A stretch of DNA of 64,000 nucleotides, taken from an uncultured delta proteobacterium. Lineage in GTDB: Bacteria; Desulfobacterota; Desulfobacteria; Desulfobacterales; JAHEIW01. Location of the stretch: NCBI GenBank assembly GCA_963706575.1, contig CAVPNL010000004.1, positions 552,476 to 616,475 of the forward strand, read 5' to 3'. The number at the start of each line of letters is the position of its first letter. The first letter of the stretch is position 1. The notes under the pieces are model-generated. The model was not told the origin of the DNA. It saw only the letters and a list, made by a program, of their open reading frames with translations, and ran no database searches. Made by a program: the position numbers and the translations under genes. Positions 1-64,000 of this stretch are shown here, in pieces.

Positions 1-88
1 GTCTCCACTGCGGGATACCGCCGCTGGCACAGCCAGTCAAAATCAGGAAACAGCATGTCAAGATAGCGCTGCGCAATAAAGAGGTCAT
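1..88 (-). CDS. Lipoprotein, N-terminal part (runs off the window edge)
   Basis: Manual translation MTSLLRSAILTCCFLILTGCASGGIPQWR; lipobox LTG-C; GGAGG RBS upstream of the ATG at 88. Confidence 0.7.
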   Translation of the reverse strand, partial: MTSLLRSAILTCCFLILTGCASGGIPQWR

Positions 89-249
89 GTTCAGATCCTC
101 CCTCAGATAATTGTTCTGCAGGGACACTTTACCTAAAAGCTTTTTTTAAACTGGGAGGACAAACATGTCAATATCTTCCTGAAAAATCGGCTGATTAAAG
201 AAAAACTGCAAAACCCCCACAGGGCCAAAAAACTGTGACTGGCTCACGA

Positions 250-567
250 TTAAACCACCGGGTACCCGGCCGATTTCCAAGCTTCCACACCGCCCTTAAC
301 GACTTTTACGTTGCTGTAGCCATCGTTTTCTAATTTTACCGCCAGACCGGCGGCACTGGCCTCCTGCGATCAGGCACAGTAAAAAATCATCTCCTGATTT
401 TTGGCAAGTCCGGGCAGTCTCGACCGGAATTCCGAAAAAGACAGTGCCCCCTCAAGGTGATTGGTTTTAAATTTGTCGGCATCGTCATATGCACAGACCA
501 GAAGCGCCTGTCCGGCAGTAACTTTTTGCCTTGCTTCCTGCGGCGAAATTCGAATTGGTTCACTCAT
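250..567 (-). CDS. Rhodanese-like selenoprotein (105 aa, UGA=Sec at 370-372)
   Basis: Track ORF 370..567 ends IFYCA-TGA. The frame continues SQEASAAGLAVKLENDGYSNVKVVKGGVEAWKSAGYPVV-TAA, which completes the rhodanese fold (GG..AW..AGYP). Confidence 0.85.
338..354 (-). promoter_or_regulatory. Putative bacterial SECIS hairpin of the rhodanese selenoprotein
   Basis: mRNA GCCGCC-GGUCU-GGCGGU begins 15 nt after the UGA; G-containing apical loop. Confidence 0.6.
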
Positions 568-688
568 TGATCGCTCCTTGGTTTATCGTAAAAAGTTCAA
601 TTTAGGTAAGAATAATATAGGCAGGATTACTCCGAAAGCAACCATGGGATTCCTATTCTCAATTGGAATGAAGGGGGGGCATTTTAAA

Positions 689-784
689 AGCATAGCGCAA
701 AGCGCATGGCGCATAGCGTAAGTGACATTAAAGGGGATGGCGAGCGTTTTTTAACGCTTTGCGCTCTGCTCTATGCGCTTAGCG
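689..784. repeat. Palindrome built from 7-mer tandem units (GCGCATA/GCGCAAA ... TTTGCGC/TATGCGC)
   Basis: agcatagcgcaaagcgcatggcgcatagcg ... cgctttgcgctctgctctatgcgct. Confidence 0.75.
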
Positions 785-792
785 TTATCTTT

Positions 793-1695
793 TTACCATC
801 GTCGATAGTGATAATGACCGGAATGCAGGGAGTGAAGAACTTCTACGGAAAATAGCAGTGCCATAGATGAGTAAAAAATCCACATTAAGATGACGATAAC
901 GGAGCTAAGGGAACCATACAATACGTTAACCTCGGTGATATGACTGATATACACGCTGAAAAGCTTCCGGGCCACGATCCACAGCAGGCAAAAGACAAAT
1001 GCTGAAATCAGTCGGTGTCGCAGCTGTATTTTTATATTCAGAAACAACTTGATGGTGATAAGATAAAAAGCGATCAGCACCATTACAGATAATACATTGA
1101 TTCGATGGGAAGTAAATGCGGTCAGGGCCATTTGGGAAATCTGATTAACATAAGGCGTACTGTTTATGGCATTTAAGATATGGGATATGACCGTTGAAAG
1201 AATAATCAGGATGAAATTGGACATAAAAAAAAGTAAGCCGGCAAAAACGCTGATAATGACATAAAACGCCTGCCCAAAAAGCAAATGCCGGGGGGGAAGC
1301 TGGAATATTTTGCGGTATGAGGTTTCAAGCGATTTGAAAAAAAGACCGCTGATGATCGGCAGCATTAAAAAATTAATGGCCTTAAAGGATCCGTAGGCAT
1401 CCGGGTTAATAACATGGGATTTGATCCAATTCTTGGTTACGAAGGGAATGATATGATTTATTTCTTCGGCAAGGACCTCAGAAATATTGCCGCTAAAGGC
1501 GCTATTGGCAATAAAGAAACCTTTAATCAGATCAAAAATCAGAATACTTAAAGTGGAAAACGGAATGATCGATAGTAAAAAAACAAAAGACACCGATAAT
1601 GACAGCGTCACACAGTCATCTTTATCAAATTTGTTTAAAGCGGCTGAAAACAAATTGTATCCCGGGATGTTTAGCCGTAAAACTCGTGTTTTCAT
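793..1695 (-). CDS. YihY/virulence factor BrkB family membrane protein
   Basis: Multi-TM protein; SIIPF motif and C-terminal YGSLSSVIVILMWIFYSS. Confidence 0.85.
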   Translation of the reverse strand: MKTRVLRLNIPGYNLFSAALNKFDKDDCVTLSLSVSFVFLLSIIPFSTLSILIFDLIKGFFIANSAFSGNISEVLAEEINHIIPFVTKNWIKSHVINPDAYGSFKAINFLMLPIISGLFFKSLETSYRKIFQLPPRHLLFGQAFYVIISVFAGLLFFMSNFILIILSTVISHILNAINSTPYVNQISQMALTAFTSHRINVLSVMVLIAFYLITIKLFLNIKIQLRHRLISAFVFCLLWIVARKLFSVYISHITEVNVLYGSLSSVIVILMWIFYSSMALLFSVEVLHSLHSGHYHYRRW

Positions 1696-1757
1696 TACCC
1701 TTATCGGTGACCTCCAACCGGAGGCACCCGCCCCCCTCGGATGTATTTCAGCCGATT

Positions 1758-1988
1758 CTAACTTTCCATGAGTTCGGCTGTCAGATCTTCACGCACGTCA
1801 TAATCAAGTGATTTTATGCTGGGAAATAGGTCAACGAGGATTTTTTTTGTTTTTTCGATGCCGCTGATCGCCTGATACATCTTGTTGTTTTCGGCTTTGG
1901 TCAGATCCAGTTGTCCGCTAATTTCATCAATGTCATCCAGTATAAAATCCAATTCGTTGATGACTCGTAGAAAATCCTGAGTCTCCAT
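1758..1988 (-). CDS. Small acidic hypothetical protein (METQDFLRVINELD...)
   Basis: ORF track 1758..2036; start moved to METQ after the AAGGAGG RBS. Confidence 0.7.
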   Translation of the reverse strand: METQDFLRVINELDFILDDIDEISGQLDLTKAENNKMYQAISGIEKTKKILVDLFPSIKSLDYDVREDLTAELMES

Positions 1989-2059
1989 AGTTGCCTCCTT
2001 TTTTTGAGTCCCCCCTACCAGGAAATTTATCGGCAACTACAGGAAAAACTTAAGCATTT

Positions 2060-2698
2060 TTATTTCATAATCCTGGAATGCGGATGTTTCTTAACCCATT
2101 GTTTCCATTGGGTGTCCTCAAAGGCCAGCTTGGAGAGCTGTCTTTTAAAATAAACGCCCTGGATGCTCATCAGCCCTTGAGCGTTCGGATACCACAACGA
2201 ACCGGTTTCTTTATCATATAAAACAAAGGTGCTGTCATAGGTCCAGCCTGCAGGCACCAGCGTTATATTGCGACCGTCGATCTGGCGGCTGTACACAGCC
2301 GCTAAATTTACAAGTGGTCAGTAAGCCGCTGCAATGGGACGGTCGCCGATAAAGCTGTTGGCCACCTCGTGGCGCCAGAGTTTTGATACAGCGTAAGCGT
2401 TGGCATGTTCGCCTTCGTTGATGCCGATAACGCGTTCGTTACGCCGCACCCCGGAGTTATCTCTGTTAAACTGTGAATCATCAAGCGGTGTAAATGCATT
2501 ACGCCCGATTCCGTGTTGAAAACGCTGGGGCTCAAAACCAATCGACACGGCCTGGGTAACATCCCAGCGCTCGCCATGCTGATCGACAATATAGGTTTTG
2601 CCTTTTTCCTCGATGACGCTGGAAAATGCCTGGCTCAGGGCAATGACCAGAATCAGTCCCAATAAAATTATCTTTAAAATTATCAATTTTCGAAACAT
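2060..2698 (-). CDS. DUF3179-type secreted selenoprotein (212 aa, UGA=Sec at 2318-2320)
   Basis: Track ORFs 2318..2731 and 2060..2296 are in the same frame and joined by AAAY-TGA-PLVNLAAVYSRQIDG, which matches the DUF3179 (T/A)YCPL motif. Also HEVAN and YDKETGSLW motifs, a signal peptide, and a GGGAGG RBS before the ATG at 2698. Confidence 0.85.
2285..2302 (-). promoter_or_regulatory. Putative SECIS hairpin of the DUF3179 selenoprotein
   Basis: Perfect 7-bp stem GCGGCUG-UGUA-CAGCCGC starting 15 nt after the UGA. Confidence 0.7.
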
Positions 2699-2781
2699 AT
2701 TGGACCTCCCCAAAAAAAAATAAGGTTTCAAACAAAAAATTTCCCCAGAAATTGGTCGGCTATACGCCTTTATTCTTACAA

Positions 2782-2888
2782 TTCAGGTTTCAGGTGTCAG
2801 TGTTCAGGTGTCAGTTTTACGAACCTGATGACAGGAGAATTATCTGATTCCGCACTCTATCATCTGTTTGCTGACACCTGAAACCCGA
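2782..2888. repeat. Palindrome built from 7-mer tandem units (TCAGGTG ... CACCTGA)
   Basis: ttcaggtttcaggtgtcagtgttcaggtgtcag ... ctgacacctgaaacccga. Confidence 0.7.
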
Positions 2889-3166
2889 TGCCGAATTAGC
2901 ACGTGAGGTGGAACGCGGCTGCCACATCCCTGCCCACAGCAACCAAGTGATCAAAATAAAATTAATCAAGTCTCGACAAAGGCGGCACCTAAAATTGCTT
3001 TCCACAAGATTATGTGCTTTAACAGGAACACTTCTGATTATTTTCGCCAATGAAACGAATATGTTGGCGGGGTCGGTGATATACATGACCACCCAAAATT
3101 TAAATATCGATTTAAACAAAAAGGTGCCGTTTGATCTGGTGCGTTCGTGGGTAAAAGGAGAGTGAG

Positions 3167-4099
3167 GTGACTGAAAGCATAGATTTTGATGGTGCAGGTA
3201 TCGCAGATCAACTGGCCGGGGTGGCAGGCATCGAGGTAAAAACTGATGAAATGATCGCGCCCTATACCACCTATAGAATTGGCGGTCCGGCAGCGATCTG
3301 GGCTGCTCCCGCAAGCGAGGACGGTATCGGTGAGGTGCTCGCGATCGTGCGCGAGACCGGCATCCCTATGTTTATCCTGGGTCACGGCTCGAATTTATTA
3401 GTTTCAGATAAAGGCTGGCCGGGGGTCATACTTTATCTGGGCGCCAATCTCAGCGGATGGCGTTTTGATAACACACGGGCCACCGTCATGGCCGGCACGC
3501 GTTTGCTGGACCTGATCCAGGATGCGGTTGACCAGGGGCTCGGCGGTATGGAACTGATGGCTGGAATCCCCGGTGGCGTTGGTGGAGCGCTACGGATGAA
3601 CGCGGGAGCTTTCGGACAGGAAATCGAGCAGACAACGGTTGCGGTAAAAGGTTTCCGAATGGACGGCACGCCTTTTGAGGCCGCCAGAAAAGAAATTAAT
3701 TTCAGCTATCGGCGGGTTCCGCAGCTGGAGCGGGTGGTGATCACCTCCGGGGAATTCCGCTTTAAAAAAACAGCTGCCAGCATATTAAAGCAACGGATGA
3801 ATGATATCCTGGAATTACGCGCAAAAAAACAACCATTGAATTACCCTTCATGCGGCAGTGTTTTCAAGCGCCCTCCGGGTTATTATGCAGGCGCATTAAT
3901 CGAAGAAGCCGGCTTGAAGGGTGAACGCGTCGGTGATGCCATAATCAGTCCCAAACATGCCGGATTTATCCTGAACACCGGCAAGGCGAGCGCCGCCGAT
4001 GTCTTCAGCCTGATCCGCAGAATCGAAGATAAGGTATGGGAGCGGTTTGGCGTAAAGCTTGAGAGGGAAGTAAAGCTCATCGGTGAGTTTAACGATTAA
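3167..4099 (+). CDS. murB: UDP-N-acetylenolpyruvoylglucosamine reductase
   Basis: TTYRIGGPA, GHGSNLL, GIPGGVGGALRMNAGAFG, SCGSVFKRP, KHAGF, LEREV motifs. Confidence 0.97.
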   Translation: MTESIDFDGAGIADQLAGVAGIEVKTDEMIAPYTTYRIGGPAAIWAAPASEDGIGEVLAIVRETGIPMFILGHGSNLLVSDKGWPGVILYLGANLSGWRFDNTRATVMAGTRLLDLIQDAVDQGLGGMELMAGIPGGVGGALRMNAGAFGQEIEQTTVAVKGFRMDGTPFEAARKEINFSYRRVPQLERVVITSGEFRFKKTAASILKQRMNDILELRAKKQPLNYPSCGSVFKRPPGYYAGALIEEAGLKGERVGDAIISPKHAGFILNTGKASAADVFSLIRRIEDKVWERFGVKLEREVKLIGEFND

Positions 4100-4131
4100 A
4101 AAAAAGCTTCAGGATTATAAAAATAAAAATA

Positions 4132-4211
4132 CACCACGAAGATCACGAAGTACACAAAGAATGATTTAAAAATAATTGAAATCCTTCGTGAACTTCGTGC
4201 TCTTTGTGGTG
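4132..4211. repeat. Palindrome built from 9-mer tandem units (CACGAAGNN ... CTTCGTG)
   Basis: caccacgaagatcacgaagtacacaaag ... cttcgtgaacttcgtgctctttgtggtg; related copy at 9763-9851. Confidence 0.8.
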
Positions 4212-4224
4212 ATATAAATACAAA

Positions 4225-5556
4225 ATGAAATCTGACCCCCCCCGGAACAACCGGCAGCTCACTCGATTTTTCATCCCGCTGGCACTTCAAGCGGCATCTC
4301 AGGCCCTTTCCTATCCCCTGATAGCGATGGTTGCCTCGCGCGGCCCCGGCGGTCCGCTGAACCTTGCCGGGCTGGCCCAATCCACCACTATAATGATCTT
4401 TCTAGGAATGTTCTGCATCTCCTATGTCACGACGGGTATGATTTATGCCACTTCCCGGGAAGGCTATCAAAAATTTAGGAATATCGTCCTGATGACAGGT
4501 TTCGGTGTGATTACTGTTCAGGCCGCCCTGTGTATTCCCTGGCTTTCGCACCTGCTGTTCGGCAATTTGATCGGGCTTCCGCCTTCGATCGCATCACCGG
4601 CAAAAATCACGCTGCTGGCCACCATCCCGGTCCAGTTTTTATTCTTTCTGCGCACCCCCTATCTCGTCGTTATGTACATTGGCAGAGCCACTGGAAAGGC
4701 CAGTCTGGCAACCATAGCCCGAATTGTCGTAACCGCCGCCCTCTCCCCGCTTTTCTGTCTTATGGATCTGGTGGGGCCGGTCTGGGCAGTGGTCTGCCTG
4801 ACGTTGCCTGCAGCCCTCGAATGCCTGCTGGCGAGATTATTTGCCCATCCATTTCTAAAAAGACTGAAATCTTCAACGACAACTCCGCCGGGGGCCGGTG
4901 AAATTTTCTTCTTCAATCTACCGCTGTCAATCGGCGGTTATTTACTGACTGCTTCGGCGATCATCATGGGTGCATTTATCGCCAGAGCGCCGGATCCCGA
5001 GCGCGTATTGCCGATCTGCTATCTGGCTCTGGGGCTGGCCAATCCGGTTGCATTTGCGGCAACGCGCATCCAGACAATGGTCCTGGCATTTCCACCGGCC
5101 GACCTCAAAGATCGCCTGACGTTTCGATTTGCTCTGGGAGCCGGAGTGGTTTTGGGGCTGCTGCCGCTGATTTTTATTCTACCCGGTCTGATTGAATTGT
5201 ATTACATCACCTTGCAAAAATTGAAGCCGGCCGATATGGGACTGGTCAGGATCACTGCCATCGGCTTGATATTTTATCCCTTTAGTGTGGCTATCCGGGC
5301 GCAAAGTGAAGGGCTCGCTGCCTGGTTAAAAAGACCCACAACGGTGATGGCCGGACATACGATCTTCCTGGCAACCATTATCGCCTCCGGCTTCCTTTTG
5401 CTTTTGCTGGGTGCTCCCGGATTTATCATCTGTGCGGCGATACTGCCCGCGGGAAGTCTGGCTTCCTCACTCACCATGCGGGCATTGATGAGCCGATCCA
5501 GGCCAAAGCCCACACCCGTCGCCCCGACAACGACCTCGGTGGGGCATGTAAGGTGA
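4225..5556 (+). CDS. Polytopic membrane protein, MATE/ANKH-like fold
   Basis: About 12 hydrophobic segments; N-terminal FFIPLALQAASQ and a two-fold internal architecture. Confidence 0.6.
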   Translation: MKSDPPRNNRQLTRFFIPLALQAASQALSYPLIAMVASRGPGGPLNLAGLAQSTTIMIFLGMFCISYVTTGMIYATSREGYQKFRNIVLMTGFGVITVQAALCIPWLSHLLFGNLIGLPPSIASPAKITLLATIPVQFLFFLRTPYLVVMYIGRATGKASLATIARIVVTAALSPLFCLMDLVGPVWAVVCLTLPAALECLLARLFAHPFLKRLKSSTTTPPGAGEIFFFNLPLSIGGYLLTASAIIMGAFIARAPDPERVLPICYLALGLANPVAFAATRIQTMVLAFPPADLKDRLTFRFALGAGVVLGLLPLIFILPGLIELYYITLQKLKPADMGLVRITAIGLIFYPFSVAIRAQSEGLAAWLKRPTTVMAGHTIFLATIIASGFLLLLLGAPGFIICAAILPAGSLASSLTMRALMSRSRPKPTPVAPTTTSVGHVR

Positions 5557-5598
5557 GCTGCCAGGATGATATGTCGAGGGCTCTGAAATGAGTTTTAT

Positions 5599-5825
5599 TA
5601 GAACCCATCTCAAAAATAGGATTTTGGTTCAAGATTCCGTCTTCGCCTAAAGGCTTCGCCGAGAAACGCGCGGCGGGGCCGAGCTTTTCCCGCTAAGCGG
5701 GACTTCCCACCTGATCTTAAAATCGTTGTGGGTCGAAACCGGAGGCATACTGTTGTATGTCGAGGATTTAAAGCGAGGCACCAACAAAGATATTGGGCCA
5801 AAAGACATTTTTGAGATGGGTTCTA
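5599..5825. mobile_element. MITE-like element, copy 1 (19-bp terminal inverted repeats)
   Basis: TAGAACCCATCTCAAAAAT ... ATTTTTGAGATGGGTTCTA; body shared with 16927-17120. Confidence 0.85.
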
Positions 5826-6020
5826 GGCGTCTTCCCAGAAAATGCACTCCACCGGACACGTCTCGATGGCTTCTTCAATACAGTCCTCCGGCCCGCCTTC
5901 GGGCAGGATGACCTCTGCTTTTTCCTCAGCTTCGTTAAACGCAAAGACCTCTGAGCAAAGTTCCACGCAGCTTTCACATCCGATACATTCATCGGCGTCG
6001 ATAACAACTCGTTTGGCCAT
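5823..6020 (-). CDS. Ferredoxin (4Fe-4S, small monocluster type)
   Basis: [22 protein letters not shown]...ETCPVECI; AAGGAG RBS. Confidence 0.93.
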
Positions 6021-6320
6021 AGTTGGATCTCCTTTTTGTGAGTTTTTAAGTAAATGATTTTGCTGTAGCCCAAATTGAATTCTTAAGATAATGTTTGCCA
6101 CCGTAAAAGCAAGAAAATTAGCGTAATCATTCAGCAACTTGCATTCAGATGGGCACGAATCGGCCTAAATGCCCTCCCATATCGCCGGGCAATAAACAAA
6201 CAATTGAATTCCTGCTTGCCCTTTGCGCCTAAAATACAGTATCCAACATCGTGCATCGTACAACAACAATCATTATAGTCGATAGGCCCGATACCCCATA
6301 ATAATCAGTAGCTGAATACC

Positions 6321-7553
6321 ATGAAACTTTTCAATATCCTGGCCATCTTGATAACACTGTCTGCGGGCTTCAGCTATATTAACCATCGCTTTATCCGGTT
6401 GCCGACCACCATCGGTCTGATGACAATAGCCCTTCTGGCTTCGCTGGGGCTGATCGCTTTGGGGCCGCTGGGGTTTGGCTTAAAAGAAGATGCCCGCCTT
6501 TTTCTCAACAGCATTGATTTCGATGAAACCTTACTCCACGGCATGCTCAGCTTTTTACTGTTTGCCGGGGCCTTACATGTCAACCTGGCAGACCTGGCCA
6601 GACAAAAATATATCATCGGCACTCTGGCAACTCTGGGAGTCATCGGATCTACCTTTATTATCGGATTTGCCAGCTGGTGGCTTCTGGGCTGGCTGGGTAT
6701 TGAATTGCCTTTCATATACTGCCTTTTGTTCGGTGCCCTGATCTCACCCACAGACCCGATAGCGGTAATGGGTATCTTAAAAAGGGCCGGCGTACCGGAA
6801 AGTCTTGAAACCAAAATTACCGGCGAATCGTTATTCAATGACGGTGTCGCTGTCGTGGTATTTCTGGTTATACTGGAAATAGCGACCGGAACCCAAGGAA
6901 TCACTGCCGCTTCAGTGGCGGCTTTGTTCTTGAAAGAGGTGGTGGGTGGATTGATTTTCGGGTTGCTGATCGGGGCCATTGCTTATTGGATGCTCAAAAG
7001 TGTGGAGAACTATCAGGTAGAGATCCTGATTACCCTGGCACTGGTAACCGGCGGTTTTGCACTCGCCGATGTGCTGCACCTTTCCGGCCCGATTGCCATT
7101 GTTGTGGCCGGGTTGCTGATCGGCAATCACGGACGCATGCTGGCAATGTCCGACGAGGTCCGCGATCATCTTGATAAATTCTGGGAACTGGTTGATGAAA
7201 TCTTAAATGGGGTGCTCTTTGTGCTGATCGGCCTTGAGGTTTTGATTCTAACCTTTAACCGGGCTTACATTTTAGCAGGAATCATTCTTATTCCCCTTTT
7301 ACTGGCCGTTCGTTTTGTCTGTGTTGGAATACCGGTGGTAATTCTGAAGCGTTTCCGCACCTTCAGCCCTCATGTGATCAAAATCCTCACCTGGGGAGGC
7401 CTGCGGGGCGGCATTTCGGTTGCCCTGGCATTGTCCCTGCCGGCCGGTGAAAATCGCGAAGCCATTCTGGCGGTCACCTATGCCATTGTTGTATTTTCCA
7501 TCATCGTCCAGGGTCTGACCATCGGCAAGCTCGTGAAATCAAAAGAACCTTAG
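6321..7553 (+). CDS. nhaP: Na+/H+ antiporter, CPA1 family
   Basis: ISPTDPIAV, GESLFNDG, WGGLRGGISVALAL motifs. Confidence 0.93.
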   Translation: MKLFNILAILITLSAGFSYINHRFIRLPTTIGLMTIALLASLGLIALGPLGFGLKEDARLFLNSIDFDETLLHGMLSFLLFAGALHVNLADLARQKYIIGTLATLGVIGSTFIIGFASWWLLGWLGIELPFIYCLLFGALISPTDPIAVMGILKRAGVPESLETKITGESLFNDGVAVVVFLVILEIATGTQGITAASVAALFLKEVVGGLIFGLLIGAIAYWMLKSVENYQVEILITLALVTGGFALADVLHLSGPIAIVVAGLLIGNHGRMLAMSDEVRDHLDKFWELVDEILNGVLFVLIGLEVLILTFNRAYILAGIILIPLLLAVRFVCVGIPVVILKRFRTFSPHVIKILTWGGLRGGISVALALSLPAGENREAILAVTYAIVVFSIIVQGLTIGKLVKSKEP

Positions 7554-7561
7554 ACTTTTAA

Positions 7562-7670
7562 AAATCAAATTTCTTGTACAAATTCATACAAAAAGATCGC
7601 CTGCTGAATTTGGGCCGAAATCTCGCTACGGCAAAATATTCATCATATTGTATGAATTCGTAAAACGATT
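7562..7670. repeat. Long imperfect inverted repeat (~110 bp) downstream of nhaP
   Basis: aaatc..ttgtacaaattcatacaa..gaatttgggccg pairs with cggcaaaatattc..ttgtatgaattcgtaaaacgattt. Confidence 0.55.
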
Positions 7671-7860
7671 TCAGGATTCCTGGCAAACCCTCAAAACCAC
7701 GGGAAACAACGACCCCAAACAAGTTGCGTTATGCGTTTCGATCTGGTAGGCTGCGCCTTTAATTTATTGGTGATCATAATCCGGGTTGTTTTGCAGTTGA
7801 TCATTAAGCCAAGATTGCATGACAATTTGACAAACACAGGCAGTTTAAGGAGACCCAAGA

Positions 7861-8226
7861 ATGGCTGAAGAGCAAAATCCACAGGCGGAATTGAAGATCG
7901 ATAGAAGCAATCTTTATAGAGAAGAAACTTTCACGGATCTTAAAGTGGGAATGATCAAACGGATGACACCCGTTAAGTCCGACGGTGCTGACGATAAAAC
8001 CCGAAAATCGGTTTTCGTGGGCCAAACCTCCCTGATGACACCCGGAGGGCCTTTGCCGCTTCAGGCGGTCATTCAGGCCAAGGATCTGCAGCAGGCGATT
8101 AAAAAATTCCCGGAGGCCATGAAGGTGGCAATGGATCGGCTGGCCGAGGAAGCCAAAAAATATCAGCAACAGGAACAGAGGCGTGCTGAACAATCGGAAT
8201 CCCGCATTATCGTGCCCGGCAGATAA
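7861..8226 (+). CDS. Conserved hypothetical cytoplasmic protein
   Basis: AAGGAG RBS; NLYREETFTDLKVG...SRIIVPGR pattern. Confidence 0.8.
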   Translation: MAEEQNPQAELKIDRSNLYREETFTDLKVGMIKRMTPVKSDGADDKTRKSVFVGQTSLMTPGGPLPLQAVIQAKDLQQAIKKFPEAMKVAMDRLAEEAKKYQQQEQRRAEQSESRIIVPGR

Positions 8227-8496
8227 ACCAAGGAATTTTGGCGTATTCAGATGAAAGGCATCGCAATCTAAGGTGCCTTCTTCTTTTTTCAATCAACTGC
8301 TTCTCGGACAAAAGATACCGCCCGACCCAAGTTACTAGATTGAAAATTTTTCACCTTTCTTACTAGGTATTTTCTAGTAAGTTTATTAGCAGATCTATCT
8401 TTATAGGCCAAAATGCATCATTTAATCCAAGCTCAGGGATAGTCTGTTTTATTTTTGGAAATTAATAAAACCCGCATGTCGCCCGGGAGAACAACC

Positions 8497-9741
8497 ATGT
8501 CCTTTTTAAAAATATTTTCGGGGAAGACCCCTGAAGCGCACGAACAAAAGGGTGATGAGCTGTTTGCGGATGATCTTTGGGGTAAAGCCAAGGTCGAATA
8601 CGAACGGGCCCTGGACAAATTAGACAAGGCCGTCCCGCAAAACGATAATCTAAAATTCCGGCTCCAGGAAAAAATCCAACGCACAAAAGCATCCCTGGCC
8701 CATAGCCACAAACACAATGCAGATGACATGCTGGAAGCTGGCTTTTACCATGACGCGCGCGAATTGTACACACTGGCCCTGGAGCTTACCGAAGACGTCC
8801 AGCTTAAAACGGATCTGGCAGAAAAGCTTGAACAGCTCGATTTTAAGATGAGCAAAGAAGTTGAAGAAACGTACGTGGATTATGACGCTGACGAGGAGCA
8901 GGCCGGAGAGGAACAACCTATAGAACCAAACGGACAGGGTGACGAATATTTCACGGCATTGTGCGGGACGTTGCCCGCGGATGTTCAAAAAGCATATCGC
9001 CGCTATGGTGATAATTTCAAAAAGGGGTATCTGGCTTTGAACCAGGGTGATTTTGCCGAGGCGGCGGCTTTTTTGAGCACGGCTATGGAAGAAAATCCAA
9101 CAGCCGACAGCTATATCCCGCTGGAGCTGGCTACAGCCTATTTAAATCTGCAAAAGCACCCGGAAGCGCGACAGCTGCTGGAAACATTTATAGAAGACCA
9201 GCCCCAGGCGTTGCCCGCCTACCAACTTCTGTGCGAAATCTATTGGGAGACCGGCGCGTTTGATCAGGCCGATGCCCTTCTGGATTCGGTGCCCGCAGAG
9301 CTGACCGACTCCGTAGCGGTGTTTATCTTAAAAGGGGAGACACTGTTTCACTCCGGAAATCACAGCGGGGCAAAGGAATTATATCAAAACTTTTTCAAGA
9401 CCTATAGCTGGAACGAGGCGGTTGCCCGGGCGCTGGCCAAAACCCATGAGGCCCTCAACGAGTTTGCCAATGCCCGCAATCTGTACCGCAACATAATGGA
9501 TGAATGCCGCAGCTGTCATGCCCGCATCGACCCGTTTATCAAACAACGTTACGCGGATCTTTGCTTTGATTCCGGAATGCTGAATACCGATATCTTGGAT
9601 CTGTATATTTCCCTGGCCCAGGAAATCCCCGACAATGCCGCCGCGTATTATGAAAAGGTCAGCCGCATCTATGCCGCCCAGGGTAACCATACTGAGGCCG
9701 GAAGATTCCGCGCCATCGCCGAAAAAATGGCCCAACAATAA
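8497..9741 (+). CDS. Tetratricopeptide repeat protein
   Basis: Repeated helical TPR-like segments; start MSFLK after GGGAG. Confidence 0.8.
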   Translation: MSFLKIFSGKTPEAHEQKGDELFADDLWGKAKVEYERALDKLDKAVPQNDNLKFRLQEKIQRTKASLAHSHKHNADDMLEAGFYHDARELYTLALELTEDVQLKTDLAEKLEQLDFKMSKEVEETYVDYDADEEQAGEEQPIEPNGQGDEYFTALCGTLPADVQKAYRRYGDNFKKGYLALNQGDFAEAAAFLSTAMEENPTADSYIPLELATAYLNLQKHPEARQLLETFIEDQPQALPAYQLLCEIYWETGAFDQADALLDSVPAELTDSVAVFILKGETLFHSGNHSGAKELYQNFFKTYSWNEAVARALAKTHEALNEFANARNLYRNIMDECRSCHARIDPFIKQRYADLCFDSGMLNTDILDLYISLAQEIPDNAAAYYEKVSRIYAAQGNHTEAGRFRAIAEKMAQQ

Positions 9742-9762
9742 CAGGTGTTTGAGATGTTTATA

Positions 9763-9851
9763 TTTTACCACGAAGTTCACAAAGGACATGAAATAAGAAA
9801 TCTAAATTATTTACAGCAATCTTTTTGCTCTTCGTGATCTTTGTGGTAAAA
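9763..9851. repeat. Palindrome built from 9-mer tandem units, same family as 4132-4211
   Basis: ttttaccacgaagttcacaaaggac ... tcttcgtgatctttgtggtaaaa. Confidence 0.75.
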
Positions 9852-9886
9852 AAAACCTGGTTAAATAGAAGCTAAAGCGTAAATAC

Positions 9887-10084
9887 ATGGCCAACGAATA
9901 CCTCATTGAGATACACAATTACATCAGCGAAAAAATCGTTTGCGCTCAAAACCGAAAAGTCGAGGCGAATGCCAATACCGAAATGGAATCACGACGGTTT
10001 TATGAAGGCCAGTTAAAAGAATGGCATCACCTGCGCACATACCTGGCTGAAAAGGTGGACCTAAAGACCCAGAAATACTTCTAA
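9887..10084 (+). CDS. Small helical hypothetical protein (paralog-like to the next gene)
   Basis: ORF track; YL.EI...I ... YEGQLK ... YL pattern. Confidence 0.7.
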   Translation: MANEYLIEIHNYISEKIVCAQNRKVEANANTEMESRRFYEGQLKEWHHLRTYLAEKVDLKTQKYF

Positions 10085-10086
10085 AA

Positions 10087-10302
10087 ATGGCTTATATTTA
10101 TCTACTCGATATTTACAAACTGATAGATCAACGGATGGAAGATGCGAAAGCAGCCATGGGAAACGTATCCGCGGATCCGAATGAAATAAAATACGAGGAA
10201 GGTCGAATCAAAGCACTTACGGATTTTAAGGATTATCTGATACAAAATTTTAATCCCAAGCTTCCCCGCCGCATCAGAGAAGACTTCGAACTTAAAAATT
10301 AA
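10087..10302 (+). CDS. Small helical hypothetical protein
   Basis: ORF track; 2-nt gap after the previous gene; YLLDI ... EEGRIK ... YL pattern. Confidence 0.7.
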   Translation: MAYIYLLDIYKLIDQRMEDAKAAMGNVSADPNEIKYEEGRIKALTDFKDYLIQNFNPKLPRRIREDFELKN

Positions 10303-10331
10303 TTGATTTGATTAATTAAATTTAGAAAAAC

Positions 10332-11141
10332 ATGCTGTTTAAACCAAATTTTAATCCACCTGCTGCTGAGCCTGCATCTGCCTTTTGGTTCATTTTTGAT
10401 AAAAGCCGGTTGCTGATAAAAATCGAAAACGACAGCTGTTCCATTCCCGATACATCCGATCTAAAAAAAATCAAATCCGCTATTATTCGAAAACAGTACC
10501 TTGGAACATTAGATGACCGCCCGTGTTTTGCAGCCGAATTCTCCGGCAACTCGATTCGGGACACGGAATTGGCATTTAAAGATCTGCGGGGACTGTTCGG
10601 AATGCTGGAAGAGGACTTGATCTGGATCGCCGGTCGTGCCAATCAGTTGGTGAACTGGAGTCAAACCCATCGGCACTGCGGAAGATGCGGCAAGCTTACC
10701 GAAGATAAGACAGACGAGCGGGCCAAAACCTGCCCGGAATGCGGCCTGGTTAACTACCCCCGCCTCTCTCCGGCCGTTATTGTTGCCGTGCTGAAAAATG
10801 ATCGAATCCTGCTGGGCCGCAATAAACGCTTTAGATTGCCGTTTTATAGTGTTTTGGCCGGCTTTGTGGAACCGGGAGAAACCCTGGAAGAATGTGTTAA
10901 GCGGGAAATCCGCGAAGAAGTCAGTATAACGGTAAAAAATATCTGCTATTTCGGCAGCCAGCCGTGGCCGTTTCCGGATTCACTGATGATTGCGTTTGTT
11001 GCCGATTACGCCGGAGGTGAAATCAGCACGGATGGATCAGAAATCATCGATGCCGCCTGGTTTGCAAAAGACAATCTACCGCAAATTCCCCCCAAAATCA
11101 GTATTGCCCGGCAGCTGATCGATTGGTTCGTCCATAGCTAA
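10332..11141 (+). CDS. nudC: NAD(H) diphosphatase / NAD-RNA decapping Nudix enzyme
   Basis: CGRCG..CPECG zinc finger, YPRLSPAVIV, Nudix box GFVEPGETLEECVKREIREE, SQPWPFPDSLM. Confidence 0.96.
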   Translation: MLFKPNFNPPAAEPASAFWFIFDKSRLLIKIENDSCSIPDTSDLKKIKSAIIRKQYLGTLDDRPCFAAEFSGNSIRDTELAFKDLRGLFGMLEEDLIWIAGRANQLVNWSQTHRHCGRCGKLTEDKTDERAKTCPECGLVNYPRLSPAVIVAVLKNDRILLGRNKRFRLPFYSVLAGFVEPGETLEECVKREIREEVSITVKNICYFGSQPWPFPDSLMIAFVADYAGGEISTDGSEIIDAAWFAKDNLPQIPPKISIARQLIDWFVHS

Positions 11142-11146
11142 AGCAG

Positions 11147-11255
11147 GTTAGCCCGTTGAGTCCCGCTTTTAGCGGGATTGAGCGTGTTAAATAATGGATT
11201 CTGTCTGATTTATTTTTTACGGAATAATGGGCTAACGGGCTCAACGGGCAACGGG
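11147..11255. repeat. Tandem-oligomer palindrome (GCCCGTT ... AACGGGC) with a nested REP-like hairpin TCCCGCTTTTAGCGGGA
   Basis: Direct reading; lies between convergent genes. Confidence 0.65.
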
Positions 11256-11281
11256 AAAATCCGCCTAAACGCCAAAGGCAT

Positions 11282-11590
11282 TTATGTGGGTGCCATGACT
11301 TGAACGCTTAGATTTTCAACATAATCGGCAACCGCATCGCGATAGGCGGCCATATGGGGCGTTTTGAGGTGCGCCACAAGATGTTCAAGGCTCTCCCAGG
11401 CTTCAACAATGGTCACCACGTTCTCCCTGACCGCCCCCTGGGCCGCTAAGCCGGAATCAACGTCAAGCACCGGCTCATAGGCCAAGCATCCCGCTTCGGC
11501 TTTTACGTTCGGAACATTTTCTTGCAAAACCGCCAGGTATGCTTTTCTGCAATTCGGCTTGAGCTCAATGGTGGCAATTACATGAATCAT
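11282..11590 (-). CDS. Antibiotic biosynthesis monooxygenase / quinol monooxygenase (YgiN-like)
   Basis: MIHVIATI, EAGCLAYEP, EAWESLEHLVAHLKTPHM. Confidence 0.9.
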   Translation of the reverse strand: MIHVIATIELKPNCRKAYLAVLQENVPNVKAEAGCLAYEPVLDVDSGLAAQGAVRENVVTIVEAWESLEHLVAHLKTPHMAAYRDAVADYVENLSVQVMAPT

Positions 11591-11804
11591 GTGTATTTTC
11601 CCCCTTTCACTAGAAGTGGTTTCAAAATCGCATTTATTTTAAAAAAAGTCTACCTCAGAAATAATCAAGCGGTCAGGCTTGAAAGACGAATCTAACCTTC
11701 ATTCAATAATAAGCAATTGCCTTGCTCGTATCCAGTTTTTGCTTGCAACGAGCGCAGGCATCAATTATCCATATTCAATTCGTTTGCCGGAAAGGAATTT
11801 CCTT

Positions 11805-12485
11805 ATGTGTGGCCGCTTCGTGGGATACCGCAATTTAGATGAACTCAAAGAATTCTTTCCCATTGACCGCTCCGCCTGTGAGGTCACCGCCAATTACAAT
11901 GTGGCGCCATCGCAGGAGATCCTGGCGATTTTCAACCACCAGGGGCAAAATTGGCTGGATAAATTCCATTGGGGACTGGTGCCTTTCTGGGCCAAAGATC
12001 CCTCCATCGGGAACCGTATGATCAATGCCCGGGCAGAAACCGTTGCCGAAAAACCTTCTTTCAAAAATGCCTTTAAAAACCGCCGCTGCCTGATCATTGC
12101 CGACGGCTTTTATGAATGGAAAGGCGCCAAAGGGCAAAAACTACCGCTGTTTATCACGCTACCAGACAGGAAACCCTTCGCTTTTGCCGGCCTATGGGAA
12201 ACCTGGGGAAAAAAAGATCAGCAATCGCAATCTCTTTATCGGTCATGCACCATCATTACGACCGAAGCCTGTGAGGCCATGCGCGACATCCACCACCGCA
12301 TGCCGGCGATCCTCAAACCTGAAATGTATGAATTCTGGCTAAATCCGGATAATCAGGATGCCACTGCATTAAAAAATATTCTGGCAACGGCACTCCTGAC
12401 CGATCTGGTCAGCCACCCGGTATCCAAACAGGTCAACTCCACCCGCACTAACGACGCCTCCTGCATCGATCCAGTCGATTACTAA
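11805..12485 (+). CDS. yedK: SOS response-associated peptidase (SRAP/YedK/HMCES), abasic-site crosslinking protein
   Basis: True start MCGRF at 11805; NYNVAP, WGLVP, INARAET, DGFYEW, IHHRMP. Confidence 0.95.
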   Translation: MCGRFVGYRNLDELKEFFPIDRSACEVTANYNVAPSQEILAIFNHQGQNWLDKFHWGLVPFWAKDPSIGNRMINARAETVAEKPSFKNAFKNRRCLIIADGFYEWKGAKGQKLPLFITLPDRKPFAFAGLWETWGKKDQQSQSLYRSCTIITTEACEAMRDIHHRMPAILKPEMYEFWLNPDNQDATALKNILATALLTDLVSHPVSKQVNSTRTNDASCIDPVDY

Positions 12486-12507
12486 ACCCAATCTACAAAA
12501 TCCCAAA

Positions 12508-12570
12508 ATTTCATATTGCGTCAGCACATCCTAAAAATATTCGTCCCTTCAAAATTTCAACTCAGGCACG
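12508..12570. repeat. Diverged three-copy repeat, copy 1
   Basis: ATTTCATATTGCGTCAGCACATC...CAAAATTTCAACTCAGGCACG; other copies at 27635 and 30017. Confidence 0.75.
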
Positions 12571-13039
12571 TAGTCCAAAATAAATTAAGGCCCAAAAAAG
12601 TGTGTATTTCCCCAGGCTAATCTGCAATTTCATAAACGCGATTTTAGTATGGTTTTTTTCCTATGTCGGATCATACCTTATCATGGTCCAGAAACGCTCT
12701 CGATATCACTTTGAAACATGTACTTTTATCTAAGTTGATTTCAAGGCAAAATTCAGCTAAACAATTATATCAATTTTTTTTTCTGAGTCTATGGATATCA
12801 AAACTTTACCGGAACCTTTGTTACTCTCAAAGTACCCTACAAGGACCAAACTTGAGGTTTGGTATCAGCATCACCGGTGCCAACATTCTCCATGAATTGA
12901 TAGTATCACCATCGGCTAAATTGCAGGCTCGTTCAGACAACATGATTAAGTTATCCATGAGCAAACATTCGCATAGCCGCGGGATCAGGGAAACCGCCGG
13001 GACCGAGAGTGGTAATGCAGTGGTTCATGGCAACTAACC

Positions 13040-14626
13040 ATGAGATCAAGGAGAGATATCTTGAGCAAACCAAAAACAAAAATAACGACTCGAAGGTGGC
13101 GTCGTGAAGACATTCCGGAGATCATCACGTGCAGCCGGGCAACATACCACGATTATCCCGAAGAATATATATTCACGGAACGCCATTACGAAATGCAGTT
13201 CGCCGCGTTTCCCCAGGGGCAGTTTGTGGCCGTCTGCGGCAAAAAAATCATCGGGTACGCCACCTGCATGATTGTCAGCATCGATGATGATTTCTGGTAC
13301 GACGTGGATGAGCTGACCGGGGCCGGCACTTTCAGCACGCACAACCAGGACGGCGACACCCTTTACGGTGCCGATATTGCAGTCCATCCGGACTATCAGC
13401 GCCGCGGCGTCGCCATGCTGCTGTATCAGCGGCGGCGAAGCGTCTTGAAAAGATACAATCTGAGACAGATGATCGCCTACGGAAGGCTGTCCGGATATAA
13501 AAATTACGCGGGGAAAATGACAGCTGAACAATATGTTGAAAAGGTGACGAACGGAGAATTGCGGGACCCGGCCTTGAACGCCCACCTGAAAGCCGGATTC
13601 CACGTCAAAAAGGTTCAACTCGACATTACGGTCGACCGTTCCAGTTTGAACTACTCGACATACCTCGTCATGCCCAACCCTGATTTTAACGTGGCCAAAA
13701 AAAAGATAGCTTCAGCCGTGTTTCCCAAAATTCAGGCCCGCAGGGTCAGGGTGTGCGCAGCCCAATACAGCATGCGGGCTATCCAGTCTTTTGAAGACCT
13801 CAAACGTTCAGTTGAATTTTTTGTCGATTCGGCAGATTCCTATCACTGCCACTTCCTGCTGTTTCCGGAGTACTTTACTTACCAGCTTTTAAGTTTCCAA
13901 AAACGGCTCTCCATGAAGGAGGCCGCCGAGAAACTTGCCGGTTATACGGACCGATACATCAATATGTTTAAGCGCTTCGCGCAGAAGTATAACATTTATA
14001 TTATCGGTGGTTCCCATCCGGTATTGCGGGACGGCAAATATTACAACACCGCCCACCTGTTCACACCGGCCGGCAATGTCTATACCCAGGATAAGCTTCA
14101 CATTACGCCGGTGGAGCGCAATGAAGGCGGCATCGAACCGGGGACAGCCCTCCGGATTTTCCGCACGCCTCTGGCCAGAATTGCGATCCAGGTCTGCTAT
14201 GATATCGAGTTTCCGGAGGCATCGCGCCTCCTGACGCTTGCCGGGGCGGAAATCATTTTCGTGCCTTGTTACACCGAAGAAAAAAAAGCCTACTACCGTG
14301 TGAGGCATTGCGCCCAGGCCCGAGCTGTTGAAAACTTTATTTATGTGGTGATGACAGGAAGTGTCGGCAACATGCTAACCCCATCCGGTTCCTTTTTGAA
14401 CTACAGCCAGGCGGCCATTCTTACCCCCAGTGATTTTTCCTTCCCGGAAAAGGGAATAGAAGGGGAGGCTGACCCCAATGTGGAAGCGGTTGTGGTATCT
14501 GAACTCGCCCTTTCTTCACTATCGCAGCAGCGGCATGTGGCAACGGTTCGACCGCTGCATGACATGCGCCCGGATCTCTATGACCTCCGTCCAAAAAATA
14601 AAATCGAAATTATTCAAGTCGAGTGA
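13040..14626 (+). CDS. Bifunctional GNAT acetyltransferase / carbon-nitrogen hydrolase
   Basis: N-terminal VHPDYQRRGVA acetyl-CoA motif; nitrilase triad LFPEY, QDKLH, QVCYD. Confidence 0.92.
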   Translation: MRSRRDILSKPKTKITTRRWRREDIPEIITCSRATYHDYPEEYIFTERHYEMQFAAFPQGQFVAVCGKKIIGYATCMIVSIDDDFWYDVDELTGAGTFSTHNQDGDTLYGADIAVHPDYQRRGVAMLLYQRRRSVLKRYNLRQMIAYGRLSGYKNYAGKMTAEQYVEKVTNGELRDPALNAHLKAGFHVKKVQLDITVDRSSLNYSTYLVMPNPDFNVAKKKIASAVFPKIQARRVRVCAAQYSMRAIQSFEDLKRSVEFFVDSADSYHCHFLLFPEYFTYQLLSFQKRLSMKEAAEKLAGYTDRYINMFKRFAQKYNIYIIGGSHPVLRDGKYYNTAHLFTPAGNVYTQDKLHITPVERNEGGIEPGTALRIFRTPLARIAIQVCYDIEFPEASRLLTLAGAEIIFVPCYTEEKKAYYRVRHCAQARAVENFIYVVMTGSVGNMLTPSGSFLNYSQAAILTPSDFSFPEKGIEGEADPNVEAVVVSELALSSLSQQRHVATVRPLHDMRPDLYDLRPKNKIEIIQVE

Positions 14627-15030
14627 GCTGGTTCAAAAAAAGACACCGGGGTCAGATTTTGAATGCTGACGAAAATGCTGCGAAGCGCCGTGGCGTTTTC
14701 ATGGTTCACGCACCTAATTCACCGGATTGACACCCGTACATGCCGAATATTAAGATCATTTAATTTTAATCCAGAACCCATCAGTTTTATTTTTATTTCA
14801 GATTGTATATTAGGTTTACGCAATCGCCAAATTAGCGAAAGGTGCGATTGCGGCTATAAAGGGACAACCGCAATTTATTACATATATCTTCTGGTAGTCC
14901 TAAATATTTTCGAACCTAAAAACTTCAGATTACTCTAAAAAATCAGTCCTTTTGAATCCTTGAAAAAACTATGATTATTTTCTCAACCCGAAGAGTCAAT
15001 TTCTAGTCATTTTGGTTGAAGCCGTTAATT

Positions 15031-15061
15031 AAAAAAAGGGCAGTGTTACCACTGCCCTTTA
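15031..15061. terminator. Intrinsic terminator (probably for the minus-strand genes)
   Basis: AAAAAAAGGGCAGTG-TTAC-CACTGCCCTTT. Confidence 0.75.
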
Positions 15062-15121
15062 AGGGAGGAGAAGTGTAATGCTTGGAGGTCAACTCCCATC
15101 AAGCCGCCTATTGCATGTTAT

Positions 15122-15340
15122 TTAACTCCGCTTCTCCGGCGCAAGCGCCTCGGAAACCAAATCCAGCTCCGGCCCCCTGCGTTTAAAAAGCAATATGACA
15201 TTCAAAAAGCGCTGAAGCCTTTTTTCACCCACCAGATGAATGATCAGAAGCATCCCTGCTACGGCAGTCCCGATAAAAACCACGCTGACACAGCTTTTGA
15301 GTGTATGGCACTTGTCACAGTACCATAATCTTTTAAACAA
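15122..15340 (-). CDS. Small hypothetical membrane protein with CxxCH-like motif
   Basis: ORF track; YCDKCH followed by one TM segment. Confidence 0.45.
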   Translation of the reverse strand: MFKRLWYCDKCHTLKSCVSVVFIGTAVAGMLLIIHLVGEKRLQRFLNVILLFKRRGPELDLVSEALAPEKRS

Positions 15341-15376
15341 GAACGCTCGCCCCCTTTTTTCGCCGCGCCCGACCCG

Positions 15377-15556
15377 TTATTTTGTTTGGTCTTTGGAACC
15401 CCCCATGCCCAGGGCAAATTTTAAAAACTTTCGTTCGGCAATTTTATAATTTTCTTCGGAATAATGATTCATATTCTCGGCAATACGAAATTTCTTTCGA
15501 TACTTTTCCACCAGTAATTTAATCCCCGTATTTTGACTGTAAGCGTTTCCCCCCAT
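15377..15556 (-). CDS. Small hypothetical protein (VEKYRKKFRIAENMNHYSEENYKIAERKFLK)
   Basis: ORF track; protein-like composition; start uncertain. Confidence 0.6.
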   Translation of the reverse strand: MGGNAYSQNTGIKLLVEKYRKKFRIAENMNHYSEENYKIAERKFLKFALGMGGSKDQTK

Positions 15557-15798
15557 AAAATAAAAAGGGAAGCAAAAATCGTGCAAACTTCCCGTCTGAT
15601 CTCACCGTTATCGTTTCACTTTCGATTTCAACTAGTTAATTGGAGTGCGTCAAATTGCACAATACAACAATATGAAACCCGCTACCCAATTTTTATGAAA
15701 TCACTTTCATAACCAGCGTTTTAGATGCTGAAAATTAGTATTATGTCTCACAAAAATGTTACAAAAGTCGGGGGATATATTTTAGTTCGGTCGACTTG

Positions 15799-16698
15799 CT
15801 ACTCCGTCTGAAGCCCGGCCAGCGCCTTTTTGCTTAACACCAGCCAGTTGCCGACCAGCACGACTGCCATACCGATTATATTGTGGGGGGCCCATTGGTA
15901 GCCTTCGTAAACCGTCGAGATGCCAAGGGCGACAATCGGAAAGAGCATGGTGGCATAGGCTGCGCGATCCGCGCCGATTTTGCCGATGAGTTTCAGATAG
16001 CACCCGAAAGCGATAACGGTTCCGAAAAGAGACAGGTAAAAAAGGGAGCCGACGTAAGAAAGCGACATTTCAAAACTGAATGTTTTGCCGCTTATAAGGG
16101 AAATTGCTCCGATGATTACAGCGCCGTAGGCCATGCCGTAAGCATTGGTTTGAATGACCGGCAGATTATTTTGCTGGTGGCGGGCCGAAATGATATTACC
16201 CAGTGAAGCCATAAAGGTTGATACAACGCTCAACACCAAGCCCAGGGCGCCTTGATCTGAAAGGCTGAAAGATATCAGCTGCGGCCAAAAAACAAGCACA
16301 ATTCCCGAAACCCCGATTGCCCCCCCCAGCAAGACATTTGAACGAATCGGTGAACCCAGCAAAACGGCTCCGTTGATCATATTCATAAAAACAATACCGG
16401 AAAAAATCACCGCAACCAGCCCGCTGGTGACATGCACTTCGGCCAGATAGATCAACCAGTAATTGACCGAAAAAAGAACCAGGCCCTGCAGCGCCATAAA
16501 GATATGATCCTTCAGGCCAAACCGCATCTTAAGGCTCCGCAATTTACAGTACAGGAACAGTGTCAGTGCTGCGGCCATAAAACGATATAGAACAGAAACC
16601 ATCGGATCAACACTGCCCAGCTGAAATTTAATCGCCAGCCAGGTTGTGCCCCATATGATAACGGTAGATCCATATAAGAAAAAGATGTTGGCATTCAT
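15799..16698 (-). CDS. DMT/EamA family transporter
   Basis: IWGTTWLAIKFQ; two EamA repeats; start MNANIF after AGGTGG. Confidence 0.92.
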   Translation of the reverse strand: MNANIFFLYGSTVIIWGTTWLAIKFQLGSVDPMVSVLYRFMAAALTLFLYCKLRSLKMRFGLKDHIFMALQGLVLFSVNYWLIYLAEVHVTSGLVAVIFSGIVFMNMINGAVLLGSPIRSNVLLGGAIGVSGIVLVFWPQLISFSLSDQGALGLVLSVVSTFMASLGNIISARHQQNNLPVIQTNAYGMAYGAVIIGAISLISGKTFSFEMSLSYVGSLFYLSLFGTVIAFGCYLKLIGKIGADRAAYATMLFPIVALGISTVYEGYQWAPHNIIGMAVVLVGNWLVLSKKALAGLQTE

Positions 16699-16926
16699 TG
16701 CTTCGCCACCTTTCCTCCGACTCATGCAAAATACAAGCTCTAATTTCCAACCTTTGCCTCGACTTCTTCCCGCTTTTCATTTCCGGTTGGCCCAGCAATA
16801 CGCTGCACCCATTTCAGCGCCCGTCCATCGATAATGATCAGTCCCAGAAAAGTGAAAGGATGATCAGCAGTCCCCATTCATTTGGTTTCATTGAACCCAT
16901 TTTACAAATTTTACCTCCGCTTCAAC

Positions 16927-17120
16927 TAGAGCCCATCTCAAAAATAGGATTTTGGTTCAAGATCGCGGCGGTGTCTAGCTTTCCAGCGTTGCTGGACTTC
17001 CCGCCTGATTAAATCCTCTTTGTGGGTCGTAATCCGGAGGCATACTGTTGTATGTTGAGGATTTAAAGCGAGGCACCAACAAAGATATTGGGCCAAAAAA
17101 CATTTTTGAGATGGATTCTA
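16927..17120. mobile_element. MITE-like element, copy 2
   Basis: TAGAGCCCATCTCAAAAAT ... ATTTTTGAGATGGATTCTA; internal sequence nearly identical to copy 1. Confidence 0.85.
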
Positions 17121-17285
17121 ATTAAATTCGGGCCCCATTATAATTTCACAAAAAATATGTTTCCACCCGATTCTTGCGGTGTTTATTCAAAAAGGTGTTA
17201 ACTATCAGAAGTGCTCGCCAAAGAAAAGTGCCTTTTCATGAGACCGATTGGGCCAGAATAAACACCCCCCGCTCCTGCTTCGGAT

Positions 17286-17371
17286 TTCTGTGTTCTGTCC
17301 TCGACTCGACTGAGCTCGCCGCAGGCTGGCTTCTGACGTCTATCCTCTGTCATCCGACCTCTGTCTTCCGA
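17286..17371. repeat. 7-mer tandem array (TCTGTCN-like) with a nested REP-like hairpin
   Basis: ttctgtgttctgtcctcgactcgactgagctcgccgcagg...cctctgtcatccgacctctgtcttccga; related array at 19035-19116. Confidence 0.55.
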
Positions 17372-17683
17372 TAAAAGTGTGTAATTCAGGTAATAAAATT
17401 AGGTACTTTACTACCCAGTTTTTCGGATAAGTCAATTCTTAAATTCTTATAAGATTTTAATATTGTTTATAAAATAAAAATTGGCCTGACTGGCATATTT
17501 TTTGCATTTTGCAAAAATGTCTGTCACAACTTTGACTTTCTATTCTTAGGTCCGGTTGGCGGCAGACGCTTCTATCGGCTAGGGGCGGGTTCCCAATTTA
17601 CCCCTTTTACCCTTTAAATTTAAACCGGTAATGCCTTTGGGAACCCCAACCCCTTCTTCCCTTAAGATTCAAAAAATCTATGA

Positions 17684-17750
17684 GCGGGGGCTCAAGGGGG
17701 AGCGAGGCCTAGCAAGGTCGCAGACAGGTTCGATTCCTGCACCCGCTCCA
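17684..17750 (+). pseudogene. Degenerate tRNA-Gly(GCC)-like cloverleaf
   Basis: 5' GCGGG, D stem GCTC/GAGC, GGCC-TAGCAA-GGTC arm (cf. GACC-TTGCCAA-GGTC of tRNA-Gly), T arm CAGG-TTCGATT-CCTG, 3' CACCCGCTCCA; shorter than a canonical tRNA. Confidence 0.65.
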
Positions 17751-17765
17751 TTTCGATGTGAAGGT

Positions 17766-17966
17766 ATGAAAACATTGTTGGCATTTTTATTCACAGTTGT
17801 CGCTGTCTGCGCCCTTATCGGATTCGCCGAGGCAGGTATCCTTACAGGTATCATCACGTATATAAAAACCAGCGTGCCGATAAGCGCGGGTAAAATTCCC
17901 TGGCCGGCATTTATGATTCTGCTTGCAACCGGAATAATCGGCATACTGGGTATCAGGAGAAGATGA
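17766..17966 (+). CDS. Mini secreted protein with a PEP-CTERM-like C-terminus
   Basis: Signal peptide ending AEA, ~20-aa linker, then IPWPAFMILLATGIIGILGIRRR. Confidence 0.65.
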   Translation: MKTLLAFLFTVVAVCALIGFAEAGILTGIITYIKTSVPISAGKIPWPAFMILLATGIIGILGIRRR

Positions 17967-18355
17967 AAGAAGCCTTAATGGACGCACACAAACACCTGAA
18001 ATCCAGAAAGGATGCTCGACTATTTTTTAGCAAGAACCAAAAAGTCGCGGTACGCTGTTTGACGGACACGTGTAATTTTGAGGCCAGAATTCAGAATGTA
18101 AGTTCTTCAGGTGTTTTTATTAAAACAGACCAGCAGATGCCTGTCGGGGAAGAAATCGCTGTGTCTTTCACATTCCCCGATTCGGGAAATCAGGTCAACG
18201 CAACCGGCAAAGTTGTCAGAACCACACATTCCGGGATGGGTGTCGAAATTCAGGTCTATTTTAAGGAAAAACACAAAGAATATAAACCCCGCAAAATTGC
18301 CCGTAAAAAATCGCCGAAGCTTATATTCCTGGGTCCTTCAAATCCGTCCAGGTAA
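17963..18355 (+). CDS. PilZ domain protein
   Basis: RKDAR and NVSSSG motifs (RxxxR, D/NxSxxG); overlaps the previous stop (ATGA). Confidence 0.85.
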   Translation: MKEALMDAHKHLKSRKDARLFFSKNQKVAVRCLTDTCNFEARIQNVSSSGVFIKTDQQMPVGEEIAVSFTFPDSGNQVNATGKVVRTTHSGMGVEIQVYFKEKHKEYKPRKIARKKSPKLIFLGPSNPSR

Positions 18356-18643
18356 ACCCATCTATTCGGGTATTTCTTCACCCTTTATCCCCCCACATAT
18401 AAATACACATCTCTCTTCTGCCCGCTTTTCTGCTCGGCAGGCAAGCCGACACGCTGGCAGCGATGTAAGCATCATAGGCACGGACAGGTGCGTATAATTA
18501 TTTAACAAATTGATATAATATACTTTTTCTTTTAATTTCTAACCGCTAAAAATAAAATATAACTTGTCAAAAATCCGAAAATTAGCTAAATTTTTATTAT
18601 CTTTATATAAATTTACCAATCCCTAACGAATCAACAGGTAATC

Positions 18644-18973
18644 ATGAGTGGCTTTTTTTCATTTATCTTCTTTGTGCTACTACCGCTGGCAATCGGAATA
18701 CTGACAATCTATTTATCAATCGATTTTTTTGAATATTTGAAAAAATATCACCAGCCAAAATATAAGCAAATGTCTTTTGCAAGTCTCTTTGGGATTTCGA
18801 ATGAAAGCTTCATTTTTCACCTTATCAAACCACAGGAATTTTTCCGCTTTCTCCTTTCACCGGCTGATCTGCAGGATAATAACGTCAAAGTTTATAAAAC
18901 CCGAATCCGGTTAAGCCTGGTTGCCCTCATGGGGTTGTTTGCGATTATCTTGTTGTGGTCCATCATTTTCTAA
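18644..18973 (+). CDS. Hypothetical membrane protein (2 TM)
   Basis: ORF track; hydrophobic ends. Confidence 0.65.
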   Translation: MSGFFSFIFFVLLPLAIGILTIYLSIDFFEYLKKYHQPKYKQMSFASLFGISNESFIFHLIKPQEFFRFLLSPADLQDNNVKVYKTRIRLSLVALMGLFAIILLWSIIF

Positions 18974-19034
18974 AAGGGCCGCAAACCCGTTAGCTGACGG
19001 TTACCATTCACCTTTTCTAAATTCCGCAATACGG

Positions 19035-19116
19035 CTTCTGACACTTCTCATCTGATCGGTGCCCGCTGTTATCCATCCTCTAATATCTGTCATCTGACTT
19101 CTGTCCTCTGGTATCT
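19035..19116. repeat. 7-mer tandem array (TCTG-rich), one-armed
   Basis: atctgtcatctgacttctgtcctctggtatct. Confidence 0.45.
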
Positions 19117-19128
19117 TGAGTATCAAAA

Positions 19129-19154
19129 TGCTATAATCTACCTACCGGTAGGTA
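19129..19154 (+). promoter_or_regulatory. Extended -10 promoter followed by a perfect 16-bp palindrome (probable TetR operator)
   Basis: TGCTATAAT at 19129-19137; TACCTACCGGTAGGTA at 19139-19154; upstream of tetR. Confidence 0.7.
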
Positions 19155-19263
19155 TTTTCCTTGACAAGCCTAAAATTTTGAAGTACGCATGGCCTTCATT
19201 TTGACATTTCCGGCTTGGAATGATGAGAAATAGTGCTAAGGAACACGGGTACACAGGCCCCCG

Positions 19264-19890
19264 ATGAAAAATACAAAGATGAAAAATACAAAAACGATTG
19301 GCGCTGCGCAACTCAATTCCAAAGAACGGCTACTGGTAACCGCCATCGGCATGTTTGCTGAAAAGGGATATGCCGGTACGTCTGTACGCGAAATCGTGGG
19401 ACGCGCCGGAGTGAGCAAACCGGTGCTCTACTATTATTTTAAGAGCAAAGAAGGGCTTTTTCTGGACATTCTCGATATGGCCGAAAATTTACAGAAACAA
19501 TTGCTTTCGGAGGTTTTAAAAACGGAAGGCAACGTATTGGACCGGCTCCTGATGCTTTATCGTCGTGTATACGCGGGAATCGATGAACACCGCAGCCTTT
19601 ATAAAATGATTCACGACCTCATATCCGGCCCTCCCCAGGGGGCGCCGGATTACGATTTTACGCGTTATCATCGTCACATGATCAACGCCATTTGCGAAAT
19701 TTATAACGCAGGGATAGGCCGCGGCGAGGTTAAAAAGATCGCGGCCCAAGAGGTTGCCTATCTGGTACTGAGCCTGATCGATTTTTGCCTCCACATGGAC
19801 CAGGTCCATCCGCAGTCATCGGATCCGCAACGCCCCGAACGGCTGCTGCGGATTGCTTTTAAGGGAATAAACAAAGGAACGGAAAATTAA
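19264..19890 (+). CDS. TetR/AcrR family transcriptional regulator
   Basis: FAEKGYAGTSVREIVGRAGVSKPVLYYYFKSKEGL helix-turn-helix. Confidence 0.95.
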   Translation: MKNTKMKNTKTIGAAQLNSKERLLVTAIGMFAEKGYAGTSVREIVGRAGVSKPVLYYYFKSKEGLFLDILDMAENLQKQLLSEVLKTEGNVLDRLLMLYRRVYAGIDEHRSLYKMIHDLISGPPQGAPDYDFTRYHRHMINAICEIYNAGIGRGEVKKIAAQEVAYLVLSLIDFCLHMDQVHPQSSDPQRPERLLRIAFKGINKGTEN

Positions 19891-20943
19891 ATGCAAACCC
19901 GACATTCATCTTTATTTTTGATCGTGCTGCTTTTAACGGGCCTTTTGGCGAGCGCTTGTGAAGAAAAAGCCGGCCTGGCAACCGCCGAAACCGATGCAAC
20001 CCAGCCCCCGGCAATTCCAGTGTCTGTAATAACCGTTAAGACTGAAACCGTGCGGGATGTCATCTTTTTACCGGGCACAACCGAAGCCTGGCAGGATGTC
20101 CAGGTAGCAGCCGACACCGCCGGACGTATTGAATGGATCGGCCCGCGCGAGGGTGAACGCGTGAACAAAGGCGACCTGTTGATTAAAATCGACGTCTCCG
20201 CCCTCAAAGCAGCCATGGAGCACGTAGAAGCGCAGTTCCAACTGGCCGATGATCTTTATCAGCGACGCCGTCGGCTTTATGAGCGCAAGATCATCGCCAA
20301 AGAGGAGCTCGATCAAAGTGCCACCCAGCGTAAACTGGCTGCCACCGATTTGGAACAGATCAAAGTCAAATATAATCATGGTTTCCCGCGATCCCCGATC
20401 AGCGGGATTATCAACCACCTGTATGTGGATGCCGGTGAGTTCATTGACACCGGCAAGCCAATCCTAGACATCGTGAATATTGATCGCATCAAAATAAATG
20501 TTCGAGTGCCGGAACTCGATATCCGCTACGTGCTGGAAGGCCAAAAGACACCTGTTAGAATCGATGCTTTTCCGGAAAGAACACTCAGCGGGGTGGTCGA
20601 TTTTGTGGCCTTTAAAGCAGACCCGGCAACCAAAACCTTTCTGGTTCGCAGCCTGATTGAAAATTCATTCGCCGATATCCGGCCGGGAATGATTGGCCGG
20701 GTGGCCTTTGTGCGGCGCACAATTGCCGATGCATTGCTGGCACCGCTTTTTGCACTGGTGGACAAAGGCGGGGAGCGTCTGGTTTTTGTCGAAAAGGACG
20801 GCACGGCGCAATCGCGAACCGTTTCGATCGGGGTCATTGAAGGCGATCGGGTACAGATAACCAGCGGCTTGAATCCCGGCGATCATCTGATTGTCAAAGG
20901 GCATACCGAAGTCGAAGACGGAATGAAGGTCAGCGTGCAATGA
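19891..20943 (+). CDS. RND efflux membrane fusion lipoprotein (AcrA/MexA-like)
   Basis: Lipobox ASAC; GERVNKGDLL lipoyl-like motif; SPISGII; GLNPGD. Confidence 0.93.
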   Translation: MQTRHSSLFLIVLLLTGLLASACEEKAGLATAETDATQPPAIPVSVITVKTETVRDVIFLPGTTEAWQDVQVAADTAGRIEWIGPREGERVNKGDLLIKIDVSALKAAMEHVEAQFQLADDLYQRRRRLYERKIIAKEELDQSATQRKLAATDLEQIKVKYNHGFPRSPISGIINHLYVDAGEFIDTGKPILDIVNIDRIKINVRVPELDIRYVLEGQKTPVRIDAFPERTLSGVVDFVAFKADPATKTFLVRSLIENSFADIRPGMIGRVAFVRRTIADALLAPLFALVDKGGERLVFVEKDGTAQSRTVSIGVIEGDRVQITSGLNPGDHLIVKGHTEVEDGMKVSVQ

Positions 20944-23900
20944 TTCTCAATCGGATGGCACTCAAACGACAGGTAACGGTCCTGGCGCTGCTGGTGATAA
21001 TTGTCGTTGCCGGCCTTTACAGCTATGCTACCTTACCGCGGGAATCCTTTCCGGATATCACCATCCCTTATGTGTTTGTGACCACCACCTATGAGGGCGT
21101 AGCGCCGGCGGATATGGAAGAGCTCATTACCATTCCCATCGAGCGCAAGCTCAAAGGCATTGACGATGTTGAAGAAATCCGCTCCACCTCGGCCGAAGGT
21201 ATTTCTACGGTGGCCATCAAGTTTTTACCCAAGGTCGATCTGGATGATGCCCTGCAGAAGGTCAGGGACAAGGTGGACCAGGCCGAAGGTGATCTCCCGG
21301 CCGATCTTCAAGATGACCCGGTAATCAAAGAGGTCAATTTTTCAGACATGCCGGTCATCCGGGTGGTCTTGTCGGGGCCGTTCAGTTTAAGGCGGTTGCA
21401 GAATCTGGCCGAAGACATTCAGGACCGTCTGGAATCCATCCCCGGCGTTCTGGAGGCTCGTTTGACGGGCGGATTGGAACGCGAAATCCATGTGGAGTTC
21501 GACCTGGATCGGGTGCGCGCCTATAATGTCCCCTTTTCCAGTATCGTCGGTTCGCTGACGAACAGCAATGTGAACATGCCCGGCGGCAGCATGGATATCG
21601 GTGAAGGCAAATACCTGGTGAGGGTTCCGGAGGACTTCCAGCATCCGTCTGAAATTTTTTCCATCGTGGCCTTTGTGCGCGACGGCAAGCCGGTTTATCT
21701 GCGCGATTTGGCCACCATCAAAGATGCTTATAAGGATCCGCTGACCCGCAGCCGCATCAACGGGAAAAAAAGTGTTACCATCGGCGTCCTGAAGCGCAGC
21801 GGCGAAAACATCGTGCGCGTCACCGACGAAGTCAAGCGCGTGGTCAACGATATGCGCCCGCAACTGCCGCAAACCTTGCAGATCGATCTCACCGCCGACC
21901 AGTCCAATGACGTACGCTTGCTGGTAGCGGACCTGGAAAACAACATTCTTTCCGGCCTGATTCTGGTGCTGGCGGTTATTTTCTTTTTCATCGGCGGGCA
22001 ATCCGCCATTTTCGTGGCCCTGGCCATCCCCTATTCCATGTTTATCACCTTTTCGCTGCTGACCGGATTCAATGTCACCTTGAATATGGTGGTGCTGTTT
22101 TCCTTGATTCTGGCGCTGGGCATGCTGGTGGACAACGGCATTGTTATCGTCGAAAATATTTACCGGCACATGCAGCAGGGCAAACCCCGCCAGGAGGCGG
22201 CCGCCGCAGGGACCGATCAGGTTGCCTGGCCGGTGATCACCTCAACGCTGACTACCCTGGGGGCTTTTTCGCCCATGCTGTTCTGGCCGGGCATTATGGG
22301 CGAATTCATGGGATATTTGCCCATGACGCTGATTATGGCGTTGAGTGCCTCGCTGTTCGTGGCCCTGGTGATCAATCCGGTGCTTTCGGCCCGCTATCAG
22401 AAGATCAAAACCGATAACCCGTCCAAAAAACGCGCCTCCCGTGAGCCCCTGATCAAGCAGTTTTATTTGTTCTTGCTAAAATGGTCGCTGCGGCATCGCT
22501 GGGCGGTCATCGTGTTGGCAGTCGTCTTGCTGATTAGCGCCACCCTGGCCTTTGTTTTTTTCGGCAAGGGGACCGAATTTTTCCCGGAAACTGAGCCGCG
22601 CCGCGCCTATGTCAATATCAAGATGCCGGAAGGGACCAATCTGGACACATCGGATCAGCTTGTCTCCCGGATCGAAAATATTGTGTCCGGGTATGAGGAC
22701 ATCCGTTATGTAATTGCCAATATCGGTGCCATCGGCGGAGACCCCTTCTCCCAGGGCGGCACCGGCACTCATATCAGCCGGGTGGTGCTGGACTTTAAAG
22801 ATTTTCACGATCGCTCCCGGCCCTCATCGCAAATCATAAAAGAAGTCCGGCAACGGATATTAAAAACCATCCATGGTGCCGAAGTGCAGGTGGAAAAAGA
22901 AGAAGAAGGCCCGCCCACCGGACCGCCGATCAATATAGAAATTTTCGGCGAGGATATCCTTATGCTGGGAGAGCTGGCAGCCCGCGCTCGCAAAGTCATC
23001 AAAGACATTCCGGGGCTGGTGGATTTAAAAGATAATTTTGTCAAAGGCAAACCCGAAATCCGGGTGCGGGTGGACAAGGAAAAATCGGCCCTCATGGGAC
23101 TGGACACCTATACCATCGCCTACACGGTTAAATCGGCCATCAACGGGGTTAAAGCCGGGGTCTACCGCGAGGGCAAAGATGAATATGACATTATCGCGCG
23201 CCTGCCCAAACGCGATCGCCAATCCATTAAAAGCCTGAAGCGCATTACGGTTTCCGGCCCCCAGGGCGAGCCGATCCCCTTAACCAGTCTGGCCGAAGTG
23301 AAGCTGGGCAGTGGAATCGGCGCTATCATGCGGCTCGATCAGAAAAGGGTCGTCACTATATCCGGTGACGTGTCGGGCCGATTGGCCAATGACGTGATTA
23401 AAGACATCGATGCACGCCTGTCGCGGCAAATCGACTGGCCCAGAGGGTACAGTTTCCGGTTCACCGGTGAGCAAGAGGAGCAGGCCAAGGCCCAGGCATT
23501 TTTAAGCAAAGCCTTTTTTGCCTGCATTGCCATTATTTTGCTGATCCTATTAACCCAGTTTAACTCTTTAATCACCCCGTTGATTATCCTGGCTTCGGTG
23601 GTCTTTTCTTTGATCGGTGTCTTTCTCGGCCTGCTGATCACCGGTACTGCTTTCGGCATTATCATGACCGGTATCGGTGTGATCAGCCTTGCCGGCGTGG
23701 TGGTGAATAACGCTATTGTATTAATCGACTATATCAACCAGCAGTTGGCCAAAGGCCTTTCATCAACCGAAGCGCTGCTGCGGGCCGGCTCGGTACGCTT
23801 TCGACCGGTGATGCTGACCGCCATCACCACCATCCTGGGTCTGCTTCCGATGGCCACCGGTATCAGTTTTGACTTTGGCAAAATGGCTTTTGATATCGGC

Positions 23901-24029
23901 GGCGAGTCCTCCCAGTGGTGGGGTCCCATGGCGGTGGCGGTGATCTTCGGGCTGGGATTTGCCACCCTGCTGACCTTGATTCTGGTCCCGGTGCTGTGCT
24001 CCCTGGCTCACGGCTTCCGCAAACGCTAA
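20940..24029 (+). CDS. RND efflux permease (AcrB/AcrD/AcrF family)
   Basis: 1029 aa; GMLVDNGIVIVENI, VVVNNAIVLID, RFRPVMLT. Confidence 0.96.
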   Translation: MILNRMALKRQVTVLALLVIIVVAGLYSYATLPRESFPDITIPYVFVTTTYEGVAPADMEELITIPIERKLKGIDDVEEIRSTSAEGISTVAIKFLPKVDLDDALQKVRDKVDQAEGDLPADLQDDPVIKEVNFSDMPVIRVVLSGPFSLRRLQNLAEDIQDRLESIPGVLEARLTGGLEREIHVEFDLDRVRAYNVPFSSIVGSLTNSNVNMPGGSMDIGEGKYLVRVPEDFQHPSEIFSIVAFVRDGKPVYLRDLATIKDAYKDPLTRSRINGKKSVTIGVLKRSGENIVRVTDEVKRVVNDMRPQLPQTLQIDLTADQSNDVRLLVADLENNILSGLILVLAVIFFFIGGQSAIFVALAIPYSMFITFSLLTGFNVTLNMVVLFSLILALGMLVDNGIVIVENIYRHMQQGKPRQEAAAAGTDQVAWPVITSTLTTLGAFSPMLFWPGIMGEFMGYLPMTLIMALSASLFVALVINPVLSARYQKIKTDNPSKKRASREPLIKQFYLFLLKWSLRHRWAVIVLAVVLLISATLAFVFFGKGTEFFPETEPRRAYVNIKMPEGTNLDTSDQLVSRIENIVSGYEDIRYVIANIGAIGGDPFSQGGTGTHISRVVLDFKDFHDRSRPSSQIIKEVRQRILKTIHGAEVQVEKEEEGPPTGPPINIEIFGEDILMLGELAARARKVIKDIPGLVDLKDNFVKGKPEIRVRVDKEKSALMGLDTYTIAYTVKSAINGVKAGVYREGKDEYDIIARLPKRDRQSIKSLKRITVSGPQGEPIPLTSLAEVKLGSGIGAIMRLDQKRVVTISGDVSGRLANDVIKDIDARLSRQIDWPRGYSFRFTGEQEEQAKAQAFLSKAFFACIAIILLILLTQFNSLITPLIILASVVFSLIGVFLGLLITGTAFGIIMTGIGVISLAGVVVNNAIVLIDYINQQLAKGLSSTEALLRAGSVRFRPVMLTAITTILGLLPMATGISFDFGKMAFDIGGESSQWWGPMAVAVIFGLGFATLLTLILVPVLCSLAHGFRKR

Positions 24030-24072
24030 TCCATTTTCCGGCTGCCAGCTGTCAGGCATTTGGCCTTACATC

Positions 24073-24226
24073 TGGTTAATTGGTTTGATTGATGAAACTG
24101 TTTTATTGGTTTTATTGGTTTCATTAGTTGCATTTGTTAAAGCGAACTAATTGAACCAATTGAACTAATCCAACCAATTTAACAAGTCGCTTTTCCTTGA
24201 ACCTTTGAACGCTGAACCTTTGAACC
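24073..24226. repeat. Tandem-oligomer palindrome (ATTGGTT ... AACCAAT) followed by a TTGAACC array
   Basis: ttattggttttattggtttcattagtt ... aactaattgaaccaattgaactaat; ttgaacctttgaacgctgaacctttgaacc. Confidence 0.7.
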
Positions 24227-24331
24227 CGGATCAAATACAATTTGACCGATTGGCCCACAATAGGGTATAGGACTTTTGTGCTGAAAGCGTTATCAATCCT
24301 GCCCTCACCTCTAACCAGCGGAAATTGAAAA

Positions 24332-25216
24332 ATGAAACGAAAAAACGTATTCTGGCTGACTGCCGTTATGCTCGTCCTCCTGGCGCTTTACGGTGTCTGG
24401 CATTATAGCCCCCTGAGATATCTCACCCGATCCAAATCCCAGCCCGATCCGACGTATAGTGTTAACATCAAAGGCCAGAACCAGCCGATTATTGTCACCA
24501 AAAAAATACTACCGGAAACTGCAGCCACTCAACAGACCAGCGATCTCCCCCAGCCACTGGTCGTATTGAAAAAACTTTCTCCCCAAAAAAAATCTCAACT
24601 TGTTAAACCGCAGGAAAAAAGCACCGACCTGACCGCTGCAGGGGAAAAGACGCCACAAGCAGCGCCCGAAGATTCCTTGTCTGCTAAAGTAAGTGCGTCG
24701 CCAGCCGCTCAATCGGACAAACCCTTGAAGCCGATTACTGTACAAAAAACAGCTGCACCTGTGAAGCAAAAGACCTATCACCCGTATTCCATCATGTTGT
24801 CCAGCTGCAGGCTGCCGCAAAGCGCCCGTAAAATCGTATCGAATTATCAAAAGGTGGGACTCGCGCCCTACGTCGTTAAAGTTAAATTTGATGAAGGCGA
24901 CGAATGGTTACGGGTGCTGGCAGGCCATTATCAGACCCGCCAGGAAGCCCTTAAGGCCAAACAGAAACACCAGCTCTCAGGCGCCATTGTCAAAAGAACA
25001 CCGTATACCAACCTTATCGGCACCTATACATCCATGGATGAAATGCAAGTCGAACTGCGCCGTATCAAAGAGCTGGGATATTCGCCCTATTTCCTCAAAA
25101 CACAGGCCGGTCAGCTTAAATTGGTGGTGGGCGCTTTTGTTACAAAAGAGGGCGCCGAAAACCAGAGAACAGAATTGCAGTCAAAGGGCATTCAAAACAC
25201 GGTCATCATTCGCTAA
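24332..25216 (+). CDS. SPOR domain protein (N-terminal TM, low-complexity linker, two SPOR-like repeats)
   Basis: WLRVLAGHYQTRQEA and LVVGAFVTKEGA repeats. Confidence 0.8.
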   Translation: MKRKNVFWLTAVMLVLLALYGVWHYSPLRYLTRSKSQPDPTYSVNIKGQNQPIIVTKKILPETAATQQTSDLPQPLVVLKKLSPQKKSQLVKPQEKSTDLTAAGEKTPQAAPEDSLSAKVSASPAAQSDKPLKPITVQKTAAPVKQKTYHPYSIMLSSCRLPQSARKIVSNYQKVGLAPYVVKVKFDEGDEWLRVLAGHYQTRQEALKAKQKHQLSGAIVKRTPYTNLIGTYTSMDEMQVELRRIKELGYSPYFLKTQAGQLKLVVGAFVTKEGAENQRTELQSKGIQNTVIIR

Positions 25217-25224
25217 GACGCATC

Positions 25225-25671
25225 ATGAAAGTTGAAAGTCAACACCATAACTATCAGGGATTGACCATAAAAGAATTGACGGTTGGTCAATCCTACGAAA
25301 AAACCTTTACGATTACGGCTGAATTGATCGAGCGTTTTGCCGAACTGACCGGTGATCTCAACCCGATCCACCTGAACGAAGACTACGCCGCCAAAAGCAT
25401 TTTTAAACAGCGAGTGGCCCAGGGAATGCTGCAGGCCGGCCTTTTGTCCGGAATTTTGGGTTGTTATTTTCCCGGAGTGGGAACCATCTATCTTTCTCAA
25501 ACACTCAAATTTATCAAACCGGTCTTTATCAAAGATCAGATCACGCTGCGCCTGGAGATTTTGGAAATCATCAGCGAGAAAAACCGCGTTCGTCTCGAAA
25601 CACGATTCACCAATCAGAACGGTGAAGCCGTCATCATTGGTGAGGCGCTCGTTAAGCCCCCGCCCGAATGA
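25225..25671 (+). CDS. MaoC family (R)-enoyl-CoA hydratase
   Basis: FAELTGDLNPIH, FPGVGTIYLSQTLKFIKPV. Confidence 0.92.
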   Translation: MKVESQHHNYQGLTIKELTVGQSYEKTFTITAELIERFAELTGDLNPIHLNEDYAAKSIFKQRVAQGMLQAGLLSGILGCYFPGVGTIYLSQTLKFIKPVFIKDQITLRLEILEIISEKNRVRLETRFTNQNGEAVIIGEALVKPPPE

Positions 25672-25751
25672 TTAAATCCACCCTGCCCCATTGATTTTGT
25701 CGCCTTGTTGATTAGATTATACCTTTACGAAAACTGATTTAAAAATAGTTG

Positions 25752-25878
25752 GAAGTGCCTAAAGTGAGCTAAAGTGCCTATAGTTGAGGGGTCGCTATCG
25801 CTCCATCTTATATTATAAAAATGATAGAATTCCTTAATTTTAGTCACTCTAGATCACTTTAGGCACTTTAGGCACTTC
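25752..25878. repeat. Tandem-oligomer palindrome (AAGTGCCTA ... TAGGCACTT)
   Basis: gaagtgcctaaagtgagctaaagtgcctatag ... cactttaggcactttaggcacttc. Confidence 0.8.
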
Positions 25879-25899
25879 TAAGAAAAGGATTCTGAACGA

Positions 25900-26595
25900 A
25901 TGACAACCATCTTAGTGGTTTCAGCCCATCCGGATGATGAAACCCTTTTTAGCGGCGGAACGCTGGCAAGGTATGCTCAAAAAGGACACGACATTTTCAT
26001 CCTGGAAACCACCCGCGGAGAGGGCGGCGAGGTGGGTGAGCCGCCGTTAACCACCCGCGAAAATCTGGCTGCCTTCAGGGAGCAGGAGGTCCGCCAGGCC
26101 GCCGGCATCCTGGGTGCGCGCGATATATTTTTCCTGCCTTACATTGACCCGTTCATGGAGATCAACGGCACCGCCCGTCGAATCGACGCTCCCCTGGCGG
26201 AATTTACCGCGGCGATTGCAACATACGTTCAAAAGATTGCTCCCCAACTGGTCATCACCCACGGCTCAAACGGTGAATACGGCCACCCCCAGCACATCTA
26301 CACCCATCAGGCGACCCGCATGGCCTTAAACAGTGCCCGGCCGGGCACCGCATTTATAACCTGGTCGGCCTGGCATACACCGGCCGATTACGAGCGCATA
26401 TTAAATCAAGACGATCAAGCCGATATCATCAGCGACATCAGCCCCTGGCACGATATAAAGGTTGACGCCGCCCTCTGCCACAAAACCCAGCACGCCATGT
26501 TTCTGCGAAATTCCGGCGCTCGTTCGGTTGCGGGCATGGTCCGGAAAACCGAAACCTTCCACATCTGGCAGGGCCCGTTACCGCAAGACTTATAA
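25900..26595 (+). CDS. PIG-L/LmbE family deacetylase
   Basis: AHPDDE, TRGEGG, GEYGHPQH, CHKTQ motifs. Confidence 0.92.
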   Translation: MTTILVVSAHPDDETLFSGGTLARYAQKGHDIFILETTRGEGGEVGEPPLTTRENLAAFREQEVRQAAGILGARDIFFLPYIDPFMEINGTARRIDAPLAEFTAAIATYVQKIAPQLVITHGSNGEYGHPQHIYTHQATRMALNSARPGTAFITWSAWHTPADYERILNQDDQADIISDISPWHDIKVDAALCHKTQHAMFLRNSGARSVAGMVRKTETFHIWQGPLPQDL

Positions 26596-26850
26596 TAAGC
26601 GGTTATTCAGCCTCTCATTATTCCTCAAGATAAGGCCATCCATACCGATAATATATCTAAGGTTTCCAGGTTGAGCGCTTTGTCCAGTTACCCGTTAGCC
26701 GGCAAAAAAAATATTATCAGACATTTTCCAGCTTCAGCGCGTTCAATTCGCCTACGGCGGACCAACCAGAAACCGTGATCTATTGTTTTCCAAACAGACT
26801 CCAAATCGCTGGAATTTTTATATCGTCAATACGCCTCTTCGAGAAAATTT

Positions 26851-27616
26851 ATGACGGAAAATTTATTGAACTCAGCCCGGGGCCTTCAACCGGTCTGGAA
26901 GCGTAAGCTGAAGCGGGCAGGCCGCGCGATCCAAAATTGGCTGCGGGAGCTAATCCGTTCACTGATCGAAATCACAATCCTGTTTACCATCACGGCTGTA
27001 ATGGTCGGCATCTTACTTTCAATTCTGGAGGCCTTCTGGTACCTCTATCTCGAAACCCCCGTCGGCATCAAATATACCGCGGACCCTGCCAGATTATCGC
27101 CGCACCTGTTGACGCAATTATTCAAACAGGATCTGTTTTTGTTTTCCGTTGAAGTTGCCATAGCCGCTCTGACCGCCAGTCTGATAATAAGTGCTGCATT
27201 CCAGATTACCGCTTTGCGCCGCTATTTTTATGTTGGCCGCGGCCTGTTCAACCGCGTCATTGTACTTTTGCTGTTCAGCGCCGCTGCGGGTTTTAAGCTG
27301 GCGCATACCGGCCTGATAGACCTGCCGGTCGCCCTCGGGAGTATCGATCGTTCCGAGCCTGTGCCTGTTTCCATCGTGTATGAATATTTCAGCCAGAATA
27401 TTACCCGAATTGACTCCCTTGGGAATTATGAAAATAATCATCAACGCAAAAAACTTTCTCATTCATTCCGGTGACCGGGCTATGCCGGAGCCGCAAGCAT
27501 CCCTTTATCCGACGAGCCGCGGCAATTCACAGACGCCCCCTGCCCTCAAACCTGCCACTGCAGTAAAAAACCGCGGTGCGGGCCGCGTCACGCCGGATGC
27601 GAGCGGAGCAGTTTAG
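26851..27616 (+). pseudogene. Hypothetical membrane protein with an apparent +1 frameshift near 27336
   Basis: Removing one G in CTCGGGAGTA joins ...LPVALG to VSIVPSLCLFPSC-MNISARILPEL... (track ORF 27380..27616) and restores a hydrophobic helix. Confidence 0.55.
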
Positions 27617-27634
27617 AAAAACAAAAATTCAAAT

Positions 27635-27698
27635 ATTTCATATTGCGTTAGCACATCCAACAAATTTTCAACCTCTCCAAATTTTAACATCAGGCACG
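27635..27698. repeat. Diverged three-copy repeat, copy 2
   Basis: ATTTCATATTGCGTTAGCACATC...CCAAATTTTAACATCAGGCACG. Confidence 0.75.
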
Positions 27699-27998
27699 AA
27701 ATTCCCAATTTTAGATAAGTCTAAATTTTTTAGTTTGGCTAAAGCAATATACAATTCCCTTTAAGGATAATGAGCCACGGTATATTGTGGTATGCTCTTT
27801 TCCAAATCTCTTGAATTTCGTATTTGGATATGAAACAAATATCGTAGCAATCGGTACACAACGGAAACTCCATATAAAGCATGCAATCATTTTTTATAGG
27901 GAAAAAAACGATGATTGTGTTGTTTATGTTGCCAAAAAAAAAGACCACATAAGACGATATTAAAAATACCTTAAAGATTGGAAACAGGAGACGAAAAA

Positions 27999-29693
27999 AT
28001 GATATTAAACCCCAGAGAAAATAAATACGAATACCTGGATGAAAAATCCAGGTCGATTATGTTGAAAACAATTGAGTTTTTCGAAAACAAAGGGAAGGCC
28101 AAGCTCAAATCCGATTATCACGAAAAGGTGTGGTACGCGGATTTTATTGAATTTATAAAAAAGGAAATGGTGTTTGCCACCCTGCTGACACCCTCTGCCC
28201 ACGGGGGGGAGGGGTGCCGTTGGGACACTTACAGAAATTGCGCTTTCAATGAAATCCTGGGTTTTTACGGCCTGCCATACTGGTACACCTGGCAGGTGAC
28301 CATTCTCGGTTTGGGGCCCATCTGGATGGGGGCCAACGAAGCTGTGAAAGCAAAAACGGCCCGGCTGCTCAAGGAAGGCGGTATTTTCGCCTTCGGGCTA
28401 TCGGAAAAAGGGCACGGGGCCGATCTCTACTCCAGCGAAATGTCCCTGACACCCCTGGGTGAGGGGAAATACGTTGCCGACGGCGGGAAATACTATATCG
28501 GAAACGCAAATGAGGCGGCCCTGGTGTCGACCTTCGGCAAGGATACGGAAACCGATGAATACGTGTTTTTCGTAGTCAATTCCAAGCACGACAATTTTGA
28601 CCTGGTGAAAAATGTCGTCAGCTCCCAGAACTATGTTGCCGAATATGCGCTCCAGGGATACCCCATAACCAAAGAGGATATCCTCACCAGAGGGCAGGAT
28701 GCGTGGGATTCTTCCCTCAACACCATCAATGTCGGCAAATACAATCTGGGCTGGGCATCCATCGGCATCTGTACACATGCACTGTACGAAGCCATTACCC
28801 ATGCCACCAACCGGATACTCTACGGCAAGCGCGTAACTGAATTCCCCCATATACGGCAGTTGTTTGTAGATGCCCACACGCGGCTTGTGGCCATGAAGCT
28901 TTTTGCCTTGAGGAATGCGGACTACATCAGGGCGGCCTCAGCGGAGGACAGGCGTTACCTGCTTTACACGCCCATGACCAAGATGAAGGTAACCACCCAG
29001 GGGGAAGAGGTGATCAACCTGCTGTGGAATGTCATCGCGGCCAAGGGGTTTGAGAAAGACATGTATTTTGAGATGGCGGCACAGGACATTCGGGCGCTTC
29101 CAAAACTCGAGGGCACTGTACACGTCAACATGGCCTTGATCATCAAGTTCATGGCCAACTATTTTTTTAATCCGGGTGAATTCCCGGAAATCGTCCAGAG
29201 AAACGGCACAGAGGATGACAGCTTTCTCTTCAACCAGGGACCCACCCGCGGTCTGGGCAAAATCCGCTTTCATGATTTCAACATCGCCTACAACAGCATC
29301 AATCTTCCCAACCTGACTGTGTTCAAAGAACAGATCAGGGTTCTGCAGGAGCTTTTAATGACTGCACCGCCCGAAAAAGATCAGCAGAGAGAAATCGATT
29401 TTCTATTGATTCTGGGGGAACTGTTCACCCTGGTGGCTTACGGCCAGTTGATCATTGAAAATGCAAAAATCTACAAGGTTGAGGATGAATTTATCGACCA
29501 GATTTTTGATTTCATGGTCCGTGATTTTTCCAGATTTGCCCTTCAGCTCTATTCCAAAACAAGCAGCACGGAAGCTCAAATGGAAATCTGCCTGAAGATC
29601 ATCAAAAAGCCAGTCAGAGATGCGGAAAGATTCGACCGCATCTGGAGCAGATATGTTGAACCGCTCAACAATGCCTACGAGATGAACCCATAA
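27999..29693 (+). CDS. Acyl-CoA dehydrogenase
   Basis: AFGLSEKGHGAD, GGKYYIGNA, LPKLEGTVHVN; AGGAG RBS before MILNP. Confidence 0.92.
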   Translation: MILNPRENKYEYLDEKSRSIMLKTIEFFENKGKAKLKSDYHEKVWYADFIEFIKKEMVFATLLTPSAHGGEGCRWDTYRNCAFNEILGFYGLPYWYTWQVTILGLGPIWMGANEAVKAKTARLLKEGGIFAFGLSEKGHGADLYSSEMSLTPLGEGKYVADGGKYYIGNANEAALVSTFGKDTETDEYVFFVVNSKHDNFDLVKNVVSSQNYVAEYALQGYPITKEDILTRGQDAWDSSLNTINVGKYNLGWASIGICTHALYEAITHATNRILYGKRVTEFPHIRQLFVDAHTRLVAMKLFALRNADYIRAASAEDRRYLLYTPMTKMKVTTQGEEVINLLWNVIAAKGFEKDMYFEMAAQDIRALPKLEGTVHVNMALIIKFMANYFFNPGEFPEIVQRNGTEDDSFLFNQGPTRGLGKIRFHDFNIAYNSINLPNLTVFKEQIRVLQELLMTAPPEKDQQREIDFLLILGELFTLVAYGQLIIENAKIYKVEDEFIDQIFDFMVRDFSRFALQLYSKTSSTEAQMEICLKIIKKPVRDAERFDRIWSRYVEPLNNAYEMNP

Positions 29694-30016
29694 AGTTTCA
29701 TACTCAATCGCGTAAAAAAACGCAGGTTTATGGGTTTGCATTGAAAAGCCGCAGTTATGCAATAAATACAACGGATTAAAATTTATTGTGTCTTTGAAAA
29801 CACCCAATTATTTATAGCGGATAAGGTGAGGCATAAGCTTCAGGGTGATGGTTTCGCCATCGCTCTAAAGGAGTATCCGGAGTACTACCTGGGGTCCGTG
29901 TTTCGGGCGTCTTCTACAGCAAGGATGACGACCTCATTCAGGTGGCCTAAAAACTTCGAATTGTGTTTGTTTGACTTCGGCTATGTACCCGTCATCACGA
30001 TAATATACAACTTGAA

Positions 30017-30067
30017 TCAGCACATCTAACATATTTCAGGACCCTCCAAAGTTTCAACTCAGGCACG
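30017..30067. repeat. Diverged three-copy repeat, copy 3 (5'-truncated)
   Basis: TCAGCACATC...CCAAAGTTTCAACTCAGGCACG. Confidence 0.7.
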
Positions 30068-30362
30068 CTATCCACAATCCAAATCATTTAAAAATGGATT
30101 ATGTTGCCGTATGAAGCCCAAAGTATTGCAACTCGAGAACAAAAGGTAGTAGTGCTTCAGAATTTTTCTATCACAAAAGATACCACTATCTAGTAAATCT
30201 TTACCTTGGGTATTCTGATACCTTCAGTGAATTGTGGGAGTATTACCTTTTCGATTTTGAGATCGGTTTTTCTGAGAGGCATATCGGCGATGTCAAGAGA
30301 GTATTTGCGAAACAATGTTACCGCCGCAATTCCTATTTTAGCTGAGGTAAAGTGATCGATGA

Positions 30363-31277
30363 TCATTTACTCAATTTATTCTGTTTTATGTCAATTTCTC
30401 GCATCAGTTTGAGGACGGCCAGTTCTTTGGCTTTTGCTTCAACTTCCACGGTAATGTCCAGGTTCAGCCAGAATACCGGAAAGTCCTTGAGATTAATGTA
30501 ATCATGATGATTTCGGTGATTTCCATTCTCCCAGGGCTGTAAAGGACTCGAAATATGAAAAAGTGGCTCCCGGTTCCAAGTTTTCAGTACCTGATGAGTC
30601 GCGTCTTTAATGCTCAGACCGTCAGGCAGGCAGCGATGATGATGTAGGTCGTATACGAGAGGGATTTTCAATTTTTTGCAAATTGGCAGCAAATCTCGGG
30701 GCGTATACAGCCTATCATCGTTCTCCAGGGTAAGGCGACAGCGAATGCTTCGTGGTAGACTCCGAATTCCCCTAACCAGGCGTTGTAGGGCCTTATCCTT
30801 GTCTCCGTAAACACCACCGGCGTGAATATTGATCACATCGGCGTTGACCCATTTCGCAACTTCCGTCTGATATCTAAGATCGGCAATTGATCTGCGGGTA
30901 ACCTCTGGATTCGGCGATGATAATAGAATGAACTGATCGGGGTGGAAGCTCGTACGCATATCGTTTCTTCTGCAGAAAGTCCCGCATTTTTTGAATTTGT
31001 TCACGATTTCATTGGATTGGGGCAACGCTTCTATGGTGTATCCTAGTTTAGGATGTGTTTTAAGTGGCAAAATCTGGCTGTTGATCCGAAAGGCGTTAAT
31101 ACCATTACGCCGACAAAATTTAAGTGCCGCGAGAAGAGAATTTGCGTTGTGCAGGCAGATACCGGAAATATAATCCATCCGCTCGTTCGGAGATAGTTTG
31201 CTTAAGTACCTTGCTGTCGTGCGGCGGAACTTTATTGGCTCTTCACGAAAAATACAACACAGACCCCATCGAATCAT
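30363..31277 (-). CDS. uvsE: UV DNA damage endonuclease (UVDE)
   Basis: SFHPDQF, NIHAGGVYGDK, LENDD, YDLHHH, FHISS, HHDY, VEAKAKE motifs. Confidence 0.95.
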   Translation of the reverse strand: MIRWGLCCIFREEPIKFRRTTARYLSKLSPNERMDYISGICLHNANSLLAALKFCRRNGINAFRINSQILPLKTHPKLGYTIEALPQSNEIVNKFKKCGTFCRRNDMRTSFHPDQFILLSSPNPEVTRRSIADLRYQTEVAKWVNADVINIHAGGVYGDKDKALQRLVRGIRSLPRSIRCRLTLENDDRLYTPRDLLPICKKLKIPLVYDLHHHRCLPDGLSIKDATHQVLKTWNREPLFHISSPLQPWENGNHRNHHDYINLKDFPVFWLNLDITVEVEAKAKELAVLKLMREIDIKQNKLSK

Positions 31278-31728
31278 GACTGACCTTTCTTCAAAAAGAT
31301 AGCTGGTCTAATTTTAAGTATCTTTTGGACCAACATATCGAGCTAACTGACATTTTTTGATTGATACTTAGATTAACTCTTATTTGAGCTCCGTCAACCA
31401 ATCACGACCCATAGGGAAAGCGAGCTCATAGTGACCTATTGTTGGTGACGAGTCCCAGTCAAAGGTTTGATTTTTTTGCATTTGCGGAATAAACCAAACA
31501 AAAAGGGCAGCAATTGTAGACCGGCTATTTTGATTTTTTCGCCATCTGACTTGACTATGCAAAGCGAATTCTTAGAATTATTAATATTTTTGGGGTAGAG
31601 CTCACCCGTTAAGACGAAACATTGGAACATCTAAGGCCTGTGAATCCGGCTGAGCAGGATGTTGTTTGTGTTTTTGCGAGCCATATGTTAAGTGAGATAG
31701 AAACTAAACGGAAAAGAAAGGACTAGAC

Positions 31729-32031
31729 ATGCAAGTACAAGACTACTGCAAGGCGATGTTGGCTGAAGTTACAGCATGGAAAGAGAAGCTCGAGGCAATG
31801 AAAAAAGTCGCTGACAGCTATGGAACAGAACAGAAAGAAAAGGTACTTCCGCTTATCGGGCAGATAGAGCAGGAAGTCGTGAATGCGCAAATGCGTGTGC
31901 AGAAGCTCGAAACTGAATGCCCGTCTGACTGGTCGCCGATGAAAAATGAGCTCGATGATCTCTTCGGTACCATCGGAAGCAGTGTCGACCGTGCCTGGCG
32001 CGACCTGTCTCCTGGCGAAGTTGGTGGTTAG
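31729..32031 (+). CDS. Small coiled-coil hypothetical protein
   Basis: AAAGGA RBS; terminator follows. Confidence 0.8.
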   Translation: MQVQDYCKAMLAEVTAWKEKLEAMKKVADSYGTEQKEKVLPLIGQIEQEVVNAQMRVQKLETECPSDWSPMKNELDDLFGTIGSSVDRAWRDLSPGEVGG

Positions 32032-32041
32032 CAGAAATCCT

Positions 32042-32066
32042 GAGGAGAGGCTCCGGCCTCTCCTCT
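32042..32066 (+). terminator. Hairpin after the 31729 gene
   Basis: GAGGAGAGGC-TCCG-GCCTCTCCTC. Confidence 0.65.
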
Positions 32067-32164
32067 GAGGCTGGAATATTTTTTTATGTTGGCTTACCCT
32101 TTACAACCCCCACCTTAAAATTCTGATTGTGGTAGTCGATCAGATTGACGAATCGTTATTGTTA

Positions 32165-32430
32165 CTAATCGCTAACATCTCTTTGTATCGCGAGGTAATG
32201 GGTAATTTCGTCTTTTTCTTTGCGGATCGGAACAATTTTCCATTCCATCATGAATTCGGATCCATCTTTTCTATAATTAATTGCCTGACCGTGAAACAAC
32301 CTCCCCTCGGAAGTATCCTGATTCAACCGTTCGAGTACGGCTTGATCGGTATTCGGCCCTTGTAGTATAGTGATTTGCCGATGATTTCATGGGGCCCATA
32401 ACCGGTAAGCTCGCAGAACGCTGAATTTTT
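32165..32430 (-). pseudogene. Remnant of a LOV-like PAS domain gene (5'-truncated, frameshifted)
   Basis: Manual translation NSAFCELTGYGPHEIIGKS / frameshift / ILQGPNTDQAVLERL...AINYRKDGSEFMMEWKIVPIRKEKDEITHYLAIQRDVSD*. Confidence 0.75.
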
Positions 32431-32631
32431 AAATAAAAAGGCTACAAAGCGGACAGCGGCAGTTCCTTTTTTGTGTGCTCAAATACTAACCTTGCATGTC
32501 CAGCTCTATAGCCAAAAAAAATATGGGCATTGCGCTAAACTGCTGGCGCTTCATCGAGGCGCTATTTTTTGCATTGGATTCTCTGAATTTTGTCCACAAC
32601 GTGAAAAATTTTAAACTTCCGAATGAATAAC

Positions 32632-33573
32632 TCAGCCGTTTTGCAGCTTTCGCAAGTTGTCGATTGCTATTCTGAAGCTATCAACATCCTTTAAAATCTG
32701 CATTTCAGGTCCATCGAAAAAACCAGCCAGAGGCGATGCGCCCTGCCCACCAATGAAAATAGTAATATCATCGCCCAAATAACGCCTCAATTTCTTTATC
32801 TCTAGATTCAATTGATGGCTGTCCTCATAATAGGTGATGCTAAGCGCCACTGCTCGAGCATCCGCATATGCTACCGCCGCTGCAATTTCTTCTGCCGGCA
32901 AACTGGGACCGAAATACAAGGATTGCCAGTTGGATTCACATGCAATTAATGCAATTGCCAGCGCGCCGAGCTCATGCTGATGTCCTGCCGGGGTCGCAAT
33001 GACAATCTTCGGTGATGTCTCTGAAACTTCAGCTGAACGCAGCAGATTCCACAAAAAGGATCGGATGACCGTGGTTGTCATATGCTCATTGATGACTTTT
33101 AGCTCTCCGTGTTCCCATAACTCTCCGATTTTTTGGCATAGTGGTTCGATGACGGCCTTGATCAACTCCAATTTGCTCAGGTGTACCGCTGCTCGATCAA
33201 GGACAGATTCCAAACCTTTGGCATCAAAATTGAGGACGGTGGACAGCGATCGTTCGTAGAAATAGGTCGCATCCAATGAAGCGGATTCGCGAGCAGTAGA
33301 AACCTCGGAAGCAGCTGGCACATCCAACTTAACGAGCTCCATCAAATCCTCGGGAGATAGACCTGCAATCTGAGAAATGCTGTGGCCGATTTTTACACCT
33401 GTTTTCAGCATCTTAAGGCGCTCGATATCCTTTCCGCAAAACATCCGCCGGTTGGTTTCTGTTCTTTTGGGCACAACCGCCTGGTAGCGCTTCTCCCAAA
33501 TACGTATTACATGTGTCGAAAGACCGGTTTGCTGTGCAACATATCGAATTGGATATACATATTTAATTTTCAT
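32632..33573 (-). CDS. carH: CarH/LitR-type MerR regulator with a cobalamin-binding photosensor domain
   Basis: MerR HTH IRIWEKRY...RTETNRRMF; W-x9-EH (WEHGELKVINEH); B12 motif HQHELG ... YFGPSLP ... ALS ... IGG. Confidence 0.88.
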   Translation of the reverse strand: MKIKYVYPIRYVAQQTGLSTHVIRIWEKRYQAVVPKRTETNRRMFCGKDIERLKMLKTGVKIGHSISQIAGLSPEDLMELVKLDVPAASEVSTARESASLDATYFYERSLSTVLNFDAKGLESVLDRAAVHLSKLELIKAVIEPLCQKIGELWEHGELKVINEHMTTTVIRSFLWNLLRSAEVSETSPKIVIATPAGHQHELGALAIALIACESNWQSLYFGPSLPAEEIAAAVAYADARAVALSITYYEDSHQLNLEIKKLRRYLGDDITIFIGGQGASPLAGFFDGPEMQILKDVDSFRIAIDNLRKLQNG

Positions 33574-33579
33574 GGCTGG

Positions 33580-33608
33580 AATATAACATTTTTCTTTGAC
33601 ATTGTCAA
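33580..33608 (-). promoter_or_regulatory. Sigma-70 promoter of carH, probably leaderless
   Basis: Minus strand TTGACA (33608-33603), 17 bp, TATATT (33585-33580), then 6 nt to the ATG at 33573. Confidence 0.65.
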
Positions 33609-33634
33609 ATTTTTGTTTAACTTATGTCTAATTT
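33602..33634 (-). promoter_or_regulatory. CarH-type operator: three tandem 11-bp direct repeats
   Basis: Minus strand AAATTAGACAT-AAGTTAAACAA-AAATTTGACAA; each fits nAnnTnnACAn; overlaps the -35 element. Confidence 0.8.
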
Positions 33635-33701
33635 AAAGTGCATTTATACCTTATTTCATTCAGACCTAAATTCAAAACCCTTAAATTGTTAGGATCTAAA
33701 A

Positions 33702-36200
33702 ATGACCAGAGATGCAAACTCAACAGCGGATAACGAAAAGATCTTTGAAGATCAAATGAATATTCCAGAAGAATTACCCATCTTGACCCTAAAGGAGCAG
33801 GTGGCATTTCCAACACTGAATATGACCTTAGCGATTCAGGCGGAGGCAACTTCACTGATTGAAAAGGCCATGAAAGGCGATCGAATTATCGGGGCTGTGG
33901 GTATCCGGAATCCAGTTGATGATCAGTCCATGACCAAACGGGTCTTTGAAACCGGCACTGTGATCCGGATTTTGTATGCGACCCGTGCATCCGACAACAC
34001 CACCCTGTTGGTTGCCAGGGGGTTAGAACGATTCCGTATCGACCAATGGCTCTCAGAAAAGCCTTACCTGAAGGCTCGCATTACACTGGCTCCTGAAATA
34101 ACTGAGACGGATATTGAGACGGATGCATTGTTTCGCAGCCTACGCGGCCTCTCGCAGGAAGTATTTTCCTTGATGCCCAACATACCCAAAGAGGCGGTCG
34201 AAGGGCTGGCAAGCATCCGAGACCCTTTGCATTTAGCCTATATCGCTGCCGCCCATGCCGATATCGATTTTCAAAAACGGCAAAATCTACTGGAAGAAGA
34301 CCGCCTCAAGGTAAAGCTGCGCGAATCAGTGACGATCTTGTCCCGTGAAAAAGAGGTGCTGGCGCTCGGGAAAAAAATCCAAACCGAAGCCCAAGACGAA
34401 ATGAACAAGTCACAGCGGGAATATTATTTGCGGCAGCAACTCGAGGCCATAAAAAAAGAGCTGGGAGAAACCAATGGCGAGAAATCCGAATCCGATGAAT
34501 ACCGACAACGCATCGAAAAATCAGACATGAGTGCCGAAGCGCGTAAAGAAGCCCTCAGAGAGCTGGACCGATTCGCCCAAATGACGCCCCAGTCGGCTGA
34601 GTACTCCCTGATCAAAACCTATCTGGACTGGTTACTGGATCTCCCTTGGAATCAACTAAGCGAGGATCAAGCGGATATTAAGGTCGCACGGGAAATCCTA
34701 GACGAGGATCACTATGGTCTGCAAGAGGTCAAGGATCGCCTTATTGAATACTTGGCGGTTCGAAATCTTCTGAAGATCCGAGGACCCCAGAAAAATAAGG
34801 AACCCAAGGCGCCATTTTCAACCGCCATGGGCGTCATATTGTGTTTTGCCGGACCGCCGGGTGTCGGTAAAACCAGCTTGGGACAGAGCATTGCGCGAGC
34901 CATGGGGCGTGAATTTACTCGCATGAGCCTTGGCGGAATACGGGACGAAGCTGAAATTCGAGGTCACCGTCGGACATATATCGGCGCAATGCCGGGACGA
35001 ATCATTCAGGCGATTAAGCGCGCCGGCACCCGCAATCCTGTCTTTATGCTGGATGAAGTCGACAAGATCGGTTCGGATTGGCGCGGCGACCCCAGTAGTG
35101 CCTTATTGGAGGTATTGGATCCTGCTCAAAACGCCACCTTTCGCGACCATTACCTGGATGTCGATTTTGACCTGAGCGATGTAATCTTTATTGCCACAGC
35201 CAATCAATTGGAAAGTATTCCGTTGGCATTGAGGGATCGTTTGGAAATCATTCAATTAGAAGGCTATACCGAGTTTGAAAAAACTCAGATCGCCAAACGA
35301 CACCTAATTCCCCGGCAATTGACCAGTCATGGCCTGATCGATAGCGAGATGACCTTTATGGACGAGGCGATCCGGAAAATTATTAGTAGCTACACCCGCG
35401 AAGCCGGAGTCCGTCAACTAGAAAGGCTTATCGGTTCCGTCTGCCGTAAATGCGTCGTCAACCTGACGACCCATGGTTGGTCGCATGTCATCGTTACTCC
35501 TGAGCAAGTGACAGAATACCTGAAGAAAGAGAAATTCGAAACCGAACATTCTGAAGTTATTGATATGCCGGGCGTTGCAACCGGTTTGGCGGTGACGGCA
35601 AACGGAGGTGACATTCTCTATATTGAGGCAACGCGAATGCACGGTGACGGGCAACTGCACTTAACCGGTCAACTCGGCGACGTCATGAAAGAAAGTGCTC
35701 AAATTGCCTACAGCTATATCCGTGCACACGCCGAAAAGTTGGCGATTGAGCCCCAAGCATTTGATAAACGGAAAGTTCATTTGCACGTGCCGGCCGGTGC
35801 AATTCCCAAAGATGGTCCTTCGGCGGGAATCGCCATGACCATGGCCCTGGCGAGCCTGTTCAGCAACCGTCCCGTGCGCAGTGATGTCGGGATGACCGGC
35901 GAAATCACGTTACGCGGGCGCATACTTCCGGTGGGTGGAATTAAGATGAAGGTTCTAGCGGCCCACCGCGCCGGGCTCACGACCGTGATTTTGCCCAAGC
36001 GTAATGCACGCGATCTGCACGACGTACCCGAAGAGATTCGTAATGCCATGCAATTTATACCGGTGGATCGGATCGATGAGGCCATCGATATCGGACTGAC
36101 ACGATCAGAAAACAGCGCGGGAGGCGATTATCGCCCCATTGATCGTAACCTGGATCCACTCAACGAAGAGATTTCAGCGTTAGATTCTTCCGTTAGGTAA
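33702..36200 (+). CDS. lon: ATP-dependent protease La
   Basis: GPPGVGKTS, RGHRRTYIGAMPG, DPSSALLEVLD, PKDGPSAG catalytic Ser. Confidence 0.97.
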   Translation: MTRDANSTADNEKIFEDQMNIPEELPILTLKEQVAFPTLNMTLAIQAEATSLIEKAMKGDRIIGAVGIRNPVDDQSMTKRVFETGTVIRILYATRASDNTTLLVARGLERFRIDQWLSEKPYLKARITLAPEITETDIETDALFRSLRGLSQEVFSLMPNIPKEAVEGLASIRDPLHLAYIAAAHADIDFQKRQNLLEEDRLKVKLRESVTILSREKEVLALGKKIQTEAQDEMNKSQREYYLRQQLEAIKKELGETNGEKSESDEYRQRIEKSDMSAEARKEALRELDRFAQMTPQSAEYSLIKTYLDWLLDLPWNQLSEDQADIKVAREILDEDHYGLQEVKDRLIEYLAVRNLLKIRGPQKNKEPKAPFSTAMGVILCFAGPPGVGKTSLGQSIARAMGREFTRMSLGGIRDEAEIRGHRRTYIGAMPGRIIQAIKRAGTRNPVFMLDEVDKIGSDWRGDPSSALLEVLDPAQNATFRDHYLDVDFDLSDVIFIATANQLESIPLALRDRLEIIQLEGYTEFEKTQIAKRHLIPRQLTSHGLIDSEMTFMDEAIRKIISSYTREAGVRQLERLIGSVCRKCVVNLTTHGWSHVIVTPEQVTEYLKKEKFETEHSEVIDMPGVATGLAVTANGGDILYIEATRMHGDGQLHLTGQLGDVMKESAQIAYSYIRAHAEKLAIEPQAFDKRKVHLHVPAGAIPKDGPSAGIAMTMALASLFSNRPVRSDVGMTGEITLRGRILPVGGIKMKVLAAHRAGLTTVILPKRNARDLHDVPEEIRNAMQFIPVDRIDEAIDIGLTRSENSAGGDYRPIDRNLDPLNEEISALDSSVR

Positions 36201-36291
36201 ATCGAAAGCTTTTACACCGAATAATGAGCCACTAAAAATCGGCCTGGTAAACGCATTGAGTCTTCGCGCGTAATAAAGAAAGGATTGACCC

Positions 36292-38157
36292 ATGCAGAAT
36301 CAAAATCGGCTAAGAACATTAATAATTATTGGTGGTATTTGGCTTGCCTTGCTGCTGTTTAATTTTCTATCGACGAATGCCGCCGTGAAGACAATACCAT
36401 ACAGCGAATTCTTACAACTCGCCAAAGAAGGAAAGGTTTCGGAAGTTGCGGTGTCAGACAATGTCATTCAGGGCAAAATGTTTACCGACAACTCCGACCC
36501 TGAACAGGGCGAATCCTTCCAAGCGGTACGGGTCGATGCGGAAATCTCTGATGTACTTGAGCAAAACGGCATTGAATATGCCGGAAAAATCCAGTCGAAT
36601 TTTCTTTCAAATCTTTTTTCATGGATTTTTCCAGTGCTCCTGTTTCTTGGCTTATGGTTTTTGATTATGCGACGATTTCAAAAACAGCAGGGGGGATTCA
36701 TGACCCTGGGTAAAAATAAGGCCAAAATCTACATGGAAAACGACGTCGAGGTCAGATTCGAAGACGCCGCGGGCGTTGATGAGGCCAAAGAGGAACTGGT
36801 GGAGGTTATCGATTTTATAAAAGAACCCGAGCGGTTTACACGCATCGGCGGACAGATTCCGCGCGGCATTTTGCTGGTCGGCCCTCCTGGCACCGGAAAA
36901 ACCCTGTTGGCAAAGGCAGTGGCTGGGGAAAGCGGAGTGCCTTTTTTCAGTTTAAGTGGCTCGGAGTTCGTCGAAATGTTTGTCGGTCTGGGCGCAGCAC
37001 GGGTAAGAGACTTATTTAAACAGGCCAAAGACAATGCGCCCTGCATCATTTTCATCGATGAACTGGACGCCCTGGGCAAAGCAAGGGGATTCGGCACCGT
37101 CGGCGGGCACGATGAACGCGAACAAACTTTAAATCAGCTTTTGGTGGAATTAGACGGATTTGATCCGAATATCGGTGTCATCTTGATGGCGGCGACCAAC
37201 CGCCCGGAGATCCTTGACCCCGCTTTGCTGAGGCCGGGTCGTTTTGATCGCCAGATACTGGTTGATCGACCCGACAAACAGGGCAGGAAAGAAATTTTAA
37301 AAGTTCATCTCAAAAAAATAACGGCCGCAGATGATCTGGACGTTGATACCCTGGCCGGTATGACTTCAGGCATGGTGGGAGCCGATCTTGCCAACCTGGT
37401 CAATGAGGCTGCCCTTTTATCCGTAAGAAGAAATAAGCCTGCAGTGGGTATGACCGAGTTTGAAGAGGCGGTTGAAAGGGTCGTTGCCGGTCTTGAGAAA
37501 AAGAATCGGTTGATCAACCCGAAAGAAAAAAAGATTGTCGCCTATCATGAACTCGGGCATGCGATTGTCGCCATGACACTGCCCGAAACCGATCCTGTCC
37601 AAAAGATCTCTATTATCCCGCGGGGTATTGCTGCCCTTGGCTATACCATGCAGGTGCCCACTGAAGATCGGTTCTTAATGCGCCGAACCGAGTTGTTGAA
37701 TCGAATTGCGACGCTATTGGGCGGACGGGCTGCTGAGGAAATTGTATTTGATGATATTTCCACCGGTGCACACAATGACCTCTCCAGAGCGACTGATATC
37801 GCGCGTAGCATGGTCAAGGAGTACGGCATGAGCCGTCAATTGGGGCAGGTCTATTTTTCCCGCAATAAGCAAAGCCCATTTCTCAATGCGAATCCGGACA
37901 GCGGTGGTGATTACAGTGAAATGACGGCTCACTTAATCGACAAAGAGATTCGTCAAATCATCGATGAGCAGTATGAAAGAGTTCTGGGCATATTAAAATC
38001 CAGGCGGGATATTTTGGATGAGGCTGCGAAGAAACTGCTGGAAAGTGAGGTCATAGAGGGCGAGGAGCTCAAAGCACTGGCGGAGACCGTGTCACAAAGC
38101 GGAATGCCAGAAGACGATTCCGGTATTTCACAAAGCAGTCATGCCCTGGCGGCTTAA
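36292..38157 (+). CDS. ftsH: ATP-dependent zinc metalloprotease FtsH
   Basis: Two TM segments, [31 protein letters not shown]. Confidence 0.97.
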
Positions 38158-38224
38158 CCTGTCTGGGAGGGGTTTCAAAACCCCATCTGTTGGATGTAGC
38201 AAATAAATTAAAATCTTATCGGAG

Positions 38225-38725
38225 GTGAATCCCATGAAAACGTTAATATCTATTATCATATTGATTCTGTTTATCGTCCCCAATGTAATGGCTGCAGGTA
38301 GTGCATCGTCCAGCCCTGCCGTTTCCAAGGATGTTAAAATCTATAACAAAGGGGTTAAGCTGATGCTGGACAAGAAATTTGCTAAAGCTGAAAAGCAATT
38401 CCGGAAAGCCCTGGAAATTAACGAGCGTTTCGCAGAAGCCCATAATAACCTGGCCTATACTTTAAGAAAGCAGGGGGCCGATCATTTCGACGAGGCCCTG
38501 ATGAATTATAATCGGGCGATCGAGCTAAATCCGAATTTACCAGAACCGTATATGTATCGCGGGGTGCTGTATGTACAGATGGGAAACAAATCGTTCGCGC
38601 TGAAAGATCATGAAAAGCTGGTCACGATGGGCCCACCCCTATCAGATGAACTGGAATACGTTGTGGTCAATGGACGCGAAAAAGAGCCTGAACAATTTTT
38701 CGGTGTATCGCGTAAGATGAAATAG
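38225..38725 (+). CDS. Secreted TPR protein
   Basis: Signal peptide; AEAHNNLAY and EPYMYRG TPR motifs. Confidence 0.85.
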   Translation: MNPMKTLISIIILILFIVPNVMAAGSASSSPAVSKDVKIYNKGVKLMLDKKFAKAEKQFRKALEINERFAEAHNNLAYTLRKQGADHFDEALMNYNRAIELNPNLPEPYMYRGVLYVQMGNKSFALKDHEKLVTMGPPLSDELEYVVVNGREKEPEQFFGVSRKMK

Positions 38726-38743
38726 ATTCAGCTTCGCAACGAT

Positions 38744-38777
38744 AACCTCTTGTTTTTCCGATATACAAAAAGAGGTT
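38744..38777 (+). terminator. Hairpin after the TPR gene
   Basis: AACCTCTTGTTT ... ACAAAAAGAGGTT inverted repeat. Confidence 0.5.
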
Positions 38778-38929
38778 AAGCTATCATTTCTAAAATCTTT
38801 CTTGATTGACTAAAAATGGTGATTTATATTCTATTTTTAATCAATTATTTTATTTTTTTCGGGTCAATTAATGTAATTATGAATTTGCTTCACGTTTGAA
38901 AAGCCGCTTAATGAAGGATATTGAAATAA

Positions 38930-39292
38930 ATGAATAAAAAAAATCTCCAATACTTTAAGCGTAAGCTCACTGCACAGCTTCAAGATTTATTGACCGGCTC
39001 TGATTGTAATTTTGGCGACCTTAAGGCACCCGACGAGCATCTGGCGGATCCGGTCGACCGGGCAACTTATACCACCGAGCGTAATTTTTCCCATCATCTG
39101 TGCAGCAGGAACAACAGTGTCATCAAAGAAATCGAGCAGGCACTGCAGGATATTGAAAATGGTGATTACGGCATTTGTGACCGCTGCAACGAGGATATTC
39201 CCATCAAGCGGTTAAAAGTCCGGCCGATGGCGCGCTATTGTATCAGCTGTAAATCGCAGCTTGAAAATGAACAGATGCTCGCCGACAGTTGA
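38930..39292 (+). CDS. dksA: DksA/TraR C4 zinc-finger protein
   Basis: DPVDRA coiled-coil tip; YGICDRC...RLKVRP.ARYCISC. Confidence 0.85.
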   Translation: MNKKNLQYFKRKLTAQLQDLLTGSDCNFGDLKAPDEHLADPVDRATYTTERNFSHHLCSRNNSVIKEIEQALQDIENGDYGICDRCNEDIPIKRLKVRPMARYCISCKSQLENEQMLADS

Positions 39293-39317
39293 GCCTCAAA
39301 TATTCAGGAGAACACCA

Positions 39318-39881
39318 ATGACAAACTCAATAACAAGACCTATGCCAATTTTTGCGGCACGGTTTAAAATAATACCTTTTTTAGTGCTGTTTTTTGCGAT
39401 AACGGGCTGTGCGACCGCCCCCCCGATTGAAACGGTTGATTCGGTCAATATAGAGCGTTTCATGGGAGACTGGTATGTGATCGCCAATATTCCTCACGCT
39501 ATTGAAAAAGATGCTTATAACGCCCTTGAATCTTATCGTCTGGCTGAGGATGGAACCATTGAAACAACCTTTACTTTCAACAAGGGCGGTTTCGATGGCC
39601 CACTCAAGACCTATAAACCCCGGGGGTTTATTCAGGATAAGGAATCAAATGCTGTTTGGGGAATGCAGTTTTTTTGGCCGATTAAGGCAGAGTACCGCAT
39701 CATCTATCTTAACGAGGATTATACCCAAACGGTCATCGGTCGCACCAAAAGAGACTATGTCTGGGTCATGGCCAGAAAACCTTATATTCCGCACGATGAC
39801 TACAACCGGATCTTGGATTTTATCAAATCGCAGGGCTACGACCTGAGTAAGCTGCAAAAAGTTCCACAGCAGGTTAGATAG
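39318..39881 (+). CDS. blc: Bacterial lipocalin lipoprotein
   Basis: Lipobox ITGC; ERFMGDWYVIA; QFFWPIKAEY; YVWVMARKP; AGGAG RBS. Confidence 0.92.
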   Translation: MTNSITRPMPIFAARFKIIPFLVLFFAITGCATAPPIETVDSVNIERFMGDWYVIANIPHAIEKDAYNALESYRLAEDGTIETTFTFNKGGFDGPLKTYKPRGFIQDKESNAVWGMQFFWPIKAEYRIIYLNEDYTQTVIGRTKRDYVWVMARKPYIPHDDYNRILDFIKSQGYDLSKLQKVPQQVR

Positions 39882-40029
39882 GATCATTTAACGGATATTT
39901 AACGTATTTGCCGTCAGATGATTGTGTAATGTGTTCGTAACACTATCCAAGATCCCGGTGGGGGATGTATTCTAATGACGGTTTGATTCTCTTTAAATAC
40001 TGACCCTGCTTTATTGGAAGGACAACAAG

Positions 40030-40608
40030 ATGAGCCTAAAACTTTACCGGTCCCTATATACCATCGTTGCGTTGATCGCGATGATTTTAATCCAGCCCCA
40101 GAGCAAAGCGGCAGAGGTTAATGGTATCAACTTTGATGATCAGTATGCGGCCGGAGACACGGTGTTGAAAATAAGAGGTGCCGGTCTATTGCGCGTCATG
40201 GCATTTGCAAAGGTATATGTCAGCGCCCTCTATCTGCCGGAGGATTGTGCTTCTAAACTGGTGCTTTCAGATGTGCCCAAGCGATTGGAAGTTGAATATA
40301 TGAGATCCATCGCGGGCAATGATTTCGGCCGTGTCACCAACAAAAAAATATCTGAGAATGTAGATTCGCAGACCTTTGAGCGGCTGCGACCCCGCATTCT
40401 ATATCACAATTCACTGTATCAGGATGTTCAACCCGGCGACCGGTATTCTTTGACATACATTCCCGGTAAGGGGACGGAACTGGCGTTAAACGGTGAACCC
40501 CAGGGTGTTATCGAAGGCGCTGATTTTGCGGCCGCCGTGTTTTCCATCTGGCTGGGGCCTAAACCCATCAGCGAATCCCTAAAAAAAGATCTCCTGGACT
40601 TATCGTGA
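40030..40608 (+). CDS. Chalcone isomerase-like fatty-acid-binding protein
   Basis: Signal peptide; GAGLLR..FAKVYVSALYL; GADFAAAVFSIWLG.KP. Confidence 0.88.
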   Translation: MSLKLYRSLYTIVALIAMILIQPQSKAAEVNGINFDDQYAAGDTVLKIRGAGLLRVMAFAKVYVSALYLPEDCASKLVLSDVPKRLEVEYMRSIAGNDFGRVTNKKISENVDSQTFERLRPRILYHNSLYQDVQPGDRYSLTYIPGKGTELALNGEPQGVIEGADFAAAVFSIWLGPKPISESLKKDLLDLS

Positions 40609-42008
40609 AAACCCAGCATGCAGATCCTGTCGCTTTGTCGAAAAAAATCGCCTATTCAGCGCCGGCCTTTGCCCTGGCGGTCGTCGGCATACCGGTTTAC
40701 GTCTATATCCCCAAATTTTATACCGACGTGGTGGGTATCAATATCGCGGTTTTAGGCACCCTTTTATTCAGCGTGCGCATTTTTGATGCCCTGACCGATC
40801 CCGCTATTGGGTATATCTCGGATCGGAGCCAAACCCGATTTGGCAGGCGCCGCCCGTATATTGCCATCGGATCGCTTTTTGTCGTCGTAAGCATGTATCT
40901 GCTGTTTACACCCCCGCAGGCGTCTGCTGATTTCGAGACCTGGTGGTTTGGCATCTGTATCTACGCGTTGTTTTTGTTTTGGACCGTGGTGGTGGTCCCT
41001 TTTGAATCCCTGGGTCCTGAAATCACTTTCGACTATCATGAACGCACCTCCCTTTTTGGCATGCGCGACGGATTTCTCATCGCCGGCACCCTGATGGCGG
41101 CCAGCTCACCGGCAATCGTCGAATGGGCCTTTGATCTGACTTCAGACGCTGCAGGCGAGCGCGCTAAATTTTTCTGGATCGCAGTGATATATGCGCCTTT
41201 GTTAATCGGCTCCTGCTGGTGGTGTGTCTTCGCAATTAAAGAAAAACCAGCCGGCCAAGCCCTGAATCCCACCGGACTGTGGATGGGGTTTCGCTATGTG
41301 GCCCGCAATCGACCCTTTGTTATTTTGATCATCTCTTATACGATTGCGGCAATCGGCAGTAATTTGCCGGCAACTCTGATTTTATATTATGTCGAGTACG
41401 TCTTGCAGTCGCATCTGGCCGATACCTTCCTACTGCTTTATTTTGTGACCGGAATCATCTTTCTGCCCGGTTGGATTTTGCTTTCGCGTCGCATCGGTAA
41501 GAAGGCGGCCTGGCTGACATCCATGGTCATCAATACCGGTGCATTTATCGGTGTCTTTTTTCTGGGCCCCGGTGATGCGCAGATCTACGGTATCCTGGTT
41601 GTTCTATCCGGCATCGGCTTTGGCGCCACCCTGGCGTTGCCATCCGCCATTCAGGCGGATGTCATTGATTACGATGAACTGCTTACCGGCCAGCGACGGG
41701 AGGGACAGTATATCGGCCTGTGGTCTATTGCCAAAAAATTTGCTGCTGCCATCGGTGTGGGCGCGGGACTGTCCATCCTCGGTTACGCCGGTTATGAACC
41801 AAATGTCGCACAAACCCAACAGGTGCAGCTGACCCTGAGAACTTTGTATGCGCTGGTGCCGTCGGCCTGCAATGTGATCGCCTTTGTCATCGTTTTGGCA
41901 TACCCGATCAGCAGCCGCGTTCATGAGCAAATTCGCAACGCGATTGCTGAGCGCCAGGCCGGCAATCCGGTGGCAGATCCGTTGAAGCCGCAGCGAATGA
42001 TCTCATAA
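40605..42008 (+). CDS. GPH/MFS_2 symporter-family transporter
   Basis: DALTDPAIGYISDR, FGRRRPY, ADVIDYDE...RREG. Confidence 0.9.
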   Translation: MKTQHADPVALSKKIAYSAPAFALAVVGIPVYVYIPKFYTDVVGINIAVLGTLLFSVRIFDALTDPAIGYISDRSQTRFGRRRPYIAIGSLFVVVSMYLLFTPPQASADFETWWFGICIYALFLFWTVVVVPFESLGPEITFDYHERTSLFGMRDGFLIAGTLMAASSPAIVEWAFDLTSDAAGERAKFFWIAVIYAPLLIGSCWWCVFAIKEKPAGQALNPTGLWMGFRYVARNRPFVILIISYTIAAIGSNLPATLILYYVEYVLQSHLADTFLLLYFVTGIIFLPGWILLSRRIGKKAAWLTSMVINTGAFIGVFFLGPGDAQIYGILVVLSGIGFGATLALPSAIQADVIDYDELLTGQRREGQYIGLWSIAKKFAAAIGVGAGLSILGYAGYEPNVAQTQQVQLTLRTLYALVPSACNVIAFVIVLAYPISSRVHEQIRNAIAERQAGNPVADPLKPQRMIS

Positions 42009-42037
42009 AAACGGATAGGGTGTCTGGAGTAATTAGA

Positions 42038-42826
42038 ATGGAAAATTTAATCACCATTTTCGGCGGAAACCTTGTCGCAGTGATAAGCATGATGATTTGC
42101 GGCTGGTCGATCAGCCTGATTTATAAAAACGTGTCTGTTGTCGACAGTCTCTGGGGACTGGGATTTGTCCTTATTGCCTGGTTGACCTTTGGCCTGGCTG
42201 AGGGATTCGCCGGGAGAAAAATTCTAATCGTTTTGCTTACCACGGCTTGGGGACTGCGGCTGAGTGCGCATTTGTCCTGGCGCAACTGGGGAAAGGGTGA
42301 AGATCCCCGCTATGGTGGCTGGAGAAAGGCCAGCGGCGACCAATTCTGGATCGTCAGTCTATTTAAAGTGTTTTTGCTCCAGGCTCTGTTTTTATGGGTG
42401 ATCGCCCTGGCGATTCAATACGGTCAGGTATCACCCACACCTGCCCATTTGACCGGGCTCGATGTTTTGGGATCGATCATTTGGATGATCGGTTTTGTTT
42501 TTGAATCCGTCAGCGACTGGCAGCTGGCGCGATTTAAAGCGGATCAGACCAACGCGGGTAAGGTGATGGACCGCGGATTATGGGCTTATTCGCGTCATCC
42601 CAACTACTTCGGTGAGTGCTTAATCTGGTGGGGGATTTTTCTGGTTGCATTATCCACGCCAAATAGCTGGTGGACTGTAGTGAGTCCCATAGTCATTACC
42701 GCCGTCTTGCTCAAAATGACTGGCATTCCGCTGACTGAAAAAACTATCATCAATACCCGGCCCGGGTACCGCGACTATATCAAGCGCACCCCGCCGTTTT
42801 TTCCCTGGTTTCCCAAAAAAAATTAA
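42038..42826 (+). CDS. DUF1295 / steroid 5-alpha-reductase-like membrane protein
   Basis: VDSLWG, GEDPRY, GLWAYSRHPNYFGE motifs. Confidence 0.92.
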   Translation: MENLITIFGGNLVAVISMMICGWSISLIYKNVSVVDSLWGLGFVLIAWLTFGLAEGFAGRKILIVLLTTAWGLRLSAHLSWRNWGKGEDPRYGGWRKASGDQFWIVSLFKVFLLQALFLWVIALAIQYGQVSPTPAHLTGLDVLGSIIWMIGFVFESVSDWQLARFKADQTNAGKVMDRGLWAYSRHPNYFGECLIWWGIFLVALSTPNSWWTVVSPIVITAVLLKMTGIPLTEKTIINTRPGYRDYIKRTPPFFPWFPKKN

Positions 42827-43299
42827 TTTGAATTTGATCTGCGGTGAGCAGACAAGGTGCGAATTACCGGCTTTGAGGCGCTGTAGAGCATCAGGATCAG
42901 CAATGGGCTGATGACCAGCCATGTAAGAATTGCATACAGGGTCAAATCCCACAGGTTGGCCATGCTGCCCCAAAAATCATTTTGAAGTAAGCCGATCAAA
43001 TCTGTATCGATCAATGGCAACCCCTGCTGTTTAAACAACCAGTTGCCGATGCCGTAAAATGGCGCCAGCATAACGAGCTGCAACGGGTAAACCATATAGT
43101 TCACGACCTGAATGGCCGGCAGATTCAACCGCAGCGCCAGGGCGGCAACGGTGCACAGCATGGTAGTTGTGCCCAAGATGGGAAATATGCCCAAAACAGT
43201 TCCAAAAGCAATGCACAGCGCTATTTTTTTCAGGCTCATACCCTCTTTGAGCATCGATTTTACCATACTCAATATCTTTGTCTTAATTGCTCTGATCAT
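42823..43299 (-). CDS. DUF2062 family membrane protein
   Basis: GIFPILGTTT, RLNLPAIQVVNY motifs. Confidence 0.85.
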   Translation of the reverse strand: MIRAIKTKILSMVKSMLKEGMSLKKIALCIAFGTVLGIFPILGTTTMLCTVAALALRLNLPAIQVVNYMVYPLQLVMLAPFYGIGNWLFKQQGLPLIDTDLIGLLQNDFWGSMANLWDLTLYAILTWLVISPLLILMLYSASKPVIRTLSAHRRSNSN

Positions 43300-43320
43300 G
43301 AGATGCTTTCATCAAATTTG

Positions 43321-44025
43321 TTAAGGGATTCTGTCCAAGACCGACTTCATCCGGATCATACGGGTCTCCTGAGCAGCACCCATCCACACAAAAAATGCGA
43401 TGAATAAAAGTATCGGATTGTAAAATAATCCAATAATCCCAAAAAGCAAGGCGATCGCCTGACCCAGATTGGCAGAAATCTGTGTGGCCCTGACATATGC
43501 CAGGCGCGTGGCAAGCAAAGCGCGGAAGACCCGACCGCCGTCCATCGGAAATGCGGGTATCATATTAAACAGGATCAAAAAAATGTTGACACCCATAATG
43601 CGCTCAACAAATGCTGCGGTGGTCATCGTTAATTGATTATCCGGTGTAAGAGTATTGGTGATCCATAGGTAAACCGCAAGCAAGGCAACAATCACGACAT
43701 TTACCGCCGGGCCAGCTAATGCCACCCACAGTTCTTGAATGGGCTGGTTTGGCATTTTTTCCAGGCGAGCCACACCGCCGATCGGCAACAGGATAATATC
43801 TCGGGTTTTAATCCCATATTTTTTTGCTGCTAAGGCATGGCCTAATTCATGCAGAACAACGCATGAAAATATTGCCAGGATGAACACGACGCCTGAAAAG
43901 GCCGCACCAATGGATCCGTTTAATTTCAACTGAATCAACGCCACCCATGTTAACAATATAAAGAACGTAAAATGGATGAAAATATCAATTCCTGCCAATT
44001 TGGCTATTTTCAATGACCATCGCAT
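43321..44025 (-). CDS. Site-2 (M50) membrane zinc protease, no C-terminal CBS pair
   Basis: HELGH, LLPIGGVA, ALAGP, NMIPAFPMDGG. Confidence 0.9.
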   Translation of the reverse strand: MRWSLKIAKLAGIDIFIHFTFFILLTWVALIQLKLNGSIGAAFSGVVFILAIFSCVVLHELGHALAAKKYGIKTRDIILLPIGGVARLEKMPNQPIQELWVALAGPAVNVVIVALLAVYLWITNTLTPDNQLTMTTAAFVERIMGVNIFLILFNMIPAFPMDGGRVFRALLATRLAYVRATQISANLGQAIALLFGIIGLFYNPILLFIAFFVWMGAAQETRMIRMKSVLDRIP

Positions 44026-44057
44026 CGTATCACCACCTTCGTAATTGCTCGTTGAGC

Positions 44058-45059
44058 TTAACCGCCATAACCGCCTTCACTGTATGCGGCATAATCGGGC
44101 AATGCGTGCTTAAATGACGCTTTCATTTTTGCGATGATGTTTTTTTGGATCTGACGGACCCGTTCTCTTGAGATCCCATATCGCTTGCCGATTTCCGCCA
44201 GTGTTTCAGGATCTTCTGCGAAAATACGCTGGTTAAAAATATCGAGTTCTCGTTGATTCATTTCCTTTTTGAATTCAGCAATTCGTTGATGAAGAATCGT
44301 TTCAAACTCTTTTTTTGATATCTTGTCTTCGAGTGGTTCGGCGGAAGTTTTCAAAAATTCTATTCGCGCTGTATCCGTGTTGTCTGTTAAAGGGGCATCC
44401 AGTGAAACATCCCAGCCATTGATCCGTTGGTCCATTTCAACCACTTCTTTTTTGGACACCCCCAGTCTTTCGGAGATAAGCTCCGCTTTGGGTTCAAAAC
44501 CTTCATCCCGTAATTTTTGCTTTTCTTTTTTGAGACGGAAAAAGAGCTTTCGCTGCGCCTGGGTGGTTCCGATTTTTACCAGACGGAAGTTATCCATTAA
44601 GTGCTTGATAATGTAAGCTTTGATCCAAAATGAAGCGTAGTATGAAAACTTCACCTTTTTCTCTGGATTGAATTTTTCAACCGCTTTCATCAGCCCGATG
44701 TTGCCCTCCTGAATGAGATCCAGCAGATTCTGCATCCACATTCTGCGGTAATCCAAGGCAATTTTTACGACGAGCCGGAGGTTTGACGTCACCACCTTGT
44801 GGGCCGCTCGGCTGTCGCCCTGTTCCTTCAGTCTTTTAAAAAGGATTAGTTCTTCATTTCTGCTCAGCAACTTATACTGGCTGATGCTCGTCAGATAGCT
44901 CTGAAGCGTATTGGGAACAACCGGTCTTTCGGCCGGCGGCGCCGGCCTGGTCGAGAAGCTAGGTGCCTCTTTACGCCGATTTCGTTTCCCGTTTCCGCTT
45001 ACATTACGGGTCTCCGGATTTTGCTTACCTCTTACAACCTTTTTTTTCTGACTCAGCAT
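44058..45059 (-). CDS. rpoH: Sigma-32 family RNA polymerase sigma factor
   Basis: DLIQEGNIGLMKAVEKF; RpoH-box-like KIGTTQAQRKLFFRLK; GISRERVRQ. Confidence 0.92.
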   Translation of the reverse strand: MLSQKKKVVRGKQNPETRNVSGNGKRNRRKEAPSFSTRPAPPAERPVVPNTLQSYLTSISQYKLLSRNEELILFKRLKEQGDSRAAHKVVTSNLRLVVKIALDYRRMWMQNLLDLIQEGNIGLMKAVEKFNPEKKVKFSYYASFWIKAYIIKHLMDNFRLVKIGTTQAQRKLFFRLKKEKQKLRDEGFEPKAELISERLGVSKKEVVEMDQRINGWDVSLDAPLTDNTDTARIEFLKTSAEPLEDKISKKEFETILHQRIAEFKKEMNQRELDIFNQRIFAEDPETLAEIGKRYGISRERVRQIQKNIIAKMKASFKHALPDYAAYSEGGYGG

Positions 45060-45243
45060 TCTGTTCCTCCTCTGCCCATTCCCGCCTTAAGGTCTGCCGC
45101 ATAAACCAATACCCCGTTAAGAGCCTTTGCATTTGATATGCTTTTCAGGGTATTGAAATCAGGCTAAATCGTTTATGCAGTCAGATTTTAAGCCTAATGG
45201 CTGTCGTTTTATAAGACATTGAATCTGTTATTGATAAAACTAA

Positions 45244-45294
45244 GTATTAAACAAAATATAAAATTTTTATTTTTGTCTAAGTTTTGTCTAAAAA
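45244..45294 (-). promoter_or_regulatory. Candidate CarH-type operator upstream of rpoH
   Basis: Minus strand TTTTTAGACAA-AACTTAGACAA at 45294-45273 (11-bp period), plus an inverted GTATTAAACAA at 45244. Confidence 0.6.
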
Positions 45295-45527
45295 AATAAA
45301 CATTTTCATTGGCTTGTCAACCATCGCAACCCCTTTATTCTACTTTTACTTTGTTATTCTCTAGATTCAGAACTGAAGTGCTGATGGATCGTATAAATTG
45401 CATAAAACCGGCCTATTTTAAGCAAGATTCCGCAAACCTTGACTCAGGATTAGTAAGTGTTAGCTTAAAATCAGTAAACCAGCGGGTAGGAGCGGTGGCA
45501 ACTTCAGACAAATCGAGCGAATTGGGA

Positions 45528-46406
45528 ATGGAAATGAAGAAATTTCAAAAACGCGCCAGAATTATTATCATCGCTGGCATCAATCTGCTTTTACTTTATG
45601 CGCTGGCCTGCACCTATCTCTGGGCCGAGCAGAGCCATTTTATTTTCATGCCGCGGCGAGAAATCAAAAAGACACCGGCAATTTACCAGTTGCCCTACGA
45701 AGACGTCTACGTCTCAATTGAACTCCCGAATGGTCAAAAAGAACGCATCCACGGGTGGTGGATTCCGGCACAAATACCATCTGACAAAACCCTGCTTTAC
45801 CTGCACGGCAGTGCGCTCAACATCGGCGCCAATGTCGATCATGCGCGCCGCTTCCATAACCTGGGTTTTTCCGTTTTTCTGGTCTCCTATCGCGGATACG
45901 GGCTGAGTGACGGCGAATTTCCGTCAGAAGCGCAGATGTATGCTGATGCAGAAGCAGCCTGGAATTACCTGGTCAAACAAAAGCACATCAACCCCGATCA
46001 CATTTTCATTTACGGACATTCCATCGGCGGTGCTATTGCCATCGACCTTGCCACGCGCCACCCGGAAGCGGCCGGGTTGATTGTCGAGGCATCATTTACG
46101 TCCATCTTCGATATGGCGCGGTTAAAATACAGATATCGTCTCTTACCCATGGGTCTCATTGTTGAGCAAAAGTTTGATTCCCAGAAGAAAGTCGGGCAGT
46201 TGAAAATTCCGGCGCTGTTTATCCATGGTACAAAAGATGCTCTGGTTCCGCCTGAGATGAGCCGCCGCCTGTATGAAAAAACGTCATCTCCTAAACGATT
46301 AACATTTATCAAGGGCGGCGGTCATAACAACAGTGCCGCTGTTGGTGGTGAGGATTATTTGCGCAGCATCAGACAATTCGAGGAATTTATCAGTCAAAAA
46401 TCATAG
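45528..46406 (+). CDS. Alpha/beta hydrolase (ABHD/BEM46-like)
   Basis: LYLHG, YRGYG.S, GHSIGG nucleophile, HGTKD, GGHN; start moved to MEMKK. Confidence 0.9.
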   Translation: MEMKKFQKRARIIIIAGINLLLLYALACTYLWAEQSHFIFMPRREIKKTPAIYQLPYEDVYVSIELPNGQKERIHGWWIPAQIPSDKTLLYLHGSALNIGANVDHARRFHNLGFSVFLVSYRGYGLSDGEFPSEAQMYADAEAAWNYLVKQKHINPDHIFIYGHSIGGAIAIDLATRHPEAAGLIVEASFTSIFDMARLKYRYRLLPMGLIVEQKFDSQKKVGQLKIPALFIHGTKDALVPPEMSRRLYEKTSSPKRLTFIKGGGHNNSAAVGGEDYLRSIRQFEEFISQKS

Positions 46407-46428
46407 GAAAGATCTGCCTCTTCACAAA

Positions 46429-46836
46429 TCATATCAGCCACTTGGCGATGTAAAAGCTTAGCGTCGCAACCAGCGTACATAGAACCACGCCCCAGAGAAT
46501 ATCGGCCACCACAATATTGAGCGGCCAATCTTTGAGCAGGGCTAAATTCGTCAGATCATAGGTTGCATATGTAAAAAACCCAAAAAGCGCACCCCACACC
46601 GCCGCGTGACGCACTGAATCTTTAGCGACGCCCGGCAGGACGGCGAAGATCAGAATCCCGGCAATATACATCAGATAAAAAATGATGGCGGCGGTCCAGT
46701 TGACATTCGGGCTGAGGATATATTTCAAGTTTTTCTGATAAAATCCCTTGGCTACAACTCCCAGCCAGATCAGGTCAATAATGAAAAAAACGGGTACGGT
46801 AAGTGCATACAGCTTAAGATAAAATGAAATGTTCAT
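46429..46836 (-). CDS. DUF2177 family membrane protein
   Basis: IDLIWLG, YATYDLTNLA..W....DILWG. Confidence 0.9.
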   Translation of the reverse strand: MNISFYLKLYALTVPVFFIIDLIWLGVVAKGFYQKNLKYILSPNVNWTAAIIFYLMYIAGILIFAVLPGVAKDSVRHAAVWGALFGFFTYATYDLTNLALLKDWPLNIVVADILWGVVLCTLVATLSFYIAKWLI

Positions 46837-46875
46837 TGGAACCTCGACTAAAGTACAGTTATCCCAAACAGGTGA

Positions 46876-47310
46876 TTATTTTGCCGAATTTTCAAATGTC
46901 GCGCGTAACCGCTCCACCCGCCGGCGGTTGGCACCAAAGTCATAATAACCGGTGCGGGATGCAGACCTCACATGAATGATGCGATCTTCTGAAGAAAAGT
47001 AAAATTCGACGTCATCGACAAAGTTAAAAACTAATGAACGAAATTCAGCATGAATGTAATCCGTTTCAACGCGTATCAGCCGGGCACGTTTCGAGCCCTC
47101 CAGGAGGCCGATGAGTTTTTGCCTGGCATCGGCACGATTGCCGGTATAATGCAGCGGTTCGATAAAACGCGCTGGATCTTTGCTCTGGGAAGAAACACAG
47201 TTGGGCGAATCCAGACAGGGCGATAACCTGTTGGTTCCGGCTGCCGCATGGGTTGCGCTCAACAGGATACAAACATACAGGGACAGGCGCTTTGTAAATA
47301 AGTCGTTCAT
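46876..47310 (-). CDS. DUF1499 family protein
   Basis: CLDSPNCVSSQ, FVDDVEF, VRSASRTGYYDFGANRRRVE. Confidence 0.92.
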   Translation of the reverse strand: MNDLFTKRLSLYVCILLSATHAAAGTNRLSPCLDSPNCVSSQSKDPARFIEPLHYTGNRADARQKLIGLLEGSKRARLIRVETDYIHAEFRSLVFNFVDDVEFYFSSEDRIIHVRSASRTGYYDFGANRRRVERLRATFENSAK

Positions 47311-47747
47311 CATACCGGTATAATCACAGTGGGGATTGATGTGCATTTAATCACACGGTCGGCAACACTGCCGAAATCAAAATGGGCCTCGCTGCCCTGG
47401 CTGGCCATAATGACCATGTCGATATCCTCATTCTGGATCAGTTTGAGGATCTCTTTAACGGGATCACCGACACTGATGTGGCGAACATAAAGCGGGCAGG
47501 CGTTTAAAAAATTTTCGCAGATTTCGTCCAGCCGTTTTTCGGCGGTTTCCTGCTCCCATTGCCGCATTTTTTCGTAATCGCCGGGGTCACTGTAGCCATA
47601 AGATGCGCCGAATTCAGGATAATCTTTCAGCACGTATAGAATATGAATCTCAGCAGCATATTTTTGCGATAAGGATGTCACCAGCGGCAGCGCTGTTGCG
47701 GCGTTTTCCGATAAATCCGTTGGCCACAAAATTTTTTTAATTTCCAT
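47310..47747 (-). CDS. Universal stress protein
   Basis: KILWPTDLS; MASQG...FGSVADRVI. Confidence 0.92.
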   Translation of the reverse strand: MEIKKILWPTDLSENAATALPLVTSLSQKYAAEIHILYVLKDYPEFGASYGYSDPGDYEKMRQWEQETAEKRLDEICENFLNACPLYVRHISVGDPVKEILKLIQNEDIDMVIMASQGSEAHFDFGSVADRVIKCTSIPTVIIPV

Positions 47748-48185
47748 TGCTATGCCTTCCTCCGGGCTTATTAAGTTCATGTTGCGTCATTTACCCGACG
47801 AATGGTTAAAGGTTTATTAACCCAATTAATTTAACACCATAAGCACTTCTTTTCTGTTCGCCAAATACTATTTTAAAATTCTGGTTTTTTGCATAGAAAT
47901 GCCTCACAGTGGATGCAATAAGAGAACACGGTCACCCTAAAATAGGGTCTGGAACTGATCGACGATGATGAGTGTTTTATCAAAGGTTCGCAATGCTTGT
48001 TTAGAATGTATGGTGGTTCAGTAGCTTGACCCAGCCGAGGAAAGGAGGAAACTCAGCGTAAACTGAACCAACACTGCGTAAACTGAACCACCACTGTATG
48101 ATGGAGAAATAAGCAATCAATATGGAGATTATTAAAGAGACAAAAAAACAGACAGAAGTTACAGTATTTGGTCTTTGCTGCAAAT

Positions 48186-48332
48186 TTAATCGCTGTTTGC
48201 CGCCCCTTCGGTCGTTTTGATCATATTTTCAAATAAGTCCCGAATGTCGCTGAGATAAGCCATACAGTGCGCGCCAAACCACCAGACTTCGACCAGCATC
48301 AATAACAGTAAAATCGGCACCCAAACATTCAT
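48186..48332 (-). CDS. Small (48 aa) membrane peptide downstream of the cfa-like gene, not in the ORF track
   Basis: MNVWVPILLLLMLVEVWWFGAHCMAYLSDIRDLFENMIKTTEGAANSD*; AAAGGAG RBS. Confidence 0.55.
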   Translation of the reverse strand: MNVWVPILLLLMLVEVWWFGAHCMAYLSDIRDLFENMIKTTEGAANSD

Positions 48333-48358
48333 CGGTGTACGCTCCTTTCCGACAGGAT

Positions 48359-49645
48359 CTAATAAGCACTTAAATCAGGGATGAGTGGCTCACGCCGGCA
48401 CATGGGTTTGGTGAACAGCATTTGCACATCTCCGATATAGCGCTCTGCGAAACCCGCTTCACAATAGCTGAAATAATAATCCCACATGCGAATAAACGCT
48501 TCTGAATATCCCAGCGCTTTGACCGCATCGATATTGTTGAAAAATTGTGACCGCCAGCAGGCCAGCGTCCGGGCATAGTGAGGGGTAATATCTTCCAGAT
48601 GAAATAGACGCAGGTCGGTGGCCGTGGCAATCGACTTCGTCATCGCCGCAATTGACGGGATGCAGCTGCCCGGGAAAATATAGCGTTTGATAAAATCAAC
48701 CGAACGCTTGTGGCGCTCAAACACCTGATCGGCAATCGTAATCGCCTGCAGCAGCATCACTCCGTCCGATTTCAGCAACTGGCCGCAGGATCGAAAAAAG
48801 TCATCCAGATAGTGGTACCCGACGGCCTCGATCATCTCAATCGAAACCAGTTTATCGTATTTTCCTTTCAGATCCCGGTAATCTCTCATCACCAAATCAA
48901 TGCGATCGGCCACGCCGGAATCCGCAATACGTTCTTTAGCCAGTTTAAATTGTTGGTCGGAAATCGTGGTGGTAGTGACCCGGCAGCCGAAGTTTTGGGC
49001 GGCATAAATGGCAAAGCCGCCCCAGCCGGATCCGATTTCAATCACCTCATCATCGGGGCCTAGCTCAAGTTTCTGACAGATGCGGTTGTATTTTGCAATC
49101 GAGGCATCGCGCATGGTGCTGGCTTCATATTCAAAAATACCGCAAGAATAGGTTAGGGTGTCGTCCAAAAACAGTCGATAAAAATCGTTGCCCAGATCAT
49201 AGTGGGCGACGATATTTTTGCGACTGCCGCTGCGGGTATTTTTCCGCAGAAAATGCCATATCCGGTTCAGCGGGGCCGAAACCTTTGACCAGCCCTTGTC
49301 CAGGCGCTCAAAGCTATCGCGATTCAAGGCCATGATGCGCAGGGCGGTGGTGAGATCGTCTGCCGACCACAAACCGTTCATATAAGCTTCCGCAATGCCG
49401 ATGCTGCCACCCAGAACGGATTTGCTGTAAAATCGGGGATGATAGACGTTTATGACCGCCTCGAGTGGATACGCACTGCTGGTTTCACCGAAAACATAAC
49501 GATTGGGACCGTCGATGATGGTGATTTGTCCGCGTTTTAATTTGCCCAGAATTCCAAGCAGAAACTTGCGGGCCAATCCATCCATCGAGCGAGCCTTAAT
49601 GGTTTCCAGCGGCGGCGTATCTGAGGGCATAATCGATGTGGTCAT
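48359..49645 (-). CDS. cfa: SAM-dependent fatty-acyl methyltransferase / cyclopropane synthase (UfaM/Cfa-like)
   Basis: HYDLGNDFY, YSCG, EIGSGWGG, SIEMIEAVG, YIFPG, YCEAGF. Confidence 0.93.
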   Translation of the reverse strand: MTTSIMPSDTPPLETIKARSMDGLARKFLLGILGKLKRGQITIIDGPNRYVFGETSSAYPLEAVINVYHPRFYSKSVLGGSIGIAEAYMNGLWSADDLTTALRIMALNRDSFERLDKGWSKVSAPLNRIWHFLRKNTRSGSRKNIVAHYDLGNDFYRLFLDDTLTYSCGIFEYEASTMRDASIAKYNRICQKLELGPDDEVIEIGSGWGGFAIYAAQNFGCRVTTTTISDQQFKLAKERIADSGVADRIDLVMRDYRDLKGKYDKLVSIEMIEAVGYHYLDDFFRSCGQLLKSDGVMLLQAITIADQVFERHKRSVDFIKRYIFPGSCIPSIAAMTKSIATATDLRLFHLEDITPHYARTLACWRSQFFNNIDAVKALGYSEAFIRMWDYYFSYCEAGFAERYIGDVQMLFTKPMCRREPLIPDLSAY

Positions 49646-49650
49646 GCGTC

Positions 49651-50424
49651 TTACCTTTCTGCAATCGGTTTGCGTTTTTTGGGATGATCGAACAATGGCG
49701 TTCTTTTAAGCAATAACCGCAGTGCCTGCCAGTAAATCATGGTGGTGACCTTGGCCGTCATCAGCGGATATTGGATCAACACCCGGTTCAGGGCCCCCGC
49801 ACTGATCTCGCGTCGTTTCAATGCAAGGCTGGCATCGAAAAGCTTCTGTCCGTTTTCATAGTCGATCATATGCACGCGAATATCCGTGTCGGGTTCGCGA
49901 AAACGCCAGTCATAATCAATATTCATATCGATAAACGGAGAAACATGAAAAACCTTTTCAAAACGATGCCGCCGCCAGTTTTTGACCGGATGTTCGTCTT
50001 GTTCCCGGCCCAGAACATAGCAATGCACTTCACTCCAGGGAGTGTTGTGTATTTCGACAACGATGGTTTCTACCGTTGAACCCGTGGCATCATAGCAATA
50101 ATAAAAACTGGCCGGGTTAAAGCAATACCCAAAATACCGCAGATGGGTCAGCATCCGAATGGGCCCCTCAGGCGGGCGTCCGGCTTTTTCGGCAACCAGA
50201 CGACGCACCGCTTGTTCGATCGGCAGTTTAGGATCGCCGAAGTGATCTCTACGTCGAAAATATGCGATGTTCGGCCGCTGAAAAGACCAGAGGGGATGAT
50301 TGTCGAACACGGCGGGCAGTTCTTCCAGGTCCAGATACATAAAGAACAGTCGATATCTAAAATGATTGGGCGTTGGCCTGAACCGACGATGTCGAACGGT
50401 GCCCTCGTAAATGCAGCTATGCAT
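49651..50424 (-). CDS. DUF1365 protein (UfaO-like)
   Basis: GTVRHRR, GYCFNPASFYY, EIHNTPW, KVFHVSPF, IYWQA. Confidence 0.92.
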   Translation of the reverse strand: MHSCIYEGTVRHRRFRPTPNHFRYRLFFMYLDLEELPAVFDNHPLWSFQRPNIAYFRRRDHFGDPKLPIEQAVRRLVAEKAGRPPEGPIRMLTHLRYFGYCFNPASFYYCYDATGSTVETIVVEIHNTPWSEVHCYVLGREQDEHPVKNWRRHRFEKVFHVSPFIDMNIDYDWRFREPDTDIRVHMIDYENGQKLFDASLALKRREISAGALNRVLIQYPLMTAKVTTMIYWQALRLLLKRTPLFDHPKKRKPIAER

Positions 50425-50582
50425 GCGTCATCCTTTTTAAAATGAAATCTATTTCGCTAAACGTTTTCATTATAAGCATAAAATTAATTTCGTCAGCAAA
50501 TAGATCGAGAATATTTTTAAAAGGTCTAAGGGAATTATGGATGTCTGTGTCCGGTCGAAATCAAATCATTCGAAAATAGTTC

Positions 50583-51827
50583 CTAAAGGGATTTGCCGAA
50601 ATGTTTTCCAACCACCAGTGCGCTTTTGACACCATCCTCATGGAAACCGTAGCCCCAATAGGCGCCACAGAAATAGGTGCGATTGACTCCGTTGATCTCC
50701 TCATGACGGTTTCTCGCGGCCAGGCTTTTCGGATTATAGACCGGATGATGGTAATGCATTTCTTTGATTTTCTTGCCGGGATCAACGGTATGCGGCAAAT
50801 TGAGCGTAACGCAGTATTCGACTGGGGCGCCCAGGCCTTGCAAGATGTTCATGTCATAAGTCAGGGCCACACGCCCCAGATCCTCTTGCGGTATATGGTA
50901 ATTCCAGCTGGCCCAGGCTGCCTTTTTACGGGGTAAAATCGATTCGTCTGAATGCAGGATCGCATGATTGTCCTGATAGGGGATGGCTCCTAGGATTTCT
51001 TTTTCGCTGTCTGTCGGGTCCTGCAGCATTGCCAGGGCCTGATCGCTGTGGGTGGCAATTACCACCTGATCAAAATGTTCTGTGGGGCTGTTATCAGCTT
51101 GCACCTCGACGTGATCCGGATATCGCCGAACGGCTCTCACCGGGCAATTGATTCGGATTTGATCCCGATAACCCCGGGTGATCGGTTTGACGTATTGTCT
51201 GGAACCGCCATCGATGACCTGCCACTGGGGCTGGTTGCGCACATTCAGAAAACCATGGTTTTTAAAAAACTGGGCAAAGTAAAGGGCAGGGAACTCGTTG
51301 AATTTGACGGGATCCGCCGACCAGATCGCTTCACCCATGGGGATAATGAAATGTTCTATAAACAGCTTTGAAAATCCCTTTTCAGCCAAAAAATTTTCAA
51401 GCGTCAGCGTGTAGTCGTCACCTTTTAGAAGTTCTTCGGATTCTCGTCGAAATCGAAAAATGTCGAATACCATGCGGTAGAACGATGGGCGCAACAGATT
51501 TTTGCGCTGGATGAAAAGCGAATTTAAAGAACTGGGGCTAAATTCCAGCCCGGTTTTGTTACATTGCACACTGAAACTCATGTTGGAGGCTTTCCATGCC
51601 ACCCCCAGGCGTTTCATCAGCTTGACAAAATTCGGATACGTCTTTTCGTTAAATACAATAAAGCCGGTGTCTACGGCATAGGATGTGCCATTCAGGCTGA
51701 CATCAATCGTGTTGGTGTGTCCGCCGACATAATCCTCTGCCTCATAGACGACCAGTTCATGCTCATCACTGAGCAGGTATGCTGCCACCATGCCTGCAAT
51801 GCCGGTTCCGATGATAGCGATCCGCAT
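50583..51827 (-). CDS. NAD/FAD-binding oxidoreductase (UfaD-like)
   Basis: GTGIAG, GGHTNT, VDTGFIVFNEKTYPNF, WASWNY, GAYWGYGFHEDG. Confidence 0.92.
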   Translation of the reverse strand: MRIAIIGTGIAGMVAAYLLSDEHELVVYEAEDYVGGHTNTIDVSLNGTSYAVDTGFIVFNEKTYPNFVKLMKRLGVAWKASNMSFSVQCNKTGLEFSPSSLNSLFIQRKNLLRPSFYRMVFDIFRFRRESEELLKGDDYTLTLENFLAEKGFSKLFIEHFIIPMGEAIWSADPVKFNEFPALYFAQFFKNHGFLNVRNQPQWQVIDGGSRQYVKPITRGYRDQIRINCPVRAVRRYPDHVEVQADNSPTEHFDQVVIATHSDQALAMLQDPTDSEKEILGAIPYQDNHAILHSDESILPRKKAAWASWNYHIPQEDLGRVALTYDMNILQGLGAPVEYCVTLNLPHTVDPGKKIKEMHYHHPVYNPKSLAARNRHEEINGVNRTYFCGAYWGYGFHEDGVKSALVVGKHFGKSL

Positions 51828-51876
51828 TTGAATTTCTCCTCAATGGTTTAGCGAAACATTCACGTTCTTATTTAGG

Positions 51877-52842
51877 TTAAAGGGTCTCGGCGACCGCTCG
51901 ATTTTGTTCTCGCAAACCCTCCGGCAAACCCCGCAGATCCCGGACGATGCCCAGCAAACTCAGGAGCTTGAGCAAATAATAGGTAATATCAATTTCCCAC
52001 CAGTAAAATCCCTGGCGCGCGGAAATCGCATAATGATGGTGATTGTTATGCCACCCCTCGCCCAAGGTAATCAGCGCCAAAATCGCATTGTTGCGACTGG
52101 TATCCGCAGTATCATAACGACGGCTGCCGATCATGTGATCAAAAGAGTTGATGGTCACCGTTCCGTGAAAAAGCACCACCGAAGAAATAAAAAACCCCCA
52201 GATCAGCAGCTGGGGACCGTTGGTCCCCAAACCGGGTGCATATTTTTGCAGTAAATTGCCCCCCAAAAATAATATAACGGCCAATAGAACCGGAATGACA
52301 GTGTCGAAGCGATTGATCCAGCGCAGCTCGGGATATTTGGCCCAATCTTTCACATATTGCATTTTGGTCGGAAAATTCGCGGGCGACGTTAGCCACCCGA
52401 TGTGGCTCCAGATAAATCCGTGCCGGCTGGGTGAATGGATATCTTTTTCAGTGTCCGCGAAGCGGTGGTGATGGCGATGATGCGCTGCCCACCACAACGG
52501 GCCGCGCTGAACCGAAGAATTGCCGATGACAGCAAAGATGAATTGCCAGAACCGATTGGCTTTAAACGCTTTGTGGGAGAAATAACGATGGTAAAATCCG
52601 GTAATGCCAAACATGCGGATAAAATAAAGCCCGGCTGCCGTCAAAACGGCAAACCAGCTCCACCCCACCCAGATGACCCCCAAACACATCAGGTGCAATA
52701 TCACAAATGGAATGATCCGAAACCAATCGACTTTCTTGACAGGTGCGTTGGATATTTGATCAGCATACGCATCCGCGTCAAACCAGCGCCAGAGCGATAG
52801 CAGAAAATTGGATTTCTTTGAAGTGTTCCCCACTTTTTTCAT
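51877..52842 (-). CDS. Membrane acyl-lipid (delta-9-type) desaturase
   Basis: His boxes HRYFSH, HHRHHH, GEGWHNNHH. Confidence 0.93.
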   Translation of the reverse strand: MKKVGNTSKKSNFLLSLWRWFDADAYADQISNAPVKKVDWFRIIPFVILHLMCLGVIWVGWSWFAVLTAAGLYFIRMFGITGFYHRYFSHKAFKANRFWQFIFAVIGNSSVQRGPLWWAAHHRHHHRFADTEKDIHSPSRHGFIWSHIGWLTSPANFPTKMQYVKDWAKYPELRWINRFDTVIPVLLAVILFLGGNLLQKYAPGLGTNGPQLLIWGFFISSVVLFHGTVTINSFDHMIGSRRYDTADTSRNNAILALITLGEGWHNNHHHYAISARQGFYWWEIDITYYLLKLLSLLGIVRDLRGLPEGLREQNRAVAETL

Positions 52843-52956
52843 TGAGCAAGCTTATCTGAAAATAGTGATTTCAGTTTACTCCAAATATCCCCGATGATCG
52901 CATTCACAACTTTTCTGTAATGGAATTTATTAAAAAATACAACAATCATATCATTG

Positions 52957-53673
52957 TTACCGAAAGGTTCTCAGAGCGCTCATGCCTCCATCGATGTGAA
53001 TAATCTGACCGGTCAGCCAGGTACTGGCATCCGAGAGTAAATAGATGGCTAAACCGGCAATTTCCTGTGGTGTTCCGATGCGTTTTAAGGGATGACGATC
53101 AGCCGATGCCTGACGTTTTTCTTCGCTGGACAATAAATTTTGGGCCAGGGGCGTATCGGTCAAAGACGGGGCGATGGCGTTAAATCGGATACGGGGCGCA
53201 AATTCAGCGGCCAATGATCGCGTAAGTCCCTCCACAGCCGCTTTGGCGCCGGCGACGGAGGCATGAAATGGCATGCCCGTTTTTACAGCCACCGTGCTGA
53301 ATAAGACAACCGACGCTCCTGTTTTTGACTTTCTTAGACGGGTTAAGCAGGCTTGAATGGTCCTCACCGCGCCCAGAAAATTAACCTGAAGATCTTTTAA
53401 GAAATCATCGATCGTCAGACGCTGAAAGGGTTTGAGCTGGATGGTCCCCGGACAATAAACGATTCCATTTAATACTTCTGGTAGTCCTTCGAGATTAAGC
53501 GGGTCCGCCGTCACATCCAGCGGCAAATGATGCACGCCAGCAAGTTCGGCCAGTTGATCATTGGTTCGTGAACCCACGTAGACTTCGTTACCTTTTTCAT
53601 GAAGCGCTTTGACAATTTCCAGACCAATGCCGGAACTGCCACCCACAATAAGAAAATGTTTCTCGTCCATCAT
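52957..53673 (-). CDS. Short-chain dehydrogenase/reductase
   Basis: GGSSGIG, VNFLG, LTGQIIHIDGG; the YxxxK position reads HASVAGAK (atypical). Confidence 0.9.
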   Translation of the reverse strand: MMDEKHFLIVGGSSGIGLEIVKALHEKGNEVYVGSRTNDQLAELAGVHHLPLDVTADPLNLEGLPEVLNGIVYCPGTIQLKPFQRLTIDDFLKDLQVNFLGAVRTIQACLTRLRKSKTGASVVLFSTVAVKTGMPFHASVAGAKAAVEGLTRSLAAEFAPRIRFNAIAPSLTDTPLAQNLLSSEEKRQASADRHPLKRIGTPQEIAGLAIYLLSDASTWLTGQIIHIDGGMSALRTFR

Positions 53674-53763
53674 TCACCTTCCTCAAATTGTCGTTTTCTT
53701 TATTTGCAGTAAATTGGCATCTTTTATGATGCTAAATTCATTTTCTGTACAGAAAATTCAAAA

Positions 53764-54210
53764 TCATTGATTTTTCCGCTGCATTTCTCTTTGGCGCATC
53801 GGCATCGAGTCGATCAATCCAAAAACGTCGCTTAAATCAACTCGATCCTCACTTTTGAGTTTGATGCCGCCGTCTTTGCCGACCAGAATGAGGTTGAATG
53901 TATTGCTGGGTATGGCAAAGTGAGTGCGTATCGAATCGGCTTCCTTTCGATCCAAAGGACTATTATTCATTCGGGCAGGACCTTGCGCCGGCACCTCAAA
54001 AACAATCAAATCCCGGTCGTCTACTTCAGCTTTTTGAGCCATAATTTGGCCTTGTAGATTCTTAAAGAAAGGATCGTTGGCATCTTCGGCAAAAAGAAAA
54101 AGCAGCCGGTTTTTCCACTGGAACTGCGTTAAATCCATAGACAATGCCTCCTCGGGAGCCCAAACAGTTAAACCAATCAAAATCAAAAAAACAACGACAA
54201 ATCTTCTCAT
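53764..54210 (-). CDS. DUF4174 family secreted protein
   Basis: WKNRLL, LVGKDGGIK, IDSMPMRQRE; start moved to MRRF. Confidence 0.9.
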   Translation of the reverse strand: MRRFVVVFLILIGLTVWAPEEALSMDLTQFQWKNRLLFLFAEDANDPFFKNLQGQIMAQKAEVDDRDLIVFEVPAQGPARMNNSPLDRKEADSIRTHFAIPSNTFNLILVGKDGGIKLKSEDRVDLSDVFGLIDSMPMRQREMQRKNQ

Positions 54211-54364
54211 AGCTATATTTCGCCCTTTTTTTGTATGAATTCTGTTTGCAAATTCTAATTTACTGCGCATTATTGTTTATACATTAACGCATTACTTTGA
54301 CTTGTAAAGATCTTTTCACTAACCGGAATCTGAATCAATAAGACCTTAGCACTTACGTAAGCCA

Positions 54365-55387
54365 ATGAAACCCATTACCATCGGTTTTTCTATTCATCGG
54401 TCGGAAGTTATCGACATAGCAGCTGATTTAATGCAGCGCCACGATGTCATTTTCCTGGAAGAACCGCCCGTAAACGGATTACAGGAAATGCTTCAAGGCG
54501 CCCTGTCAATTGACGACTATTTGTTGCCCGCCGAGGTCGAATACCCGGAATTTAGCCGCCGCATGTGTCGGCTGTTGCGTGAGCTTTATCAAGATGGCAA
54601 GAAAATCATTCAGGTGGAGCCGTTTTTAGAACATCTTCTGGCGATTCATACCTTTTTTTCACTAGGGCATCAGCCTAAAGAACTGCGGCCGGACTCGGTT
54701 CACCATCAGGTGTATCGGGCAGAGCGAGATGCCACCAAGGCCCTTTTGGATTACTACCAGATCGTGATGAACGGTTCATTTAAGGCCGCCATTCAGGCCA
54801 TCATCCGCTTTGCGCGCTTTGATGCGGCCCGATTTCGATTGCGTGACAGTCTGCGGGCCCAGGCCTTAGCCGCTGAACTAAATAAAGGGTCTTCTGTATT
54901 TATCGAAGCCGGTGTGATTCATCTTGCGTTGTATCATCTGCTGAAAAAAAGATTGCCGCAATCGCTTCAACTCAAACCCTTATTTATAACCCGTAAAGCG
55001 CTGAAAATCCTCGGCGCCAAAGGGCACCTGTTTGGCCCCGGTGATCAGTTGACGCTTACCTATATATTTCATCCCAAAACTCATGGAACCTTCAGAGCAG
55101 AGCTGCTTGCAGCGCGATCATTGATCTATTCGAAACTAATTGAAAAAGAAGAAGTCTCGGCCGGCTTAGAAACGTTTCCCCATATTCGCAACGAGCTCGC
55201 CTGTATTCGCACCGTCAAATTGCTGACTTTGGTGGATTGCGATCGACTATTTCCGTTGATCCGCTGCATTAAAACCGAACACGCCCGGCAGCTTGTAGAT
55301 GATTATTTGGTCCGCATTAAAAAGCTTCCCCGGCAAAGCTGGAAGCGTCAATCATTTAAATCGCAGACTGAAGGAGAATATATTTAA
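54365..55387 (+). CDS. Hypothetical protein (340 aa)
   Basis: Long ORF; IFLEEP and FIEAGVIH motifs; no family recognised with confidence. Confidence 0.75.
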   Translation: MKPITIGFSIHRSEVIDIAADLMQRHDVIFLEEPPVNGLQEMLQGALSIDDYLLPAEVEYPEFSRRMCRLLRELYQDGKKIIQVEPFLEHLLAIHTFFSLGHQPKELRPDSVHHQVYRAERDATKALLDYYQIVMNGSFKAAIQAIIRFARFDAARFRLRDSLRAQALAAELNKGSSVFIEAGVIHLALYHLLKKRLPQSLQLKPLFITRKALKILGAKGHLFGPGDQLTLTYIFHPKTHGTFRAELLAARSLIYSKLIEKEEVSAGLETFPHIRNELACIRTVKLLTLVDCDRLFPLIRCIKTEHARQLVDDYLVRIKKLPRQSWKRQSFKSQTEGEYI

Positions 55388-55388
55388 A

Positions 55389-55796
55389 ATGAAACCCATA
55401 CCCTTTAATTCGCAAAAAGATTTAGCGCCTGTCGTTTTTGACACCCAAACCTGCCGTCTGGCAAACGAATTAAAACAACTGGGAATACCCTGGCAACCGC
55501 ACGTGGGATGTTTCGTATGGGACCCGCATGAGCATATAAAGGCCGAATCTCCATTTCCCTATAGAATTTACTTTATTCTGAGCCTGCCGAGGTTTCTTGA
55601 TATATTCGGCAGTATTGAAGCGATTGCTGAAAAACTGGTATGGCTGCCGACTTGGCATCAGGCCCGGCTGCTGTGCCAACAACTGGGTGTGCCCGATCAA
55701 GTCGTGGCAAATATTTGGCATAGCCAAACGACACCATCAGCGGGTGAAGAATTGTGACAAATCTATGAGCTTCTCATAGGTGTGCTAAAAGAATAA
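55389..55796 (+). CDS. Hypothetical protein with an in-frame TGA at 55755 twelve codons before TAA
   Basis: GAAGGAG RBS; ...GEEL-TGA-QIYELLIGVLKE-TAA. Confidence 0.6.
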
Positions 55797-55834
55797 GCCT
55801 CATTTTGAAAGCGGTGGGTTAGGAGAAAAGCGTC

Positions 55835-56212
55835 ATGAAAACAGCGAAACCGGATAGCCGAAACCGTTCCTTTTGCGAGGCCATCATCGCAAAAAGACAG
55901 GGAGATATTTCTACCTTGCCAAATAGGTTGGCCCGACACGTATCGCACGTTTACGGTGATTTCATTGCGGCCTATTTGAACGTTTTGAGACAGAAAGAAG
56001 GCAAACCGCGGGATTGGTTTCCTGAATCACTCTCTATTGATCCGGCATTGGTAGATGAAATGCGGCATTTTTTTTCAGATTATCAGCATATCACGAAAGC
56101 CTTTCTTACCCTGAACAAACAGATGGATGGACTGCACGAAATCGACAAAGACAAACAGCCAAATTTGTATGAGTACACGGTGGCCAGCATTTTAAGCCAT
56201 GAACGCCGGTAG
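55835..56212 (+). CDS. Hypothetical protein
   Basis: ORF track; AGGAG RBS. Confidence 0.7.
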   Translation: MKTAKPDSRNRSFCEAIIAKRQGDISTLPNRLARHVSHVYGDFIAAYLNVLRQKEGKPRDWFPESLSIDPALVDEMRHFFSDYQHITKAFLTLNKQMDGLHEIDKDKQPNLYEYTVASILSHERR

Positions 56213-56243
56213 CGGCTCAGCTGCAGTTTGCCCGGAGGTTTAG

Positions 56244-57509
56244 ATGAAATTAACAGATGTTGACGTTGTCGTTGTCGGTGCCGGCCTTGCCGGATTGTCA
56301 TGTGCAAGACACCTGATGAACCGCAGCGTGTCTTTTATCATTCTTGAGGCCGATGACCGAATTGGCGGCCGCCTGAAAACCGATGTGCTGGACGGGTTTT
56401 TATTGAACCACGGATTCCAGGTATTGCAGACCGCATACCCCGAGGCCCGTCGCCAATTAGACTACCATCGCCTCGACTTGAAACCATTTGCCCCGGGAGC
56501 GATTATCCGGGTGTCAGGTAAATTTAAGCGAGTCTCTGACCCCAGGCGTCGTCCGAGAGACATTTGGAGCTCCCTGACGGCGCCGGTTGGCACTTTTGCT
56601 GACCGTTTGCGGATGATTCGAATGGCATCCAGCGCCCGGCGGGGAAGTGTTTCCAGTGTGTTTCAGGGTCCGGATATGACGACGCTCGAATTCCTGCAAT
56701 CCCAGGGGATTTCAGAAAAAATGATCGAGCGGTTTTTTAAGCCGTTTTTCGGGGGCGTCTGCCTTGATCCGGCGATTCGAGCATCGAGCAATGTATTCAA
56801 ATACGTTCTGCGTGTCTTTGCCGAGGGCGATGTTGCTTTGCCCGGCCAGGGGATGGCGGCCATCGCCAGCCAGCTCGCCGAAGATTTACCAGAGGCGACG
56901 ATCAAGACCGGAACCCGGGTCGAAGCGATCCATCCGGGCGGTGCGGTTTTATCATCGGGACAAACACTCAAGTGCCGCGCAGTGGTGTTGGCGACCGATG
57001 GTCCGGAGACGATGCGTTTGCTGGGAAAACCCGCATCGATGGTCTCCCAGGGCGAATTATGTCTTTATTTTGCAGCCCCAAAAGCACCGATCAATGCGCC
57101 CTATCTCATCCTAAATGGCCAAGGAACCGGTGTGATCAACAGCCTGACCGTTCCCAGCGTCGTTGCAACCTCATATGCGCCGACCGGCCAAGAGCTGATT
57201 TCCGTGGTGCTGATCGGTCATTTGGAGTTAGATGACAGGACCGCTCAATTGGAGGTGCGAAAAGAACTAACCGAATGGTTTGGAAACGGGGTCGAAGAAT
57301 GGCGCCATTTGAAAACTTACCGCATCCAACATGCGTTGCCCGCCCAGCCGCCGCCGATGCCGGATCCAAACATTCCATCAAAACCGGTGAAGCCGGGTAT
57401 TTATGTTTGTGGCGAGTACCAAAGCGTTCCGGGTATTCAGTGGGCCCTTCTTTCCGGCCGACATGCCGCCGAAGCGGTAATCAAGGAACTGGCAGAAATA
57501 CCTGGATAA
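56244..57509 (+). CDS. FAD-dependent oxidoreductase (amine oxidase / phytoene desaturase-like)
   Basis: VVGAGLAG, GGRLKTD..DGFLLNHGFQV, IQWALLSG. Confidence 0.9.
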   Translation: MKLTDVDVVVVGAGLAGLSCARHLMNRSVSFIILEADDRIGGRLKTDVLDGFLLNHGFQVLQTAYPEARRQLDYHRLDLKPFAPGAIIRVSGKFKRVSDPRRRPRDIWSSLTAPVGTFADRLRMIRMASSARRGSVSSVFQGPDMTTLEFLQSQGISEKMIERFFKPFFGGVCLDPAIRASSNVFKYVLRVFAEGDVALPGQGMAAIASQLAEDLPEATIKTGTRVEAIHPGGAVLSSGQTLKCRAVVLATDGPETMRLLGKPASMVSQGELCLYFAAPKAPINAPYLILNGQGTGVINSLTVPSVVATSYAPTGQELISVVLIGHLELDDRTAQLEVRKELTEWFGNGVEEWRHLKTYRIQHALPAQPPPMPDPNIPSKPVKPGIYVCGEYQSVPGIQWALLSGRHAAEAVIKELAEIPG

Positions 57510-57549
57510 GTTTCAACAATGTAGCGATAGGATTATCGATAACGGCATG

Positions 57550-58552
57550 TCACGTGTGCAAAATATCCGGCAATGGCTCAACGAGTCCATCGATCCAGCG
57601 AATTGGAAATTTTTCAATGCCGTAGGATGCCCCCATTAGCGCTCCAAGTACCGCCCCGCGCGCGGCGTTGTCACCGCCGAGATTGGTATTGGCGATGAGC
57701 GCATTTTCCGGATCATCGTGGTATTTTAATGCCAGATAAACAACTGCCGGAATTGAGTCCTCAACATAACAGGCCGTGCTGAAGCGCGGACCCACCACCC
57801 AGTCGTCAGGATCATCCAGCCATTTGATAAAAGGATGTCCAAGCAAGGGATTTTGCTGTTTTGCAATTTCCTCAACGATGGCTTCTTTCAACCGGACGCC
57901 GTTGAGCACCTTCAGCAAAATATCGATCAACAATGATCCGGCAGTTTTCATTTTGGAACCGGGTGGGTAGCAGGTGGGTCAAGGCGGCCTCGCGGGCTTG
58001 GTCGGGCCGATTGAAATAAAAAACAACGATGGGAACAATTCCGAGCAGACCGCCGATATGCTTTTCTTCGACACCGCATCTGCGTGGCGGCATGTCCCTG
58101 GCATAATTTGCGAAGAAATTGCGATGGCACTCCTCGATGTAGGTGTCTTGGTGGTTGCCCGGGATTGTCATGAAGGCGATGTATCTTCTTAGAAAATCGT
58201 CTGCGTTGTAGGTGCCGTTTTGGTTTATCGAGTCAATGAGCAGCCGGCAAATTTTAACATTTAAGGTGTTCTCACCTGCTTTGAGAAACTGGTGATAATG
58301 AATGCCCTTTTGACCCCAGTAGGGGATTTGATCGTGCAGAATTTCGCCTTTTGCGTTTGACGCTTTGTAGCTGGAGCGCCACAGAATGCTGTCCGGATGC
58401 GGATTGCGCGGTGCCAAGTAGTCTGTCACCCGGCCATAATCTCGATTGAGTGCCTGGCGGTTATAATACCAGTGAACTGGCATCGCCAGTGCATCGCCGA
58501 TGCACAAACCGTAAAGCGCTCCGCGTGATATAGTATTGATGGCATTCGTCAT
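57550..58552 (-). pseudogene. ADP-ribosylglycohydrolase family gene, frameshifted near 57960-57975
   Basis: N-part has GDALAMPVHWYY; C-part in another frame has NLGGDNAARGAVLGAL. Confidence 0.8.
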
Positions 58553-58699
58553 CGTTAATTTTCCAGTCTATTCTTCGTCCAGCTTTAAAGGATCAGCAAC
58601 AAAGCGATTATGGAAATCTATCTTTACAAATAGATATTTTTAAATGGTAAGTCTGGTCGGCACCCCGGGCAAGTGAAAAGAATGATCGGCGTTCCAGGA

Positions 58700-58849
58700 T
58701 TATCTGGAAAGCTTGATCGGTCTTTGCATGATCTGGCCCTGATTGCGCTTAAAAAATACCTCATTGTCTGTGGTCCAGGTGCGTAGCGATTCAATCGGTG
58801 TTTCGGCATTGAGGGGTTTTTCCGTCATGACACGCATCTTTTTCTTCAT
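58700..58849 (-). pseudogene. N-terminal remnant of a sulfite-oxidase-family molybdoenzyme
   Basis: Manual translation MKKKMRVMTEKPLNAETPIESLRTWTTDNEVFFKRNQGQIMQRPIKLSR*; PLNAET..L....T....FF.RN signature; GAGGTG RBS. Confidence 0.65.
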
Positions 58850-58867
58850 AGCGGCACCTCAGTTTTT

Positions 58868-60598
58868 TTACATTTTGACCCTCTTTAGGTCATCAACCCA
58901 ACTGTTTGCAATCCGGGCCGTTGACTGCACAATTCCATGTGCCATACTGGCGTCGATGATCTGGCCTCTGGTCATCGCGCCGACAGCATAAATCGAGTTG
59001 GATTTAACTGGTCTTTTGTTAGACACCTTCCGAATAACATGGTGGGTCTCGGGATCTATCCACACGCTTCCGGTTTTATATGTATGTAATTTCGTTTTCG
59101 ATTGATTGACGAATCGGTTGCCGAGGCCATTTTCTGGTTGAACGGGTTGGGTTTCTTCATTTTGGACGATGCCCCGTTCAAGCAGGTTCTTCGTTAAAGG
59201 GGAGGGATCTATCTGGATGGACTTTGCCTGACCGCGTGCATTAACCACATACCGGTAAGCATCTCTTTTTGTCTCACCGTTAGAATCCTGATAGATAAAT
59301 TCCCAGACGTCTTTTGTGTCATTTTTGACAAATTGATTATTTCTTCCCAGTTTAAATACCTCAACCAGCCCGGACTTCATGAGCGCCAGCATTTTTTCAG
59401 CATTGATGGCTGGCTGGGTTGCTGCATGTGTAAAAAATATCGAAGTGTATGTTTTATCGAAACGCTTCCGATCTTCCAGCGATAGTCTCAGATAAATCTC
59501 TCGGACCATATCAAAGGACTGATGAAGGACGGTTTGCCACACGAGTTCGCCATCCGGCCCATCTCCACGTCTTGCGTCTTCCAAATATTGCTGTAACAGC
59601 TCTGCGGGCGGTCTCGTCGGGCTTACAACTGCTTTCCAATTAATTGCGTGTCCGTATGCCGCTTCCAGCTCTGAATTTAATAACTGAAATACGGCTTCGA
59701 GGTTTAAATATCCTTGGTTTTCGGCGATCAAACTTTCCAATTTTTTGCGCGTCAGAAACATGTTGCGGTATTTACCCATCTTGCCTCTGACTTTCGGCAG
59801 CAGTCCTCTTCTGGAGTAGAGCGCAAATTTTCTTGGATTTGCGGGCGGGACATACACTAGTTCATTAGAATTATCACGAATAAAATTGCCATTTGAAGTG
59901 AGGGTTAAAACAACCTCTATGGCACTTAAACTCGTTCCAATTACGGCGACTTTCTCGCCCTCTGGAATTTTTTCAAGTAATTGTCTCGCCGGCCACGGTG
60001 AGGGAAAGTAGTTATGCTGTTCTTTTTTTTCAAACCAATGCCCGGTTGCAAGCAAAATACGGTCGGCGAGACATGAAAAAGTTGACCCCGATAACAGTTG
60101 CTTCACGGTGAGATGGATCTTATCATCGCTTCGCTTTTCTAAATCGATAACCTCAGATCCCGAAAAAAGTTCCACCCCAACACCCAGCGCTTGTGCTTTT
60201 TGATGGGCCTCTTGAAATTTTGCTTTAAGGTATTCGCCCATGATTGCGCGTGGGTAATGATTGCAGCCTTCATAGCTAAAAGATGTATCATCTATCCATT
60301 GATAACGTTCTTTGAGCCGATCATGATTTATGGTCGCCCAATCTTGGAAATCCTCAGGATGGCCCACCAGGATGCCCATGTCCTTGGCACACATGTTCGT
60401 AATATGAAAGGGCATGACGTTTCTATCACAATGGGGAAAGCCGGGTCCGAAGATGTCTTGCTTTTCAAAAATCTGAATTTTAATCTCAGAAGGATTTAAC
60501 AAGTTCAGATCAATTTCTTGTCGCACCTTCTCTACAAACATGTGAAGCATAGCGGTTCCCGTCAATCCACCGCCAACAATTGCAAAAGTAAAGCTCAT
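58868..60598 (-). CDS. FAD/NAD(P)-binding protein (YdhS-like)
   Basis: AIVGGGLTG, YPRAIMGEYL, LATGH, GTSLSAIE, SRRGLLP, VNARG. Confidence 0.85.
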   Translation of the reverse strand: MSFTFAIVGGGLTGTAMLHMFVEKVRQEIDLNLLNPSEIKIQIFEKQDIFGPGFPHCDRNVMPFHITNMCAKDMGILVGHPEDFQDWATINHDRLKERYQWIDDTSFSYEGCNHYPRAIMGEYLKAKFQEAHQKAQALGVGVELFSGSEVIDLEKRSDDKIHLTVKQLLSGSTFSCLADRILLATGHWFEKKEQHNYFPSPWPARQLLEKIPEGEKVAVIGTSLSAIEVVLTLTSNGNFIRDNSNELVYVPPANPRKFALYSRRGLLPKVRGKMGKYRNMFLTRKKLESLIAENQGYLNLEAVFQLLNSELEAAYGHAINWKAVVSPTRPPAELLQQYLEDARRGDGPDGELVWQTVLHQSFDMVREIYLRLSLEDRKRFDKTYTSIFFTHAATQPAINAEKMLALMKSGLVEVFKLGRNNQFVKNDTKDVWEFIYQDSNGETKRDAYRYVVNARGQAKSIQIDPSPLTKNLLERGIVQNEETQPVQPENGLGNRFVNQSKTKLHTYKTGSVWIDPETHHVIRKVSNKRPVKSNSIYAVGAMTRGQIIDASMAHGIVQSTARIANSWVDDLKRVKM

Positions 60599-60844
60599 CT
60601 AAACCTTAGTCCTGACTTGTGTCCTTTGGTATCGCATACATATGATTAAATCCCGACATTATAGATACAGAGAGGACCTTTAAGTTGTAACACCATGAGG
60701 AAAAGTGAACTATATTCGTTATAAGACTGTATTTCATGAAAGGCATATTAAGACAACTCATTTTCATTGAATTTATTCATTCGTTGTGTAATCCATAATT
60801 AAATTTATCTTGAATGCGCACCAATCAGAAGGATAGTTGCTTTT

Positions 60845-61654
60845 ATGAAACTACGCTACGATCCTTACCAGGTATTTCGGTTTAGCAAAACGCCTGTGGG
60901 TCTTTATGCCCGACAAAAGTGGCTTGGAGAAGCCGGAACGCCTCAGTGGAAAATTGACTTTAAGGAGACGGTAGTTGCACTTTTGGCGGACCAATTGCCT
61001 GATGGATCATGGCGTAGGGCCACGGTCGAAACCATTCATCGTCTGTTCGGGCTTCATCTGACAATGCGATCTTCCACTGCACAGATAGATACCGCCCTGA
61101 CTTGGATTTTAGATAAGATCGCTTTTCAGGCAGAAGGGATTCATATCCATGCCGAAGATATATCCACTATCCCCAATCTAAAGGGGCTTCCGTTTATCCC
61201 GAGTCGACCAGATATGTTTTTGACAGGCGCGGCGCTATTTCTATCCACTATATTTGGCCGCCAAAGTTATCCAGATGTGCTGGCCTTGTATAAGTGGCTG
61301 AGTTCAGAAGGGATAAAAAACCAAGGCCGTTGGTTTGATGAGGCATCTTCCCACAATATTTTCCGCGCCATGGTCGTGCATCCCATATTTGCTAAAAAAA
61401 AGGCCACAATACTGGCGGCTAAGCATCTTGCTGAGTTGCAGACAGATACGGGTTTTTGGAAGAATGATTTACCGTTTTATCAAACCCTTAATGCGCTGGC
61501 GCATTTGGATTTGCATCAGGTAGAAACCCAACTTGAAAAGGCCTTTGAACGGTTATTTGAAAATCAAAATAGCGACGGCACCTGGAGCAAGTCTGAGCCT
61601 GAGTGGAATACGTTTTTAGCAATTCATGCACTAAAAAATAAAGGGCTTTTGTGA
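60845..61654 (+). CDS. Prenyltransferase/squalene-cyclase repeat-like protein
   Basis: QW-like repeats QLPDGSW, QTDTGFW, QNSDGTW. Confidence 0.7.
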   Translation: MKLRYDPYQVFRFSKTPVGLYARQKWLGEAGTPQWKIDFKETVVALLADQLPDGSWRRATVETIHRLFGLHLTMRSSTAQIDTALTWILDKIAFQAEGIHIHAEDISTIPNLKGLPFIPSRPDMFLTGAALFLSTIFGRQSYPDVLALYKWLSSEGIKNQGRWFDEASSHNIFRAMVVHPIFAKKKATILAAKHLAELQTDTGFWKNDLPFYQTLNALAHLDLHQVETQLEKAFERLFENQNSDGTWSKSEPEWNTFLAIHALKNKGLL

Positions 61655-61704
61655 TAAGGCTAATACATTGGAAAGTGATAGAGAACGGATTAGAATGCCC
61701 ATTT

Positions 61705-62343
61705 TTAATATTTTTCTATAGGAATCAGCACTTCGTTGCGACGCAGAAACCAGGGCATGAATGGTGGGTCATAGCGTGCCCAGACCGGTGCGCCCTTTTT
61801 GGTCAAAACCCGTTTTCGAATGTATTCTTCCAACAGGGCTTTGTTTTCCTCGTACCCTTCTTCACTCCAGGTCCCTGAATACTTAACAGCGACCATTAGG
61901 CGGCCGGATTCTTCTGTCAACCTTACCCTTGTGTCATTGGGTTCCGGAAGCGTTTCCAGAGTATATTCTGCCGGCATGAGAAAAGTGATTCGCCATCGAT
62001 TATCTTTCTTCTCCTGTTTGACCGGCGCGGTCATGGCAATTTTTTTCGAACCGGTTTCCTGGCTGATAGGCGCCGTCATGGAGATTGACTGCTTTTTGGT
62101 GTTCTCCCCGGAGATGTAGGCATAGAGGCGGCGAAAACCCTCATTGCCTGCATTTTCTAGATCGCCTTCGACAAAGGTTTCAGCCACGATCTGGGGATCA
62201 TACTGCCTGATTTCAAAACCATCTTCTTTCTCCAAAACTGTATATTTTGCTTTCTCAATGGCCATGGCCGATTTAACCACCAGTAATGATGAAACGCCTA
62301 AAAGCGCAAATCCGGCTAATCCAATAATTTTGAATGTTCGCAT
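61705..62343 (-). CDS. SOUL heme-binding protein
   Basis: FEIRQY, GFRRLYAYISGEN, I.MTAP (duplicated), YDPP...LRRNEVLIP. Confidence 0.93.
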   Translation of the reverse strand: MRTFKIIGLAGFALLGVSSLLVVKSAMAIEKAKYTVLEKEDGFEIRQYDPQIVAETFVEGDLENAGNEGFRRLYAYISGENTKKQSISMTAPISQETGSKKIAMTAPVKQEKKDNRWRITFLMPAEYTLETLPEPNDTRVRLTEESGRLMVAVKYSGTWSEEGYEENKALLEEYIRKRVLTKKGAPVWARYDPPFMPWFLRRNEVLIPIEKY

Positions 62344-62929
62344 ATCGATTTCTCCTATAAAACAACAACGAAAATAACATAATCACGCAAACAATGTCTG
62401 CAAGGATGCTTCGAACCTTTAAGTGTCACCAATTGTGTGATCATACAACTCGAACAAGCAAACATCCTTTTACAGGACTATCCTCACTCACAAAATTATT
62501 ACGATATGATCTAAGCTTTGACATCACTGTTATTATTACCAGAAAAGAATTAGCTTGAAAACATTCAACTATGGGCAAATTAGAGACAAGCGGATATTTT
62601 GACTGCCCCGGGAAGATTTACCTTCAAAGCTGGAATCGTGAATTTATTTGGTAACACTTTCTCAAAAATTAAGGACTATTTCTCAGTTGAACTTTCAGCC
62701 TTTTGATAACAATGATTGACAAAATGATATTATAATGTTCATTTTAATGCTGTTATTTCTGCATCAAAATAAAAGATAGGCATTCGCTATTAGTTCTGCC
62801 ATATGAAAATTTGTAACAGACGTTTTTCCCCGTATTTATAGATTATGATCGGAAATTTTTACACGGTGGGGTAAATATTCGCGCGTTTGCGATTGATATC
62901 TGCAGCTTGAACAAATATGGAGGTGGGGG

Positions 62930-63646
62930 ATGCCATTGAAAGAAAAAAAAGCGGTTGTGATTGGAGGCAGCTCTGGAATTGGTTTGGCCATTGCCAAGGC
63001 GCTTGTTAATTCTGGTGCGCACGTTGTCATTGCGAGCCGTTCATCTAATAAACTGAATGAGGCGCAAAGAACCATCGGGGTGAATACAGTGGCCTATCGG
63101 CTGGACGTCACACAGGAGAAAAAGGTGCAGCAATTCTTCGAAGATATCGGTCCTTTTGACCACCTCGTGTGCACTGCCGTTAGCGGGATAAACGCCCCAT
63201 TCCTTGAAATGGATACCACTGATGCTAAAACTGTATTTAAGACCAAGTTCTGGGGACAATACTATGCTGCCAGGTACGGGGCGCCCAAGATCAGGCCGGG
63301 GGGCTCCATTACACTGTTTTCCGGCATTGCCAGTCACAAACCCGTTGAGGGACTCTCCGCTATCGCTGCTGCGAATGGTGCCGTCGAGGCCCTCTGCCGC
63401 TCTCTGGCCGTTGAATTGGGGCCAATACGGGTCAACACTGTCTTACCCGCGGTCATTAGCACACCCCAATATGATCGCATGCCTGACGACAAACGCAAAA
63501 AATACTTGGAACACTACGGCGCTAAGCTTCCTGTGAAGCGTCCGGGGAACCCTGATGACGTGGCCGCAACCGTCCTTTACCTCATTTTGAATGCGCATAC
63601 CACCGGGACCCTGGCAGAGGTCAACGGCGGCTATCGACTTGTTTAA
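62930..63646 (+). CDS. Short-chain dehydrogenase/reductase
   Basis: GGSSGIG, KFWGQY, LAVELGPIRVN, VNGG; GGAGG RBS. Confidence 0.92.
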   Translation: MPLKEKKAVVIGGSSGIGLAIAKALVNSGAHVVIASRSSNKLNEAQRTIGVNTVAYRLDVTQEKKVQQFFEDIGPFDHLVCTAVSGINAPFLEMDTTDAKTVFKTKFWGQYYAARYGAPKIRPGGSITLFSGIASHKPVEGLSAIAAANGAVEALCRSLAVELGPIRVNTVLPAVISTPQYDRMPDDKRKKYLEHYGAKLPVKRPGNPDDVAATVLYLILNAHTTGTLAEVNGGYRLV

Positions 63647-63709
63647 AGGCATGGTTTAGAAAACACTCCTATGGGAGATGGGGTGTGATTAATGCTAATT
63701 TGGTTCGAT

Positions 63710-63787
63710 AAAGAATATTTCGAGAACACGGAAGGCAGCGGGATTCTGGCGACTGCAAATAGCGGCGGCAAGGTGGATTGGGCATAG
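63710..63787 (+). pseudogene. Short remnant resembling the N-terminus of a pyridoxamine-5'-phosphate oxidase-like protein
   Basis: Manual translation KEYFENTEGSGILATANSGGKVD then stop; no start codon. Confidence 0.4.
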
Positions 63788-64000
63788 ACAGGAAATTGCC
63801 TTGGTGGGCGCCGGGGAATAAATTTGGCAGCCGATGAACCCGTTTAAGTCAACAACGCTCGAGAGTCATATGGATATCATATCTATGGAAACGAACTTTG
63901 AACTGCATTCGATATTCATACCCCAGAGCCTTTTCGTCCTCCTGTACTGGTAGGTTCGCTATCCGTTCCATCAGTATATTTTCTTCGGCATGCTCAAGGC

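Follow-up and report, generated by a model that had tools for sequence, protein, structure and literature searches.

Results

Gene content of the locus

The locus holds a gene for a B12-binding MerR-type regulator (carH) divergent from lon, paralogs of ftsH and dksA, a second sigma-32 gene (rpoH2), a furan-fatty-acid-like lipid operon and a right-hand block that includes flavoprotein genes. It lies in a window of 64,000 nucleotides, the whole stretch of DNA that was analysed. Gene families were called with Pfam and NCBIfam, and paralogs were counted by tblastn on the organism's own genome. All 22 families named in an earlier sequence-only reading were present at about the places it had given; entries marked "added" were absent from its list. 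Coordinates are those of the window, and families are Pfam calls unless otherwise given.

30363-31277, minus: UvdE, UV damage endonuclease (PF03851, E 7e-60)
32632-33573, minus: carH (MerR_1 HTH, B12-binding_2 and B12-binding domains)
33580-33608, minus: carH promoter TTGACA-N17-TATATT (11/12 consensus matches)
33603-33633, minus: predicted CarH operator 1, three tandem 11-bp direct repeats (pattern match)
33702-36200, plus: lon2, LonA paralog (TIGR00763, 912 bits, cut-off 608)
36292-38157, plus: ftsH2 (TIGR01241, 809 bits, cut-off 600)
38225-38725, plus: small TPR protein between ftsH2 and dksA2 (TPR_1 and related families; added)
38930-39292, plus: dksA2, RNA-polymerase-binding DksA/TraR family (DksA_N and zf-dskA_traR above cut-offs)
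39261-39881, plus: lipocalin
40030-40608, plus: Chalcone_3, chalcone-isomerase-like
40605-42008, plus: GPH transporter (MFS_2)
42020-42826, plus: DUF1295
42823-43299, minus: DUF2062 (added)
43321-44025, minus: M50, small site-2-type metalloprotease (HELGH and NMIPAFPMDG visible)
44058-45059, minus: rpoH2, accessory sigma-32 paralog (NF005143, 264 bits, cut-off 241)
45263-45320, minus: rpoH2 promoter with 11-bp repeats (promoter scan, repeat pattern, TRF)
45309-46406, plus: alpha/beta hydrolase (Hydrolase_4; added)
46429-47780, minus: DUF2177, DUF1499 and Usp (universal stress protein)
48359-49645, minus: CMAS, CFA-type methylase (cfa)
49651-50424, minus: DUF1365, UfaO-like
50583-51827, minus: amine-oxidase-type flavoprotein, UfaD-like
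51877-52842, minus: FA_desaturase
52957-53673, minus: SDR
53764-54270, minus: DUF4174
54271-54364, no strand: conserved divergent promoter region between DUF4174 and the 340-aa ORF (kept motif)
54365-57509, plus: three lineage-specific ORFs (340, 152 and 125 aa) and the flavoprotein of the next row
56244-57509, plus: second amine-oxidase-type flavoprotein
57550-58552, minus: ADP-ribosylglycohydrolase, split into two overlapping frames with its N- and C-terminal halves on separate ORFs (added)
58868-60598, minus: FAD/NAD(P)-binding flavoprotein
within 58868-63646, plus: unassigned 269-aa ORF (predicted)
61705-62343, minus: SOUL haem-binding protein
62930-63646, plus: second SDR (added)

Four window ORFs, likewise absent from the earlier list, had no Pfam family above cut-off. 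The 340-, 152- and 125-aa ORFs matched nothing in Pfam, even with the threshold relaxed to E 5, and in Atlas they fell only into hypothetical clusters of Thermodesulfobacteriota. The ADP-ribosylglycohydrolase is one ORF of ~340 aa in relatives. The alpha/beta hydrolase, which probably starts further downstream than the listed TTG, stays beside rpoH2 in three relatives (G010, G014, G018).

The regulator and its predicted operator

A single full-length carH was found in the genome by tblastn. Its product carries RxWEKRY, Wx9EH (W153-x9-E163-H164) and the B12 motif HxH200xxG203..S245xT..G275G276 (HxHxxG-x41-SxT-x27-GG), whose first position is His, not Asp or Glu. These three motifs are used to separate photoreceptor CarH from CarA, and Wx9EH, which contacts the adenosyl group, marks photoreceptor CarH (PMC9304148, excerpt). 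Across 11 orthologs, W153, E163, H164, G203, S245, T247, G275 and G276 were invariant, and H200 was nearly so (Tyr in G027). Judged by these motifs, the protein belongs to the CarH-type regulators and has photoreceptor features, as the sequence-only reading had proposed. One position sets this clade apart: E, K or R comes directly after the tryptophan of Wx9EH, whereas Thermus CarH has His, which is required there for light-driven monomer formation (PMC10442372; PMC11796333, excerpts). Without this upper His, the photoresponse may therefore differ from that of Thermus CarH or be weaker.

The carH-lon gap (128 bp) contains three repeats, TAGACA, TAAACA and TTGACA, that match ANNTNNACA x3 exactly (TnnACA three times at 11-bp spacing); the published CarH repeat is nnnnTnnACAn. 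With up to 2 mismatches allowed, the window contained no other match (8 of 100 shuffled controls gave one or more); with up to 1 allowed, neither did the 5.67-Mb genome, where a reversed control pattern gave none. The carH promoter was the best of the scan and ends 6 nt before the ATG, a leaderless-type arrangement, and its -35 TTGACA falls within repeat 3. D. alkanivorans and G027 share this geometry. Facing lon, the best promoter candidate, TTGACA-N16-TAACTT, scored below the scan threshold.

Conservation of carH-lon-ftsH and the spare paralogs

The linkage is conserved: 14 other Desulfobacterales genomes also have carH and lon in divergent orientation, often with ftsH, and 13 of them carry the strict triple repeat, the 14th two repeats. 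Among them is the closed genome of the cultured Desulfosarcina alkanivorans PL12, which has carH-lon-ftsH with the layout TTGACA-N17-TATCAT-N6-ATG. Across phyla, lon adjoined 11 of the 80 best CarH loci, all 11 labelled Desulfobacterales or deltaproteobacterial. ftsH2 comes after lon2 in 10 other genomes at 68-94% identity (including G007, G010, G011, G013, G015, G016, G027 and D. alkanivorans). TPR genes adjoin a second CarH paralog in relatives, one of them after a triple-repeat site (G062), and in G005 dksA2 is divergent from carH. The order of the genes near carH differs from one genome to another.

The cluster copies of lon, ftsH, dksA and rpoH are, on tblastn counts, extra paralogs: the genome has 4, 3, 3 and 2 such loci, respectively, so the separate copies that the earlier reading had wanted checked do exist. 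Orthologs of lon2 (61-95% identity) occurred in 16 of 60 relatives, and all other Lon matches listed, which include three housekeeping groups, reached at most 53%. In 12 of the 16, carH or its operator lies beside the Lon2 gene or gene fragment; G053, G056 and G023 have Lon2-like genes with neither carH nor operator in the stretch read. In G015, a 78% Lon2 fragment and a carH-adjacent lon fragment are on different contigs. ftsH2 is 48-58% identical to its paralogs in the genome. dksA2 scored 104 against TIGR02420, below the 115.5 cut-off, and DPVDRA and CxxC-N17-CxxC are visible in its translation. The lon transcript may read on through dksA2, lipocalin, the chalcone-isomerase-like gene, GPH and DUF1295; gaps of 204 nt before dksA2 and 148 nt before the chalcone-isomerase-like gene may instead hold internal promoters or end it.

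A second repeat site upstream of rpoH2

RpoH2 falls in a clade apart from housekeeping RpoH (support 100/100) and keeps the RpoH box, QRKLFFRLK. In regions 2.4 and 4.2 it closely resembles RpoH1, so there is no clear sign of a private promoter class. The rpoH2 promoter, TTGACA-N16-TATTTT, is followed directly by TAGACA-N5-TAGACA (45274-45290), with degenerate repeats on the flanks; TRF detected a tandem repeat with a period of 11 bp and 100% matches over 45271-45291. This second site has only two perfect repeats and has the TAGACA core and 11-bp phase in common with the carH operator; short CarH operators of two repeats have been reported to be functional. The strict two-repeat pattern matched 11 times genome-wide, 3 of them in this window (reversed control, 13).

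Promoter and repeats were kept in 9 of 12 rpoH2-type loci (among them those of G014, G018, G005, G010, G007, G015, G016 and G012), 7 by the strict pattern and those of G018 and G012 with one degenerate repeat. None of 21 other rpoH loci had them upstream, and the search for a repeat pair ahead of the RpoH1-clade loci gave none. An RpoH2 subclade (G007a, G015a, G008a) also yielded no repeat site. Of 33 rpoH loci examined, 9 have an M50 gene after an rpoH2-type gene, and none of these belongs to the RpoH1 clade. No second RpoH was found in D. alkanivorans or in three other Desulfobacterales genomes reached via CarH loci; the sigma step was added later, at genus level.

CarH-type sites in the carH-lon gap and at the rpoH2 promoter therefore give the proposed CarH-protease/sigma-32 link a backing at the DNA level.

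The lipid operon and the right-hand block

The furan-fatty-acid-like operon (48359-54270, minus) consists of DUF4174, SDR, FA_desaturase, UfaD-like, UfaO-like DUF1365 and CFA-type methylase genes. UfaD is an NAD/FAD-binding protein and UfaO a DUF1365 protein; both require O2, and the same operon holds genes for 402 and 245 aa (PMC7380195, excerpt). Contig C14 carries a paralogous set at 61-75% identity, with a LuxR-type regulator, not CarH, as neighbour, and this second cluster also includes a UvdE paralog (77% identical).

The promoter between DUF4174 and the 340-aa ORF, CTTTACAA..TAnnnT..ATG, was kept in 18 of 21 loci, and its motif is unique in the genome. The conserved operon promoter is sigma-70-like (TTTACA-N16-TAnnnT) and lacks the TTG that RpoH-family sigmas require (PMC3441632, excerpt). 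Neither a CarH repeat pair nor a sigma-32 consensus occurs in its region, and no CTTGAA..CCCCAT-type promoter was found anywhere in the window. The sequence-only reading had CarH driving a sigma-32/protease relay plus lipid antioxidants; the sites at lon-ftsH and rpoH2 support a link from CarH to the proteases and sigma-32, and control of the lipid genes by CarH or RpoH2 is not supported. In part of the genus, the DUF4174 promoter has a conserved palindrome, CAATGCC..GGCATTG.

The run rpoH2, DUF2177, DUF1499, USP, cfa and DUF1365 remains adjacent in G014 and G005, where DUF2177, DUF1499 and USP also retain their order. In 15 of the 80 CarH loci, from other phyla, carH is beside desaturase, UfaD-like, UfaO-like and cfa genes. 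The three lineage-specific ORFs, the flavoprotein and the ADP-ribosylglycohydrolase recur next to carH in several Desulfobacterales genomes. From the 340-aa ORF to the second SDR, the right-hand block is a separable unit: its genes are the sole cluster genes in the 120 kb read around it in G023, a closed genome of genus g2 in which the CarH search gave nothing better than E 4e-6. There, the part at 58868-63646 (FAD/NAD(P)-binding protein to second SDR) is 83-98% identical.

Host genome and environment

The genome is a bin of 25 contigs and 5.67 Mb (91.8% complete, estimated contamination 6.4%). It encodes dsrA (608 bits, cut-off 393) with an adjoining dsrB-like gene. The host is a Desulfobacterales sulfate reducer, in line with the anaerobe suspected earlier. 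It has 33 B12-binding-domain matches and three CobA/BtuR adenosyltransferases, one of them 2.3 kb beyond the window end, and one SQS_PSY homolog (contig C15). ChrR, reported as lacking from the window together with rpoE, was not found in this 91.8% complete genome either. The reported lack of a photolyase holds inside the window only, as a PF04244 photolyase-related gene begins 131 bases beyond its end and a PF00875 photolyase is located on contig C18.

RNA-labelled runs with 26-48% of the query's sampled words were annotated as marine sediment or marine metagenome; no label was attached to the DNA runs that had the largest shares. Two metatranscriptome libraries from a single study gave contigs that match lon, ftsH, M50 and rpoH2, at 0-6 differences per 280-511 nt. 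Because DNA carry-over is possible, we regard these matches as weak support.

Discussion

We favour, at a probability of about 0.6, a light-response island around a class-I adenosyl-B12-type CarH repressor that would control spare proteases and a second sigma-32. Its direct regulon would comprise lon2-ftsH2-TPR, perhaps on to DUF1295, and rpoH2-M50-DUF2062. In the dark, CarH with AdoCbl would bind both sites. At site 1, the triple repeat would cover the -35 of the leaderless carH promoter and any promoter for lon2-ftsH2-TPR; at site 2, CarH would occupy the two repeats that come immediately after the -10 of the sigma-70 promoter for rpoH2-M50-DUF2062. On illumination, the Co-C bond would be cleaved and CarH would leave the DNA. 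Full disassembly of Thermus CarH also requires oxygen. The cell would then make spare soluble (Lon) and membrane (FtsH) proteases, the RNA-polymerase modulator DksA and the second sigma-32, which would raise heat-shock-type genes more widely, giving a protein-quality-control burst against photo-oxidative damage. The neighbours fit such stress: UV endonuclease, an O2-dependent furan-fatty-acid-like pathway, desaturase, flavoproteins and SOUL, and, just outside the window, the photolyase-related protein and a corrinoid adenosyltransferase.

A fuller relay is unlikely, though it comes next. In it, CarH would replace RpoE-ChrR, RpoH2 would transcribe the whole 32-kb island including the lipid genes, and the co-induced FtsH2 and Lon2 would degrade RpoH2, making the pulse self-limiting. 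FtsH does degrade sigma-32 in E. coli, and turnover of RpoH2 by either protease is conceivable on that analogy. The relay would also suit the CarH-type sites at both the protease operon and rpoH2, the failure to find ChrR, the adjacency of rpoH2 to cfa and DUF1365 in relatives, the 15 CarH loci with lipid genes, and the route from singlet oxygen via RpoE to RpoHII described for R. sphaeroides. Against it stand the lack of a CTTGAA..CCCCAT-type site in the window, the TTTACA promoter of the lipid operon, the likeness of RpoH2 regions 2.4 and 4.2 to those of RpoH1, and D. alkanivorans, which keeps carH-lon-ftsH yet yielded no second RpoH.

Less probable again is a neighbourhood without a common circuit, where CarH autoregulates and perhaps controls lon2-ftsH2, the rpoH2 repeats bind another factor or none, and the remaining genes are a loose oxidative-stress collection, each with a regulator of its own. 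The stand-alone right-hand block in G023, the shuffled gene order, the LuxR-type neighbour of the second ufa cluster and the palindrome, which points to another regulator, all suit it. However, the rpoH2 repeats have the core and phase of the carH operator and, in 9 of 12 loci, the same position behind the -10, and no repeat pair was found ahead of RpoH1-clade loci; 3 of the 11 strict genome-wide matches lie in this window, and right-hand genes recur by carH.

A very improbable reading has cobalamin supply or redox state as the signal in place of light, which would be useless in dark sediments. This would agree with an anaerobic host with 33 B12-domain genes and with E, K or R at a position where the Thermus CarH mutant H132A is unable to monomerise (PMC11796333, excerpt). 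Yet the adenosyl-contacting Wx9EH is invariant, genes nearby encode the UV endonuclease, a photolyase-related protein and lipid enzymes that need O2, and the RNA-labelled runs bear marine sediment or marine metagenome labels. Moreover, the CarH homolog CtMerR, with Arg at that position, still changed structure when crystals were lit without oxygen, with no monomerisation (PMC11796333, excerpt).

An assembly or binning artefact, with the island taken from another organism or a chimeric contig, is scarcely credible despite the 25-contig bin, its 6.4% estimated contamination and island proteins up to 98% similar to the genome of another genus, as the window lies inside a 641-kb contig, GC in 2-kb windows is 0.43-0.53 over the finding's span and 0.43-0.54 over the whole window, the modules also recur across many of the genus's genomes and in the closed genome of an isolate, and other genes common to the two genera also reach 80-89% identity.

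The CarH-protease/sigma-32 island can be set beside known systems. In Pseudomonas, light-induced ufaM, phrB, cryB, SDR and FAD-oxidoreductase genes are under LitR-family control (PMC9758184, excerpt). A -35 inside a repeat, as at operator 1, is also reported for Thermus and Myxococcus. In this sulfate reducer, CarH is apparently wired directly to a spare Lon, a spare FtsH and a sigma-32, a design not described for CarH.

Gene content and host

The window comprises bases 552476-616475 of a 641-kb contig in a genome of 5.67 Mb (25 contigs, 91.8% complete, 6.4% estimated contamination). Pfam and NCBIfam searches of the 38 ORFs between 27978 and 63646 recovered every gene family that an earlier, sequence-only reading had named in the light/stress gene cluster that it placed at 30363-62343 (hereafter, with the genes up to 63646, the island). 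Pfam additionally detected a TPR protein between ftsH and dksA, a DUF2062 protein, an alpha/beta hydrolase and a second SDR. A split ADP-ribosylglycohydrolase and four ORFs without a Pfam family above cut-off were also added to the list. Grouping by strand and spacing gave the following units.

Table. Putative transcription units of the island (strand: genes)
minus: uvdE
minus: carH
plus: lon, ftsH, TPR, dksA, lipocalin, chalcone-isomerase-like, GPH, DUF1295
minus: rpoH, M50, DUF2062
plus: hydrolase
minus: DUF4174, SDR, desaturase, UfaD-like flavoprotein, DUF1365, cfa, then USP, DUF1499, DUF2177
plus: 340-, 152- and 125-aa ORFs and flavoprotein
minus: ADP-ribosylglycohydrolase and FAD/NAD-binding protein
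plus: 269-aa ORF
minus: SOUL
plus: SDR (second)

The ADP-ribosylglycohydrolase gene (57550-58552, minus strand) consists of two overlapping ORFs (226 aa N-terminal and 133 aa C-terminal), while relatives carry one ORF of ~340 aa; the split is a frameshift or an assembly error. For the 340-, 152- and 125-aa ORFs, neither Pfam (E up to 5) nor the protein Atlas gave a function; the 269-aa ORF had sub-threshold squalene-cyclase-repeat matches only. As an Rfam scan of the window returned no family at threshold, the window contains no cobalamin riboswitch. A 20-bp tandem repeat in perfect phase (48056-48096, 2 copies, 95% matches) lies within the 578-bp cfa-USP gap.

The host had been described as a sulfate-reducer-like anaerobe, and the genome agrees: dsrA scored 608 bits (cut-off 393) with a dsrB-like gene adjoining, and the nearest CarH loci in public genomes carry Desulfobacterales or deltaproteobacterial MAG labels. 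One of these is the closed genome of Desulfosarcina alkanivorans PL12, which we take to be a strict anaerobe. Despite dsrAB, the source genome holds two haem-copper-oxidase-family genes. A chimeric contig was rejected, since the window lies inside the 641-kb contig and its modules recur in genomes of the genus and in the isolate's closed genome.

The sequence-only reading had proposed a search for separate copies of lon, ftsH, dksA and rpoH, and tblastn located further loci of all four.

Table. Further loci in the source genome (tblastn; identity to the island copy)
lon: three further loci, 44-50%
ftsH: two further loci, 48-58%
dksA: two further loci, 40-44%
rpoH: one further locus, 68%
carH: no other locus

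Among 60 relatives, 16 genomes carry a Lon with 61-95% identity to the island Lon, and the remaining matches listed reach at most 53%, with 46 weaker matches standing outside this comparison; Lon2 and FtsH2, as we call the island-type proteins, are set apart by such identity gaps. The island's lon, ftsH, dksA and rpoH can be taken, on these comparisons, as spare copies. Lon2 belongs to the LonA type (TIGR00763, 912 bits vs a cut-off of 608; LON_substr_bdg, AAA, Lon_lid and Lon_C all present), and FtsH2 is an FtsH (TIGR01241, 809 bits vs 600; FtsH_ext, AAA and M41 domains). DksA is recognized by a coiled-coil N domain, a C4 zinc finger and a DxxDxA tip. The island copy, DksA2, matched PF21157 and PF01258 above their cut-offs and contains DPVDRA and CxxC-N17-CxxC, which places it in the DksA family, while its scores stay under the equivalog cut-offs (TIGR02420, 104 vs 115.5; NF033459, 90 vs 105).

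The regulator

The 313-aa CarH protein combines a MerR HTH domain (PF13411, E 1e-14) with both B12 domains in Pfam. Its recognition helix reads IRIWEKRY, in which R24, W26, E27 and R29 were invariant in an alignment of 11 orthologs. The Wx9EH motif is intact (W153-x9-E163-H164), all three residues being invariant in the same set. The B12 motif runs H198-Q-H200-E-L-G203, 41 residues, S245-I-T247, 27 residues and G275-G276, with correct spacings; its first position is His, not Asp or Glu, and one ortholog (genome G027) has Tyr in place of H200. A His directly after the Trp is common among CarH proteins, not universal. Here the Trp is followed by Glu (W153-E154-H155), and by Glu, Lys or Arg in orthologs, so this His is missing.

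In the available part of a study on Myxococcales (PMC9304148), the classic motif D/ExHx2G-x41-SxT/V-x22-27-GG holds the lower ligand, an RxWERRY-like helix binds DNA, and Wx9EH, which is kept in CarH and lost in CarA, contacts the adenosyl group. In Thermus CarH, the His after the Trp becomes the upper ligand in light and is required for monomer formation, according to the accessible portions of PMC10442372 and PMC11796333. The best family match of the island protein was the NCBIfam equivalog TransRegCarH (NF052513; 113 bits, E 1e-32), which fell below the 400-bit cut-off; because that model is narrow, we assign the protein to class I of CarH/LitR rather than to NF052513. On every sequence feature tested bar the optional His, the regulator reads as a class I CarH/LitR. 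The genome holds 33 matches to the B12-binding domain (PF02310) and three CobA-type adenosyltransferases, which marks the organism as a heavy corrinoid user. No PduO-type adenosyltransferase (PF01923) was found in the genome, where the CobA type is present.

A predicted operator between carH and lon

The following sites and regions are used below.
33603-33633: first operator, a triple repeat in the carH-lon gap (predicted)
45274-45290: second site, two repeats at the rpoH2 promoter in the rpoH2-hydrolase gap (predicted)
48359-54270, minus strand: ufa-like lipid operon (DUF4174, SDR, desaturase, UfaD-like, UfaO-like DUF1365, cfa)
54271-54364: gap between DUF4174 and the 340-aa ORF

The carH-lon gap is 128 bp long, and on the carH strand it reads TAGACAtaagtTAAACAaaaatTTGACA, which contains three TnnACA repeats at a spacing of exactly 11 bp. 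The published CarH repeat is nnnnTnnACAn, and in the Thermus description available three repeats stand in tandem with the -35 element inside one of them. Three tandem copies of ANNTNNACA gave a single match in the window at no more than 2 mismatches (at least one match occurred in 8 of 100 shuffles) and a single match genome-wide at no more than 1 mismatch, for which the reversed control gave 0. The carH promoter, TTGACA-N17-TATATT, was the top match of a promoter scan, and its -35 is the third and last repeat of the first operator. As this promoter ends 6 nt ahead of the carH ATG, carH is probably leaderless. The candidate lon promoter (TTGACA-N16-TAACTT) is weak; it shares a palindrome with the carH -35 and lies under the repeats. 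Any lon promoter must be confined to the same 128-bp gap.

This arrangement recurs. A further 14 genomes have carH divergent from lon2 (11 of the genus or family, one of another family of the order, one unplaced MAG and D. alkanivorans), with ftsH2 often next where the contig allows. Of these 14, 13 have the strict triple repeat, and the other, G027, has two repeats in the same promoter layout. In D. alkanivorans, the 101-bp carH-lon gap reads TAAACA-N5-TAAACA-N5-TTGACA-N17-TATCAT-N6-ATG, and its Lon and FtsH are 59% and 68% identical to those of the island. One relative, G005, keeps the operator, but there the divergent partner of carH is dksA2-lipocalin-CHI.

Table. Genes beside carH among the best 80 CarH loci, all phyla
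lon: 11 of 80; all Desulfobacterales or deltaproteobacterial labels
UfaD-like, DUF1365, cfa: 15 of 80; 13 Latescibacterota, Gemmatimonadota or Acidobacteriota, and two MAGs otherwise labelled
distant sigma-70-family gene: 11 of 80; mostly Verrucomicrobiota

From the neighbour counts at these best 80 loci, the tie between CarH and furan-fatty-acid-type genes is widespread and the tie to Lon/FtsH is order-specific. Separately, a second CarH paralog (41-44% identical) adjoins a small TPR gene in several relatives (loci L047-L049, L053, L078, L099 and L126), and in another genome (G062; L189, 16310-16948) a triple-repeat site with TTGACA lies immediately ahead of a gene for a 174-aa TPR protein. 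Small proteins of the TPR type seem to accompany CarH repeatedly.

A second predicted site at rpoH2

The strict two-repeat pattern T[AT][AG]ACA-N5-T[AT][AG]ACA occurs 11 times in the genome, against 13 for the reversed control. Two of these 11 matches make up the carH operator, and a third is the second site at 45274-45290, where TRF reported an 11-bp period with 100% matches. Its two repeats directly follow TTGACA-N16-TATTTT, a promoter that faces rpoH2. A promoter of this type (16-nt spacer, TAnnnT as -10) followed by TAGACA-type repeats in 11-bp phase was found ahead of rpoH2-type genes in G014, G018, G005, G010, G007, G015, G016 and G012; the first repeat is degenerate in G018 and G012, and G010 has three. 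Counting the window, promoter and repeats are present at 9 of 12 rpoH2-type loci. Of the exceptions, G008 lacks the site over 900 nt, G021 offered no more than 213 nt of sequence, and G001 has another site. Upstream of other rpoH loci, the strict two-repeat pattern matched at 0 of 21.

A tree of 33 RpoH sequences split into two clades with 100/100 support. The slow clade (18 rows), which we call RpoH1, contains the housekeeping copy on contig C3, D. alkanivorans and three other Desulfobacterales genomes (G063-G065). The faster-evolving clade (15 rows) belongs entirely to this genus and includes the island copy, RpoH2. RpoH2 scored 263.7 against the 241 cut-off of NF005143, which identifies it as a sigma-32, and 270 against TIGR02392, under that model's cut-off of 323. 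The RpoH box, Q(R/K)(K/R)LFFNLR, lies between regions 2 and 3; in our alignment it reads QRKLFFRLK and is invariant across RpoH1 and RpoH2 rows. Regions 2.4 and 4.2 of RpoH2 are close to those of RpoH1, and RpoH2 probably reads ordinary sigma-32 promoters.

Two further observations concern these loci. In G010 (L182, 2445-2756; 103 aa, EF-hand by Pfam) and G005 (L185), a small ORF separates rpoH2 from its repeat-bearing promoter; the window has no such ORF at this position, and an EF-hand protein is encoded next to an adenosyltransferase to the right of the window. A third RpoH2-type subclade (G007a, G015a and G008a; contigs G015:C80, G007:C26 and G008:C88, L177-L181) has neither M50 nor the repeat site and lies ~5 kb from a gene for a stand-alone B12-binding-domain protein of ~215 aa.

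The lipid operon and modularity of the island

In the ufa-like operon, DUF1365 (E 7e-83), Amino_oxidase/NAD_binding_8 and CMAS (E 3e-81) genes are adjacent, a likeness that extends to family descriptions only. The di-iron desaturase family uses O2. In the part of PMC7380195 available, UfaO is a DUF1365 protein, UfaD is an NAD/FAD-binding desaturase, and both use O2.

The DUF4174/340-aa-ORF gap is strongly conserved in 18 of 21 loci and, in the window and at L195-L213, is among the best-conserved non-coding stretches that we saw. Footprinting there revealed CTTTACAA, a TAnnnT element ~16 nt on and an ATG ~8-10 nt later, and the mRNA from this promoter is by its predicted layout of leaderless type. 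Some members of the genus carry the palindrome CAATGCC..GGCATTG in the spacer from -35 to -10, which suggests a further regulator. The lipid-operon promoter looks sigma-70-like and under some regulator. No CarH or RpoH site was seen at this promoter, which has neither TTG nor a repeat pair; TTG is required by both Rhodobacter RpoH paralogs in the available part of PMC3441632.

Wider scans for a sigma-32 promoter gave little. Counting exact dyads in 22 upstream regions, taken from the island and its C14 paralog (below), returned AT-rich pairs only. Genome scans with CTTGAA..CC[ACT][CT]AT and TTGAAA..CCCCAT gave 0 matches in the window and one in the C14 cluster, on the wrong strand. The looser CTTGAA..[CG][CT]TTAT gave 25 matches vs 9 for the reversed control, several of them within a repeated element; no match could be linked to a known heat-shock gene. 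The regions upstream of housekeeping lon, ftsH and rpoH contained nothing convincing, and an RpoH or RpoH2 motif for this genome was not definable from these scans.

The paralogous cluster on contig C14 (142000-156000, L001) carries genes for DUF2062, GPH, DUF1295 and uvdE and, after these, for cfa, DUF1365, UfaD-like and desaturase, at 46-77% identity (61-77% for the lipid, transporter and uvdE genes). Its neighbours are a 300-aa LuxR/GerE regulator (N-terminal 240 aa unassigned), a methyltransferase and a lipocalin-DUF1499 fusion, and upstream are response regulators with a sigma-54 activator. The right-hand block of the island (340-aa ORF to second SDR) was found at 80-98% protein identity in a closed 7.0-Mb genome of another genus (G023:C1:5762900-5774100; L218, L219), where it comprises SDR2, SOUL, the 269-aa ORF, the FAD/NAD-binding protein, ADP-ribosylglycohydrolase, the flavoprotein and the 125-, 152- and 340-aa ORFs. 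That genome gave no CarH match better than E 4e-6, and left-hand island genes were absent from the 120 kb around the block. Most shared genes nearby are less similar (54-89%), so the block may have been transferred or be under strong constraint. The right-hand block adjoins carH in several other Desulfobacterales genomes. The island is best described as a set of modules that keep meeting, because there is a second copy on C14 and the right-hand block stands alone in G023, yet beside carH elsewhere. By predicted sites, two modules only are tied to CarH.

Photolyases, ChrR and RNA libraries

The sequence-only reading had seen no photolyase. This holds inside the window; 131 bases past its end, however, lies a gene for a 516-aa PF04244 photolyase-related protein (DPRP; region G000:C4:616606-619345, L240 607-3346), and a PF00875 photolyase is encoded on contig C18. 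One SQS_PSY gene is on C15. The PF04244 gene is followed by genes for a CobA/BtuR ATP:corrinoid adenosyltransferase, an EF-hand protein, GNAT, a CI-type repressor and RecQ. Corrinoid adenosyltransferase makes the B12 form that CarH needs. The reported absence of ChrR was upheld: TIGR02451 found no match in the source genome (91.8% complete), and it did in the control genome, Caulobacter.

Contigs from two metatranscriptome libraries of one study matched lon, ftsH, M50 and rpoH2 near-exactly. At most, these four genes can be present in RNA libraries. All read data were contigs, which carry neither transcript ends nor levels. No contig of the two RNA-labelled libraries covered 45341-46674 or 48009-52000 (hydrolase, cfa, DUF1365 and UfaD-like), which has no bearing on expression; possibly-DNA runs cover both stretches.

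Proposed mechanism

In the dark, AdoCbl-bound CarH would occupy both sites and hold down carH, lon2-ftsH2-TPR and rpoH2-M50-DUF2062; in light, CarH would be released. For Thermus CarH, the available parts of PMC11796333 and PMC10442372 indicate that full disassembly requires oxygen. Such a need would suit an anaerobe, to which light does harm chiefly in the presence of oxygen. Release would yield two AAA+ proteases, one soluble and one in the membrane, along with a DksA paralog (DxxDxA tip, C4 finger) and a second sigma-32, and the neighbouring enzymes (UfaD/UfaO-type, desaturase) would fit the same lit and oxic condition. In E. coli, sigma-32 is degraded by FtsH. Should FtsH2 or Lon2 act likewise on RpoH2, the response might be a pulse, a step that we purely infer.

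Direct wiring from CarH to lon2/ftsH2 and to rpoH2 is on balance the likelier arrangement, judged from the predicted sites. The sequence-only reading had CarH replacing RpoE-ChrR and driving a sigma-32/protease relay plus lipid antioxidants. This interpretation is partly supported: the predicted CarH sites at lon2/ftsH2 and rpoH2 back a link from CarH to the proteases and sigma-32, and no CarH or sigma-32 site was seen that would tie the lipid operon to it. Our broader reading is tentative, with a probability of about 0.35: in anaerobic sulfate reducers, the B12 photoreceptor may act as a joint light-and-oxygen alarm whose first output is proteostasis, not pigment. Its direct effect would be to unlock a dedicated Lon and FtsH and a DksA paralog, joined in one genus by a private sigma-32, readying the cell for photo-oxidative protein and membrane damage once sediment or mat layers become lit and oxic.

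Both research on CarH and its use in optogenetics have treated it as a switch for carotenoids in aerobes, and sulfate reducers are key to marine sulfur and carbon cycling. If true, our reading would describe a CarH regulon centred on proteases, the first of its kind, and would mean that a guild regarded as dark-living can sense light; strictly anaerobic sulfate reducers would have a defined means of detecting when they are exposed to light and oxygen. A conserved CarH operator before spare Lon/FtsH and a sigma-32 paralog would widen the known scope of B12 photoreception and connect the sensing of light with regulated proteolysis and heat-shock machinery. The idea is testable by ordinary genetics and biochemistry, because cultured D. 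alkanivorans PL12 carries the carH-lon-ftsH unit. The island also joins families of unknown function to a photoreceptor, namely DUF4174, DUF2177, DUF1499, DUF2062, DUF1295, three lineage-specific ORFs and the small TPR protein.

Comparison with known systems

The known outputs of CarH are carotenoid genes, in the part of PMC9304148 available. In the class I CarH/LitR systems of Thermus thermophilus, Bacillus megaterium and Myxococcales, as far as the available descriptions go, an AdoCbl photoreceptor represses carotenoid genes. The island shares with these regulons the domain order, RxWE(R/K)RY, Wx9EH and the B12 motif, as well as a tandem 11-bp TnnACA operator, a -35 TTGACA within a repeat and a divergent or autoregulated carH. 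Where those regulons have crt genes as outputs, the island would have AAA+ proteases and paralogs of DksA and sigma-32; its host is a sulfate reducer, the His after the Trp is absent and the carH promoter is of leaderless type.

In Streptomyces LitR-LitS, a B12 photoreceptor acts through an ECF sigma on a light regulon (PMC11519972, available part). Both systems would work in two steps, with the gene of a sigma factor under photoreceptor control. Here that factor is a paralog of sigma-32 (RpoH) that carries an RpoH box, where Streptomyces has an ECF sigma, and proteases are also putative direct targets.

Rhodobacter sphaeroides has a second RpoH (RpoHII) for photo-oxidative stress under RpoE-ChrR, in the accessible text of PMC3441632. 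The island likewise has a second RpoH paralog, and it resembles RSP1091-1087 (ufaD-ufaO-..) plus ufaM, at the level of family, in joining UfaD-like, DUF1365 UfaO-like, CFA-type methylase and SDR genes in one operon. Unlike in R. sphaeroides, ChrR was not found here, the top regulator is a photoreceptor and not a singlet-oxygen-released ECF sigma, and no RpoH-type promoter was seen before the ufa-like operon.

Light-induced genes under Pseudomonas class II LitR include a photolyase (phrB), cryB, ufaM, folE, an SDR, an FAD-dependent oxidoreductase and unknowns (PMC9758184, available part). The same kinds of gene as under P. putida and P. mendocina LitR (PplR/PmlR) occur in the island, together with the DPRP/CryB-type gene at its edge. 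Class II LitR differs in having no B12 Rossmann domain, in depending on a LOV protein and in its aerobic hosts, and the available text of PMC9758184 names no proteases or sigma-32 among its targets. Our literature search, with supplementary tables (the 19 light-induced Pseudomonas genes, the CarH census) and most subscription journals outside its scope, found no paper tying CarH/LitR to lon, ftsH, rpoH, sulfate reducers or Desulfobacterota. The sensor and operator logic is familiar; the putative outputs (proteases, DksA and sigma-32) and the host guild are new.

Follow-up and report, generated by a model that had tools for sequence, protein, structure and literature searches.

A Predicted Three-Repeat CarH-Type Operator Between Divergent carH and lon–ftsH Promoters in a Desulfobacterales Bacterium

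Results

A single CarH operator is likely to govern both carH and a divergent lon–ftsH protease operon, with light derepressing the two transcripts together. The 128-bp spacer between the genes is predicted to hold two overlapping divergent sigma-70-type promoters under one Thermus-type three-repeat CarH operator. The features of the region are collected in Table 1, with positions numbered within the analysed stretch of DNA (64,000 nt, hereafter the window).

Table 1. Positions of the genes, promoter elements, and repeats around the carH–lon spacer
Feature	Position	Strand	Basis or remark
DR1	33624..33634	-	AAATTAGACAT; over the predicted lon start; kept in 16 aligned loci
DR2	33613..33623	-	AAGTTAAACAA; holds the predicted lon -10
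DR3	33602..33612	-	AAATTTGACAA; holds the carH -35
carH promoter -35, TTGACA	33603..33608	-	Promoter scan; inside the third repeat
carH promoter -10, TATATT with TG extension	33580..33585	-	Promoter scan
Predicted lon -35, TTGACA	33596..33601	+	Within the carH promoter spacer; column identity 0.99 in 16 loci (anchored on this hexamer)
Predicted lon -10, TAACTT	33618..33623	+	16-bp spacer; predicted start ~33630
Predicted lon leader	33630..33701	+	AGGA at 33691-33694; not conserved among relatives
carH, predicted class I CarH/LitR AdoCbl-type photoreceptor-repressor, 313 aa	32632..33573	-	Pfam, structure matches, motifs
lon paralogue, LonA, 832 aa	33702..36200	+	TIGR00763, 912 bits (cut-off 608)
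ftsH paralogue, 621 aa	36292..38157	+	TIGR01241, 809 bits (cut-off 600)
TPR protein, N-terminal signal-like segment	38225..38725	+	Domain search; candidate member of the light unit

Operator in the carH–lon Spacer

The minus strand at 33602–33634 reads AAATTAGACAT AAGTTAAACAA AAATTTGACAA, that is, three abutting exact copies of nAnnTnnACAn, and the site agreed with the operator motif at 15 of 15 positions. The earlier note had placed three contiguous repeats over the carH -35, directly 3' of a plus-strand TTGACA at 33596–33601; all of the coordinates agreed when the sequence was read again, and the same arrangement was obtained. The repeats had also been called CarH-type, and their motif and three-repeat layout were those published for Thermus CarH in the accessible text of PMC8156234 and PMC9304148. 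The prediction of a CarH-type operator was supported because the motif and layout equalled those of Thermus CarH and were conserved beside carH orthologues. The operator overlapped the predicted promoter elements throughout, DR3 with the carH -35, DR2 with the lon -10, and DR1 with the lon start. The 11-bp units on both sides of DR1–DR3 were read as a possible fourth repeat and rejected, since they misfit TnnACA; therefore, the site was assigned to the Thermus three-repeat type and not to the Bacillus four-repeat type. The half-site in the plus-strand TTGACA was also rejected as a fourth canonical repeat because it had no A at motif position 2.

A chance origin of the three-repeat site was excluded by the window, assembly, 41-genome, and two-repeat tests. 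One operator match was found in the window even when one mismatch was allowed, against 0.01 expected from 100 shuffles, and the scan of the window for further two-repeat sites with the full motif found none besides 33602–33634. In the 5.67-Mb assembly, a single site scored at least 14/15, and the full motif was expected 0.014 times; the relaxed pattern of three TnnACA units occurred at two sites versus 0.81 expected. The strict operator pattern gave six matches in 41 related genomes, five of which were carH–lon spacers, and the reversed control gave one. No further CarH site turned up among the photo-oxidative genes clustered in the window, an island that includes uvdE and cfa. A lone strong operator in the genome is compatible with weaker CarH sites elsewhere. 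CarH operators that have just one or two good repeats are on record (PMC9304148).

Overlapping Promoters

The carH promoter had 11 of 12 consensus matches with a 17-bp spacer and was the top sigma-70-like site in 10 kb according to the promoter scan. The A of the carH ATG, at 33573, lay 7 nt past the -10 box and coincided with the predicted transcription start. Moreover, a script measured 5–7 nt between the -10 box and the carH ATG at 14 of 16 loci, and reading added two more. The carH mRNA is probably leaderless because the gene begins 5–7 nt past the -10 box, and the suggestion of the earlier note that +1 falls near the ATG agreed with this conserved geometry.

The carH -35 and the predicted lon -35 together form the palindrome TTGACA-T-TGTCAA. 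The predicted lon -10 matched TATAAT at three of six positions and was absent from the promoter-scan listing. TAnnnT followed the plus-strand -35 at a distance of 16 bp in 17 of 17 loci, which were chosen by a regular expression containing both -35 hexamers. This conservation was not independent of the operator because two of the three conserved positions coincided with or adjoined CarH motif positions. The distance from DR1 to the lon ATG was 67 bp in the window (by reading). The Rfam search of the whole window found no family; hence, no riboswitch is predicted in the lon leader or near carH. An RNA-library contig with two differences covered 33648–34122, including 54 nt of the lon leader, and near-identical contigs also fell within lon and ftsH; these are assembled contigs, which reveal no strand or ends and could contain some carried-over DNA, and the gaps between them (e.g., carH to 33648) carry no weight as evidence.

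CarH, Lon, FtsH, and TPR Proteins

The MerR domain and B12 module of its product mark the leftward gene as a predicted class I carH. The DNA-binding domain matched PF13411 (MerR_1, E 1e-14) at residues 7–72 and aligned to its counterpart in Thermus CarH. The B12 module consisted of PF02607 (B12-binding_2, residues 110–172) and PF02310 (B12-binding, residues 189–280), both above the cut-offs, and residues 110–286 aligned to 3whp and 5c8d, the Thermus CarH entries that were the nearest solved structures (E ~6e-27). The Wx9EH motif, which caps the adenosyl group (as defined in the accessible text of PMC8156234), was found as WEHGELKVINEH at residue 153 and was kept in 11 of 11 aligned orthologues. 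The B12-binding motif from residue 198 was HxHx2Gx41SxTx27GG, with the spacing, axial His, G, SxT, and GG present; its first residue was H (HQHELG), versus E in ExHx2Gx41SxV/Tx22-27GG. The motif was otherwise kept in 10 of 11 orthologues, the first residue being H in nine and Q in one, and the orthologue from G027 had Tyr in place of the axial His. The top NCBIfam match was TransRegCarH (E 1.2e-32), which was under the equivalog cut-off. In close relatives of the window, a 169-aa LOV-like gene was located directly downstream of carH; its product had no adduct cysteine, and the gene was frameshifted in the window.

The Lon and FtsH beside carH are extra paralogues. The assembly has four Lon genes, and the housekeeping lon sits beside clpP, away from carH. 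Pfam found LON_substr_bdg, AAA, Lon_lid, and Lon_C in Lon, in agreement with the substrate domain at the N terminus, the AAA+ module, and the S16 peptidase domain of LonA. It carried GPPGVGKT and DGPSAG, which we take to be Lon motif strings that include the catalytic Ser motif of the S16 peptidase. FtsH contained FtsH_ext, AAA, and Peptidase_M41, and it showed the family features of two membrane segments with a periplasmic domain, an AAA+ module, and the M41 HExxH, found as HELGH. No TPR homologue was found past ftsH in the three related loci that reached beyond this gene (L035, L037, and L038), two of which had a convergent gene after ftsH. An RpoH-like sigma factor was encoded 10 kb from the spacer.

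Conservation in Related Genomes

The host is an uncultured marine relative of the sulfate reducers. The carH/lon–ftsH pair, together with a 40-bp core consisting of the plus-strand TTGACA and the three repeats, recurred in MAGs from five or more Desulfobacterales families. The divergent carH–lon arrangement occurred in 11 of 40 sampled relatives and in 13 of 80 loci from genome contigs, with one remnant in addition in each set, and in all related loci that extended far enough, ftsH came after lon. In two genomes (G007 and G013), the three genes lay in unrelated surroundings with a convergent gene after ftsH, and in G005, lon–ftsH–TPR was lost.

Phylogenetic footprinting of the carH–lon spacer, which the earlier note had proposed, was carried out on 16 loci, across which the CarH identity went down to ~40%. 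The column identity was 0.99 for the plus-strand TTGACA, on which the loci were anchored, so its presence there was partly by construction. It was 0.85 for the repeats and 0.91 for the motif positions, compared with 0.48 just downstream of the core and 0.64 upstream, indicating that the repeats were conserved in orthologous spacers. Pattern searches with a 24-nt joint promoter-operator probe were independent of the TTGACA anchoring. The probe found one site per matching genome, in 12 of 25 genomes of the family and 9 of 401 of the order; three of the five matches outside the family were again carH/lon pairs, and the reversed-pattern controls gave 0 matches.

Some carH–lon spacers were as short as 91–107 bp, with the plus-strand TTGACA lying only 57–70 bp ahead of the lon ATG, and DR1 was only 18–30 bp from the lon ATG in four relatives. 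Because these spacers are so short, the lon promoter must overlap the operator or sit upstream of it. In a locus with a 417-bp spacer (L050), lon had its own TTGACT and, after 16 bp, TATTTT; three perfect TnnACA repeats accompanied these boxes in an unchanged register, and carH had a separate site of its own. The loci L049, L051, L052, and L054 had no adjacent lon, yet they belonged to the same Desulfobacterales CarH group, and the CarH proteins of L049 and L051 resembled the window CarH no less than some of the lon-linked proteins did. In a quick, midpoint-rooted tree with SH-aLRT support only, the lon-linked CarH proteins formed three supported groups, which lay within a single Desulfobacterales CarH group and were intermingled with proteins lacking the linkage.

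The earlier note had put lon, ftsH, and TPR forward as direct light targets. The lon–ftsH part was favoured by the divergent linkage, the short spacers, the invariant TTGACA, the arrangement in L050, and TAnnnT 16 bp past TTGACA, but the lon -10 was weak and uncalled by the scan. The TPR part was not supported, as no homologue followed ftsH in L035, L037, and L038.

Discussion

Proposed Light Switch and Alternative Explanations

The analysis shows the anatomy of the sequence, the statistical rarity of the site, the family signatures of the proteins, the conservation, and the synteny; from these we infer CarH binding, both start sites, repression, light induction, and the protease role. Without light, CarH carrying AdoCbl would occupy 33602–33634, presumably as a tetramer that engages the site through three DNA-binding domains. 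The bound protein would cover the carH -35 as well as the spacer, -10, and start of the lon promoter, and both transcripts would thus be blocked. Light would photolyse the cofactor and cause the CarH oligomer to dissociate, and RNA polymerase would gain both promoters. The leftward product would be the leaderless carH mRNA and the rightward product the lon–ftsH mRNA, which in the window genome may run on into the TPR gene and beyond. The extra Lon and FtsH would most likely clear proteins of the cytosol and membrane that light-driven oxidation has damaged.

Tandem repeats lie upstream of carH in many phyla, whatever the neighbour, and the operator might serve the autoregulation of carH only. 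In that case, lon–ftsH would be transcribed from an independent CarH-insensitive promoter, for example, one in the lon leader or one read by a different sigma factor, of which the RpoH-like protein is an example, and the adjacency would be synteny without shared control. The weak lon -10, uncalled by the promoter scan, is in keeping with this explanation, and a weak promoter could in principle fit into the 67 bp that separate DR1 from the lon ATG in the window. In E. coli, lon and ftsH are textbook members of the sigma-32 heat-shock regulon, and the RpoH-like sigma factor gene is nearby. However, the 18–30 bp left between DR1 and the lon ATG in four relatives is too little for a promoter, and the leader is unconserved (0.48), whereas the plus-strand TTGACA, which is useless to the carH promoter, is invariant. 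The lon gene of L050 retains a separate three-repeat site, the RNA-library contig extends to 33648, upstream of any leader-internal start, and boxes resembling the CTTGAA/CCCCAT consensus of sigma-32 were not seen by eye in the spacer. Autoregulation alone was thus considered unlikely.

Two further explanations change the regulator or the sign of regulation. The palindrome TTGACA-N-TGTCAA might be the site of another dimeric regulator of both genes, with the 11-bp periodicity being secondary; the inverted repeat spans 13 bp without a mismatch and hardly varies among the loci, palindromes are bound by MerR-family and many other regulators, and inverted repeats are used by Myxococcus CarA (accessible text of PMC9304148). 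This was judged very improbable, since two abutting -35 hexamers fully account for the palindrome and the conservation runs on for two further 11-bp units, in which the T and ACA positions are retained. Furthermore, the lon site in L050 has three repeats without a carH-side palindrome partner, the plus-strand half lacks the A at CarH motif position 2 and is not a fourth canonical repeat, and no further regulator gene is conserved in the carH/lon–ftsH module. The MerR-type DNA-binding domain of CarH and the location of the site between the lon -35 and -10 would also suit an activator of lon that remodels the promoter spacer instead of a repressor. MerR-type activation acts on over-long spacers of 19–20 bp, and the lon spacer has 16 bp; the operator covers the lon start point as well. 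Every CarH characterised in the accessible portions of PMC8156234 and PMC9304148 is a dark-state repressor, and activation was regarded as scarcely credible.

Comparison With Known Systems

As in sigma-32 control in E. coli, a specific stress signal would raise the transcription of Lon and FtsH; there, the sigma factor acts on housekeeping genes, whereas here a predicted photoreceptor-repressor would act on extra paralogues. The protein resembled Thermus thermophilus CarH (LitR; PDB 5C8D, 5C8E, and 5C8F) in domain order, Wx9EH, and axial His, and differed from it in that the B12 motif begins with H and not E and that the host belongs to a Desulfobacterales MAG lineage. The Thermus operator consists of three tandem 11-bp nAnnTnnACAn repeats, one of which contains the -35 TTGACA of the regulator's own promoter (accessible text of PMC8156234 and PMC9304148). 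The present operator likewise had exactly three repeats with the carH -35 inside one, but its repeats additionally covered the predicted -10 and start of a second promoter, and the divergent target was a lon–ftsH protease operon instead of carotenoid-related genes.

In Bacillus megaterium, tandem 11-bp CarH repeats overlap the -35 or -10 of light-induced promoters, and the predicted lon promoter would similarly be blocked via its -10 and spacer; the B. megaterium operators have four repeats, or three plus a pseudo-repeat, whereas the units flanking the three repeats here misfit the motif (sections of PMC9304148 available). According to the same sections, CarH of Myxococcales exerts AdoCbl- and light-dependent repression at Pcrt and at Sorangiineae crtI-carH spacers. 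The latter resemble the present case in having one CarH site between carH and a divergent target. Myxococcales differ in that the targets are carotenoid genes and the operators have 4–5 repeats, some degenerate, and no protease target is reported for their CarH within this part of the paper. The class II LitR PmlR2 of Pseudomonas is encoded beside the short LOV-type PmSB-LOV (accessible text of PMC9758184), and close relatives of the window similarly pair carH with a LOV-like gene; unlike PmlR2, the regulator here is a predicted class I protein with a full B12 module, and the LOV-like protein has no adduct cysteine.

Significance

If the proposed switch is true, the light response of non-phototrophic bacteria would extend to proteolysis through direct control of AAA+ proteases, and it would do so in a group usually seen as dwellers of dark, anoxic sediment. 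CarH/LitR photoreceptors are known to control carotenoid synthesis, photolyase, partner sigma factors, and their own genes. This list agrees with the portions of PMC9304148, PMC8156234, and PMC9758184 that were available. The earlier note knew of no protease output for CarH, and the literature search likewise found no paper tying CarH or LitR to Lon or FtsH; supplementary genome-context tables might contain such a link. The module comprises one repressor, one 33-bp site, and two promoters, so small a set that the claim could be tested cheaply in a heterologous host. Divergent promoters that overlap this tightly and are repressed together might also be put to use as a compact bidirectional light switch.

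It may be proposed, tentatively and with some doubt, that in mostly anaerobic Desulfobacterales lineages of sediments, a self-contained three-gene module turns light into proteolysis. The promoter of dedicated Lon/FtsH paralogues would in that module be the sole strong genomic site of the B12 photoreceptor. Light would then give advance notice of stress from photo-oxidation or oxygen, pre-arming protein quality control in the cytosol and membrane. In a bolder form of the proposal, the induced proteases would also remove spent, photolysed CarH, and fresh AdoCbl-loaded CarH from the co-induced leaderless mRNA would reset the switch at dusk.

Putative Operator and Predicted Promoters

The operator consisted of three contiguous 11-bp units, each fitting nAnnTnnACAn at 5/5 fixed positions. 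The earlier note had described these repeats as lying over the carH -35, which was confirmed by reading the sequence and by a promoter scan; the plus-strand TTGACA that it had placed beside the repeats, facing lon, was likewise present. The predicted carH promoter was the top sigma-70-like site in 10 kb (11/12), and its -35 formed, with the plus-strand TTGACA, the palindrome TTGACA-T-TGTCAA. The lon mRNA would start near 33630, within the outermost repeat. The predicted lon -10 was weak and absent from the promoter-scan calls.

Coordinates of features in the window and in loci (L) extracted from relatives
Feature	Source	Position	Strand	Remarks
carH–lon spacer	window	33574-33701		128 bp, between minus-strand gene 32632-33573 and plus-strand gene 33702-36200
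Operator repeats	window	33634-33602	minus	AAATTAGACAT AAGTTAAACAA AAATTTGACAA
Predicted carH -35	window	33608-33603	minus	TTGACA, inside the last repeat unit
Predicted carH -10	window	33585-33580	minus	TATATT, TG before it; 17 bp after the -35
Predicted lon -35	window	33596-33601	plus	TTGACA, abuts the repeats
Predicted lon -10	window	33618-33623	plus	TAACTT, 16 bp after TTGACA
LOV-like PAS gene	window	32100-32600	minus	compare L002:806-1315 (minus)
Gene island	window	30363-52842		UV endonuclease UvdE, sll1863-family stress protein, DksA, lipocalin, chalcone-isomerase-like protein, MFS transporter, DUF1295 and DUF2062 proteins, M50 peptidase, Usp, cyclopropane-fatty-acid synthase, DUF1365, amine oxidase, desaturase
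Direct-repeat arrays	L120 (G013:C74)	about 1490-1545, 1775-1800		11-bp TnnACA-type, near contig end
Divergent gene pair of a CarH homologue and a C11 peptidase	L056	2137-3777, 4001-4960	minus, plus	divergent
Deletion locus	L033 (G005:C206)	4592-5288		frameshifted stub of ~107 codons

The occurrence of the triple repeat exceeds chance. A single match was obtained in the window even at one mismatch (0.01 expected), and a single match at ≥14/15 in the 5.67-Mb assembly, where 0.014 full triple motifs were expected. When relaxed to TnnACA only, the triple occurred at 2 sites in the assembly versus 0.81 expected. A search of the window for a second two-repeat site found none. The strict pattern matched 6 times across 41 related genomes, with 5 matches in carH–lon spacers; the reversed control gave 1.

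The carH Product and Its Transcript

The carH product contained MerR_1, B12-binding_2 and B12-binding domains, and its nearest solved structures were those of Thermus CarH (3whp and 5c8d, E about 6e-27). It carried Wx9EH and the His-containing B12 motif at the published spacing, both as defined in PMC8156234, and the B12 motif deviated at its first residue (H, not E). One CarH orthologue had Tyr in place of the axial His. This Tyr was observed at the lower axial His site (GDPYELG) in L010/L037, from genome G027 of another family (contig C38), in which Wx9EH is retained, as are the operator and the lon-ftsH partner.

The A of the carH ATG (33573) was 7 nt past the predicted -10; hence, the carH mRNA would be leaderless. 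This layout, proposed earlier from the window, was found again in relatives: the script placed an in-frame ATG 5–7 nt after the -10 in 14/16 loci, and in the other two (L008 and L053), where it took an out-of-frame ATG, an in-frame one was located by reading at 6 nt.

Shortly downstream of carH, and likewise on the minus strand, was a short gene encoding a LOV-like PAS protein. This gene was frameshifted in the window, whereas G014 had an intact 169-aa ORF and G005 an in-frame copy. LOV domains were the closest matches among solved structures (7oo9, E 1.6e-27; phototropins; short LOVs of Pseudomonas), and the adduct-cysteine position, GKSPSMLQG, was without Cys. The arrangement recalls the Pseudomonas short-LOV/class II LitR pairs described in PMC9758184.

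Conservation and Distribution

carH was divergent from lon in 11/40 sampled relatives, beyond which G005 had a frameshifted lon stub only. Among the best 80 loci of 234 relatives in the species-level collection, the pair was found in 13 and a remnant in 1, all from Desulfobacterales or deltaproteobacterial MAGs by title. ftsH followed lon wherever the contig was long enough (L031, L032, L035, L036, L037 and L038). In G007 and G013, the carH/lon/ftsH trio stood amid unrelated genes, with a convergent BNR-repeat gene after ftsH, indicating that carH/lon-ftsH is the conserved unit. CarH relatives in L049, L051, L052 and L054 had no adjacent lon, lon-linked and unlinked CarHs were interleaved in a quick tree, and G005 had lost the proteases. 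At the locus of G005, a close relative, lon-ftsH-TPR was deleted and the promoter-operator was kept, now facing dksA-lipocalin-chalcone-isomerase-like-MFS, with a degenerate outer repeat.

Phylogenetic footprinting of the spacer, a check proposed in the earlier note, was conducted on 16 spacers anchored on the palindrome and upheld the element. The mean column identity was 0.99 for the plus-strand TTGACA and 0.85 for the three repeats (0.91 at motif positions), whereas those of the 23 bp downstream and the 30 bp upstream were 0.48 and 0.64, respectively. CarH identity dropped to about 40% among these loci. A 24-nt joint promoter-operator probe had exactly one site per matching genome, in 12/25 family genomes and 9/401 genomes sampled across the order (reversed control, 0). 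Five order-level matches were outside the family: three were carH/lon pairs (G097, G360 and G196), one was at the first bases of a contig, and one had neither gene nearby. Counting these pairs and G027, the module occurs in five or more families of the order.

DNA near-identical to window 32600-38200 (76–82% of sampled words) occurred in runs from seven coded studies, labelled marine sediment, sediment, seawater and marine metagenome, and parts of it were present in 6 RNA-library runs.

Probable Control of lon-ftsH by the Operator

The lon product was a full LonA (TIGR00763, 912 bits vs. a cut-off of 608), and the ftsH product was FtsH (TIGR01241, 809 bits vs. 600), with ATPase and catalytic motifs intact in both; a TPR protein with a signal peptide was encoded after ftsH. 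The assembly held three further Lon genes (44–50% identical) and two further FtsH genes, and the contig 18 Lon gene, 1.5 kb from clpP, is likely the housekeeping copy. Therefore, lon and ftsH of the window are extra paralogues.

The spacers were 91–107 bp in 4 genomes, and the outer repeat was only 18–30 bp from the lon ATG, leaving no possible lon promoter downstream of the operator there. The plus-strand TTGACA lies inside the carH promoter spacer, where no specific sequence is needed, and it was still the most conserved hexamer. TAnnnT followed it after 16 bp in 17/17 loci, a count in which two positions touch CarH motif positions and the loci were picked by a regex holding the -35 hexamers. 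In L050, the spacer was enlarged to 417 bp and the site was split in two: the lon side had TTGACT, 16 bp, TATTTT and, with the register unchanged, three perfect TnnACA repeats, and the carH side had its own, weaker site. Moreover, an RNA-library contig (2 differences/475 nt; DNA carry-over possible, strand and true ends not given by contigs) spanned 33648-34122, including 54 nt of lon leader. Since it reaches 33648, any promoter feeding it overlaps the repeats or lies upstream.

Linkage, short spacers, the conserved TTGACA and L050 thus favor lon-ftsH as a predicted direct target, as the earlier note proposed; its inclusion of the TPR gene was not supported, this gene being found in 0/3 loci reaching past ftsH. 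We regard it as highly probable that the element is a CarH operator, and the operator fairly probably gates lon-ftsH as well. Counting against this reading are the weak predicted lon -10, the CarH relatives with no lon beside them and their interleaving with linked ones in the tree, the loss of the proteases in G005, and the two departures from the B12 motif (its first residue, and Tyr in one orthologue).

The gene island around the module is typical of photo-oxidative stress responses. Its RpoH-like sigma factor (PRK06596, 263.7 bits vs. 241) had a 68% identical paralogue elsewhere, and no further CarH site was found within the island. Sigma-70-family genes, 28–33% identical to this factor, were divergently upstream of carH in L059, L068, L072, L076 and L084, from other phyla by title (Zhuqueibacter, Cytophagia, Limisphaerales and Poribacteria). 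In L056, a Desulfobacterales CarH homologue (44% identical) was encoded divergently from a clostripain-type C11 peptidase, a second, unrelated instance of a protease gene adjoining carH. The two additional arrays in L120 adjoined genes for an alpha/beta-hydrolase and a DUF2177-like protein; G013 carries a second CarH paralogue, and the arrays may be a second CarH-type target.

Proposed Mechanism

Full-text searches, which covered the main text of papers free of subscription, found no literature in which CarH or LitR was connected with Lon or FtsH. The operator is of a known kind, and we could not find its predicted output in print, namely a dedicated lon-ftsH operon as a conserved partner in Desulfobacterales. 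The window operator shares the three-repeat layout of Thermus CarH. In PMC8156234 and PMC9304148, the tetramer occupies three repeats with three of its DNA-binding domains, and operators lie over the -35 or -10; given this mode, dark-state AdoCbl-CarH would bind the three repeats in the manner of Thermus CarH. Bound CarH would occlude both overlapping promoters, and light would free both. By analogy, the Lon and FtsH paralogues would most plausibly handle photo-oxidised proteins.
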